Assembly (NCBI GenBank): GCA_964247055.1
Contig: OZ176054.1
Span: forward strand, 9,610,001 to 9,674,000
Direction: 5' to 3'
Origin: Paragordius varius
Taxonomy: Eukaryota; Animalia; Nematomorpha
DNA length: 64,000 bases
Notes under the pieces: model-generated
The model's input: the letters and a program-made list of their open reading frames with translations, nothing else
Told to the model about the DNA's origin: nothing
The model's database searches: none
Position numbers and translations under genes: made by a program
Shown: positions 1-64,000 of the stretch, piece by piece
Numbering within the stretch: position 1 is the stretch's first letter
How the letters are laid out: every line of letters starts with the position of its first letter

Positions 1-200
1 TTAGTCATAAACGTTTGTCAACGATATTTTTAATTAATTTAATCACAAACTATAACATTTTTAGTCCATTTACTTTTTGAATTGAATATCCCAAAATTAA
101 TGTTTTGGAACTTGTTTTTTGTAACATTACATTTCTATAAATTATCCCACTCCTTATTATAGTTTGTAAATGAAACATTAATTATGTGTTTCATATTCAG

Positions 201-3200
201 ATACCTATTGGACGCAATTGTATAGCCCATTACAGGGACCTTAAACGACAATGCGTATTTAGCCATGAAGAACTGATTTGTAAAATGGCATCCAGTCCTG
301 AACATTTAGAAACGGCCATAGCAGTTTCAACGCTCGAGGATATGCGAATCATGATTGGAGAAGAACGGGCTATGCGAAAACATCTCTATGAATTGGGAGT
401 AATCAATCAACCAATTAATTAATTATTTATTTATTGAATAGGGCAAAGTTTAAAATTGGAAAATGAACTATGATTTTGAAAAAAAGCATATGTAGCGAAA
501 CTTACTTTAAAAGAAATTAACACATGTGCATGCAAGATGTTCCTTACACGTTTGCCTTATTTCATTTTAAAATTTTTATCTTTCTTGGTATGTTCATTAC
601 TGTATGAATAGTGCATATTAAATTTTTTGATAAACACGGCCATAAATCTATACATGAATGTATATCCAATCAAACAACCGTAATTGTACCAAACATATAT
701 TAAAAATAAAGTTCATAAATCATTTATGAACAAACATGAAAATTCATCTTACGCAATTTCAAATGTTGTGACCGTGATTGTCACCGCTTTTAAATAAAAT
801 TAATATCATATATGCAAGTATAATCTAATAAATATAATTAATCAATGATAGATTATGAGAAAATTCATCATTTTTTTTATAATTTTTACAAATTTTGTAT
901 TAGGAGCACTATTATTTTGACTAATTTTAAGAGTTGTTTTTATTTGATAGGTTACTAAAGCCGAACGGGAAATTTTTGAATTAATGGGTGATGATGAGAG
1001 AAAATGCGATTATTGTAATACAACGTGCTTTTTATCAGCCATCACATGTTTATGCACTGAAAATATAGATAAATCTGGCAATAAGTTAGCACTCCCTATA
1101 TTAATATTTACTTAAAAATTAAATAATGTGAATTTTTGATTTTATTTATATGGAAAAAGACTTTCTTCATATATATATATTTGAACTTTTACTTAATATT
1201 TATGGCATTAAAATAGGATTTTTAGACACGCACAATTTGTTATGCTACATTACAGTATAAGTAGGAATTTGATATGCTGTTATGAAATATAAATTATTTT
1301 TCCATAACACAAAACTAATAGGGGTAACAGTTATACAGGGCGAATGGGCATGGCTGCCGAACAATTTAAGGCTTTAGGCCCGCGTACTATGCATGCTCAA
1401 CCCAAAACGATTATTGATTTGGAATGTATGCAACATAATAACAATCGAATTAATGGCAATAATCCCGACTCTCAGCATCACGATATCATTGATTTGTGTT
1501 GCAGTGAAAGTAATGTAGAACAAAGGACAAATGTCAATAAATTAGTTTGCTTATACCATGTCGATTATTTGTGTAATCGATGTACCTACAATGATTATTG
1601 CCTAAAGTAAGTAGAGCACTGAAACAAAAGCTTGAGTTATTTAATTAATGATATATTAAGCCTATGATTTATGTTAATAATATTTTTGGTAACACATTTG
1701 AGTCCTTATAATTTATATCGAGATTTTATTTATACTTTAAATTTCTGCCCCTAATACCTACAAAAAATAATTAGTTGTGGGTTATTACCCTTTTTCTTGA
1801 AGCAGTTTTAAAAATTTAGATCGAGTTTTCAGCATTATGTTTGTTTAATATTCTTAGATATCGATATACATTGGATGAATTACCAGCCATGATGAACCGG
1901 CTGAAAACGCATTTGGAATATTTTGATGTATGGTCGGCCAAAGTTAAACGTTGTCTCGAATGTAAACCTATATCGTTCGGAGATCATCCAATAATAAATA
2001 GCAATGCTAGAGATTCAAAAAATTCAATGATAACTAACGTCAGCAATGTTTGTGTTAAATCTGAAGCGGATTCATCAACTATGATTGATACACCTTCTCA
2101 AACTTTTCCCAATCCTAATAGGGATGTATTAAGGGAACCTAATAACAATAATCAAGAAATCAATGGTGGCGAGGATTCTAAAAGTGGTATTGTTAAGGTC
2201 GATACCTCCACCAATGAATCGGTTAATTTTATGAAGTTTTTTTGTCTAAAAAAGTAGTAATAATACCTATTTTGTCATGTTTTTTTATATTAATCGCTAA
2301 TCGTTATACCTTTTTTTAGGAAGAACATGAACAAATGGAAATTGAACATCATCAACGAATAAGTCTTGAAGAATTGAAAGGTAACATTTTTTTTAAATAA
2401 TTAAAATACATAAAATCGTTTGTGATATCGATGGTTAGTATTTTTATAAACTTTTTAATGATGTGTTTTCAGGCGGTTAAATTTTCTAATATATTTATTT
2501 TATTTTTTTCATATTCTTGCCTAGATTGAATAAAATTAAATACCATCTTTTTCTAATGATACTAAAATTACTTGTTTATCATAGGGCTTTATAAAGAAAG
2601 TTTATACAAAAAATTTCCACCAAATGATCTCACTAACATATTGTTGAGGGAAATAGAGAAGGCCGATAAATTATCCGATCAATGCAGAGAAATCTTGAAA
2701 AAATTTACATTGGTATAACTTAAATATAATTTTAATTATTTTGCTTTTATAATATTAATTTTATATTTTAAAAAAATAAATTATAGAAAGTGAAAAAACA
2801 TGAGATGCCATTGCAAGGATATTATAAAATTAACAGTTTACAGCAAATTCTATCAAATTTACAAGCTTTACCATGTGAGCTAAAGGAGGAATCTGATTTT
2901 ACGGTAATTTAATAAACTTAAACTTTTTAAGTAAATTATATTTAATGTGCAATTTTATTGTTGTTTTTCAGGTATTGGTGAAAGATGCTGAGAAATATCT
3001 CGAATTTATTGACCATTCTTTGAATGATAAAATCCCTGATGTAGCTAAATTCAAAGAAATTGTTGGCAACAAATTTTTCATTATTCTACAAATACCCAAT
3101 AAAGATTTGATTAAAGAGGTTGAGTTTTTCTAATTCTATTTATAAAATTTTTTTATTTATGATTCGACACAAAGTATTTAAATATTGTTTTTTTTTCTCG

Positions 3201-3276
3201 AAATCTGTAAAGAGTATGATGCACAGCTTACTTAGCTTTTAACATAGGTATTTTTACTAAATAAAATTTTGGTTCA

Positions 3277-3309
<33 letters not shown>

Positions 3310-6300
3310 GGTGTATATGTATAACTTTACATTGCTAGTGCTATGATGTTTCGAAATGGTTGTTTGAGGTAAAAGAAAAGTTATCTAATTGTACGACTAC
3401 AGTCATGCCCTCAAAAGTCAAGCCAATAAAGACGGAAAACAATGAGACAGGTAGTATTAATATTAAATTTATTTTTAAACATTTAACCAAATTAGTTTAT
3501 ACAAATTATTCAATATTTTTCACCTTTAATTTCCCCTGCATTCCTTTCCTAAAGTTACGGATATGCAGTTTGTTGCAAACTCTATTTTTTTATAAATATT
3601 TTTGCAATTATATTATGGAAATTAATAGTTTTATATATTATATTGTATTTTAGATATTAAGCCGGATGAAACATTAAATGTCTTACCTGAAACAAACTCC
3701 AAAGTTATAAATAATGGTTATACCGTGGATATGGACGAGGATGAGAAACTTATTCCAACGGTTTCGATTGAAGATATCGATGAATTGATTGAAGTAATTT
3801 ACTTTTTTTATAATATAGGTTTTATTTATTTATTAATATATATGTGTATTCTTATTTTACTCTAAAATCTACAGACAAAAGATAAATTTTACATATTTAT
3901 TTGTCCAAATACGGTACTACAAAAGTCATTTTGACCGAGAAAAATTGATAGCAGTGTGCTATTTTATAAATTAACTATTATTGTACAAAATTTAAGACTC
4001 TTATATAAAATGGTTTTTTAATTATATATAAATATATGTAATAAATATATATTGCTTGTATTAGATTGGAGAAAAAAAGCCTAAAACCAATCACCCTTCG
4101 CTCGTAAAATGTCTCGATGAACTCAAAGAAATTATCCAAGCTGCCCAAGCTTGGGAGGAAAAGGCTACACTTTTGTTAGAATCCAAAAAGTAATTTTCTA
4201 AGTTACACCAAATTTTTTAAATATTCATTGTTGTTATTGTTTTCTTTTTTGTTTCTATAGTAATTCCATTGAATCATTGGAAACATTTATGAATGAAATT
4301 GGACCCATACCAATTCATTTACCTAATGTGTTTTCAGTAAAGGATGCTATCGTTTCTGCGCATGCATGGCGACGTAAAGCGCGGAACATATTGGTTTTAT
4401 TTTTGTTGTTTGAACAAACAAATTTAAATTGTTTTTTTTGATAAAAAATATTTAACATTTTGTTATGATTTTTGTAAGCATGCTTATGAGCATTTGGATT
4501 TGAATATTTAAATGTTTGTTATATAATTAATCAAAAATATTTGGTTGTTTTTTGGGCGTTATATTAAAAAAGATATATTTTAAAATTGGAAAAGCCTTTT
4601 TGCCACTAAATATTTAGTTTTTTTTGTAAAATCGCTTATAAAATTGCAAATTAAAAATAAATTAACTTTGAATCCATTTATTTATTTAAAAAATAATTGA
4701 AGCAAAATAATCTATTTTTAATTTACTATTAAATTTGGATAGTATTACAGTATGCATGTTAATGATTGCTTATTTCACACTATAGTATGGCAATTTAAGA
4801 CACAGGAGTGTATGGAAAAACGGAAGAATATAATTGTTTATTCAACATTTTGTTGTTTTTTCCATACACTACAGTGTTCCAAATTGCTCAACTATAGTGT
4901 AAAATAAGCAACCATTAAAATGCATACTGTAATACATTCCAAAACTCATTCATATCATAAATGTTATAAAATGCTATAAAGTGTTAACATATATATATAT
5001 ATATATATATAATACACAATCATAGGATGGAAATACTATTGTAAGTTACAAAAACTTACTGGATTTTTATGAAAACGGTAAAACTATACCAGTTGATTTG
5101 GGGAGGGATTTGGTTGTTCCATTGGAAAACATTCTTCAGTCATTAGATGCTTGGTGTGATCAAGCTAAACGATGTTTTGTTAAGAAAAATTGTGAACAAA
5201 GTTTACAAGAGGTGCGTTTTATTTTAAAATATTTTTTTTACAGATTTTATGCCCCAATTATTTGTCGGAAGAAACAAATAAGGAGACAAAAACTAAAAGT
5301 CCTCTTAAATCTAAACGAATGAAACATAAGGCGAGTCCGATTAGGCAAAAAGGTAAAATAAGATTGATTAATGAAAAACGCTTTTTTTATCACAAATATA
5401 TTATATGTATAGACACTTTCTCGAAAACATTGTTTGATCTCCTCCTAAATAAATTGAGTACGGATGCCATGAAAGACGATAACATTGATAACCAAATAAA
5501 GGAAATGGTATTTTTTGACTCTTTTAATATTACATAATCGATTAACCTTTTTTATCAATATTTATGTAAATAAATATACTTAGGAAAACCATTTAAATAT
5601 CAGTGAATTATGGTAAATTTAACAAAAACTAAACTGAAAATACTGAGTTTTATTTTGTAAGAAGATTATACATTAAAAAATTTATATATATAAATTTTAA
5701 GGGCGTAAAAAATTCTTTTTGGAATCTATATGAATGTATGCAATCGTTTAAAAATTATTGTTGGTAAATTTAATTACTATTTATTTTTTATTTTTTATAA
5801 TTTTAGTGTCGATTATACAAATCGTATTGCGACAAAGAAATTGATGCGTTAGATGATGTTCGAAATAACTATTTTTTGAACTATCAAATATATAAAATGG
5901 ATCAAACATCATCAGTGTCAACCTCCACAAACCCTTTAAAAAACCAAGAGTTAATTTCTCAATCAATTTCAAAAAAGAGTGAATTTAGCTCTAAAAAATC
6001 ACATTCTCGACCAGATAAAGCCAAATTTTGCATTTGCAAATCTGGGGAGTTTCGTAAACCAATGTTATGTTGCCAGCTATGTTTTCAACGATATCATTGT
6101 ACGTTTTATTTTTATGTTTTATATTGTTGATTTTTAAAAAATCAACCAATACTCCTATTTTTAATGGCATAAAATTTTGAAATGTATGATCAAATATATA
6201 ATATATAAAAATATTGATTTTTTGTATTTATAGATGAATGCGTTTTGACGAATAAAACAGTCAATTGTTTACAAAATATGATACGTGGACAATGTAAAGT

Positions 6301-8378
6301 AAATGGGATCGAATATTCTAATCAATTGTTGTCAATGAAACACAACTTGCAGTCTCTTAAAAATAATTTTTTACCTTCACCACCACCTCAACCATCACCC
6401 TTGATAGATTCGGTATCGGCGAACAATGTAACTTTTTTTATTTTTATTATTAATAAAATATTTATTGAATCCATTTTGTTGAGGCATTGTATGCTTTTCC
6501 AAAAATACTTGTACGACCCACTAAAATTTTGAAAATTCAATAATATGTCCTTCATAATTTGCGAAATTATCCAAATCATAGTCAAATTGATATAACTAAA
6601 ACATATATAAATCCTCGATAAGAGTCTTTCCATATGGTAAACAACTAGCCAAAAAGTGTGAAATAAATAATAGTTTGTGTTTGTAATTTTTCTAGTGTCT
6701 GATGCTTGAAATTAATGTTATTTATTATTGCCCATATATTCGAAAGCGGCCCGCAAAATCATATGTTTTGGGCACCCCTGCAATAAATAATTTATGATTT
6801 TTTACATCGGATATAAAATTGCGGTGTATATGTTTTCTATTTTAATCAAAATATGTAATAAATAATTTTTGCCTTAAATTACATTATAATATAAATGCCT
6901 CCACTATAAAAAAATATAATTATGCACTTTTGTTGTAATATGGCAATTTTTAAGCTAATATACCATAGGTACAAAAATTACTTTAACTATAGATGTAGTG
7001 AATAATACCTAAACTTTATTTTTTTAGCAAAATTTTACTGATTTTGGCTTAAGCTATTATATAACAATTTTATTTTTATTTATACAGTTACTAGCGTTGA
7101 TGGATTCACCCTACATTTGCTCCACATGTGTTAGATCTCGCAGACCAAAATTAGAAACAGCATTTTCCCTTTTGATTTCCTTGCAAAAAATGCCAGTCAA
7201 AACAATTGAATGTATAATACTTCAATGTTTAACAGAACGTGCAATAGCATGGCAAGACAAAGTTCAAAAGGTATTGTATTAATATATATTTATGACTAAA
7301 TATATATTTCTATTTTTTTTCATTATTAAACAATGCCACAGAGCACTACATTAAATAGTAATATTATTGGCTTAAAAATTAAATTTTTATTACGCACCAA
7401 TTTAAAACAATATTTTCTCTGTTGTATATGCTTTCTGGCCATATTTTGTAAAAAAAACAAGCAATGTATTACACTGTAGTTTATATTCTTCTATATTTTT
7501 TAAGTATCTTGTATTGCCCATTAAAGCACTACATGAATTTATATAATTTATGTTTTACCATAGTTTTTAGTGTCTGAACCTATTAATCAAGTTGTTAATT
7601 CAATCCGTGCGAAAAAAATGAAGCAATCCTTTTCTTATTCGCCTACTACCACCAAATCCTCATTTGCCATATCCTACAATAATCTAAAACCATCATCAGA
7701 TATCGTTGAATGTAAATTTGTTGAAAAAGACATTTATTCCTCAAATAATATTGCAGGTGATAACGCCTCAGTTTCAACGAACAACACAAGTATTTGTAAA
7801 TCGAGTAATCGTATTGAAAATAACTTCATGTAGTTATTAATATAAAATTTAAATAATTAGCTTTTGCCTTTAAATGGATATGAAAAAAAGAAGATTTGCA
7901 ATATATAATTCAATAAACAACGGTACTAATTTTTTTATTTACAACCCATACAAGTTTTTAGTATAAAGTTGCTTTAATTATTCACTTTCAGTTAAGAGCG
8001 AAAAAATGAATAAATATATACAACATACTATCTGTAAAACAACGATACTAATTTAAATGTAATATTCTTTATTAAGTATCGAAAAAAACTCAACAAAACT
8101 CTTATTAAAACTACTTAATTAAAAATAACTTAGATCCATCCAATCCCTCACCAATCATAGAATCATTAATTACGCCTTCTTCAATTACTGCAGAAAACGA
8201 GGATACACAAAATTCAAATGAGATTCAAAAACCTAAAGCTCCTGCTTTAACTCAAACGATCAACTCCATTACCACATTGAGTATGGCTAAATTGAATAAC
8301 ACCTATAAGCTCTCCATTGAATCTATGTCAAATAACAAAAAGTTTGGCGACAGCTCAAATGTTAATATATCCCAATTG

Positions 8379-8418
<40 letters not shown>

Positions 8419-10739
8419 TGTGTCAGTTTTGACTTTTAAATACTTAAAACACATTATCAAGCTATGATAAAATTTTGTTATCATATGCTAAAAAACTTAT
8501 AAATTAGATGAAATATTTGTTTTAAGCCTAATTTATAGTTAGTTAGTTAATATGAAAATTTTTAATTTAAATATATTTAGAAGTGCCTTGTTTTAGTAAA
8601 ATAGCAAAATAGTTTTTCATAATTCAAACTAGAGTCGAAAAATATGTAAAATGTTAAAAGTTCAACACGCATATTACTTAATCTAGAAACAAAATTTTAT
8701 GGTGATTTTGAACCTAAATGGCATATTAAGATAGGATAAATATATAATTTGGTATTGTATTTTAAATAAATTTGTGATGTTGTATTATTTAGATTCTCTC
8801 CCTACAATTCCATCTATAACAATAAATCTTTTGGAACGATTAATGTTTGAAGGATTCATTATTGAATTAACCATGTCCGAAACGGATACGCTTTGGGAAG
8901 TTTATCGGGAAATTAAAATGTCTCAAAAGGACAATAATGTCATGACAACGACCAATGTCTGCAACGAATTATCTATGGATATTGGCGATTTTAATTATGT
9001 ATATAGATTTGCAAAAACTCTTTTTTACCTAACAGTTTTATGTTACGTTATCTTATAATTTTTATCCTTTTAGGTTTGCAATTATTTGCTAATGCAATAT
9101 GCTACTGAAATATATCATGGTCAAAAGACTTTGGAAAAAGACAAAATACGTTGCAAAGAAACTGGATTAATTGAACAATCGCACTTTTCAACAACAACAA
9201 AAACACAAAACACATTCGTCGTAAGCGTTCATCAAAGTAAAAGGAAACAAAGATTAGTCATTAAACAAGATGCCGATATAATGCTAATCGGAATGCATCA
9301 ACAACAGGCTAGGAAAACGGCTTATTCCGAGTTATTAAACTCTGATTATGATAATGATGAACAAACTAACGCTTTAGAGAGTTGTAATAATATAACCAGT
9401 GCTTTCCCGGACACATTAGTTGAATTGGGTATATTATTGAGTTAGTTTTAGCAGTTTGAGTATATGTTCAAGGCTAATCAAAAAAAGTGAAGAATGATTA
9501 TATCTTTTGTATTTTTGCCTACTATTAATAATAACTCTACTCTGATTTTACTATACGATAAGCTACTACTAATCTTCGTTAGTATAAAGTATCGTTTTGT
9601 CATATGACCAGTATTAAAGACTAAAATTTTTATTTTGTTATTCGGCTGTGGATATTTAACCACTTATGGCACTAAAAGTTATAAAACGTTAATTTTACAG
9701 GTGTTACGGATTCCACCACTAATAAACGTTCAGTTAAACCAAAACTGCCATTTGAAATCAATAATGATAGTATGGATGGTAAAAATCATGGGAAAAAGTA
9801 CCAAACAAAATATACTTGTTATAAACACGGATACCAAAATAAATCTTCTAACGCTTTTCGAAATCGATTAGTTAACAAGGCCCTTCATAGAAAGCGAAAG
9901 GTTCAATCGGAAAAAAGTGATATTTGAATTTATTTAGCCACAATAAATTTCTGATTTTTATGCGATTTATATATATTTTCAAAAAAAGATAAAGCATCTA
10001 ATGATCATGAAGACGATACTAAATGTTCATGGCCAGAATGCAAGGAACCCATGGGATGTTTGTATTATTTATTAGTTCATTAATACTACTGTATAATAAT
10101 TAATATATTTTATATTAATTGCTGGAATCGGTGTTTTTTTGGTGTTACGCCATGATAATGTTTATTAATTTTAAAAGTTATTTAAAAAACCTGATTTTTG
10201 AGATTTTTACCCTGATAACTCATACATTTCCCATAATTATGTCAGCCTTGGCAGGCGAATGTTTACATGAATTTAGTAATTTATGCGTGGAATTAAGGCA
10301 GAAATTTTGTAAGTATTAAATTTAAATTTTTACCTTTTACACTAAAACCTTAAAATTTAAACATTTATAGGTGATATTAATTGGGTTCAATGCGATGGTG
10401 GATGTGAACAATGGTTTCACATGGTGTGTGTTGGATTGAGAGACGATCAATTGGATGATAATGACAATTATTACTGTTTTAGGTAACATTTAAAAGTTAT
10501 TAATTTTATACTAAAAATATTCCCACAATTAAATTATTTCATTGCTCATAGGTACTTAGAATTTATAGTATATGCTATTGTATTTAAATATAGTTTTTTT
10601 GCTCTAATGTTTTTTAAAAGTTACTATTTAAAATGCTTGATTTTATTTTTTAATATATCATTAACTAAGTTTCAATATTTTTATTCCATGTAATCCTGTA
10701 TATTTTAGATGCAAACAGGAACCTGCCGCGGAAAGTTGA
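201..10739 (+). CDS. KDM5: KDM5/lid (JARID1) lysine demethylase, 3' portion: end of JmjC region, C5HC2 zinc finger, PLU-1, PHD2, PHD3. The 5' exons lie upstream of the window.
   Basis: Phase-consistent GT-AG exons: 201-398, 951-1084, 1331-1606, 1858-2221, 2320-2380, 2585-2712, 2787-2903, 2972-3118, 3339-3450, 3654-3793, 4065-4189, 4261-4393, 5026-5211, 5244-5352, 5413-5507, 5807-6098, 6234-6412 or 6427, 7088-7270, 7564-7756 or 7804, 8134-8379, 8793-8998, 9074-9428, 9701-9916, 9989-10057, 10371-10482, 10709-10739 (TGA). Family motifs: [114 protein letters not shown]. Boundaries in low-complexity exons are less certain. Confidence 0.96.
4734..4943. mobile_element. Palindromic MITE-like element in a KDM5 intron
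   Basis: Left arm TTTGGATAGTATTACAGTATGCATG...GTGTATGGAAAAA closely matches the reverse complement of the right arm TTTTTCCATACAC...ATGCATACTGTAATACATTCCAAA. Arms about 85 bp, spacer about 40 bp. Confidence 0.8.
5212..5243 (+). other. 32-nt GT-AG intron in KDM5
   Basis: gtgcgttttattttaaaatattttttttacag. Removal gives SLQE|ILCP (cf. KDM5 SLLEVLCP); retention frameshifts to the stop at 5320-5322. Confidence 0.88.
6746..6780. mobile_element. Right-end fragment of a hAT/Buster-type MITE
   Basis: GCGGCCCGC...TTTTGGGCACCCCTG resembles the reverse complement of the CAGGGGTG.. left ends at 42947 and 57607. No partner end found. Confidence 0.4.
8381..8414. repeat. (TA)n microsatellite starting at the KDM5 donor site
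   Basis: About 17 TA units directly after the G of the GT donor at 8380. Similar TA runs near 3280-3309, 4989-5011, 15235-15264 and 59567-59589. Confidence 0.9.
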
Positions 10740-11996
10740 AGAAAAAATTATTATTTTCATAAATTAATTATTTTGTAAATTATATACAGTATTATATAAC
10801 ATGTTTCATGTATTTTTACGGTGTTGACTATTTGATAATGTTTATTAGTTTTACCGCTTTCATGTAATATCAGAATTAATTTTTTCTATCATATTTTCCT
10901 GTATAAATATATTATGAATAAATGTTAAAGATATATGATTGTGTAATGTAAATGCTCAATCCTTGGATCTGTAAAATAATTAATTGTACATAAGGGCTTG
11001 TGTTACGTAAAAAATCGCCATAAATACACGGGGTAAGAAAACTCCAATTCCAGATTCCTGACCCATAAAAGCGCTATGTTAAATTCTTTGCCTTTATAGG
11101 GCTAACATTTGGAATCATCCTTGATACCATCGTCTAATGAGTTATTCGAAAAAATACCTTAACTAAATAATCGTTATATAATGGCCTTTTAGGGCATAAA
11201 TGCCCTAAATTAACGACTAATAAAAAAACCCGATACCTTAGTTTTTACGTTACGGGTAATATTTCGAGCTTTTAATGAGATCATATGGCTTCATAAATTT
11301 TCTGAAAATTAGGTCCAAAACCACGCAATTTATATATAGTGGCGCAGTTTTAGCGGCTATCTGTTTACCCAGCAGCCAATATTAAAACAAACGCAAGACT
11401 AAAAATTTTGCCTTTTAACAGAGAATAACTCAAATCATCAGTGAATTTTAACGGTCACACCCTGGGCAAAAAATATTTATTTTTTGGAAAAAATGGCATT
11501 TTACGGGGGGAACGGGTAAAAAGATAGCCTAAATTAAAAAAGTAAGCCGACTAGGTTCGGCGCAATCGAAAAAAAGTAAAAATAATCTTATTTTAAATTG
11601 AATGGTCCAACACGTTTACCGGAAAATTGTCTCAAAGACATGATTTTTCTACACTTCTGTTTTCAAAAAAATCTGTTTTTTACACGAGTTGGGCCCAAAC
11701 TGGAACTTAATTCAAAAAAGGGGCGAAGCGATTGTTGGGCATTCATTAATGATTATATTTTTTTGACATTTAAATTTGAATGGGTCTACCGGTTTTCCGG
11801 AAACAGATCACAAAGCCAGCATTTTCCATTTTCATAAATATATAGATTCTAATGATCGGAATAGAAAAGCTGGTATAAACAGTCTTTCCGAACCAGAAGA
11901 TTTTATGATATATTTATCAACGGTAATTGTTATTTTTCTTTATAACAATAATTTTACAAGTTAAAAAACACTTTTTGTCAAATTGTATTTTTATCA

Positions 11997-12062
11997 GTCG
12001 CGACCCAATAATTTTGCTACACGACCCCAAATGGGGTCGCGATCCATAGTTTAAGAAGCATA
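11997..12062. mobile_element. Right-end fragment of a hAT/Buster-type element
   Basis: GTCGCGACCC...GGGGTCGCGATCCATAGTTTAAGAAGCA resembles the typical GGGTCGCGACCC..AGTTTGAGAA.CACTG terminus of this family. Confidence 0.45.
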
Positions 12063-12642
12063 GGGATAAATTTTATAGTTGCAAATTTTTTGCCATGGTT
12101 TGTTATTAAATTCTTGTGAGTTTATGACAATTTTTATTATCTATTAATAAGTTTTAGCTATGCCTTTTACATTATCTTAAATGGGGAGATTAAACTGTGA
12201 CGCAATTTAGATGATTCTGCATGAGGTTTTAGTTTATTTGATATATAGTAAACCATTTTCCTTCCCTATTCCCCCATAATGAGCCTGATGGAGGAAAACT
12301 ACACGACTTAATATCTGCATCATGACCCTTTTTTAAATGATTTAATTTCAAATAAAAAATAATTTTTAATTTCTTTCATTTTTTGGCTCATAATATGTGT
12401 AAAATAAAACATCCACAAAATAGTGGATGTGAAAGTGTATACCAACTGTTTAATATTTATGTATTGAAATACATAGTTTGATTTCGAGTCCAATTCTTAC
12501 CATCTGGCAAACGCAAATTTTTAGAGAGATATAATAAAGGGTTATTAATTCGAAAAAATTGCCCAAACACTGATACACGATAAATAAATGTAACTAAAAC
12601 GCACCAAAACCTCTAATTGTCCGTATTGGCTTTAAATTTAAA

Positions 12643-13356
12643 CCAGATGTATGAGTTTCGGTTTCTTGGTATCATGTAATTTTGAAAAGAAATATTATTT
12701 ATTTTATTCAAATTCTACATAGTTTGCCCATCTCTGGGTAAAATAAAGTGTTGCCAGAAAATTGATTATCTTTTGCGGAACCCATTCGTCATATTTTCCA
12801 ACGTTTTCATTATTATGAAGTGCTACTCTGCGAGGGTGTATTTCATTGATGCGAAGTTGTATTAGTCAGATGGTGCCAGGTCAGGAGAGTTCAGCGGATG
12901 CGATCGAATTCCCTATCAATCGATATTAAGGTGTCTTTTATTTATTTTGTAGTGTAAGACGGAACATTCTCATTAACGAAATCACTTTTTCATGTCTTCT
13001 CCGATTTCCGTCGTTTTTTGATTAATGCATGGTTTACATCACTCATTTGTTGACGATGCCATTGTGTATTAACGGGTTCACCGTGTTTCAAAAGTTCATA
13101 ATACATAACATCGCTCTGGTCTCATCACAGAGAGAGCACAGTCTTAATAAAGCGATTTGGCATTGGTGTTGCTAGACCAGTTGGGAAAGGTGAAAGTCAC
13201 TATTTTCTCGCTTTGGGATACAAAATAAACATTTCTTATCATCCGTCTGAATTCAATTTTAAGCGAGTTTTATAAGTAATTTTCGATTTGTTCATTCAAA
13301 TTGTTTGGGACCTATTTGCCGAGTTTATTAGTCTTTCACATTGCTCGTAGGCATAA
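12643..13356 (-). mobile_element. Decayed mariner (Mos1-like) transposon, 3' half
   Basis: Minus-strand fragments KLGK*VP (WVP motif), DQSDVMYYELLKHGEPVNT and HPLNSPDLAPSD*YNFASM (YSPDLAPSD motif), with stops and frameshifts. Terminus CCAGATGTATGAG at 12643 resembles the Mos1 TIR CCAGGTGTA. Cut off at 13356 by the next element. Confidence 0.88.
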
Positions 13357-14443
13357 CAGTGGACAACAAATTTTTCTGCCACTCGAGTTTTTTGCATTTT
13401 CTGATATTTAGTATCATTTTAACAGTAAATCTGAATAAATATTATAACTCGATGGAAGAATTTTGTACATGATTTTTTTTATTATGCGCCCTCTTTATCA
13501 AAATTTTACTAAAAAATGTTTTTTTGAAAATATACAAGTAATGCCCATTTGCAATATATCAATAGAAAGAGTAATAAAAACTCTATAAAATGCATACTAA
13601 TATGTATTACATCGACAGTTAATATTGGACACAAAGAGCGACAAACGCGCGAAGCGAGAGCATTTTTTTTAATTATTATTAAAACTAATAGATGAAAATA
13701 GCTCAACTTTGTTTGGATGGTGATGAATGTCCAAAAAAGATGATACAAGAAAATTTTGATTAAAACATTTTTATTGCTTTTATGTCACTCAAAACAGCCA
13801 TTTTTAAGTTTTTTGTTTTTTAAAAATTACCATCTCATCAATATTAATTTATTTTCTTTACGAGGCTGATAATTTCGAAATTATAAAGATAAAAACAAAG
13901 TTAAAGGTATTTTTATTCTTTTATAGCTAATTATGTAATAAATTTACACTTATAACTATGCATTTTAGTATCCACTAGGTAAAATATCTATGATAAAAAT
14001 AATTTTTATTAAAAAAGCAAACCAAAAGCTTTTTCAAACATTTTTTTAATTAAATACTAATATAACCCTAATAATTATATTAGAATAATTTATATGATTT
14101 TCAAATTAGTTTGTCTGTGAAAATTCTTGACTTATTTAGGGATTGAAAATTTTGACCATTTAAATCCAAATAACTTTTACATCCGATTGATTTAAATAAC
14201 TTAATACCATTTAAAAGGTGCAGTTTTTTGCGCTCTTTCGAATGATATAAATTACATGGCTTCATATCTAAAACTTTTAATTTTCGAAATTTTGAGTATA
14301 ATGTTAAATCGGGGCCAAAAATTATCGATAAACTCTAATATATGAAAATTCTTGCATGCTAGACCAATTTTCTTTCAGATATAATAATTATGTACTTTAA
14401 CGAAATAAATTTTAAATTTACAAGAATGGCAATTAAAAAAGTG
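13357..14443. mobile_element. 1.1-kb non-autonomous DNA transposon, copy 1
   Basis: Collinear, high-identity copy of 54488-55588. Left end CAGTGGACAACAAATTTT; the right TIR has a short deletion between two AGT motifs. Flanked by TAA on both sides. Confidence 0.85.
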
Positions 14444-15233
14444 TAATTAATGATTTTTGTGGTAGATGTAATCCACGGTTATTACATAATTCCTGTATTT
14501 TAGAGTTTTCGCAGTTATTAGGTCGACTATATTACCGAAATTAATGTGAATCGACCATCATTAATGTTTATTTCTCTATTTCGGTTTTCAACAATCATTT
14601 TTAGATTCTAAAAGCTTAGATTGATTCTTACAATTATTAATTCCTTATTTATCGGTACCTTGAATGATGTGCGGTGTTGCAACGTAAGTCGGTATATTTG
14701 TAAAATAACCCGTAATGATAATATACCATTTACAATTCAAATTCACCCTAAACATTCAATATTAATCCTTGAACAATTCAAATTCATTCTAAAAATATAT
14801 CATGTGTTTATGGGCCAATATGACTCATCATTAATATGAAATATTTCTTTATGGCCTTATTTATTATTTTTTCATATTATGTTTATTTTGAACGAAGTTT
14901 CATTTTTAAATAAAAAAAAAATATAGATAATTTTTATTATTAAAAAATACATAATTTATATTAGGGTGAATAATTGTTTAAGGGTTAATTTAATGTCTAA
15001 ACGGTATATATCGTAATCATGTGATAATGGTTTAAAAATAAATTTGTATTAATTCATTTATAATTTCCTCAAAAATTATGTAACATTTTTATCATAATAT
15101 AATTTTTATTTTATAATGGTCATGGTACAAACATGTCACATATATAAAATTAAACTAATTAATTATTACTTATTATTTTAATGTATTAATATAAAGTAGA
15201 CACATCACAGAAATATATATTAATAATATAGTG

Positions 15234-15268
<35 letters not shown>

Positions 15269-16139
15269 TATTATAAACATCGATAATCCAAATAATAAAA
15301 ATATTAATGAGTTTAAATATAGAAAGCAATATAAAAAAATGTGAATGGTTTTTACATGTATTGCTAGTGGAATTGATGATTATACAGAGCGCGTCAAATT
15401 AATTAACAAAAATTATGGGCTTTAAAAAACTTCTCAGTGCTTCTTAAAAAATATAATATAAAAAATTGCTACACATATATCCATCTCATATCCAGGAATG
15501 TCAAATAATTAAAGTGGGAGCTAAAATATTATATGATCCATGATATTATTTTTTTTATTTTAACCAACCATTCATAGAAATCATAAATATAGAGGGTTAT
15601 ATAAATTATATGTAAACGGAGGTACGGTATAATAAAAGAAAAAAACACCACATAGAATTATATGTACATGTCGCCTTAAAAAGAAACGAAAAATAAACAT
15701 TTTCAATAAACAACGCCTTTAAATTACAGTATGAGTAAAGTACACATTGCTATCTTTTCATTATTATTGATACAGCTAAAGAGAGTTTAACTTATAGTTA
15801 ATTTTTTTCGTTTATTACTTCTATTAGCCATCCAAATTATGTCTGCTGTTTATACTATCTGATAATATTTACTTAAAAAATAGCAATGTATACTTGCTCA
15901 TACTGTAATTATTTTATGTTAATTATTATAAATGTTCTTTTCCAGTCAATCTGACTATAGGGGCTTATTTATATGACGTACCCAGATATGCATGAAAATT
16001 AGCATGAACTAATTAATTCAAAGGTGATGATGTTTATATTAAAAAAGCTTATTTATAGCTATAATTTTTAGTATTAACAAAAATTATATGGAGGAGCTAC
16101 CTAATATTATAATTTTTATTATGCTATCTGTGACAAAAA

Positions 16140-19100
16140 TTAAGTTCTATTAAACAGGGGAGGAGGTGGTCTCATTCCAGGTGTCGTAAAAGCCGGTGGG
16201 GGAGAATATATATTGTTGGTTGGTGCACCCATCTGACCGGAAGGATATGCGCCACCACCCACTCCAAAACCAGCTGAGGATCCGCCAACAGGTGATTTTG
16301 CGCTAAATGTTCCCATCCCACTATGAGGACCGCCTATGCCGGTTCCAGCACCCGCTTTAAGTTTAAACCAATTGGTTTCTTTGTAAAGGAACCAAACGTT
16401 TCCTCCCCACAAGATGAGATTAGCAAATCCAAAAATCTATGTATTATGCATGTACAGTATGCAAATTAATATTGGTCAATACACATTATATTTGGACAAT
16501 TGGCATTACAGTAGCGCATGAGTAAAAAGCAACAAATGGTTATACAATTTTTTCCTATCTTACATTAGATTTTAATTATGGACAAAATTTGTTTCATATT
16601 ACGCTACTGTATTACCAATTGGTTAACAATAATATCAATTAAAAATTAATGGGCATAATGTATATGTGTGGCGTTTTAATTAAGTCTTTTTATTTTACAC
16701 GCTTATCAAAAAAATAATATTAAGTGATCGTTTAATATCAATCATTATCACCTTCAAAACCAGTGAATAAGTAACTGTATAGACTGTAAAAATTAAAATC
16801 TTAAGCAATAAAAAAATAAAAGTCTAAGTTTGTACAAAAAAGTATCGTCAAATTAAAAGACTGTTATTTTTTAAAAAATTATATTTTTATAATCCCCAAT
16901 ACTCATAACATAAATGGTTGTTCGTGTGAGATTTTGGTATTGAAAATATTTGTATTCCAAATTTTAACCTAAAGGCACTTAATCTCAAATCATTAAATAC
17001 TGATAAATTATACTAAGATTTGAAAGTTTAATTATATTTAATAACAAATTACCATTGTTGTTATCAATAAGATAATTTATTTAATCTACGGGATTCAAAT
17101 TTTATTCAAAAAATTCGTTTATTTTTAAACACCCAAATACAAAATAGTAAAAATGTAAAGCAAAATAAATGATATTGTTGCATTTCAAAACAAACGGAAT
17201 ACATCATGAAACTAAAAAACTTACAATGGAAACATTAAGACTGCTAAAATCTCCGCGGAATTTGGTTATACATGCTGGTGGTTGATTAGGTCCTCCAATT
17301 TTACACTCTGGAAACCGAGCTATTATATGGTCAGGATTTGTGTAGTATTTTAGATCATTGAGATTCTTGGCCCATGCACATGATGCGATAAACCATAGCA
17401 AAGCGAATGTAAGGGTAACTATAAAATCCTATTTTTATGCGAAAAAATAAAATGTTTTTGCAAATACTATAGATTTTTTATCATAATTTACTAAAAGTTG
17501 CGATAATAAAAATGTTATTAGTCGGTCCAATATTAAACCCTCCTAAAACAAAATCCACCACGGTAGTCGTTAGTTAATACAAAAAATACGTTTGTCAATA
17601 AAGTTTAAAATGTCCTATAAAATAACATGGCATATTTGGGGGATTTTGATCAATATAGGGAGATGATAAACAATATATTCGATGTTCACCAAACGATACA
17701 TTTAAAATAGTCTAATAACTTGGTTATATTCAATAATTATTAATAATTATTGAATATAATTGATAAAAAAACTATTTTTTCTAAAAGAGGTTGTTATACA
17801 AGCCAATTTGATTTTGATGAATTCCATGTACAGTTTAGTGCTATTGTTAACTTTAATTGGGCGATTCTTGAGCTATAATGCAACAAATATAATCAATTGC
17901 CAAATTAATCAAACTTTGTTTGTTGGCAATAAATAAATCTGCAATTAGTAAAACAATGCTTTTAACCGGAAAAGATTTAACAATTTTATCAACAATTTCA
18001 TCAAATAGTTGTGCCTTAGATATATTATTCATCAAAAATCATAAATTGGTAACAAATTGGCATGTTTGCATACCTATAAAAATATTAATTATTATGTTTA
18101 ATTAGTATTTATATGACCTATGCGACATAAAATATAACTAAATATTTTGATTTTGAATTACGGGAAATAGAAATATATTTTGGATCTGTTGGGTGCTTTT
18201 ATCTCAAAAACGATATAATAAAAATGGAATATTTAATAAATTTCACAGAAAATCTATCCCAAATGCACTTTAAAGCCAGATAAATAAATTATTTAATCAG
18301 CAAAATAAAAAGTAGCAAAAACGAGATTAATGATATTGACCTTCCACATATCTTCATGCATTTAAATGCTTTTTTAATACAAATAAAAAAGCGCTGAATT
18401 TTATTGATTTTTTTCAGATTATTATGTTAAAGTTAGTAAGTAATATAAAATGATTAATGTAATACTGGAGATAACGGTTATAATCTATTTTTGCCTTCCC
18501 CATGTTTAAACTCAAAACTATACTCTAATATTAAATTTTAAAATGGCAAAATTTATTTTTAAATCATTATATAAAGATGCTTATTCACTTATTTATACAA
18601 AAAATTTAATAAGAGAATGAGATTTACATTTATTAATGTCATGAAATTAATTGATCGTATGTAAAATTAATAACCATATTTCACTATCAAATCAAGGGTT
18701 GTTTTGTTTTTAAGGGCGCGTTTTAATGATATGAGTTGTATCTATAACTCACTCATATATATAGTAAATAGATTCGGATTGAAATAAATAAAAATATAAT
18801 TGTAGAAATTTATTTTTATATTAAATTTTTGTTCTTTATATACGGGTTATTTCGTCCTTTTACCTGTTTGCTTTCATCTTTTGCGTAATTTACTCCAAAA
18901 TTTTCAATTATTTTATTTTATCAAAGTCCAAGTTTCAATAATCTTAAACTTTTTATGTAACTCCGTATACTTTCAATAATTATATTGTATCAGAGTCCAA
19001 ATTTTATGTGTTTCCAACAAAAACCACCTTTATATACTTATTCACCGTACAATTTTTTAATTAGTTATTTGGATGTAAAAATTGCATAGAAGTTAAACAA

Positions 19101-21836
19101 TTTTATTGCATAATACGTTAATTACCCATATTTACTGTAATCTAATTTTATGTGGTTTACTCAAAAAACATCTTTATAAATTTATATTCCGTACACATTT
19201 TGATTAGTTTTCTGGATCCAAGTAAAAGTTAACTTATATAGTTTAATACGCATATTACCAATCCGTACTGTAACAAAGTCTAAATTTTACGTATTTTTTT
19301 CTAACGAAAATCAGGTTTACAAACTTTTACTCCGAATATTATCAGTATCATATACTATCGCAAATTTATCGCTGATACTAAATCTATTACTATTCGTGGG
19401 TAACGTTCATTCTCCTCATACAATCGATCAAAAAACATGTAAACTATGAGAGCACCCGTGGCGTACAGGAAAGCTAAAACCCCGACGCCCACATAGAATT
19501 GAGCAGCGCTTGAATAATCGCCCTCCAAGTATACGTAACTCTCTTCTTGGCCCACTAACAAGGGATGAGTCCCTACATACGCATCTTGTAATGCATTGGC
19601 ACGTTGTTGACCACCTACACCACCACACAATGGTCGATTAATGGCAAAATGATTCAATCTAAATGTATGGGAAGAAATGATGCGTAAAATTACATAAAAT
19701 AACCAGTTAGCGCCAATTAGTTCTCAATATGTGTGACCGCAAAAGACAGAGTTACCCGATTAAAAATAAGCAAAATGTTAGTAGAGCATAGGGTCAAATC
19801 AACCTTTTGATTTTCCTTAAGAGGTATACAAAACTTATTGGAAATAATTTTCATGAAGCAGCTAATGACCATTGTATACATATAATGATATGTAAGACGA
19901 CGTAATTTTTGACATACCAAATGATTGCAAATAAGGCAAAAAGTAAATTATGCAAAAAAACTATTTTGATATTAAAAATTTGAGAAAAAACTGATTTCGC
20001 CATAAATCATATTGAATTTATATAAATGAATCCTAAGCAGGAGTCTTACACATGTGGCCCGGGCACGTGAGATAATTCATATACAAAATTTTACGAAATC
20101 CAAGCAAAATTGATTTTTTAAACAAATTTTTTGAATAAACCTCTCCGAATTTTGGCAATGAACTAACAAAAAATGTTAAAATAATTGGTAGTTTTTACAG
20201 TTTTATGTTTAAAATCTAATAAATGTTTATTCCCATATATTTTGCGAATGAACACCCATGATCTAATGAATCTGATTTAATCAAAGTTAAAGCCTAGATA
20301 TTTAAAATATTACTAATAACTTTAGATGACCTTTACTTAAATTTTCCAACCACTTTTTTAAAAATAATATTTAAATCATATATTAACACAATGAACATTA
20401 ATTTTTAACTTATCTAATTTGCATCTGATTCGATTGTTTATCATATAAAATTTTTTGTTACATCCAAATACATTAGTGTTAAGCTGTTTCAAGAAGAAAA
20501 TTCATTTAAAATTTTGAGCAAATTATTACACAATGATTCTTTTATTGAGGATTTATACTAGTATAAATATTGGTAAAATCTAAATTTTGCAATTAAATAA
20601 TATGAGTGACTCCTTTTAATAGGGTATGGAGTTTTCCCAAATATAAATCATTGTAATAAAATAAAATAACCTTTTCAAAAAAGTTATTTTATTTATAATA
20701 ATAGCCAAATGGTAAAAATAAATAAATGTTGAATATTATATTTATAAATAAGTAAATGGATATTTATATTTTTCATATTGCAGTAAAAATTAAAATTATA
20801 TGGAAAAAACGCAAAATGATAAAGACAAATATTTTTTTCTAAAAGACAACCATACTTTTTGAATCTTATTTTTATAATGATAACTCAATGTTTTAAATTG
20901 CAAAGTATAAAATTAGAGATGTAAATTGATAACGAAAGCATATGTATTATAAGATTGTAATTAAATTATTTCAACAGGATGAATTAAGGTTTAAGAAACT
21001 GTAGTTGTCTAAAAAATTTTGTCTTTATATATTTACGTTTTGTCCGTATAATTTCAATTTTTACTGTAATAATTTTCTTATTAGGTCAATATTTTTTTAT
21101 TTGATGCAAAAAAAATCCAAATATTTGGACATCCTTATGAAAACACTTATATTAATGCGGAAAAAATTATAAGTTTGCGTGATTAAAAAATTAATTATAT
21201 TAAAAGAATTAATATCAATCTTATATTAAATCAATATGTCGGGATCGTAATCTTATAACGTCATCAATATAAATCTCCATAAATAATTAATAAATGTAAT
21301 GTTATAACTCTAATCAAATAGTAAAATTTTTTAGGAAGTAGTACAATCCCAATGTAAATAGTATTATTTAAAATTAACCTAAAAAGTTGAGTGAAAAAAA
21401 TAGTATGCGCGTTAACTTAAATAAATCAAGAATTTATAAGAAAAAACATAATGCAAAAATGTCGCAATAGGTTATATTGATTTTTGCACCATATATTTTA
21501 TTTTATGTATATAGTATAAAAAATAAAACAAAAAAAATTTTTTCACATTAAAGTTATGTAATGCATTAAATATTATTATTCTAAATTTAAAGTAAATAGA
21601 GGGTATTTTTTTGGAATTAAATATATAATACTTGTAAGGATAACTAAAAATCCCTTTTAAAATTTTTGGATTGTTTGGACATTGTACTTGGAAGGTGAAA
21701 TGAGAACGGTGATTGGTGGTAGTTGCAAATGCAAAAATTGCAAGAACCTACATTTAAAATTTTATATAACTATTTGTAATATTTTGATAAATCCTCTGGG
21801 TTCTTTCAGGCAAGATATGTTTCCATTTCGTAAAAT
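16140..21836 (-). CDS. SYP: Synaptophysin/synaptoporin-family MARVEL synaptic vesicle protein (first exon not resolved)
   Basis: Exons 21836-21771 (LKEPRGFIKILQI), 21747-21632 (VLAIFAFATT...C...FSYPYK), 19658-19391 (LEGDYSSAAQFYVGVGVLAFLY), 17428-17225 (DFIVT...ASCAWAKNLNDLK...C...SSLNVSI), 16436-16140 (IFGFANLILWGGNVWFLYKET plus Gly/Pro tail). All GT-AG and phase-consistent. Subfamily (SYP, SYNPR or SYPL) cannot be decided. Confidence 0.95.
18890..19340. repeat. Diverged tandem array (about 70-bp and 140-145-bp periodicity) in a synaptophysin intron
   Basis: Recurring AATTTTATGTG, CCGTACA..TTTT.ATTAGTT.T.TGGAT, TAATACG..ATTACC and TACTGTAA blocks, with AAATTTTAYG at about 19000, 19145 and 19283. 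Confidence 0.6.
21748..21770 (-). other. 23-nt GT-AG intron in synaptophysin
   Basis: gttatataaaattttaaatgtag. Removal gives EPRGFIKILQI|VLAIFAF (cf. EPLGFVKVLQW|VFAIFAF). Contains an in-frame TAA. Confidence 0.9.
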
Positions 21837-23086
21837 CTATCTTAAATGTTAATAAATACTGTAGTAAGAATATCCATACGGTTAGACCTTTTATAAAAAC
21901 ATGATAGTATGTTATAAAATACAGTCGCATAAACACTTGTTATTTTTCATAGTTAATACACAATTAAGTTTGGAGAATTTTTGTCCTCCTCAAATTTATA
22001 TAAATAAACTACTAAAAAATTGGAAAACTTATTAAACAGTGTTTTGTGTTCTGTGCTTATTTTTATATTGCTTCCATAATCCGAATTCGGAAGCTTAAAA
22101 CGATTAAAACGAATTTATTTTAAATTGAAAAAATGTAATAGGAGTTAAAAGAAAGCAAAGTAATAACAAGTTATACATTTCTGTTGTTTGCTCGGTGTAA
22201 TCGCAACATTAGCGCGCATTAATTTTTATTAAAATTTTTTGTTTTAGTTAAATATTTAATTTCAAAATATTAAGGTATAAGATAACTAATATCAGAAAAA
22301 CAAAACAGTTTTTACATAAATAAATAACTTGTGGATGTGGGTTCCGAAAGTTACTAATTATAGTTGCCTTTCAAATACGATAATTTTTGAATGTATGCTA
22401 GATTATTCCAAAATAGTATTAATGAATTATATTAAGAAAGTACATAATTTGTTTAAAAAATTTAGTTTGTTAGCATTAGTTTCGTACTATTTGAAACATT
22501 GATATAAATCAAATAATTATATAAAGATTTATTTTTTATAAAATTTAATTGTGCTGATACTTTCTATTAGGAATGATAAAATCATTTCCTTTTTTATATT
22601 ACAGTATGGTTTTTTATTAATAAATTAAAAGCAAAGGTTTTAGAAAAACTTTTTTGATGTCAAATATTAACTTTTCTTTATATTATGTCAGCATCTTCAT
22701 TTATTTTAATAAATAATAAATATAATTATTAATATATTGTTATGCATCTCATACGTAGATCATATGTTTTATAGATAATTTCGAAATAAGCCATTTAGTT
22801 TTAACGAAAAAATTAAAAATGTGCGTTCAAAAATCCATTTTCTGATATGGTGCAGTTAACACAAACATAATAGTTATCTAACTTGTAAAAGTCAAAATCA
22901 AAAGCACCATGATAATTCTATTACATTTAATGAAAAAATATGTATTTTGGGTGATTTTGCGGAGACTGTTTATTACCCCATTACTCCTATATCTCAGAGT
23001 GATTTCAAATTTAAATATCTTAAAAGTTCTTAAGGTATTAAGCCGAATTAAATGATATGCTTTCTTTAGCTTTTCAGGCGCATAAT

Positions 23087-23773
23087 TAGGGTTGTGAATT
23101 TGACTGTTTTTTCAAAAAAGTCCGGTCAGACCCAGTCAGACCATGGTCATGACCGTGGTCATGACTACTTTTCATTTAAATTAATTATCATGCGATATGG
23201 ATTGCGAAAATGATGTTCGTACGACACTTGCGTTTCACTAATAATGTCTTGTTTTTTCTTAATATATTATACATTTCTTTGATATTAATTATTTACAAAT
23301 ATTTAAAATTTAATCAATTTTGTTTTCAAATAAATTTTGCCACATGTTTGTGGCCTTCTAAATCTTTATATACATAGCTCTTAATACTGGATATTTCAAA
23401 TAAAATTTTACTTAGTTTGTTTTACACTCTCTTTCATCATTGTAATATCCAATTATAAAATGTTTTTTCATTTTATTGGTTCACATATATGGATTAATTG
23501 CATATTCTGCAAAGTGCTTCATTTTTTTCGAAATAACTGGATATGGTTAAATGCTTATCTTATAATGATGCATTTTTAACAATTTTATATTTTTAAATTA
23601 GCATATTTAAATATTTAATTTATATTTTCAATAAAAAACAATAAAATCTTACTATTTATCTTCCAAAAAAATCATCAACTATTTTTCAATATGCAGCTGT
23701 TTTTGAAATGACCGAGGTCTGACCTGATCATGGCTTGGTCAATCCGGGTCATGGCTTGGTCAGCACAACCCTA
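23087..23773. mobile_element. hAT-type MITE
   Basis: 10-bp TIR TAGGGTTGTG/CACAACCCTA, 8-bp TSD CGCATAAT/CGCTTAAT (7 of 8 match), GGTCAGAC/GGTCATGAC subterminal repeats at both ends. Confidence 0.88.
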
Positions 23774-26203
23774 CGCTTAATACAATTTTTTTGAAAAATG
23801 TAAAATAAAAAAATTCTTTTCTCAAACTTTTTACCAGCCATTTTTATTTATAAATTTTTTTAATAGTCAATGCAACATTAAATAAATGCATTTTATGGTT
23901 AGAAAATGTAAATAATAAATTTAAAAAGCTTTTAGGTTATATTTTACCAGCAAAAACTTGTATTTTTATTTCAATTGTGTTTTGGCGGTGTCTCTACAAC
24001 TTACAAAACTGTAAAAAACAAGCATTTCGAAAATGTTTCATAATTAAATCTAAAACTTTTAAACTATAGTTTACTAACAAAATTGAACTCTGGGAGATAA
24101 AACAAACCCAAAATGAAAACTAGGACGAAATAGTGAGAGGGAAAAGTGTTAATAATCCTAACTGCTAAATATTATAAAGAGTTTACATTTCTTTTCATGA
24201 TCATCGGAAAACTTACATAAAGGTAAATAATCGCATTTAAAATTTTACATTTTTTAAATGATCATCAAAAATCTTGCAAGAATTAAAGGTGAAAAATCGC
24301 ACTTTGACATAAAAATCACCTAAATCTATTTACTCGGTAAGTGAATCGTTTTTCTAAGTGTCTTAATATATTTATAATGTGAGGTTCGAGCCACATTGGA
24401 ACTCATTCCGACAAAAATTATTTATTATTTATTAATATACCGACAGTGATTAAGCCCTTTTTTAGTAGGCGTTCAGTTTTTCTGCAGTTCGTGTTTAAAA
24501 TCAGTTTTTTAAGTATATAAAACGTTATAAAATAAATGAACCCACTTAGTTTCAATAGGGACTTTTTTATTGATTTACGAATCCGATAATGATCAACTTT
24601 TTTTTAAAATTTGTCCTTCTGTTTAAATCCATACTTGTTAAAAATAGGGTAAGAAAAATGATTTGCATAGTACGATTTCAAACAGTCGTAGCACAGATTT
24701 CAACGAATTTTTAATCATTTGCGCTAAACCGATTAAGCCCCTTTTGAATTAGTCATTCATTTTACATCTATTTATTGTGAAAATAAGGGCATTAAATAAT
24801 ATTAAAAATGAAGAAATTTTTGGAAAACCTTAAGTCCAAAATTCAAAAGTGACAATTTTTTTGTTATAATAGCACTTAGGGTTACTAAGCCTTTAATTAG
24901 ATTTTTTAGAACAATTATCATTCACTTCCGGAAATACATAAAGACCTACTCGGATTTTATAATAATTTTTTCTTTGTTTTATAGTTGCTCCGCAACTGAC
25001 TAAGCCGTTTTTTTAATCAGCCTATCTCGCCCCGCCCGTGTTTTTCACAAAAATATTGGATTTAATTTAATTAGCCAGCACACGCTTATAATTTTAAAAT
25101 TAATAACTTATTAAAAATGCGTCGCAAGCGCCAGAGCTCTAATTTTCTTTTTGTTCAACCCCAACTGTGTATAATGTTTTTTTTATTAAATATTGACTTT
25201 AAAGTTTTTTCCAGCAAAACATATCAGATCTATGAATTCACTCGTTTTTTACATTTTTATACGTTTTGGGGTAGTTATTAACCTCAGAGCTTAGAGTAAA
25301 TAAAGTACTGTTTTAATGTTTTGGTTAAAATTTAGTTATTAATCCTTTTCTCACGTGATAGATTTAAAATACTTATAATTTTAGAGCTTAAACTTCTATA
25401 GTTCGATATTCGGATAGCTCTCAAATGCAAACTAATAAAAAATCACTAAATATCAAAGTTTTACTAGTAATGTAATTTAAAAGCTCATGCACCGTAATAT
25501 ATAAAATATTCAATTAAAAATAAAACTAAGACATGCGTGAATCAGCTAAATAATAAACTAATACAAAATATTTTTCTGTTGTCAATGTTAGAGGTGCCAT
25601 AAATAAAAATTTTTATAGGGGTAACGGACATGCTAATTTGAATGAACCTTATATTATATTATATTAACCGCGCAACCAACATTCGTATTATGTTATTATA
25701 AAACATTTGCACTTCAAGAGTGTCCTTGAACACTTCTGGTTCTTAAAACTTATAAATTTTGATTTAACCTTAATTTTTGCATTTATTTTTTTATTTATTT
25801 ATTAACCTAATTTTCTTTATTTTTTATTATTTATTCATTTAAAAATAAAAATTTTATTAAAAAACCACTTTTTTGTTTCAAACTATTTTTTTTCAATTGA
25901 ACAAAATTATTGACATTTAAATGTTTTATATAATAATTTAATTAATAACCCAGAAAACTTATATATTTTATTTCGTGTTAAAATCTTGTAAATATCCAAA
26001 ATTATTTTAAGAAATAATAACTATCATTGGGAAGTATAATATTTGCACGCGCGCGCGTCGACCCATCTGACGCAACTTCAAAAACGAAAAATTCTTAATT
26101 AATTTTCTATCAAAATTATTATTAATACCAATTATTATAATTATCTATTGTTATCTATTTATTTATTTTCAAAGTTTATTCTATCTTTTATCAGTTTTTC
26201 TCA

Positions 26204-29200
26204 TTCATTCAAAAAATGCACGAAATTACCTTTATAATACTTACAAATCAATATTCTTAGGATTCGTATTTTATTTTATTTCATTTTTATTTATTGATAT
26301 ATATTTATGTATGTTTTTGTGTTTTTTTTTTATTATTATATTTTTGGTTAAAAGTTTTGATTTCTTTTTTAGTTGCATTTACATATTAGTTACTATATAT
26401 TTTTTATTTTCATCTATATTATTCTTCTAATTTATTGTATTTTTGTTTTTTATGAGTGTTTTTTGTAAGGCTTGCAGGCCAGACCCGGCCAGTCGCTGCA
26501 CGGAGGTAGGGGCCAATAGGGATAAGGAAGGTTGTAGAATGTGTTTTGCCAGTATAAATGTTGGTTCGTTAAAAAGTAAGTTATATGATTCAGTTGAAAC
26601 TATGAGGGTAAAAAAAGTAAATTTTTTGTGCATTCAGGAAATTAGATACCGTGCAAATGGTACTAAGACGTTAGAGGGTAATTATAAAATGTTTTATTCA
26701 GGTTCTACGGATGGTTACAGTGGGGTCGCCATAATAGTGTGCCCAAGATTTGCCAATCAAGTAATTGAGGTTAGACGTGCTGACAGTAGAATTATAAGTG
26801 TCGACCTATTGTTAAATAAGAGGGTATTTACTATCTTTAGCGTTTATGCCCCCCAGATAGGGTTAACTAAACCGGAGAAAGATAAATTTTATGATTTGTT
26901 AGACGCAGAAATGACTTCATTAATGAAAGACAGAGAAATTATATTTTGTGGTGATTTCAATGGGCACGTGGGACAAAATAGGAGAGGTTTTGAGCCTTGG
27001 CACGGCGGAGAAGGTTACGGGGTATATGAAGAAGGGGCTAGTTTATTAAGATTTGCCCAATCTTAAACTTTGCTATAACAATTACTTTTTTTACTAAAAG
27101 GGATAGCCACTTAATTACCTACGAAAGTGGAAATAAGAAGTCACAAATCGATTATATTCTAGTACCACGAAAGTCTTTAAAGTTTGTTTTGGACTGCAAA
27201 GTGATACCTAACCTGCAGATTAGCACACACCACAATTTAATTATGTGTAAATATATGACATATATACCAATAAATGCCAAAAAGCCTAAGCTTATAGTGC
27301 CGAAGGTAATTAAATGGGATTCTCTAAGAAACAGTACAGAAAGATTTGTAGAAACGGTAGGCATACTAGACAGGAACAGTGATCCAGAAAGTGTTTGGTC
27401 TCAGGTGGCAAAAAAAATAAGAGAGGCGGGAGTTAAGGTGTGCGGAATGAAAGGTGGCAGAAACCAGGTTTATAGAGAGGCATGGCTCAAAGACGAAAAA
27501 ATAATTCTGAAATCGCGAGAGAAAAGAAAAGCTTTTAAATTGTGGAGGTTTACCCACCAAGCAGAAGACAAGGAAAAATATAAAAGGATTAATAAGGAAC
27601 TTAAAAGGTTGTAAGATTGGTCAAAAAAGAAAAGACGGCATCGTTATATGAAGAGTTAAACAGTAAGCAAGGTCCTAACAAAGTTTTTAATTGCTCGACA
27701 AAGACACAGAAGAAAGCTGACTTGCCCCCTTACGCGACAGCTATTAAAGATAAAAAAGGCAAATTACTCGTTGAGGAAGCGAAAATATTGAAAAGGTGGA
27801 AAGAATATTTCCAGGATCTTGAATTGGGCGTCAGTGAAACAAATTTACCCGAAACACCAGATTATAAATCTGCGCATATTCAAAGTATAACAAAACAAGA
27901 AGTCCAGGCCGGTTTAGAAGAGATGTATATAAATAAGGCTGCAGGTCCAGACGATATTAACGTAAACTGTTGGAAAATAATGGCAGAGAAAGGTATTGAA
28001 TTTTTAACGGATATTTTTAATAATGTAGTAACTACAGGTATGATACCAACCGAATGGTAGGAGAGTTTCACTGTTCCCATTTTCAAGGGTAAAAGAGATA
28101 TTAATGCTTGTAATAATTACAGAGGGATAAGATTGATGTCGCATACAATGAAGTTATTTGAGAAAGTACTAAAAAGAATAAGAAAAATGGTTAGTATAGA
28201 GGGTAATCAATTTGGTTTTTTTCCAGGAAAATCCACCATTGATCCGATTCCCGCAGTAAGAAGGCTAATCGAGAAGCATATAGAAATGAAAAAGGAGTTG
28301 CATGGTATTTGTATTGATATTGAAAAGGCATTTGACAGAATACCCCGGCAATATGGTGGAGCTTAAGACGGAAAAAGGTCCCTGAAAGTTACATAAAGAT
28401 TTTAAAAAGCATGTACGAATCACACCAAACCAAAATTAAAACACACCAGGGAATATTAGGTCCTATTAAAATAAACGAAGGGGTCTATCAGGGGTCTGCA
28501 ATCAGCCCGTTACTATTTATAATATGCATGGACCAAATTTCAAAAGAAGTAGGGAAACATGATGGCTGGTATTTTCTTTATGCAGACGACCTAATAGTGC
28601 TGTCCGACGAGTTGCATGAATTAAAAGAATTGGTGAGTAAATGGATTGATGTGTTACGACGATGCGGATTAAAAGTTAATAAAAAGAAAATGGAACTGAT
28701 AAATTTTGGCGGGCAAAATCGAGAAATAGATTAGAAGAAGGGTGGGTATTAAAAGGTCAGGAGGAATGCAAATATTTAGGAGCGATATTAGCAGCAGATG
28801 ATTCTTTAACACTTGATATTAATTTAAGAATTCGAAATAGTTGGGCAAATTATAAAAAGATCTCAAGTGTTTTGTGTGACAAAAATATTGACCTAAAAGT
28901 AAAGGGTAAGATTTACAGTGTTGTATAATCAACAATGATGTACAACTCACAGACATGGGCAATAAAGAAATCGGAAGAGAGGCACTTTCTGGTTACTGAA
29001 ATGAGAATGCTTAGATTGATGTGCGGTGTAACGAGGAATGACAAGGTGAAGAATGTCTACATAAGAGGAAGTACGGAAATCAAACCGGTAACGCAAAAGA
29101 TGATGGTAAATCGTTTAAGATGGTTCGGACATGTTGAAAAAAGAGATAAAAATTACATTGGTAAAAAGATTGATGATTATATTGTGAAAGGCAAGGGGGG

Positions 29201-29369
29201 AAAAGGGCGCCCTAAAACGCGATGGATAGATACAGTTAAGAGGGACATGGCAAAACTGAGCCTAAAACGCGAAGACGCCTTAGACAGGTTTCTATGGCGA
29301 AATAGTTTACGGATATGACCGCTCGAAAGAGTGATATCATATAATGTAATTATTTATTATTATTATTTT
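26204..29369 (+). mobile_element. Near full-length RTE-clade LINE (AP endonuclease plus reverse transcriptase), inactivated
   Basis: ATG at 26452. Endonuclease motifs NVGSL, LCIQE, SVYAPQ, GDFNGHVG. RT motifs QFGFFPGKSTID, DIEKAFD, GVYQGSAISPLLF, LYADD. C-terminal RLRWFGHV and GRPKTRWID. Several stops and frameshifts; (TAT)n tail near 29351-29368. The T-rich 5' region is shared with the copy at 52630. Confidence 0.95.
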
Positions 29370-31522
29370 AAGAAATAAATATTGATATCGATTTAAAATT
29401 GATGTTTAATAGAAAATAGGCTAAAAACAATAAAATAGATGAATTATTTAAGATTTGATTGATAAAAGTTAAATACAAAACAATAAAGTCAAAGGACCAA
29501 CTTAAAGTATTCAAAGACCAACTTGAAGTGTTCAAGACTCTGGAAGTGAAAATGGTATATTAACCTTGTAACCAACGTTTTTAGTATTATTATATTAGAT
29601 TAATTTTAGAACCACGTTTTAGTATTATATTATATTATTGAATAAACTGTAGAATGGCAAGCATTTCACCTTTATAAATTTGAGTACATTCATACCTCAT
29701 TATGTTTATATATATACATATATTATTATTATATATCGTCAACATATACAATAAATCATTTCTTTTTACCCTAGCTCACGTTACTTGTGGTCTCATCCAA
29801 CACTTATATGTAAATCAAATAATCTAATATTTTGCAAATATGTTGTCAAATATAAATGGCCTCAAAGCGGTTTGATATGGAACTTTCTTTCAAAACTAAA
29901 TTTTATTAAGATATTTTGGCTTATTTATATAATTTTTATTAGGATAAAAGCATAAATTTAAATTGGTACCGTTTCTTTTAATTATAAACATTAAATTAAA
30001 TATACTCTGACGTCACTAGATCCCTCAATAATCGAAATGTTACTTATCTTGATTTTTTAACCATAATATACATTTATTTGCCTGTTGTATTAGCTATTTA
30101 GAAAAATGGCGACGATCTGAGATGAAGATTTTTTCCAAGTTATATTTTTTTTAAATTATGCGCCTAAAAGCCTAAAGAAAGCATATTAAATTTGGCCCCA
30201 TTCTTAAAATATTTTTTAATATATTTTTAAATACATGAGCTATATATTTACCCCAAAAGGTAGTGTTAATTCATTCCCAAGTGCCTAATGGAGAACATGA
30301 GCCAATATTCACTCAAACATTAAATTTTTCGCAGTGGTAGAAATTACTTTTAACTAAATCAAGCTATGATAATAGTCGTATTCTAGCAGAAAACTGAATT
30401 GAAAGCATTCATTTGTGTGAAGAGAACAAAATGTGCAAAAATATGGGCCGGAACCCCTGCAAGCGGGTGACAAATTTTAACCTCTGCCAAATCATCAAAA
30501 ATAGAAAATTGACAAAATTTACATCTTGGGGTGATGATTGATAAATTTATTAGATATAAATTTATACATATACTATAGTATTTTACTTTTCTGAAAATCA
30601 TGATGTGTTAATTTAAAATTATCCAGAGTTTTATTCTATCCTACATTTACTGAAAATAGGGAAAGATGGCTTAATGCGATTAAAATAATCGTTTTAAAGA
30701 GTGGGGGCCAGAACTGCGGTTGAACTGCTGAGAAAATAAAATAAATAATACAATAAATTATCTTTATCAATGCCTTTTCGATTAGACTCAACAGAAAACT
30801 GGGCAAAACCCACATTATAAATGCATAATTAATATAGACCTATAAACCTTAAATGTCTTATTATAATAAAAAATCGAGATAAACTGAAACATAGCTGGAA
30901 TTTTTATAATGAAAGATTTTCATATTAATCTGAAACAAATAAGCAGAGGATAGGTACACAATTCAAAAAAATACAATATAAAAACGGCTTCCGGTCCAAT
31001 TTGGATAGATTCATTTCAAATGAGTATATTGGAAAATTTAGAGAACTTATTTATTATTTGAACCTATTATTTTAACATATTTTTAATATGTTTATTCGTA
31101 TTTTAATACTATTGAATTTATTTTTGGCCGTTTATTATCAGCGTACCCAAGAATATGTCTTTCTTGCATATGATTTTAAAAAAGGTTTTAAAGCCATAAA
31201 GTATTTTTTATAAAACGCATAGGCTTCACAGGTTGTTCAGTGCGATTTAAAAATAAAGCAGTAATCGTTTCTAATCTTAGCAGTGATTTTTGAATTAACA
31301 TATCAAGCAGGACGTTTTACGTCTTAAACCGGGCTCTTAAGGACTCCTTACCAAATAGAATATAGGTTGTCCCTTTCCCATTCCTATGACCGAATTTTTC
31401 GCTTCGCCACCACATCCAAAATCATAGATGGTTAAATTTACATAATTTGCAAATAGAAGTATTATTTTATTGATACGGTTACCTCAATTTATTTAAGACA
31501 ATTTATTTGTATAAAATATGTT

Positions 31523-32803
31523 TTAACATTTAAATCTATTTTGAAAAGTATAAAAATCTTTGCGTATTGACTTCCATCCCAGAGTTTTGTAAAATTTGTT
31601 GAAAGTAAAATTAATATAAAACGTACAAGTTATGTATATATATTCCAGCAACACTGTAAACGTTAGCCAAGTTGATATATAACCTTCAGAAACATGGGGG
31701 AACACAAAGTCCCATGCCATAATCAACAGTGACAAAGGCATAATTAGTATAAAAAACTCAGCAGTCAGCACTACTAAAGTTTTTAAATTCTCAGCATTTT
31801 TACGTTTTTTCCTTTCATACCATTTATTTCTACTGCTATCAGAGGCTAAATCTTTTTTGGCAATTGTTTCGTTAATGGGTCCGTTAAATTGATTAAAAAC
31901 GCTAGACCTGGATGCTTCTGTTTTGGATACACTAACAATGTTAGATACTTGACTATACGTTCTTATATTTTGTGCAACTTTTGTTTGCCGTTTTATCATC
32001 ACAATTTTGGCGATAAAAACGGTAAAAAACGGAATTATTTTGAGACAAAGCTCCCGTATAATTTCATAGGATTTGGATAACCTATTTATGGTGGGAGATA
32101 TTTTCCCTAAGGGTGAATTTTTATGATTCCAAACATATATTCCGTTTTGATCATAATGTGGTGGAAAACTTCGATATCCTTTAATACTGTTAATTTCGCT
32201 GATATTACCATATACACATACCTTAGCTAAATAGGTACTCATCCAAAATATGGTTGGTATATACCAAAGAAGGCTTGCAAACAAGCAAACAAACATAATC
32301 CAAACAACACGCTGATTGGTTACTAAAGTCCGATATTGAAATGGTTTGATTATGGCTACTAATTCGTTGGCAAAAAAAACAATGTATATAAGAAATCCAA
32401 AACTAATTAAGCTTTTAGACCACAGAGTATATATATGGGCCATATAAAAATTCCATGTCCTTGTGCCATATATGAAATTCGTAATTGAATCTCCTGCTAA
32501 TTGTAGGATTGGACCCGGGATTATTAATAGTGTGTTAATAAAATTGGTTAAGTAAAACCATTTTAATAATTTTTGATTTATGGACAGTTTAGATGTGTAT
32601 ATCATTGTATTATTATTGCTAGCTTTTCGAGGACCTTTGATATGATCATCATGATTTATTTGGAATTTGGAGAGTCGATATCCATACAAATTACCGAAAA
32701 GGCCCAAGACGCATAAAATAATTAGGGCGTATAAATTGAATTCGTTAAATGGTGTGTTTGGATAAATGTCTATAGCACTATAGTTTACACAGGGCAATGC
32801 CAT
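31523..32803 (-). CDS. Intronless rhodopsin-family GPCR, FMRFamide/peptide-receptor-like, paralog 1 (426 aa from the ATG at 32803)
   Basis: Seven hydrophobic segments: LGLFGN (TM1), ANELVAIIKPF (end of TM3), IP in TM4, IIPF in TM5, FFILIMP in TM6, TFYINFTFNKFY (TM7/helix 8). The ORF track starts at an upstream TTG; MALPCV is the first ATG. Confidence 0.9.
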   Translation of the reverse strand: MALPCVNYSAIDIYPNTPFNEFNLYALIILCVLGLFGNLYGYRLSKFQINHDDHIKGPRKASNNNTMIYTSKLSINQKLLKWFYLTNFINTLLIIPGPILQLAGDSITNFIYGTRTWNFYMAHIYTLWSKSLISFGFLIYIVFFANELVAIIKPFQYRTLVTNQRVVWIMFVCLFASLLWYIPTIFWMSTYLAKVCVYGNISEINSIKGYRSFPPHYDQNGIYVWNHKNSPLGKISPTINRLSKSYEIIRELCLKIIPFFTVFIAKIVMIKRQTKVAQNIRTYSQVSNIVSVSKTEASRSSVFNQFNGPINETIAKKDLASDSSRNKWYERKKRKNAENLKTLVVLTAEFFILIMPLSLLIMAWDFVFPHVSEGYISTWLTFTVLLEYIYITCTFYINFTFNKFYKTLGWKSIRKDFYTFQNRFKC

Positions 32804-34120
32804 TTTTAAAAAACTAAACTGCTTTTTTATCAACAAAAATATGTTAAAAATTAATTTAGTGTCATTCAAAACGTTACAATTTATGTTGCAATACTTGTTT
32901 TATATTATTGTCTTTTTCTTTTCCGTTTTCAATTTATTTTAATTGGGCCTCATAAAAACGTTTTTATCATTGACGATTTATAAAAAATTTCAATTACAAT
33001 AGCTTTTCTATATAATGATCTTAAATAAAGCAACAAAAGCATTAGTAAAATTGCATAGATTTCAAATTTTTCATGGCAAAAAAACAGAATTAATCACACC
33101 AAATGTTAACATTTCAGATAAGGCTAAAAAATGTAATGGAATAGGGTTAATAATATTTAGGCATTTTTATTTAATATCAGGTATTAAGTTTTTATAAATG
33201 GTTAAAACCAAAGGCGATTCCAAAAATCGTTATAAGAAGTATGAGAACTGAAATTATCCATTTTGATCGCTTCAACGGTACTGAAATGTTTTATTTAAGA
33301 GTTATGTTTCTTTTTACCAACCTAAATTAAAAAATATCATCGGTAACATTATATTTTTAAAACAAAAACTCTTTTTTCTGAGTTGATTTTTTAGATTGCT
33401 CCCAATTAAGTGAATAAAAACAGCCAATCAAAGTCATTATGAAGACTATGTTATTAAATCATAATTAAAATGATATATATTTTAAAACTATTTGCGGCGA
33501 ACTTTGATATTAAAAGGTCCTAGGTAGCATATCTATGGTATAAAGCCATATTTTTTATAGTTTATGTTTTTAGTTTTAATATATCCGAGTTTAATCAATT
33601 CCAACAAATGCATATTTTTATATCCGAGCCTTTAAAATTTTAATTATTCCCGGTAAAAAATTTATCGATATATACTACAAATAAATTACACTTGTTACAT
33701 TTTAAAACAGGTTCTCACTTTTAAAGTAATGATTTAACAAGCTCTAAATAAACTATGGTTCTACCTAACCGATTAAAAGCAATGTCAAGTCAAATCCTTC
33801 GAAACCAACCTTTGAATATTATATTTTCTTATATACAAATATAATTATAAGTCATGTAGGCTCTATATTTTGGTAAGGCATGCCCTAAAACATGGATTTG
33901 TGTTAATGTTGAAATATCGTCTGTTTAGTTGGCATTATGTATTTTTTGAAATTGTTTTTTTTCAATAATTGTTCCAATATTTAGGATATGATTTATCTGT
34001 ATTGGGAGTGTGAATCAAAGATATATTCAATTTATTTAAACATTAAGAAAATTGTATCATGATATCATATGTCAAAATATGTAGTGATTTCCGATAATAA
34101 TAGGGTAATTTATTTAAATT

Positions 34121-35497
34121 TTATGGACGCGTTAGCGCATTTTTTAGGTTACCAATATCGTGTTTACATGAATTTAGTGCAGATTTACGGTAATATTTGT
34201 TAAAAGCAAAATTAAAGTAAAATGTACAAGTGACATAAACATATTCCAATAAACAAAAAAAGACAAACCACGTTGAGATGAGGTGTGGTGATAAAATATG
34301 GGCAATAAAATCCCAAAACATTTGTATCAAAGAGATGGGTAAAAGAAAAAATATAAATTCTGCGGTCAGCACGACAAGTGTCTTTAAGTTTTCGGCATTC
34401 TTTTCTCTCTTTCTAGTGTACCAAGTCGAAGTTGGTGGTGCTGTTAGAGAGGACTTATTCTTATTTTCCTCATCAGCTGTAGGTGATGATTTACGTGCAG
34501 TAAATATATCACTAAATCGACTTTCTACAACTTCAGTTTCACTGCGGCTTTGAGCGGTGTCGGCTCCATTAAAACTCGATTTTACATTTCCTCGAGATCC
34601 AGCAACCGAGTAATGACTATAATTACGTATTATTTGAGCAACTTTGTTTTCTCGCTTAAGAAGAAAAATTTTAGCAGCAAATACTGTTAGGAAGGGTAAA
34701 ATTCTTAGACATAAATCCCGTGATATTTCATAAGCTTTGGAAAGCTTATCCCAAGTTGGGGAGCGAGCGCTTATGGGGTCAGCCTTATAGTTCCATATAA
34801 AGATACCGTGATTGTCATACTGAGGAGGAAATAAACGAAACCCTCGCATTAAGGGAATTCTTTTGGCGTTATTAATACATATATAGACACGGTATGATTT
34901 TAGCCAAAAAAATGTAGGAATGTGCCAAGCATAACAAGCAATAAAACATATAAGTAATAGGTAATTAATTCGTTTGTATGTGACCATTGTCCGATATTTA
35001 AAGGGTTTTAAAACGGCTACCAGTTCATTAGCAAAAAATAAAATGTAAATAAGGAATCCGAAGCTAATCAAGCTTTTACAAATTAGATAGTGGATATGGG
35101 CTAAGTAAAAATTCCAATCCCTTCGGGCCCATATAAAATTTGTGTCAGCATTACCCCAGAGCTGAAGAATGGGAGATGGTATCATTAGTAGCGTATTGAT
35201 AAAATTTATTTTATAGAACCATTTTAAAAGATATTGATTAATTGATAATTTTGATGTATTCAACGAAGTTGTTCGTCTTCCTTGGACCTGCTTAGAAGGA
35301 GGGAATAAACGAAATCTTGCCAATCGATACCCATATAAATTTCCAAACAATCCCATAACAAATAAGATAATAGAAACATATTTATCAAATTCGTTTAGAA
35401 ATATTTGTGGGAATAGATCTATTGAGCTAAAGTTTACGCACCCAGACACTAACTTTTCATCAATTATTAAAATATTACTTTTAGTGGTATATGACAT
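34121..35497 (-). CDS. Intronless rhodopsin-family GPCR, paralog 2 (458 aa)
   Basis: Clear paralog of 31523-32803: shared TSKLSINQ.LLKWFY..NFINTLL, KSLISFGFLIYI.FFANELVA, AENLKTLVVLTAEF, LLEY.Y.TCTFY.NF.FNK.Y. Confidence 0.92.
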   Translation of the reverse strand: MSYTTKSNILIIDEKLVSGCVNFSSIDLFPQIFLNEFDKYVSIILFVMGLFGNLYGYRLARFRLFPPSKQVQGRRTTSLNTSKLSINQYLLKWFYKINFINTLLMIPSPILQLWGNADTNFIWARRDWNFYLAHIHYLICKSLISFGFLIYILFFANELVAVLKPFKYRTMVTYKRINYLLLICFIACYAWHIPTFFWLKSYRVYICINNAKRIPLMRGFRLFPPQYDNHGIFIWNYKADPISARSPTWDKLSKAYEISRDLCLRILPFLTVFAAKIFLLKRENKVAQIIRNYSHYSVAGSRGNVKSSFNGADTAQSRSETEVVESRFSDIFTARKSSPTADEENKNKSSLTAPPTSTWYTRKREKNAENLKTLVVLTAEFIFFLLPISLIQMFWDFIAHILSPHLISTWFVFFCLLEYVYVTCTFYFNFAFNKYYRKSALNSCKHDIGNLKNALTRP

Positions 35498-36951
35498 TAA
35501 ATCTTAAAAAACCATATTTTTATTGTATAAATTTTAAAACGGAGATATGGTTTTTAGGTTAAATATAAATTCATTGTTAATCAAAAAAGGGCATATAACC
35601 AATTAAATAAAATAAATATTAGATTATAAAGAGTCATCATGCATTTTCACAATCCCAATATTTATTTATTTTTTCTTCATTTATTTTTTGCTTTAAAAGC
35701 ACAAAGGTAAAAATACAATTATTTTTTTGGATTATACTAATAGAAGCCTTTTGTTGTTTAGAACATTAATAAAGGAAATTTGTAATTAAATTTATCTTAT
35801 TGTAAGATATTATAGGGTGATGACGCAATGGAGTATAGATTTTTCTGTTAAAACATTGGTTGCTGGATATGTTTTATACGATTAGAACAGAACAAGATTT
35901 CTAAAATGTTTTTTAATCTAATAAGTGATTTACAACCATAAAATACTAAAGAATATTAATATTTTTTTACAATAAAACATTAAATAAACGATTTAAAAAT
36001 TACCACTTATGTAATTTATTTTTTATAAAACAATGGTTGCTTTTTTGGCAGATATTGGATGCTTAAAATGGTGCGAAACGCCATATCCACAACAAAATAA
36101 AACGCTTAGATATTACACAGGCTTTCTATCTAATTTGATGATGCTGAACATTTATGCCACCTTTAAATTCTACGGTTCGTTCAAATTATATAAGCTGAAA
36201 TTTTTTTTACAAAAATACACCCAAATTTGAAAGCAAACAAAGTGATAGAGATGTTCAGTATTATCGAATTATATAGAAAGGGTGTTTTTATAATATTGTA
36301 GAGCTAGTTTTACCGTCGCCATGTGCCTTAAAACCTTCATTAAAATTTTGCTATAAATTAATTTTTAAGCAAAATACTATTTATTGGACTTTTTTGATGT
36401 CAAAATTTAGTATATACTTAAAATTATTGGCAATATTGGTATTTTCGCGTTTATTTAAAAAGAACAGGGTGAATGGGACTTTTCCATCACACATCTAAAA
36501 TATAAGATTATTGTTGTTTTCTTTTTATATGTATATCATATTTAGTAATATTTTTTGATGAAGCCTTTTCTTTCATTAAATAAATTTTATTCAACTCATG
36601 CATGCGTGCGTGACCTTTGCCGTTTTTGATATTGATTAGTTACCACAAAACTGTAAATAACTTTCCTGACTCTCCTTTACAAAAAAGAGAAAAGGCATGA
36701 AGTGTTAAATCATTCGTAAGAGTTAAAAACTAAGTGCATCATCTTTCTGATACATTTTCTGTCGAAATATATTGGGTTCATCAGAATATTATATGTTTGA
36801 CTGTGAAAGACAAGAGGCATTTATTTAACAATGAAATAAAAAAAGGTAAAAAAACATTTGCGGTGAAATTATATGAAAAACAAGTATAAAAATATTATGC
36901 AGCGCACATATTTAATCTATATAATTTATAAAAATATCTGATCATAAAAAA

Positions 36952-39943
36952 TTAGTTTTTGCGCTTATCGCTCTTTACTTGTTTCTCAATAAAATTTTTG
37001 AAATGTCGCAGGATAAGCAAATTTCGCATCTGAATTTGACTTTCAATCGTTAGTTTATTTAGCCGTATTATTTGAACGTCTTCTTCATTTAAGGGGGCGG
37101 AATTTAACCTTAACAACATTTTTAAATTGCACACTAAATGTTTAATATCAAAATTAATTTTTTCCAACGCTTTATTAAATAATCTATTCTTTGCATTTTG
37201 ACTGTGATTATTCTTATAAATAAAATCCGATGATTGTGAAAACATATCGGGAGCAGGGTTTGTTTGCAGTCCTTTACTTTCCCGTATCATATATTGAAAT
37301 AGCTGATTGTATTGTGTAAGACGGTTAATCAGATTGTTGAGATATATACTTGACTACAATTTTATAAAATTATAAAAAATGTTTTTAACTATTGCCAATT
37401 TTTTAGATTAACAAATATGAATAAATGATGTTTACTGAATCCATTTGTTCGTCGAAAAGTTCTTCTAATGGTTTTTTGACCAGCAAGTCTAAATCATTGA
37501 ACCTGATTAAATCAAGAGTCGCTTCTTCCAATGATAAACTTTCGCTCTGGGCATATAAATATATTGGATTGACAGTGAAAAATCAATCAATAATCAAATA
37601 ACATTTATATTACAGTAAATATTGAAATCATACGAACAAAATGTAAATATAAAGACAAATATCTTTTTCTAAAAAACAACCATATTTTTTCAAATTCAAT
37701 TTGTTCAAATATAACTTATTGTTTTGGATTGCAAAATAGGGATTAGGTATGTAAATTGTTAATACACTCAATTACACTGCTCAACAAGGTTTTGCACCAC
37801 CCCATTATTTTTGCATTTTCTGATACCTAATGGCATGGAAAGGCCAAAACAAAAAAGAAAAATGAGGCCACCAATAGGATTTTTCCAAAATTTAATTTTT
37901 AAATTTGTATTTAATTCAAAAATAACAATCATTCCTTGTGTATATATGTTTAAATATTCAAACAAGCAAGTCGATACAAGTAATATTCCATGCATGGATA
38001 ACATATTCTAGGCATTAAATAAGATACTAAATAAGCTAGAGCCAAAGTATTAAAAATCTAAAAGGGGCTTATGTATAGTGTGTTAGATATGGGCGGCTGC
38101 ACAAGCTCTGCATATCCCCCAAGCGATCCTATGATTATGCCAGATATGGCAAAGATAACAATAAGTAAGCGTAAAGTCCGATAAGAGAGACTTGCAAGCA
38201 AAATCGTGGCAAATTGACATGTCAAATTAACCAATTTACAGAATAAAGTTAGATAAATTCTACAATTAAATTGAATATAAATTAGGTCAATACAAATGGT
38301 CCAACCCCATAACAGTAAATTCTACTAAAAGTGGCTACACAACATCCATCTGAAATTCAAAATACAAAACAACCAATAATTTTAAAAAAATAAGGTATAT
38401 CCACTAGGTATAAATAAAGGATTTTTATAAGAACCAACTCAAGAGAAAAAGTCTAATAAGTACTTGAAAGAACGAAATCTAACAAAAAAATATAGCCTTT
38501 CTGAAAGCCGAAGGTTTAAACCATAGAATGCCTTTTTTAGTATTTTTTTAAAAAATTTTTATATGTGTTAAAAATTCACTTGAAAAAAAAGACTAAATTT
38601 TGACGTTTAAGTCCGTACTATTTTTTTTCTCTCTGATATTTAAATGACTTTATATTCAAAAGATAGAGTTTAAAAAGCTTTATTAAATGTTATTAAGATA
38701 ATATAATAACATTTTATTATAAAGTTATATTTAATTTTCTCTCGATTTTCTCTTGTTTTTGAAAAATTGAAAAACCTTCTGATTGGCGGGATCAGAATTT
38801 TTTTCAAATTCGGTTTTAAAACACTGAAATTTGTCATAATTTAAAAGGTTTGAGTGGTGGTTAAAAATGTCCAAATTTGTCGACTAGTGTTATTTGACAA
38901 TGTCATCAAGTAGTTTATGCTGGAAAAATTAAGGTTTGATAAAGTAGGGTTGTCTTATTTGTCTTAATATTTTTACGTTTTGTCCGTGTAATTTCAATTT
39001 TTATTGTAAAAGTTCCTAAATAGAGATGATGATTTTTGTAATCTTCAATATCAAAAAAGCAATTTATGTAATTAATTATTTACCAATTGATTATAAAGTG
39101 ATCGAGACAATTTTTTTAATTCCCGGATTCGATTTTGACTTGATTCCAAAATATCTCGCCTTATACCAGCTCTCTTTTTCTTATTAAGCTTGTCAAAATT
39201 TAAATTAGCCAAATATTTGCATGATATGGTGTAGCGTTTTTGTACTTCAGTTAATTCATCCAGTGAATAAGTATTTAATGATGGGGTGTTAAAATTTTTC
39301 TTTTGATATAATATTTTAGATATGTTCTTACCGTAATTTGAGGAATCAAAATAATTATTAATTAGCGGTATTTGACGAACTGGCTTCTCATTGAAATATA
39401 GAAATCGGGCATCTGATCGTTGAGAGAGATCGATTTTTTCATCTCGCATCAATTCTTTTATATGATTCCGGAGGAGGCTATTTATATAAGATATTTTTTT
39501 AGGTGACTCCTCGTTTTTAATCAATGATAGTTCGGTTAGATTATCACTGTCATCATCTTTTTCTTCTACCTGATCATCTTGAATTGTTGCCTCTTGTTTA
39601 TTGTCATAATTCATAGATATTTCATTAGTGATTGGTTCGGATCCACTCGTTAACCTTAGTGGACCGTCATTGTCGACCCCGGTTTCCTTTATTTTGTTTT
39701 CAAAGTTTTCAGATGGAACATCACCACTCAGTGAATCGATTAATTGTTGTCTATAAGTTTCATCATTTAAAATCCCGACCAAACGTTTCTCATTTTTGTT
39801 TGGTATGGGAGCAGCAACGTTTTCCGACATCATATATTTTGGCCAATCCTGTATTCCATTTTCACCAGCGGTGTATAGCATGCGAGTATTGTAAATTGAT
39901 ATTCCAAGACTTAATGTTAGGATAGATAACCAAATGTGGATTC
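36952..39943 (-). CDS. Uncharacterised, probably secreted protein (about 444 aa if the candidate first exon 41285-41273 is used)
   Basis: Phase-consistent exons 39943-39084, 37546-37436 and 37302-36952. N-terminal hydrophobic stretch GIHIWLSILTLSLGISIY. The candidate micro-exon ATGAGGAAGAACG|GT (MRKN-G) supplies the required phase 1. No family recognised. Confidence 0.65.
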
Positions 39944-42900
39944 CTATTAAAAAATAACGTTTAATTAGTTTAAAATAAAAAGGAATTAATTTCTGAGTGC
40001 TTTATTTTCTATTGATTGATATTTTAATTGCTTATATTTAAAACTGTCAATAAATAGTGTGTTACATTTTGAGTCAAAATTGCATTCTGAAATTTAGTTA
40101 CTTATGGATTAAAAACCACCAGCTCATAGAATCCGAAAAATGGGGATCTCTTTGCATATGGAAACGCCAAAACTCATTTTTAAATGGCAGTTTTTAGAAT
40201 GGTTTTCCATATTATTTATATGTAAAAATAGCAGGTGTAAGTAACTACATGATATATATATATAATATTATCTCAATTCGTGTAGATAGTATACATAAGG
40301 GTATTTAAAAATCAAAGGTTTTGTTTAAACAAATAATTTATTGAATAGGGGGTCATTATTGGTGAGAATTTGAAAATACCACAGTAATTTAATATATGGA
40401 CATGAAGGTTATTTTTGAAAATAAAAACAATGATTTATATGGTTCAGTACCTTAAGGTGGATAAAAATTTTCAAAACATTTGTATTAACAATAAAGCCGT
40501 TACATGAATTTTTATTTAAACAATATTTTTATCCATGTCAAAATACCGCATAACCAAAAACCATTTGATAAAATAATGGTGTCAACATAAATAAAAAACC
40601 CTATCACAAAAACTCTTTTAAAACAGATGACTGCAAATATAGGCTTTTCAGCATAGTTTGAAACCAAAACGACCCCTAATTATTTTTTTAATACCTTTTT
40701 GGCCCAAAACATGAAGGAAAATAATTAAGATAATAACCACCTCATATCAAATATAAATATAAAACTTATTGTATTAGTTTAGATTAGAAATTATTTGTTA
40801 ACATTACGGCATATAAGATAAATATGTTTAACAATATCTCTCATAAATAGGTATTTCCAGGTTAGTGTAACACAAATAATTTGATAAGTGGCTAATAATA
40901 AATTAAATATAATCTCTTATTGCTATTTTTCAGTTAATAACTAATATAAAATAAATGAATTTATTTAAATATTGATATTAAGTAATAAAGACATACTCTA
41001 CCATCAAATTATTTTATTCCAACCTGCCTTAAAGTTAAGGTGTCTGAAATCTTGAATTAATACCGCAGACTTTGCCATTCTTTTTCTTAAAAACCATAAC
41101 TTTAATAACCACCTTTTTAATAAATACAGGAATACAGAGATAATCACCCTAACCAACAAGAACAAGTGTTTTTAAGAAATATTTACTAAAAAATAATATA
41201 AAATATTAGAAAAGATTAAAAACTTACTGGACACCGCTGTTTAGCTTAGCTAAAATGAATTCAAATATATACCGTTCTTCCTCATATTGGGAATTTTAAT
41301 TGTTTTAATTTAATGAAAAGCGTGACAATGGTCCATTTTATACTGGATATATAAAACATTTAGTGTATTAATTCTATGTTCCACTAATTTAAGAGGACTC
41401 TGTAAATTTAAAAAGGTATTTTAATTTTGCGTTGTAAATGGGAATTTTTTATTTAAGTCATTTAATTCATATTACTCGATTTTTTCATAAAAAATTTGAT
41501 ATAGGATATAAGTATACTTGCTATGTGGGTCATTATAGGTAATTCCTCGAATCCACTAAAATAAATGTAAATAAAGTGCTGAATATGTAATAAATGCTAT
41601 TAACTAAAAATTTAATTGTAAAAATGTTATTTTATACGGATGCAAGCAAACGTTCATTAACATTATTTATGATAATTATTAATTAGGTAAATGATATACT
41701 TAAAACGGGCACCCTAGTGAGAATTTCGTGTCTGACACATTTTGCAAGTATGCGCATGTTTGGATAACATTGTCTTTGCATCTCCATTTTTTGAAAATTT
41801 ATTAGTTTTCTGTATAAACATTTCCAAATATATACCAGACTTTACCTTATAAATATCACAAAAAAGTGTCATTTTAGCGACATTGTTTGGAAGATTCATT
41901 GAAAATTCACACGGTTATAAAAAATTAACATAATTGGGTATTTTTAGTCAAACATTTCAGAACACGGGTCATGAATACGTGTATTAATGAATTTTTAATA
42001 TAATTTATAAATTTATTAATATCTGCATATTTGCAAATAAGATGTGATGGGCTTTCCCCTTTTTCGTTCTTATGAAAAAGCGATCTGAATTGAATTAATA
42101 TTAAATGACGATATATTTTGTGAGTCAAGATAGATATTAAATGGGTAGAATATAAATTAACGCAAATAAAAAATGTATCTGTGATCACGAAATTTATTTT
42201 GACGTTAAAAAAAATCATTCTGACATAATATGCATCTTACTAAAACATCCTTAAACCCCGATACAAGGAACCAAACAAATTAATTTACAATCTTTTAGGT
42301 CATCCTCACCATTTTCTTACCAAATCCTTTACATCAATTTCGGCAAAAATATAAAAATGTATAAAAGCATGCTTAAAATTGTGTAAATGAGCCGAAGAAT
42401 GACTAAAATAAGGTAAGTATCATCTATCTTTAAATACTTCTTATCAAAATTGTTTAAGTAACATTAGGCTTTTATCAAAAAATTTTTAATGCTTTCTCAG
42501 ATATTCCATTATAATGAAAGGAGCTAATAATATCTCTTGATTTTAAATAGGTATTTGATTTTTGATTATGCTTGAAATTTTTATTAGACACATACTTCAC
42601 CCGGAGAAAGATGTTAATTTTAAAATCAATGCATAAAAAGCTTACAATAATACAAAACATGGCACAGCTTGCCAATGAATCAAGGTTCTTAGCTTAGCAG
42701 TTAGCATAAAATTGGGGTCTTGTGCGCTGTTCCACCATTTTTATATAACAAAAATCAATTAAAAGGGTAGAGTCTATTCTAAATTTAATAAAAAAATATT
42801 TAGTTTGTGTAAATATTAAATTATTAACTCTAGATAAATAAAATTATAAATAGAATTTAATTCAATAAATGTAAAACACAGAATTTGGATTATATTTAAT

Positions 42901-43197
42901 TTCTGAAAATTTTGGCCGCTTGGCAACCCTTGTTAAAAGTCTACATCAGAGGTGTCCAACACAAACATCTTCGCGGTTGCATTGATAAATTTTTATATAT
43001 TTATTTTTTTTAAGCCAAATTTTTGATGATATATCTTGTAAATAATCGTAAATTTTTGATTTCCAATTTTTATTTTTTAACATTTTTAAATCACCTTTGT
43101 GTATCAATTTTAAAATATATTTTTTTTATTCAAATTAATAATATTTATTTTTTTCGAATTTATATCATATCATTATACACTTTGCTTCCTACTCCTA

Positions 43198-43409
43198 CTG
43201 CCAACATTATCAAAAAGACAAATTAATACCACAAATCGGTAGCTTATACGTTTACTCCAGAAAATTAAGGTAATAAAATATTTTTTATACTAATATTTTA
43301 GTTATATTACCTGCCAACATTATCAAAAACAAATTAATACCACAAATCGGTAGCTTAGACGTTTACTCCAGAAAATTAAGGTAATATAATATTTTTTTAT
43401 ACTGATATT
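43198..43409. repeat. About 100-bp direct tandem duplication (period 113) upstream of the hAT transposase
   Basis: CTGCCAACATTATCAAAAA..CAAATTAATACCACAAATCGGTAGCTTA.ACGTTTACTCCAGAAAATTAAGGTAAT occurs at 43198 and 43311. Confidence 0.9.
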
Positions 43410-43420
43410 AGTTTAAAAAT

Positions 43421-45148
43421 ATGAGCACAAAAAGAGGTTGTAAATTAAACGATAAATTAATGAAAGAATTTCCTTTTATCAAAAAAAAACGAAGAATGAA
43501 TCATTCATGGCGGCAAGCATGATATTACAAATCATATACAAACACAGAAACATAAAAAATGTTTAGATATGGCGGCATCATCTTACAAAAGCGATTTATA
43601 TCGAAAACCGCTTTTAGAGAGGAAGAAAAAAATTTGGCACTAGCCAAAGGCGTTTTATCTTTTCACGCCGTTAATCACAATAATTGCTTTAGATCTATGG
43701 ATTGTACCTCACAGGTTTCGTACCTTATTCAATAAAAAATATACATGTGCCCTTACAAAGGCTGAAGCCATTGTATGCAATGTCCTTTACCACATGCATT
43801 TTCTGAAATACTAAAAGATTTGCAAAAAATTAATTTCATATCGCTATACTCTGATGCATTAAATCACAAACAATTATTTCCCACTTTAATAAAATATTTT
43901 GATTTAGAAACCGGAGTAAAAATTAAAATTGTAGATTTTATTTCTCTACCCGGTGAAAATTCCGACATAATTTTTATTTCAATAATGAATATTCTAGAAA
44001 AAAATAATTTAAAAGACAAAATCATCGCATATTGCGCTGACAACACCAATACGAACTTCGGTGGAAAAGCAAGGAGGAGAACAAAAGATATTTTTTATTA
44101 TTTAGCACATAATCTTAATCAAAACATTATTGGCGTTGGGTGTGCAGCGCATATGATACACAACGCTATTTAAACAGCTGCTGATTTGTGGCCCCTAGAT
44201 TTTTATAAACACATTAGAAACGCTTAAGGAATTTTGTGAAAAAGCAGAAGTTCAAGCAAAAAATGCTTGGATATTGAACTCGTTGGTTAGCTCTTCTGCC
44301 AGCTATCGAAAGAATTTTAAAATTGTAAGATCCTTTAAAATCCTATTTTTTATCACAGGACAAATGCCCTTTAACTTTGGAAATTTAAAAATATGGTTAG
44401 AGTTCCTACATAATATGCTTCTGTCTTTCAAAATGTTATTAAATCGATAGAGGGTGACAAAATTTGGGCAATCGAAGTAGCCAATAAAGTTAGTAACCTA
44501 AATTCCAATGTCAAGAACGGTTAGAAAATAACTTTATACCATTAACCATCCGCAATATAATAAATAATTTAAAAAAACAAGGCTTAATAAATCGCCAAGA
44601 TATCCTGTACCATATAAAAATGTTTTATACAAACTGTAAAGATTATTTGATCATTTTCATTGGATAACATTAAAATCAGAATTTAATTGGTGCGATGTTC
44701 AAAAATCATTTGATTATATCTGCTCCCAAAAATTCTCAAAAAGTAGTCTTTCAGAAAATGATCTTTTTTCTGAAGTATCATTAGTTAAAAGATATATATT
44801 AATAATGAAAACTTAAATTATGGACAAAAGAAAAGTATACAGTAAAAAAGAAATGGTTGGAAATATTTCATCATTTTGAAGCCAACTATATTACATACAA
44901 TAATATTTTAAAATTGTGGAATTCGCACTATCTTTATGTGGAGCCAACGCTGTTACTGAGCGCGTTTTTTCTACAGTAAATCAGGTGGGGACATCGGAAA
45001 AATCAAATTTAAATGTTGAAACTTTAAGGCCGTTTTATCTGTCAAATATAATTTGACAAATTCTTGTGAAGACTTCTACAATATTTTAAAAAATGATGAC
45101 AATCTGCTAAAACGCATTCACTCAAACAAAAAATATACCAAAGAATAA
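43421..45148 (+). pseudogene. Decayed hAT-superfamily transposase
   Basis: MSTKRGCKLND..., HGGKHDITNHIQTQKH (BED-like), SFRSMDCTS-type motif, SLYSDA, ADNTNTNFGG, GVGCAAHMIHN (CxxH), ANAVTERVFS (dimerisation region). Many frameshifts and stops; TIRs not identified. Confidence 0.88.
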
Positions 45149-46786
45149 AATATTTTCTTATATTTATAAAGTTTTTATGTTAAAAAATAAACAAAATTAC
45201 TTAAAATATTGTATACTTCATAATTTGTCAAATTATATTCGAACACATAAAATGGCTTTTATTCAACATTTAAATTTGATTCCGTGTCCTTACTTAATTT
45301 ACTATGGAAAAACGCGTTCGATAGCAGTGGTTCAGGTAAAGATAAGGCAAATTCTACAATTAAAATATTATTGTATGGTACATAATTTGTTTAAAAATGA
45401 TTATTTTAACCATTTCTATCCTACGTATTTTTTTCTATTGTCCATAATATAAGTTTTCATTCAATATATTTATTTATTAATGAAACTCCATAAAAAAGTG
45501 TCATTGTGCACTTCTTATCTTCCAAATAATCGTTTCTGTTTGTATAAAACATTTTTATATTCTGGCTATTCATTGAGCCTTGTTTTTCTGGATGCTTTAT
45601 TATATTGCGATTAGGTAATGGTATAAAATTATTTTCTAATCTTTTTTGACTTGGAATTTTGACCTTTGTCCTGTGATAACAAATAGGATTCTAGGAGATC
45701 ACATTTTTAAATATTTCAATCGCTGGCAAAAGAGCTAACCAACAGTTCTACAATATCCAAGCATTTTAACATCTATATTTTCCACATCCAGGGGTAACAA
45801 ATCAGTAGCTGTTTGAATAGGGTTGTGTTCCTGCCAATGTTTTAATTAAGATTATTATCTAAATTGTTAAAAATATTTTTTGTGCCGCTTCTTACATCAC
45901 CCATCGCACTTTGTGATGATTTCGTCTTTATTATTTTTTTCTAGAATATTACAATCACTTCACCCTTTGTTCGTGCACATGTAAATTTATTGAATAAGGT
46001 ACAAACAACCGGTAAGGTACAAATTTTTTTATATTTATAATGTATTTGTGTGAATGAATAAATATTACAATAAATTTTTTGTATAAAAATTTTTGGTTGT
46101 ACTCCCCAATGACCCCCCCTTCTCGGATTTGTCCCGTTTTTTCCTTCAAAAAATTCACCTTACGCATACATAAACACTTAGCCTACTCAAAAATGGTTTA
46201 CAAAAATTAAAAACATACATTACTTCTATAAAAATCTCCATTTATGTTTTAAATATTATGCATTCTTTTTATTGACAACCTAATGCGATTTATGAATTTA
46301 TACTTTTGAAAGATGTATTAGCTTATATAAAATAAATTTTAAAAATTTTGAAAATAAGAAAATTAGACCGATGCAAACAATATCGACACATCACAATATA
46401 ATTAACCAATTAAATCGATAAAATAAATATGGTTTTGGGTTAGAAGCTAGGCTTTCTTTTTCGGGCCCTAATTAGACCCAATCCACACCGGAATAAAAAT
46501 CTGGAGGCAGAACCGGAGACCCTACGCAATAAATTTCAAGTTTTATTTTCAGTATTTTTGTCACATCGTATATGGTTAGACAAAAATGCTTCTTGATGAA
46601 TCTTAAAATTTTCGTACATACTAACCTTTACCCCATTATTTTATAATTGATGCATAATCGATAAGAAACACATGATTTATAATCTACCATTCAACAATCA
46701 TTACATTAATGATTTGATTCGTAATGTGATTATTGATGATAAATACTATTATAAATGAAGTGAAGAGCACATTTATGCTATAATGT

Positions 46787-49291
46787 ATGAACCATATAAA
46801 TCCAAAAATTTATTTAATTATATGGTTTATTGTTGTATTGGTTAATATTGAGTTAACTGACAAAACTCTTCCTAGCATTTTAAATAATACTGCACCAATC
46901 AATGGGATGTGTGAATGGAAATTCAAAGGCACCCTATTACATTGTTTCAATCCAAATGATAACTCCACAAATTTTACATTAGGACTCAAAGATTTTTTAC
47001 ACATTTTATATGGGCAAGGCGATGAAACAGCTATGGATGTGGTGATAGAGAACCTACCATTATTTCATAGGAGATTGGGTGCTTGTAATCGGATTAGCAT
47101 GCTTAAACTTACGGGTGTTATGGATAAAACGTTACCCATACTAAGTGATTCGCTTGCCTCTCCCATTTGTAAACAGGGAGAGAGGTTTATGTTAAATCGT
47201 TTAATTATCTATAATCATACACTTAAGGTTTTAAACTATAACCTTACTGCATTCCGTAATTTGTTGGAGCTGCATATAGTGCATGGTACTTTACAGATGA
47301 TAGAAAAAAATTATTTTACAAACACAAAAATTAAATGGCTAAACCTAGAAGATAATATGATAGAAAGATTGGATGAGCATTCATTTTGGAATATGTCAAA
47401 CTTATATAATTTAAATTTGGCAGATAATCTGATTAAAAAATTACCAAATAATTTATTCAATCAGTACAATAATATCATGATATTAAATTTGCGTAACAAT
47501 AAAATTAGATGCCTGGATCCCATAATATTTCAAAACTTGGATTACTTAAAATATTTGGATATTTCGCAAAATAACCTAACAACGCTTGAGACTAGTTTAA
47601 TTTTTAATCCCAATACTGTGGCTTTACAGTTATTAATATATTTAAACGTATCGCACAACCAAATTGAACGATTAAATATTAGTCAAGTAAATCCATTTAT
47701 CATCAATTTCGATTTAAAAGAAAATCCACTGAGTGAAATTATTGGCTTAGATTTTATTATTCTCCTTGAAAGAACTTTTTTAAAAATCATAAACCCTGAG
47801 AAAACCAGTCTAATGGATGTAAACAGCCAAAAACTCATGTGTGATTGTAAAATAGGGGTGTTAATAAATTCTACTAACCACTGGCCCGATGCAAAATGTA
47901 ACTCTCCCCATGGTTTATTGGGTAAATATGTGAAAGATATAAAGTTTCAAATGATGTGTAACACATATGCCACAAATGTCAGAAATATTTCTACGAATGA
48001 TAACAAAACAAATAAACCATTTTTATGTATGATTGATAAAGAAAACACTTCATTAATGTGTGTTAATGCTTCGTTAACATATATTACACTGTATATGGCA
48101 AAAAGACCAAAGACCATACGATACATTTGGTTAAAAAATGTTACCAAGGATGATCCTGTCGTAATTCTCGACAAAGAGAGTTTTTTTCGAGGTGCTCAAT
48201 ACCTATATTGGATTGATACAAAAGAATCTATACAGCCATTAGGTATTATACTGAAATTGACTTGCAATTTAACTGCCTTAGCTATAAATTATAATAATCT
48301 AGAAGATTTATCCCAAATAACAGGTGTTTTGTGTAATAAAGGAATTCAATTAACTGAGTTACAGTCCCACCATAATCAATTTTTATCGTTAAATCGAGAA
48401 TCGTTCGGTAGCTTGACGTCTATAAAAACCATAAATGTATCATGGAATAAAATTCGAATAGTGGCTTCCGATACATTGCAGAGTCTAATTAAGTTAAAGG
48501 TTTTAGATCTAAGTCACAATCAAATAAGGGTGATAAGCGAGATCAAATTCCCAAATTCCATAAACATTATATATCTGGATCATAATGCAATCGAAAAGAT
48601 ATCATTCGATTTCCTTGGATACGTAGGCCGTTACATAACACTGAATGGGAACCCTTTAATTTGTCCCACCAAAAATTTCAATAATGACATGCCTGATTAT
48701 TTCGATAAAAATCTCATTTTTTTTGCCAATACAGTTAGTGAAGGACAGAATAGCAGGCTTTTTAAACCGACCTGTTTGATAGATTGTGGTGATTATAATA
48801 CAACGCAACCATATGCCATACTAAATGACATCCCTGAAGTGTACTGTAAATTGAAAGGGCCGACACCTACTCCAAAAAGTCTTACCTCTAGCATAGTAAG
48901 TTCAACTCAAAAAACAACAGAAACACTCACGAATAAAAATTTATCCAAGTCGGAAAATTTTGTTGGTCCAGTTAAGCCTGGTTGGATAAAAATAAGTGTG
49001 CGACTATCAGTCCCAATCAGCCTTTTTGTACTATTGATACTCAATATATCATTCTTTGTGATCATTATAGCGTTGGTAACTATCAATTGTTTTGTGCATA
49101 CGGATAAATTATCTCCAATTCCAAACGAAAATAAATCCAATAATAAGGAAACCACAAATGATGTTTCTGAAAAGGTAAATTACACAAATGTACAATCCAA
49201 TAGCGAGCGTAATGATTATTCAGAATCTGAAATACAAAATTATAAAAATTATGAACGTTCTTATGATGGTGGTAGTTTAAATACATATTAA
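46787..49291 (+). CDS. Intronless single-pass LRR receptor-like protein (834 aa), two LRR modules, no TIR domain
   Basis: Signal-peptide-like N-terminus; LxxLxLxxN repeats; LRRCT (NPL..LMCDC..AKCNSPHGLLGK); second LRR block ending in NGNPLICP; Thr/Pro stalk; TM segment LSVPISLFVLLILNISFFVIIIALVTINCFV; about 65-aa tail with six Tyr. Confidence 0.9.
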   Translation: MNHINPKIYLIIWFIVVLVNIELTDKTLPSILNNTAPINGMCEWKFKGTLLHCFNPNDNSTNFTLGLKDFLHILYGQGDETAMDVVIENLPLFHRRLGACNRISMLKLTGVMDKTLPILSDSLASPICKQGERFMLNRLIIYNHTLKVLNYNLTAFRNLLELHIVHGTLQMIEKNYFTNTKIKWLNLEDNMIERLDEHSFWNMSNLYNLNLADNLIKKLPNNLFNQYNNIMILNLRNNKIRCLDPIIFQNLDYLKYLDISQNNLTTLETSLIFNPNTVALQLLIYLNVSHNQIERLNISQVNPFIINFDLKENPLSEIIGLDFIILLERTFLKIINPEKTSLMDVNSQKLMCDCKIGVLINSTNHWPDAKCNSPHGLLGKYVKDIKFQMMCNTYATNVRNISTNDNKTNKPFLCMIDKENTSLMCVNASLTYITLYMAKRPKTIRYIWLKNVTKDDPVVILDKESFFRGAQYLYWIDTKESIQPLGIILKLTCNLTALAINYNNLEDLSQITGVLCNKGIQLTELQSHHNQFLSLNRESFGSLTSIKTINVSWNKIRIVASDTLQSLIKLKVLDLSHNQIRVISEIKFPNSINIIYLDHNAIEKISFDFLGYVGRYITLNGNPLICPTKNFNNDMPDYFDKNLIFFANTVSEGQNSRLFKPTCLIDCGDYNTTQPYAILNDIPEVYCKLKGPTPTPKSLTSSIVSSTQKTTETLTNKNLSKSENFVGPVKPGWIKISVRLSVPISLFVLLILNISFFVIIIALVTINCFVHTDKLSPIPNENKSNNKETTNDVSEKVNYTNVQSNSERNDYSESEIQNYKNYERSYDGGSLNTY

Positions 49292-49375
49292 TTAAATGAT
49301 TACAATCTATAAATATAAGTAATGTATATTTATTATAATAAATAAATTCTTATATAAGCTGATGATAAAATATTG

Positions 49376-52300
49376 TTATAAATATGTTTCATTCCATAAT
49401 TTGAAAATTTTATTTTGTAAATTAACCAATGTATGTTCAGATGTATTAGGTTTTATTTCATGTTGTTTAGCTTGATCATCCCTGGTATGAAATTCTAGGG
49501 TTATATGCCGTAAATTTGGATTGCTTAAAAGTTTATTGTTGCTATCAAAGGTCTCATTTATGGAGGATTGAGTCATAGAAAGTTTAAGCTTTAACTGTTT
49601 TTCAATCTCCAAACAAGCTTCATTAGATTTAAAAGTATCATTTTTACTTATGTTGCATTGTATATCATTTATATTGAGAATCGAACAAAAATGTTCGCCA
49701 ACACTTTGTATAAAATCTTTGAGATTTAGGGTGTTCGAACTCTTTTTAGTGTTATTCACATTTTGGACATAGCTAGGTCCAGCAGAATCTTGCGCATTAA
49801 GCAATGATAAATCATACTCGTTATTTAAGATAGTCAGTACACCATCAATACTGGGACCAAGTAATATATCTTCATTCCCCACATTCTCTTGGGTAGGCTG
49901 GCTAGTAGATAAAAGTTTGTGGAAGTTAAGATTCATTTGATTAGGGGTATAAGACAGATCTAATGAATCATTTGGTAATTTTTTGTATAAGTTAATTTTA
50001 ACACAATCTTCATTGGGTAACTTAAGATTTGTAATAGATTCGTGTTTATTTTTATTATAAGTAAATGTTCTTTCTTCAGAGTTTGAGTTATTAACATTTG
50101 TCTCAATAGAATCTGTTAAGGCAATAATATCATAATGCATTAAGGAAGGCGTATTAGAGGCCGGTTTACCATCTTCAGTTTTAAGATCTGAGGTTGTGGA
50201 TGAAGCAGCTTTTTGTTGAATGTATTCATTGGTGGCTGAAGATGAAAAAGAAAAATAAATTTCTTTTACAGTTAAGGGTAATAATTGTCATAAAAAGAAA
50301 TATCAAAATATTTCTATGTCATTTAAGGTAAAAAGTGTCATAAATAATTTTTAATAAACGCAAATATATCGCCAATGCATAAAGAATATAAACATTTCAG
50401 TAAAAATTTGTTGATAAAATTTTTTTTAATAAACATAATCAATATACATTAGTAAAAGCTTATAATATCTTCTAACCTTATGTATAATATAAAAATATAG
50501 AAAAAAAAACGTATATAACCTTGGACAACGGCATCATAAACAGGTCCATAGGGACAAACTACAGTTTGTTTTGGTTTGCAATCTTTGAGAAGTTTTTTTA
50601 CGTGCGTCGCATTGAAACCCGTATCGATGGGACACCAATGGCATTTAGCATAAATTGGTGCATAAATTGATAAGGCTTGACGATATGCATAGGGTATAAC
50701 AAAGTCCCCTAAAAGATTAAAATTACAATAAAAATATTGTTTCAGGGAACTGATTAGTGTTTTATTGTGGGGGAAAATATATAAAGTAGACCTCGCCCAT
50801 GTGAATGAATATATAAAGCAAATATATACAACATGATCCATTTAAAAATAAAACATATTAATTTATCACCATTCAGTTTTATCCAATAATATATTTATTG
50901 TTTTTGGCTGGCTTCCATCCTAAAGGGTAGTAGGTTTATTGGAAGGGACACTTAACTTTGTTATAAGTCAAAAACTAGGGCATTTTTTGAGATCGGGAAA
51001 ATGCATGATCACTATGTAAATAGTTTAGAGGCGCTCTTTATTTTAAAAAAGATCATTTATGAGGAGGGTCATCGTTGTGGCACAATATAGATTTTCAACA
51101 TTGATTGATTAAATAAAATTATACCATTATCATCTTTGATATTAAATGAATTGGCTTCATCCATGAAACACGCTTGGTCGTTATTTTCCTATTTAAAAAT
51201 ACAAACATTATAAATATTAAATGTATACAGAATAAAAAAACGAATAAATTGGAGAGGTATATTAATATCTGGATATGATAACTGTACACATTTTTTCACA
51301 AAACTTATCAAATAATTTTATAATTATTAGCTTCTCTCTAACTTGTATTTTATCATCCGTAGGGTATATGGTTGGATCAACAAGTATGATAGAATTTTTA
51401 GGATTTCCCTTCCAAACTCTGAGGAATTGAGTTATAGGTCCTAACTTAAGACATGGGTGACCGGCTAAAACTACACAAGGTGTTTTAAATGCCATTGTGG
51501 TATTACTAATATTATTGCTAGCTTTTGTTGCTTTAAGTAGCAATGATCTTTTATTATTATTGCTAGCATTAGATAGGGATGACCCTGTTGAATTAGATGA
51601 TGTCCAAATTTCACTAACCTCATGATAATATTGAAGGGTACCTTGTTCCAACATTAAAGTATGAATAAATGGTTCTTCCGGCACATATACTTTTACCTAA
51701 GTGATTGAAAAAATTATTTTTTTATAATAAATTAGGTAGATTCTATTATATTATATACAGTCTTTTTTTTATAATGGATAAGGACTTAAATTCTATTTTT
51801 GCCAGTGCTGATTACAAAAAATTGCTTAGTTTTAAGATTCGCTTGACATACTTCCACATTAGTGCACGAGTCCGATAACTTACCACAAAAAATTAATAAT
51901 TAAATATTAATCTTCAAATTCAATTTAATATTGTTTTTACTAAATATAATGATTAAATAATATATATAAATGATAAATATTAATAATTATATTAAAAAAT
52001 AAATGCTTTAGGCCTTAAATTAACGTTCAAATCTATACAAAGTATAATTATACCCAGAGTATATTATAAAAAATAAATTGAATCTTTTCAAATTTGGTTA
52101 GAATTTTATTTCTAGATGGGCTAAATTTTGTATCAAGATTAAACAAATTAGCTAACAATAAAATCATTTTATATATTAATTCATCGTAATAAATAAAATT
52201 GTATTTAACGCAAAATAACAGTAAATAGGACGGAACATATAAAATGATGTAAGCCCGTAGTCAATAGTGTCGCAGCTAACAATAATAATTTTTGTTTTCT

Positions 52301-55300
52301 GTATCCATAAAATAATTGAATGCCTATACAAATTAAATAGTTAATTATAAAATTGAATATATTTATCTTGTAACCTGTTTCGCGGGTGAAAGCCACTCAG
52401 AAAAAATGTTTGCATAAGCTAAAGCACTTTTTGCTTCTGCACACACAAAATAAATTTTTGGGATGTTAGATATGTCACCAGGAAACGCGACAGAGAGATT
52501 ATAATGAAGACACTCTAAAAGATCTAATGTCAGGCCTAAAAAGAATTAAATATAAATAGAGAGTTAAACTGTATACTGTGAAAAACAAAAAAAGGCAAAA
52601 GTAACTTGAATTGATAAATATTGTCACTATTCATTCAAATAAATGCGCGAAACTAAATTTAAATATTTTTTTCTTAGAGTATATTAGAATTTCGAATCAT
52701 AAATTTTATCCCTCGGTTGTAAAGATGCGTATTTTATTTTTTCATTTTTATTTATTAATATATTTATTTATTTTTTGGTTCCTTTTTGGAATTCTTTTTT
52801 AATCATTTAATTTTTAGTTACTATATATTTTAGTGTTTTTTTATATCAATTTTATTCTTATTAATTGTATTGTTATTTTATAGGGGTTTTGTTTGTAAGG
52901 CGTGCAGGCCAGACCTGGCCAGTCGCTCCATCCAATATGGATAAAGAATTTTTTAGAGTATGTTTTGCCAGTAAAAATGTTGGTTCGTTAAGAAGTAAGC
53001 TATATATGAATTATTTGAAACTATGAGGGTAAAAAAGGTAAATTTCTTGTGCATTCAGGAGAGATCCCGTGGAAACGGCACTGAGACGTTAGATAAAATG
53101 TTGTATTCAGGTTCTAATGTTGGTTAGAAAGGGGTCGCCATAATAATGTGTCCAAGATTTGTCAATCAAGTAATTGAGGTTAGACGTGCTGATAGTAGAA
53201 TTATAAGTATTGACCTATTGTTAAATAAGAAGGTTTTTACCCTCTTTAATGTTTGTGCTCTCCAGATAGGGTTGAGTAAACCGGAGAAAGACAATATGAT
53301 TTTTTAGACGGAGAAATGAGTTCATTAACGAAAGACAGCGAAATCATATTTTGTAGTGATTTCAATGGTGTGGAACAAAATAGAAAAGGTTTTGAGCCTT
53401 GGCATGGCGGAAAGGGTTACGGGGTTAAAAATAAAGAAGGGGCTTTTTATTAACGTTTGCCCAATCTTATAATTTAGCTTTAACAAATACCTTTTAAAAG
53501 GGATAGCCATTTAATTACCTACAAACGTGGAAATACGAAGTCACAAAATTATATTCTTGTACCGCGAAAGCCTTTAAAATATGTTGTGGACTGCAAAGTC
53601 ATATCTAACCTGCAGATTAATGAAATAACATAATTTAAATATGTATACATATATATACATATATATGACAGTATGTTAATAAATGCTAAAAAGCGTAAGC
53701 TTTAGCGCCAAAGGTAATAAAATGAGATTCCTTAAGGAATAGTAAAGAAAGATTTGTAGAAACGGTAGGCTAGACAGGAACAGCGATCCAGAAAATGTTT
53801 GGTATCACATGACTAAATTAGAGAAACGGTAATTAAGGTGTGTGGAATGAAAGGCGATAGAAATAAGGTGTATAGAGTGGCATGGCTGAAAAAGTGGAGG
53901 TTACCCGCCAAGCAGAAGATAAGGAAAAATGTGAAAGGATTAATAAGGAACTTATAAGACTTGTGAGAATGGTTCAAAAAAATCAAAACGTAATTACTAT
54001 GTGAGGAGTTAAACAGTAAGCAAGGTCTAAACCAGTGGTACTCAAACCGCAGCCCTAAGAGTGCTTTAAAATTGCCCTATGACCATATGGATACTTTATT
54101 TATTTATGAATTTTTAAAATACACATAAACGAATTTTCTATTTTAATTTAATTTATTTTCTTTAGATTTAATTTTGGTAATTTTTATTTTTTACTCAATT
54201 TGAAATGTAGAAAAATTTCCCTACATTAAAATGATTTCAAAATTTTGGCACACGTTGTTTCTGTTTCTATATTCTATTTTCTTTTCTATTTTGAAATTTT
54301 TATTGCATTCCTTTTTTGTATTGAAGCAAGCCTTTCATCCACACTTGCATATACATTCATTGCTATCCTGTATCATTTTTTATAACTCATTCCTATTAAT
54401 TTTTTTTCAAATCAACATCATAAATTTCAACCTGTTTTTTTATATAATTCAAATTATATTCCTATTATTTTGAAAAAATTTACATAACACTGGACAACAA
54501 ATTTTTCTGCCACTCGAGGTTTTTGCATTTTCTGATATTTAGTATCATTTTAACAGTAAATCTGAAATAAAAATTATAACTCAATGGAAAAAATTTTTAT
54601 AATTTGATTTTTTTGATTAGGCGCCCTCTTTGTCAAAATTTTATTAAAAAATGTTTTTCTTTGAAAATATACAAGTAATGCCCATTTGTAATATATCATA
54701 AAGAGTAATAAAAACTCAAAATGCATACTAATATGTATTACATTGACAGTTAATATTGGACACAAAGAGCGACAAACGCGCGTAGCGAGAGCATTTTTTT
54801 TAATTATTACATTTTAAAACTAATGGATGAAAATAGCTCAACCTTTGTTTAGATAATGATGAATGTCCAAAAAAGATAACACAAGAAAGTTTTTTTGATT
54901 AAAACATTTTTTATTGCTTTTATGTCACTCAAAACAGCCATTTTAAAGTTGTTTGTTTTTTAAAAATTACCATCTCATCAATATTAAATTATTTTCTTTA
55001 CGAGGCTGTAATTCGAAATTTTAAAGATAAAAACAAAAAGGTATGTTTGATTTTTTATAGCCATTATGTAATAAATTTACAGTTATAACTATGCTATTTA
55101 CTAGGTAAAATATTAATGATAATAATAATTTTTATTAAAAAAGCAAAACAAAAGCTTTTTCAAACATTTTTACTTTAAATACTAATATAACCCTAATTCT
55201 TATCTTAAAATAATTTATTTGATTTTCAAATTAGTTTGTCTGTGAAAATTCTTGACTTATTTAAGGATTGAAAAATTCGACCATTTAAATCCAAATAACT

Positions 55301-58300
55301 TTTTCATCCGATTGATTTAAATGACTTACTACCAATTAAAAGATGCAGTTTTTTTGCGCTCTTTCGAATGATATAAAATACATGGCTTCATACCTAAAAC
55401 TTTTAATTTTCGAAATTTCGAGTTTAATGTTAAATCGGGGCCAAAATTTATGGATAAACTCTAATATAAAAAAATTCTTGCATGCTAGACCAATTTTCTT
55501 TTCAGATATACTAATTATGTACTTTAATGAAATAAATTTTAAATTTACAAGAATGGCAGTTAAAAAAAGTAAAATTTGTTGTCTAGTGTAATATTTAAAC
55601 ATAAAAAAGGATGACATCTAATGCTAAAAAACGTAAATTATCCGATGAAAATTGATCCTTTAAAATAGAATGGGAAGAAAAATCCTATGTAGTTTTAACC
55701 GAAAATGTTGTTACCTGCCTTATGTGTAAGGACAACATAATTATAAAAAAAATACAATATTAAAAGACATTTTACAATCCATCATTCTCATAAATTACCA
55801 GAAAATCATGAGGAAAGAAACAAAAAATATAAAATTAAGGAATTATACCAGAAAGAAAATCTATTAAGTACATAGCTTTCTCCCAGGGAAAAGCTGTAAC
55901 ATTAGCTTCGTATGAAATTTGCTATATTGGAAAAATATGAAACCGTTTACTGATTCTTAATAAAAGAATGTCTAAAATGGTTGCACTTTTTTATTTAGAT
56001 ACAGTTAACCATATCCGCGGCAGAGAATACAACCGCTGTAAATTAAAAAACTCTCTGAAAGATATCCACATTGAGTTTGATAATATTCTTTTGAACACCG
56101 CTGTGAGATGGCTACTTAACAAAGTATTAAATAGATTTTTTGTTTTAGGACATGAAACTCAATTTATATAATTAATAAAATGGTGGGTTTTATTAGCCTA
56201 CCTTTACGACGTTACTAAACTTAGTATTTTTAATAAAAACTTCATGGGAGCAAAATAATAATCCAATTTGCTTATCATATATTTGCTTTTGAAGAAAAAT
56301 TAATAATATAAAAACAAGATTTTATAAATAACACATTCCTATATTTTCCAACAAAACGATTCATAAATAAAATATTGAATTTACTAGGGAGATTAATTTA
56401 ATAATAGACAATCATTTAACATTTTTATCTAACGAGATGAAATTCAGATTTCAAGAATAAAAGAAATATTAAAAATTGCTAAAAACTCGTTGAAATCCAT
56501 GGCATATGGATACATCCAATATTAAGCAACTTGAGAATTTCGGTTTTGATCAGGTGTATATCATTAGGGAATTCGTAATTTTAAAAATGATTCCAATTTG
56601 GAGGCTATATTCAAGGAGAATCGTAGAGAAGAAAGATGTGTAGAGTTTTGGCAAGATGTGCCAAATAAATATGAAAATATAAAAAAATGTGCTCAAGTTA
56701 TCCCAACTCTTTTTCCCTCAACTTACACATGTGAGACGGCATATTTAAAAATGGAGTATGTCAAGAATACCTGCAGATGTCGCTTAACCGATGATCATAT
56801 GGATTGAGATTGGCCTGTCATAAGGCGAAACCAAATTTGTCAAAAATTATTGGTAAATAGCAAAATAAAGGTTATTATCAAAATATTTTAATTTTTAAAC
56901 TAAATGGTGCAAAACCAGTTTTTGGCTGAATTTATATGCGATCCTCAAAAAATTCATTGTGCTAATTTAGAGTATAAATATCTGCATATTTGTCAAATAG
57001 TTATGGAATATTTGCCATTATAAGGGTTCATGGTCCTCGAAAAAAATATATATTATTTGGTTTTGGTGAGTACCACTGGTCTAAACAAAGTTTTTATAAA
57101 TAATCGACAAAGACCCAGAGGAAAACTGGACTTTCCCCCTTAGGCGACCGCTATTAAAGACAAAAAACAGTAAATTACTCGTGGAAGTGAAAATTTTGAG
57201 GAGGTAGAAAGAATATTACAGGACCTTGAATTGGGTATCAATAAAACGAATTTACTCGAAACATCAGACTAGGTATCTGCGCATATTGAAAATATAACTA
57301 AAGAAAAAGTTCAGGGTTGTTTAGAATAGATGTCTTAAAGCTGCAGGTCCAAACAATATTAACATAAACTGTTGGAAAATAATGTCAGAGAAATGAATTG
57401 AATTTTTAACGGATATTTTTAATAATGTAGTAACTACGGGTATGATACCATCTGAAAAGAAGGAGAGTTTCACTGTTCCCATTTTTAAGTGTAAAGGAGA
57501 TATAAATATTTGTAACAATTTAGAGAGGGATAAGATTGATGTCGCATACAATGAAATTGTTTAAGAAAATTGTAGAGAAACGAATAAGAAAAAGGTTATG
57601 ATAGAGCAGGGGTGTCTAACACAAATGGTTTGAAGAGCCATATTTTCGATCTAAAAAATCACAAGAGCCATATTTGAACCAACATATATCAAGACATATG
57701 TATCAAATAAATTTATTATATAAACATTTATAGATGTGTTATTTTCATATAAATAACAAAATAACTGGTAAAAACATTAAAATATTGTTAAATTGTACCA
57801 ATATGTTAAACAAAAAATTAATGCCTGGCAAATTAAACTTAATTTTTTAAATATACTGCCATTGAAGAAAGCACAAATATAGTATATATCACCACAATAA
57901 ATTGTATTCAAGAAATTGATAATTTTTTTCACAGACACCATGAAGTTATCCCACCTAAATTCCTACTGAATGTTTAGCATGCAATTTTAAAATATTAAAG
58001 AATATATTAGGAATATATGTATGGGCTACAGAATCTTTTATTAATGTATTAAAATAAAATCCGACGTTTTAATTAAGATCAATATTAACAATGCGCTGCT
58101 TGCACCAAAATTTGAACATATTTTTTGTATTATGACGCACGTGGTTAGAAATGTATAGTTATTTTAAAATAATCTACTTTAAAGCATGAAAAAATTAAAG
58201 ATCTATAGAAGAATATTGATATTAAATTGGAAATGTTATTTTTAAATTGTTGACAAAAAATTTTATTCAATAAAAAAAATGAAACTGTGGTTTTTAAAAA

Positions 58301-61300
58301 CATGGCTCTGTTACATATAAATAAAAGAAGTTTATAAATTTCAAATATTTTCGATTACGTAAATTACTCCAATAATATGGGTATTGCTACCTTAACACTT
58401 GGATACAACACATTTGTTTCGGTCCTTTAAATCAAATTGGGGTAGTTAAATACCCAAGGCTTGTTTAAAATAAAATTTTTTAAATAATATGTAATAAATT
58501 TAAACCATGGCAAAAGTGTTCACTTATATAACATTAATGAACCGAAATATAAAAAAATCGTTCAAATAATAAAAAAGAAGAGTAAAAATATAATTATAAA
58601 TATATTGTATAAAAATGAAACATAATACGTTAAATCTTAATTGTTTAATATATAATACCAGTAACATCCTGACAGCATATGTTTAATTCTTTTATGATTA
58701 TATTTTTCATCAATTGTTTTAAAAATTTGTCGATTATTTGTTTGGTTAAAATTCAATCGGTAGAGAGCCTATCAAGGTTTTTGAATCACCAAATATAGCT
58801 ATAACCACATATATGCACGTAAAACTAAAACTTGGATTTCTAACAAGTCGTTTCCAACTTATTTTTCCAATAAAACATATTCGGGAGATATTTTAAAGGC
58901 TTGAAAAGTGAAAATAAAAAGTTTTTGCTTAAGTGGCTTATTAGATTAGACAATCTTCGTTCAAGATCGATGTTGATCTTATTTAATAATTTTGGGTTTA
59001 GAGCAATTACTAAAATAGTTAATAAATATTATTAGCCCAAAATTATTTTATTAAATATATAGATGATAATCGAATCCCTCAATTATTTGTGTTATTTGTT
59101 TAGGTAAAATTTTTAGATTACTCCATCTTTATCGATATATATGATAAAGGGCTTCACCAACCGTATTTAATATGCAATGAAGTAACTGTAATTCTCTCCA
59201 CACTAAATCAAAAAATAACCATACTATGTAATGAAAATAATACTGGCACAATACGATTTTATTATATTAAGTCTTTTAATATTCAATAAATTTATTATTT
59301 TTTATAATCCTCCATTTTAAAAACATATTTTTTTATTATTAACAACATGATCTTTATTTGACGTTTGATGAGAAAATAAAACAAATAGGCTATGATAAAT
59401 AAATGTATAATGATATCGATCATTTACCCAGACGTTTAAAAAACCGTTTTGAATTAAAAATTTTATTGGAATTTCGATTGGCAGTTATATACAAATAACA
59501 TTTGTGAATATTCTCCAAAGGGAGATAAAGTAAAAAAAAATCCTTCAAATTTTGTGTAAATAATTATATATATATATATATATATATATTTAGTAAAATT
59601 TTATTCATTAAATATTGCTAAAAAATACGTTGTATATTCTTATTACAAATTTATAAAAGCATAAAATGTAATAGGCCTTATTTGGGGTTTATGGTTCAGG
59701 ATTATTATAGGATTTAATATTAGATAATGTGTAAAATGACATTCAAAAATTTCCAGCAAATGTTAAACAATGATCAATCAAAGAAAATTTTACAAAAAAA
59801 TAAAAAAGATATAAAGAGATATTTTGGTTAAAATGGGTCCATCTTAAATAGCACATGTTTTAGTAATTTTTCATAAGTTTAATTAATATTTTTTTAAAAT
59901 GAACAAATCATATTTTACACAATATAAAAATAGAACAAAATCAAAAATACATGTTAATAATGTAAAATTAAACACTTAATCAAACTATAAAATATTTGAT
60001 TGTGCAGTTGATTTGCTCTTTTAAAAAAATAAATAAATTTTTTTAAAAGAAATTAAAAAATCCATTTTGTGCCTAACTTCATAAAATTTTACATTAACGT
60101 ATATTCATTAACTTAAACCTTTTTTCAATTAAATACAGATTTTTAACCAATATTTAATGTATGAATAAATATTACATTGTGTGCAAAAAAATAATAATTT
60201 TTTTTTCATGAAATAGCTTATGACCTGCGAATTTATTTGCCGTAATTTTACTTGTTATCGACCTTCTTTTTGTAATAATGAGAGAAAATCAAAATCGGGC
60301 AAAAAGTGAAAATTAAGGATAATTAAAAAAATAATGATAGAACTTGAGATATTATGATTTATTATTTTAGCAGATATTTACAATTTATAAAAAGCCTAAA
60401 ATACAGTTGGGATTTTTATAAAAATTCAGATTAAAAATTCGCATTTTTCTATTAACGTACTTAAAAGACAAATTTATGAAACTATATTAAAATAATTTTT
60501 TTAATTTATTTACTATCTAAACTCACTATTAAAATCTTAATATTCATTTTTTTCAGCAAAAAAACTTGTATATTAAAATAAAACGAATGTGTTTTATTTT
60601 TTCATTTTTTTGTCATTTAGTTTAAGAGTGTATAAAAAATGTTTTGTTTTGAAGTCTTACACGAGAGAGAATTCTATATTATATAAATTAATACAAAATA
60701 TATTTACAAATAGTGGAATATCAACCAAATATGCGTACAAATCCCAGTAAAAATATTAGATGTGTTAAAACAAACCTGTTACAGGGATTTACGAATTTTT
60801 GGTTGATATTCCACTGCTTGTATTTGGTTATAATTATATACTTTGTAATTTCCACCCATCTAGGATTCCAAAAAACAATATAAAATTTATTATATGCCTA
60901 CGAGATAGCAAAAAATAAAAAACAATTTGGTTGTATTTTGATATACAATTTTTTTTATAGAATATTGAGATTTTAATATGGAGTTTAGCTGTAAATAATC
61001 AAAAAAATTGATATATAGCTTCATATCTTTTAAATACGTTAATAGAAAAACAGGATTTTTTGATCTGAATTCTTATAAAAACCCTAACAATATGATTTTA
61101 GGCTTTTTATTATTTGTAAATATCTGCTAAAATAATAATAAACTATAATATCTCAAGTACTATCATTTTTTTAATAATCCTTGATTTTCACTTTTGCCCA
61201 ATTTTGATATTATTTCAAAAAACTAGGTCGTCAAATAAAAAATTTTGAATGAATTCGCGGTTATAAGCTATCTCATGAAAAAAAATTGTTAAAACGCTCT

Positions 61301-63350
61301 TTTTTGCGCAGTATTAATAAAAATCTTCTTCAAATGCTTGATTTTTTATATGGAAATAAAATAGGTGTTTAATATTAAAAAAGTGTTGAGATTGATTAAA
61401 GAAGGTATTTTTTGATAAAAAAAGTAATCTGCATTTTTGACGTACACTTAATTTACTTAGGTCAAAATTAAGTATTATATTCTATACCAGATAATGGGAC
61501 CGGAACTAATACATTGCCACCATTTTGAAGAGTGTTTGTAACGATTCTAGAAAATTCTGATATCATAGCTTCGGGTTTATTGCCTGGACAACGGGTAAGA
61601 TCTGTCAAATATGGTGTTTAAAATATTCAATTAATAAATATATATAATTATTGGTTTAAATAGTATGGCTTTTTTATAATACGAACATACAGTAAGATTA
61701 ATAAATGATTCTCACAAAAAATGAATAGTTAAAGGAAAAAGATTATATTTAACTTATTTTTAAGAAGGGTTCAATGGAAAACTTTGATACAATAAAAAAA
61801 ATTATGTTAACGTTTTTCTTTGAATAAAAAAATACCTTTTCTAAGTTGCTTTAAAGTACATCATGTAATAGCAAAAATTTGATAAAAAATTATTTGATTA
61901 CGAAATTTATGATCAAAATCTTGATTTTTTTTTGTATCAGAGTTATCCATCAAACTCCCTCAAAATTTAATATATCATCAATTTTTACTATTCATATTTA
62001 GTAATAAATCTTTCTAACTGAAATTATTGATCTACACTTTATATACCGATAGTGCATGTTAAACCATACTTTTCAACTCCTAAATGTTTAGTTTTTAGAT
62101 CGGAAAGTGAACTAATGGCTGAGTGCAAGAATATAATATCTTAAAAAAATTTGTTAAATATTGTCTAAAAGTTATATATTTTTTAGTATAAGATTTGCAT
62201 CATAATTAATTTTGACCATTACTTTTCTACTAATTTTTACTTAAATCATAATATTTTTGTTGCATTTAAAACTTTACATGTTTGGTTTTCTTAAACGATT
62301 TGCGCAGCAAAATATATTTCAAATCGCAATAAATATTATCAAAAGATGTCCAACTTTAAGTCATAAACAAATATATTTAAAAAAATTAAATATAAACAGA
62401 AGCAAAACCAATTTAACCACTTTTTGTAAAACGTTAATCAAATTCAAATTTTATTTTCAGTTAAGACTTTGGTTCTAAGATCTTTAATGCCATGATTTAT
62501 ATTTTTTTAACATTTTAAATTATAAAAAATAAAAGCAAATTAAATAATAACCGGTTACAAACGCTTATATTAATAAAAAAAAATTGCAGTTTCTATTAAG
62601 TGACTTCAGGACTAAATCTGAAAAAAATATTTTAAAAACTACATATTTTAAGATAAAGGTTGTAGATTACGCTTTAAACCGTTTAATTTAAAATAATTAT
62701 ACCACTAAGTATCAATATATCAGGGTAACGAAGGCTAATCAAATCAATAGGTTTAGGATGAGCTGTAAGACTAGATGATTTAGAAAGGTAAACAATTTTG
62801 TGAAGGGCTGTTTCGAAAACCCAATTACAGCTTCCCATTGCGTAACCTGAGCTTGTGGCATAAAACGTAAGGTGACCAAATAAATTTTTACGCTCCAAAA
62901 AATTTATTGTAGTAATCATTGCAATTGCATTTTCAAGATCCTATATGTATATAAGAATATAATACTTGGAAAGTATAAAATTGAGAAAATTTAGATTCAC
63001 GAGAAGAATAATCCAACATATCAATATAGCTGATTAATTCATTCATATACAACTTTCCAAACTAAATTATTAAGTGAACTAACTTGAAGTGTTGGCTCTG
63101 TTGCATATATTTCACCCCTAAATCCCTCTTTTATAATAAAGGGTAGCGATAAGATATTTGAAAAATTTGATATTAGGAGAATATCAATTGTATGGTAGTT
63201 AAGTTCGTTTAACACAGGATCAACATTAATTTTGTACTTTTGGTTGCAGTTTTGTGTAAAAATATTTTGGAAATTTAGAGGGCATTCCAACAATATATTA
63301 ACTTCATTTAGCGTTAATATAAATTTGTTTTCTGATTTTTGAATTTTCAT
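49376..63350 (-). CDS. INTS9: Integrator complex subunit 9 (metallo-beta-lactamase/beta-CASP fold)
   Basis: Exons 63350-63084, 63061-62966, 62940-62703, 61601-61488, 52535-52375, 51696-51343, 51188-51125, 50708-50520, 50235-49376; all GT-AG and phase-consistent. Motifs DILLISN, GEIYATEPT, SSGYAMGSCNW, HPKPID, NGGNVLVP, DLLECL, IFSEWL, KVYVPEEPF, PCVVLAGHP, CPIDT match INTS9 as recalled. Confidence 0.95.
54033..57078 (+). mobile_element. hAT Buster/SPIN-type DNA transposon with decayed transposase
   Basis: 12-bp perfect TIR CAGTGGTACTCA/TGAGTACCACTG and perfect 8-bp TSD GTCTAAAC (54025-54032 and 57079-57086). Transposase relics KKRKLSDEN..EWEEK..CLMC..NIKRHF, TAVRWL and FPSTYTCETAY..RLTDDH. 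Confidence 0.95.
54488..55588. mobile_element. 1.1-kb non-autonomous DNA transposon, copy 2 (CACT termini, 3-bp TAA TSD; CACTA/EnSpm-like or PIF-like)
   Basis: TIR CACTGGACAACAAATTTT / AAAATTTGTTGTCTAGTG (17 of 18 match); TAA at 54485-54487 and 55589-55591; no coding relic seen. Confidence 0.9.
57607..57690. mobile_element. Left end of a hAT-type element at the point where the second LINE copy stops
   Basis: CAGGGGTGTCTAACACAAA with GAGCCATATTT repeats starts exactly where LINE homology ends (..ATAGAG). A similar CAGAGGTGTCCAACACAAA is at 42947. Right end and TSD not found. Confidence 0.55.
60180..61310. mobile_element. About 1.1-kb foldback palindrome in INTS9 intron 4
   Basis: Imperfect inverted arms of about 550 bp around a loop of about 30 nt near 60750-60780, e.g. 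TTTCATGAAATAGCTTAT/ATAAGCTATCTCATGAAA, TTTTAGCAGATATTTACAA/TTGTAAATATCTGCTAAAA, AGTGGAATATCAACCA/TGGTTGATATTCCACT. Confidence 0.88.
62941..62965 (-). other. 25-nt GT-AG intron in INTS9 (intron 2)
   Basis: gtattatattcttatatacatatag. Removal gives QFYTFQ|DLENAIAMI (cf. RCYTMQEVNSALSKI); retention hits TGA two codons after the intron. Confidence 0.88.
63062..63083 (-). other. 22-nt GT-AG intron in INTS9 (intron 1)
   Basis: gttagttcacttaataatttag. Removal gives YATEPTLQ|FGKLYMNELISYID (cf. [22 protein letters not shown]); retention gives VSSLNNLVWKVVYE*. Confidence 0.92.
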
Positions 63351-64000
63351 GTAAAATTATATGTATGAATGGTTGTGTAAAACAAAGAATTTTAAACACT
63401 TTGATTCAAATTGGGGGATCAAGTGACCTCAGTAAAAAACTGTTCCAATATTCATGCGTCTGACCAATAAAAAAACCAAAATATTTAAATATCTTTAGAT
63501 TTGAAAAGGTTCTATATCAAAAACTTTGACGCCATATTTATTTTACTATAATTTACATATAGTGATTTTATTCTCTAATATTGAAGCTAAATATTTAAAT
63601 CAAATTTAAATTTTAAAGAAAAGTGGTTTTTTTGGCATTATTTATATTTAACTAATGCACACATGATATATTGTCAATTTTTACCTTGACGTTATCCATA
63701 AAATAACAATTCGTAATGGTTATATTTGTTTATATTTTTAGAAAGTTTGATTTTAACTGGCTTGGGTTACCAACGACTTCGATTTGAATCGGAGGACCGA
63801 AATGATTTTGTTGTATCCAAGTATTAGGAATTGAGGTTTATCACAGATTTAACAATTTACTAAATTTTTATACGCGATGGCATTTTGGGGTGGTTTTCTA
63901 TACCAGAGCTAAACACTATTTAACATTCTTATTTATTACGCGAAGATTTCGGTTCTAACCCATAACCAAATCTGGCAAAAAAGCTACTTTTTTGAAAATA

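Follow-up and report, generated by a model that had tools for sequence, protein, structure and literature searches.

Introduction

Introns of Paramecium are about 25 nt long and those of Stentor 15-16 nt, and chlorarachniophyte nucleomorphs also carry tiny introns. In Paramecium, stop-free introns with lengths divisible by 3 are depleted, which has been read as surveillance of unspliced RNA. Among animals, a 2026 survey of 51 genomes, which tied introns shorter than 30 nt to genome reduction, found them solely in 2 groups with compact genomes, a dicyemid and myxobolid cnidarians (PMC13644364). The introns of these parasites (myxobolids and Dicyema japonicum) have GT-AG ends, median lengths of 22-27 nt and conserved positions, and occur together with conventional U2 snRNA and U2AF (PMC13644364). 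Flatworms (Opisthorchis felineus, tapeworms and Gyrodactylus salaris) display multimodal intron lengths in large, repeat-rich genomes, with modes of 37 and 90 nt in O. felineus and approximately 32 and 58 nt in G. salaris; their microintrons are mutually adjacent, favor the 5' ends of genes and are missed when the minimum intron length of the software is set too high (PMC6530080, PMC4040987). In the literature that could be searched, Nematomorpha is not among the taxa for which such introns have been described.

Here, we analyze 5 candidate micro-introns in a 64,000-nt stretch of DNA (hereafter the window, to which all positions refer). We put at roughly 85% the probability that they are real spliceosomal introns of the U2 type with GT-AG ends, reduced almost to the smallest length that still works, in a nematomorph genome that is neither compact nor transposon-poor.

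Candidate micro-introns in three conserved genes

A preliminary description of the window proposed GT-AG introns of 22, 25, 23 and 32 nt in 3 conserved genes. The identity of all 3 hosts was borne out by homology: INTS9 (exon 3 matches PDB 7sn8_I, E = 8.5e-16), synaptophysin (exon 4 matches PDB 9b8o_U, E = 2.1e-10) and KDM5 (Pfam KDM5_C-hel, E = 8.6e-26, plus zf-C5HC2 and PLU-1). The positions, strands and ends of the 4 segments could all be read from the sequence as claimed, and a putative fifth segment in synaptophysin is added here:

63062-63083, minus strand: INTS9 intron 1 (22 nt, GT-AG, phase 0)
62941-62965, minus strand: INTS9 intron 2 (25 nt, GT-AG, phase 0)
21837-21859, minus strand: added putative synaptophysin micro-intron (23 nt, GT-AG)
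21748-21770, minus strand: synaptophysin micro-intron (23 nt, GT-AG, phase 0)
5212-5243, plus strand: candidate KDM5 micro-intron (32 nt, GT-AG, phase 0, with a T-run ahead of the acceptor)

Four of the segments are shorter than 30 nt (22, 23, 23 and 25 nt) and the fifth measures 32 nt. The 4 lengths described previously (22, 25, 23 and 32 nt) are indeed all indivisible by 3, and retention leads to a premature stop after 14, 10, 2 and 36 codons, respectively. The added segment behaves in the same way, and 5 such cases carry no statistical weight for a depletion of lengths divisible by 3. Each segment contains a TTAA- or CTTAT-like motif 6-12 nt ahead of the AG, as expected by chance at approximately 80% A+T (n = 5).

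Fit of the INTS9 junctions to homologs

The 5' part of INTS9 is organized as follows:

63084-63350, minus strand: exon 1, beginning at ATG and matching PDB 7sn8_I residues 88-132 (E = 2.1e-09)
62966-63061, minus strand: exon 2 (96 nt), flanked by both micro-introns, INTS9 profile positions 129-159
62703-62940, minus strand: exon 3, matching PDB 7sn8_I residues 185-265

The match of exon 1 to 7sn8_I stops precisely at the donor of intron 1, that of exon 3 begins precisely at the acceptor of intron 2, and exon 2 aligns with the INTS9 of Gordionus and 8 other INTS9 proteins. In an unbiased scan, all deletions were scored against a 40-homolog INTS9 profile and the stop-free variants were ranked. 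The 22-nt deletion came first among 430 variants and the 25-nt deletion second among 406, with a GT-AG placement present among the 3-4 equivalent ones at both. The product of GT and AG frequencies in the window is 0.0017; with 3-4 equivalent placements per junction, the best-fitting deletion would have GT-AG ends by chance with p ~0.005-0.007 each. At intron 2, deletions of 7 nt and 1 nt without GT-AG ends score about equally well (177.0 bits for the 1-nt versus 179.7 bits for the 25-nt deletion). Exon 2 encodes 32 aa, approximately 20 residues fewer than in fly and human, and falls in a variable loop, so that the profile score alone cannot separate the 25-nt deletion from the other two.

The near equality of the 1-nt deletion speaks for a different explanation, namely, errors of sequence or assembly, or small insertions in pseudogenes undergoing decay. 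We consider this highly improbable. The DNA contigs examined come from runs X1 (the likely source sample), X4 (a second sample) and X3 (a different study and label). Across both INTS9 segments, a 649-nt X1 contig (62681-63329) is identical to the window, and the 22-nt segment is carried by contigs from X4 and X3 as well, whereas the 25-nt segment is covered by the X1 contig only. Furthermore, the segments are free of long homopolymers, all have GT-AG ends (p ~0.005 each) and 2 of them occupy orthologous intron positions (see below). Elsewhere, the genes are intact, with the remaining INTS9 and synaptophysin exons being linked through ordinary GT-AG introns.

The same contigs bear on removal at the DNA level, similar to that of internal eliminated sequences in ciliates or to programmed DNA elimination in nematodes. 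The size range overlaps that of the smallest eliminated sequences of ciliates, but such a process is barely credible here: the boundaries are GT...AG and not TA...TA; wherever DNA data cover the segments, they are kept, the 22-nt one in 3 data sets and the 25-nt one in a single data set; no DNA contig or listed joint in X1, X3 or X4 skips either segment; and the homologous positions in Gordionus are ordinary annotated introns.

Intron positions shared with Gordionus

The closest INTS9 protein is that of Gordionus (XP_065313668.1; 42.5% identity over 482 aa in a single alignment across both junctions), followed by matches with 34-35% identity; by protein match, the nearest taxon is hence Nematomorpha. 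In 2 independent annotations, the Gordionus gene (locus L001) has introns of 664 and 50 nt exactly at the 2 micro-intron positions. The 664-nt intron and the 22-nt intron share the site after 'EPT(L/F)(Q/H)'. Overall, 4 of the 6 Gordionus positions are in common; INTS9 intron 5 (678 nt) lies at a common position and that of intron 3 (1101 nt) matches within 1 nt. Annotated introns of Gordionus INTS9 include 2 of 39 and 50 nt, and none in this single Gordionus locus is shorter than 30 nt.

Searches for expressed counterparts returned no transcript-derived protein of this genome or a close relative, and no INTS9 or KDM5 words in the RNA-labelled runs of the species; in the searched protein collection, INTS9 of this genome is not represented at full length. 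We infer from the sequence that the segments are removed from mRNA.

Synaptophysin and KDM5

Downstream of its first exon, synaptophysin was modelled as follows:

21771-21836, minus strand: exon 2 (66 nt), between the 2 micro-introns
19659-21631, minus strand: intron 3 (1973 nt)
17429-19390, minus strand: intron 4 (1962 nt)
16437-17224, minus strand: intron 5 (788 nt)

The exons on either side of 21748-21770 align with residues 7-28 and 29-69 of 9b8o_U, the sole PDB protein matched by either piece, and abut at 28|29. Exon 2 contains no in-frame ATG; upstream, its frame ends at an in-frame TAG that also serves as an acceptor, and an intron must therefore end at 21837. The nearest donor follows an ATG and 5 codons (21860-21877), leaving a first exon of 18 coding nt which encodes 6 residues, just as many as lie ahead of the exon 2 match in 9b8o_U. 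A fifth micro-intron at 21837-21859, with this putative donor, is probable. For intron 3, the sole in-frame acceptor yields '...YPY-K-LNH...', which compares with '...YPF-R-LHQ...' in the solved protein.

The corresponding features of KDM5 are:

5026-5211, plus strand: exon upstream of the 32-nt intron, Pfam PLU-1 positions 285-336 of 338, reaching the donor
5244-5352, plus strand: exon downstream of the 32-nt intron, assigned by reading-frame logic only
5353-5412, plus strand: candidate intron (60 nt, stop-free), 3' of the exon at 5244-5352

Removal of the 32-nt segment opens a frame of 97 codons. This candidate intron is the weakest of the 5, its basis being reading-frame logic and a motif: the junction falls immediately beyond the Pfam PLU-1 profile, where no profile or solved structure covers it. 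The earlier claim that removal restores a conserved motif with no gap accordingly stands for INTS9 intron 1, for INTS9 intron 2 at the junction and for synaptophysin at 28|29, whereas in KDM5 it is the frame that is restored.

The position of the KDM5 junction outside every profile and structure used, together with the mere 18 coding nt of the first synaptophysin exon, points to gene models that are partly wrong, with donors pairing with farther acceptors or other first exons. This would concern mainly the 32-nt KDM5 intron and 21837-21859. AT-rich sequence offers many alternative GT...AG pairs, and a naive scan that joins open reading frames produced 476 GT-AG candidates versus 469 in the antisense control. 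Nevertheless, we regard mistaken models as unlikely: the homolog fit of the INTS9 segments and of 21748-21770 is exact and the best of all deletions (rank 2 for INTS9 intron 2, as given above), the INTS9 positions are common to Gordionus and, in KDM5, the next acceptor (5412, tried by eye) leads to a stop within 12 codons.

Intron size classes and transposon content

The longer INTS9 introns placed by the best-scoring GT-AG joins are:

61602-62702, minus strand: INTS9 intron 3 (1101 nt)
52536-61487, minus strand: INTS9 intron 4 (8952 nt), filled with transposons
51697-52374, minus strand: INTS9 intron 5 (678 nt)

The 8952-nt intron of the preliminary description was reproduced exactly, its join scoring 96.6 bits versus 79.6 bits for the runner-up. 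In order, the INTS9 introns measure 22, 25, 1101, 8952, 678, ~591 and ~460 nt and those of synaptophysin 23, 23, 1973, 1962 and 788 nt; the introns of 1101, 678 and ~591 nt in INTS9 and of 1973, 1962 and 788 nt in synaptophysin were recovered as well. Among the 12 introns modelled in these 2 genes plus the one tested in KDM5, 5 are tiny. In both genes whose 5' end lies in the window (INTS9 and synaptophysin), the micro-introns are the first 2, adjacent introns, and the later introns are mostly 0.7-2 kb, with one of 9 kb. The KDM5 candidate sits in the 3' half of its gene, the 5' half of which is outside the window. Of the multimodal length distribution suggested previously, a discrete ultra-short class beside long introns is upheld; the 60-75 nt candidates visible in the KDM5 sequence, read without a homolog check, suggest a middle mode.

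The window is AT-rich and carries a non-LTR retrotransposon (RVT_1, 4e-19) and repeated elements. Copies of elements present elsewhere in the window make up at least 2918 nt, or one third, of INTS9 intron 4, which also contains a nested palindromic element (~60199-61285). The contig depth of the latter reaches ~270,000, compared with ~350 for single-copy sequence.

Proposed splicing mechanism

In their GT-AG ends and frame behavior, in the homolog fit of the INTS9 and synaptophysin segments and in the Gordionus positions shared by both INTS9 introns, the segments behave like spliceosomal introns, as originally proposed. They would be removed by the ordinary spliceosome through intron definition: within a span of ~20 nt, it would recognize the 5' splice site, the 3' AG and, ~6-12 nt ahead of that AG, a branch adenosine, by analogy with ciliates, myxobolids and dicyemids. 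Lengths indivisible by 3 and early stops may allow nonsense-mediated decay to clear unspliced transcripts. The altered intron-definition mechanism put forward in the preliminary description finds no support; no snRNA or splicing factor is present within the window, where an Rfam scan returned nothing. The published animals with tiny introns retain conventional U2 snRNA and U2AF (PMC13644364).

Gene finders and aligners with a minimum intron length of 30-40 nt would frameshift or truncate genes of this kind. Missed micro-introns bear on the low BUSCO scores and gene losses inferred for Nematomorpha, with a reported BUSCO of 71.6% for Gordionus; if our reading is correct, such missed introns could account, as an annotation artefact, for some of the 'rampant loss' of universal genes that has been reported in hairworms.

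Comparison with known systems

By best protein match, Gordionus belongs to the same phylum, and its INTS9 gene shares intron positions with the one described here. Its annotated 39- and 50-nt introns show that very short introns occur in nematomorphs, although the lengths at the 2 micro-intron positions are 664 and 50 nt there versus 22 and 25 nt here. The introns of ciliates and nucleomorphs fall in the same size range, and the micro-introns of the window resemble them in being indivisible by 3 and in causing early stops; however, those lineages are unicellular and their introns are tiny throughout, whereas the window offers 5 cases.

A micro class side by side with kilobase introns already has a precedent in flatworms (PMC6530080, PMC4040987). 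The likeness extends to a discrete short class beside kilobase introns and to micro-introns that are adjacent and located at the 5' end of INTS9 and synaptophysin. By contrast, the flatworm modes are 32-37 nt, whereas 4 of the 5 introns considered here are 22-25 nt, and the host is an ecdysozoan and not a flatworm, so that the origin would be independent. If confirmed, the flatworm-style pattern of microintrons at 5' ends would extend into Ecdysozoa, at a smaller size, and selection or another force acting locally, close to the transcript start rather than genome-wide, would lie behind the extreme intron shortening.

With myxobolids and Dicyema, the window shares GT-AG introns of less than 30 nt at conserved positions. 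Those animals, however, have compact, transposon-poor genomes and almost exclusively tiny introns, whereas here the tiny introns are a minority and accompany a 9-kb intron with many transposon copies. We see an even chance that Nematomorpha joins myxobolids and dicyemids as an independent, third lineage of animals having spliceosomal introns below 30 nt, and is the first to have reached them by a route other than genome compaction, with a discrete 5'-clustered class in a repeat-rich genome in which other introns span kilobases. If so, introns of 22-25 nt beside a 9-kb transposon-filled intron would separate intron miniaturization from genome compaction.

Short segments with intron boundaries in three conserved genes

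Four segments that the preliminary description had read as ultra-short introns were all located in the window sequence with GT and AG at their ends, and retention of any one of them leads to a premature stop, as had been claimed:

63062-63083, minus strand: INTS9 intron 1, 22 nt, GT...AG; stop after 14 codons if kept
62941-62965, minus strand: INTS9 intron 2, 25 nt, GT...AG; stop after 10 codons if kept
21748-21770, minus strand: synaptophysin micro-intron, 23 nt, GT...AG; stop after 2 codons if kept
5212-5243, plus strand: KDM5 micro-intron, 32 nt, GT...AG; stop after 36 codons if kept

The assignment of the 3 conserved host genes holds as well. INTS9 exon 1 matches the fly and human INTS9 structures in the PDB (E 2.1e-09), as does exon 3 (E 8.5e-16); synaptophysin exon 4 matches the solved synaptophysin chain 9b8o_U (E 2.1e-10), with a later exon matching Pfam MARVEL; and the KDM5 gene, which is already midway at the window start, matches Pfam KDM5_C-hel (8.6e-26), zf-C5HC2 and PLU-1. 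The G+C content is 22-33% across the whole window, and an Rfam scan of the 64 kb yielded no RNA genes. Judging from the genomic sequence, we infer that the 4 segments are removed by splicing. Among the RNA-seq runs searched for the INTS9 and KDM5 stretches of this species, none carried either, and the protein searches recovered no sequence derived from its transcripts.

Presence of the INTS9 segments in DNA contigs

Contigs of public sequencing runs were compared to window positions 60500-64000, and the 4 best-matching runs were taken; all 4 were judged to be DNA because introns and intergenic sequence were covered alike. Run X1, which may be the source sample of the window assembly, contains a 649-nt contig identical to window positions 62681-63329. 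The 22-nt segment is also spanned by a 653-nt contig of run X4, from a different sample, and by a 151-nt contig of run X3, from a different study and under a different organism label. The possibility that these segments are assembly insertions, raised in the preliminary description, was thus dismissed for the 22-nt segment, which, being present in contigs of 3 samples, is genuine DNA. The 25-nt segment has DNA support from X1, the likely source sample, alone, the contigs of X3 and X4 not covering it. No contig of the 4 DNA runs had either INTS9 segment deleted, and no joint skipping 22 or 25 nt was present among those listed for these runs.

Deletion scan of the INTS9 junctions

Querying the full library with one of the later INTS9 exons gave 40 full-length homologues, from which a profile was built. 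Deletions of all lengths from 0 to 60 nt, with start points no more than 30 nt from either claimed donor, were then generated, GT-AG boundaries not being assumed, and the stop-free products were scored against the profile. For intron 1, the 22-nt deletion came top of 430 distinct products (179.7 bits), with 3 equivalent placements, one of which is GT-AG. For intron 2, the 25-nt deletion ranked second of 406 with the same score of 179.7 bits, close to deletions of 7 nt (181.1) and 1 nt (177.0), of which it is the only one with canonical ends. The near-tie arises because exon 2, which lies between the 2 introns, ends in a loop that is approximately 20 residues longer in other animals, so that a few extra residues cost nothing. 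Given a GT by AG frequency product of 0.0017 in the window and 3-4 equivalent placements, a GT-AG boundary is a 0.5-0.7% event per junction. Joining open frames through any GT...AG pair was dropped as a statistic, since it gave 476 candidates versus 469 in the antisense control and did not discriminate.

Intron positions common to Gordionus

The best match of the spliced INTS9 model is XP_065313668.1 from Gordionus sp. m RMFG-2023, with 42.5% identity over 482 residues (34-35% for the next best proteins) in a single alignment that is unbroken across both micro-intron junctions. Gordionus being a nematomorph, comparison of the INTS9 protein, proposed earlier as a check on the taxon, indicates that the window most probably comes from a horsehair worm, but one of a different species. 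A profile search with Gordionus and window exon pieces recovered no other nematomorph protein and none from the Paragordius varius genome.

When RefSeq and ENA proteins were aligned to the Gordionus INTS9 locus (L001), both defined introns of 39, 664 and 50 nt, and the full RefSeq protein added 3 more (1533, 444 and 873 nt). The 664-nt and 50-nt introns occupy the exact position and phase of the 22-nt and 25-nt segments, respectively, and 2 more INTS9 intron positions are common to Gordionus and the window. No other single line of evidence argues as strongly as this positional match for the 22-nt and 25-nt segments being introns. The annotated 39-nt Gordionus intron (L001 3217-3255) falls at a site that is uninterrupted in exon 1 of the window gene, and is a gain or loss between hairworm lineages. 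The X1 and X2 isoforms annotated for Gordionus INTS9 were rejected as a micro-intron case, their difference being an alternative donor 36 nt upstream.

The Gordionus genome, with 26.93% G+C and 63.8% repeats according to its genome paper, resembles the window in both respects. Synteny around INTS9 is limited to an LRR gene placed tail-to-tail with it in both the window (46784-49288, plus strand, LRR_8, a single ORF of 835 aa) and Gordionus (L001 11146-12420, minus strand). The similarity of the 2 LRR products is weak (28% over 132 aa), and a protein search with the 835-aa ORF returned generic LRR matches only, with no closer taxon.

Synaptophysin and a probable fifth micro-intron

The exons flanking the 23-nt segment (22 residues upstream and 39 downstream) each match synaptophysin only in the whole PDB. 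The upstream exon maps to residues 9-27 of 9b8o_U (7-28 for the full exon) and the downstream exon to residues 29-69, so that removal of 21748-21770 brings residues 28 and 29 together, bearing out the gap-free join described earlier. The upstream exon lacks an ATG in its reading frame, which is shut off by a TAG that also serves as an acceptor; a further intron therefore has to end at 21837. The closest donor comes after an ATG (21877) plus 5 codons, giving an 18-nt coding first exon which supplies exactly the 6 residues preceding the exon 2 match in 9b8o_U. The result is a probable fifth micro-intron, unmentioned in the preliminary description, with a forced acceptor and an inferred donor:

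21837-21859, minus strand: putative extra synaptophysin intron, 23 nt, GT-AG

KDM5

Pfam PLU-1 is matched over its final positions (285-336 of 338) by the exon that precedes the 32-nt segment, the frame of which is therefore correct up to the donor. The junction itself is covered by neither Pfam nor PDB. Removal of the segment opens a long reading frame and creates a motif which we take to be conserved in KDM5 proteins; a T-run precedes the acceptor. The 32-nt intron may lie at the short end of the size class of 60-75 nt seen elsewhere in this gene. Five further candidates, raised by the joining of open frames through GT...AG pairs (936-960, 3628-3653, 3844-3874, 7552-7570 and 9047-9073), seemingly acceptors of longer introns or impossible to judge without homologues, were not counted.

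Two other features were observed in KDM5. A 60-nt GT-AG candidate intron (5353-5412, plus strand) is a multiple of 3 and stop-free, the frame being kept either way, and may be an optional segment. The C5HC2 zinc finger is divided over 2 ORF pieces (951-1112 and 1308-1607, plus strand), with a lengthy stretch rich in N and Q, and without a match, ahead of the second half, reflecting either an insertion within the finger or a mis-joined exon.

Intron lengths and transposable elements

The multimodal intron lengths and transposon-filled long introns of the preliminary description are borne out by the lengths in the 3 genes:

INTS9: 22, 25, 1101, 8952, 678, approximately 591 and approximately 460 nt
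Synaptophysin: 23, 23, 1973, 1962 and 788 nt
KDM5: 32 nt, with several candidates in the 60-75-nt range and numerous gaps of 200-700 nt

In both genes with visible 5' ends, INTS9 and synaptophysin, the micro-introns are the first 2, side by side. At least 2918 nt of the 8952-nt INTS9 intron consist of copies of elements found elsewhere in the window, among them fragments of the non-LTR retrotransposon at 26.4-29.3 kb. Transposable elements and further ORFs of the window are as follows:

26261-29315, plus strand: non-LTR retrotransposon spread over several frames, with an RVT_1 and an endonuclease domain
52724-54027 and 57078-57606: retrotransposon fragments (77-83% identity) inside the 8952-nt intron
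60199-61285: nested palindromic element of approximately 1.1 kb within the same intron, arms up to 95% complementary
13352-14440 (intergenic) and 54483-55567 (INTS9 intron): a 1.1-kb element present twice, at 90.6% identity
31526-32899 and 34124-35503, minus strand: adjacent intronless ORFs of approximately 460 aa, weakly matching the rhodopsin-type 7TM family
36955-40001, minus strand: ORFs of 309 and 133 aa, partly acidic or low-complexity, with no Pfam match

Contig depth at 60199-61285 reaches approximately 270,000, versus approximately 350 for single-copy sequence, identifying a very high-copy element of the MITE type. The two 7TM ORFs are clearly paralogous and may form a lineage-specific receptor pair; the 309-aa and 133-aa ORFs sit between them and a hAT-like region (43.5-45 kb).

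Comparison with known micro-introns

In a 2026 survey of 51 animal genomes, introns shorter than 30 nt were reported in myxobolids and Dicyema only, with nematomorphs unmentioned (PMC13644364), and the word "intron" is absent from the nematomorph genome literature as far as it is searchable. Multimodal intron lengths are already known in flatworms: the distribution peaks at 37, 90 and 3000 nt in O. felineus, where microintrons are clustered, located at 5' ends and under-annotated (PMC6530080), and G. salaris has modes at approximately 32 and 58 nt (PMC4040987). The hairworm case joins flatworm architecture to the intron size range of myxobolids and dicyemids, in a new phylum.
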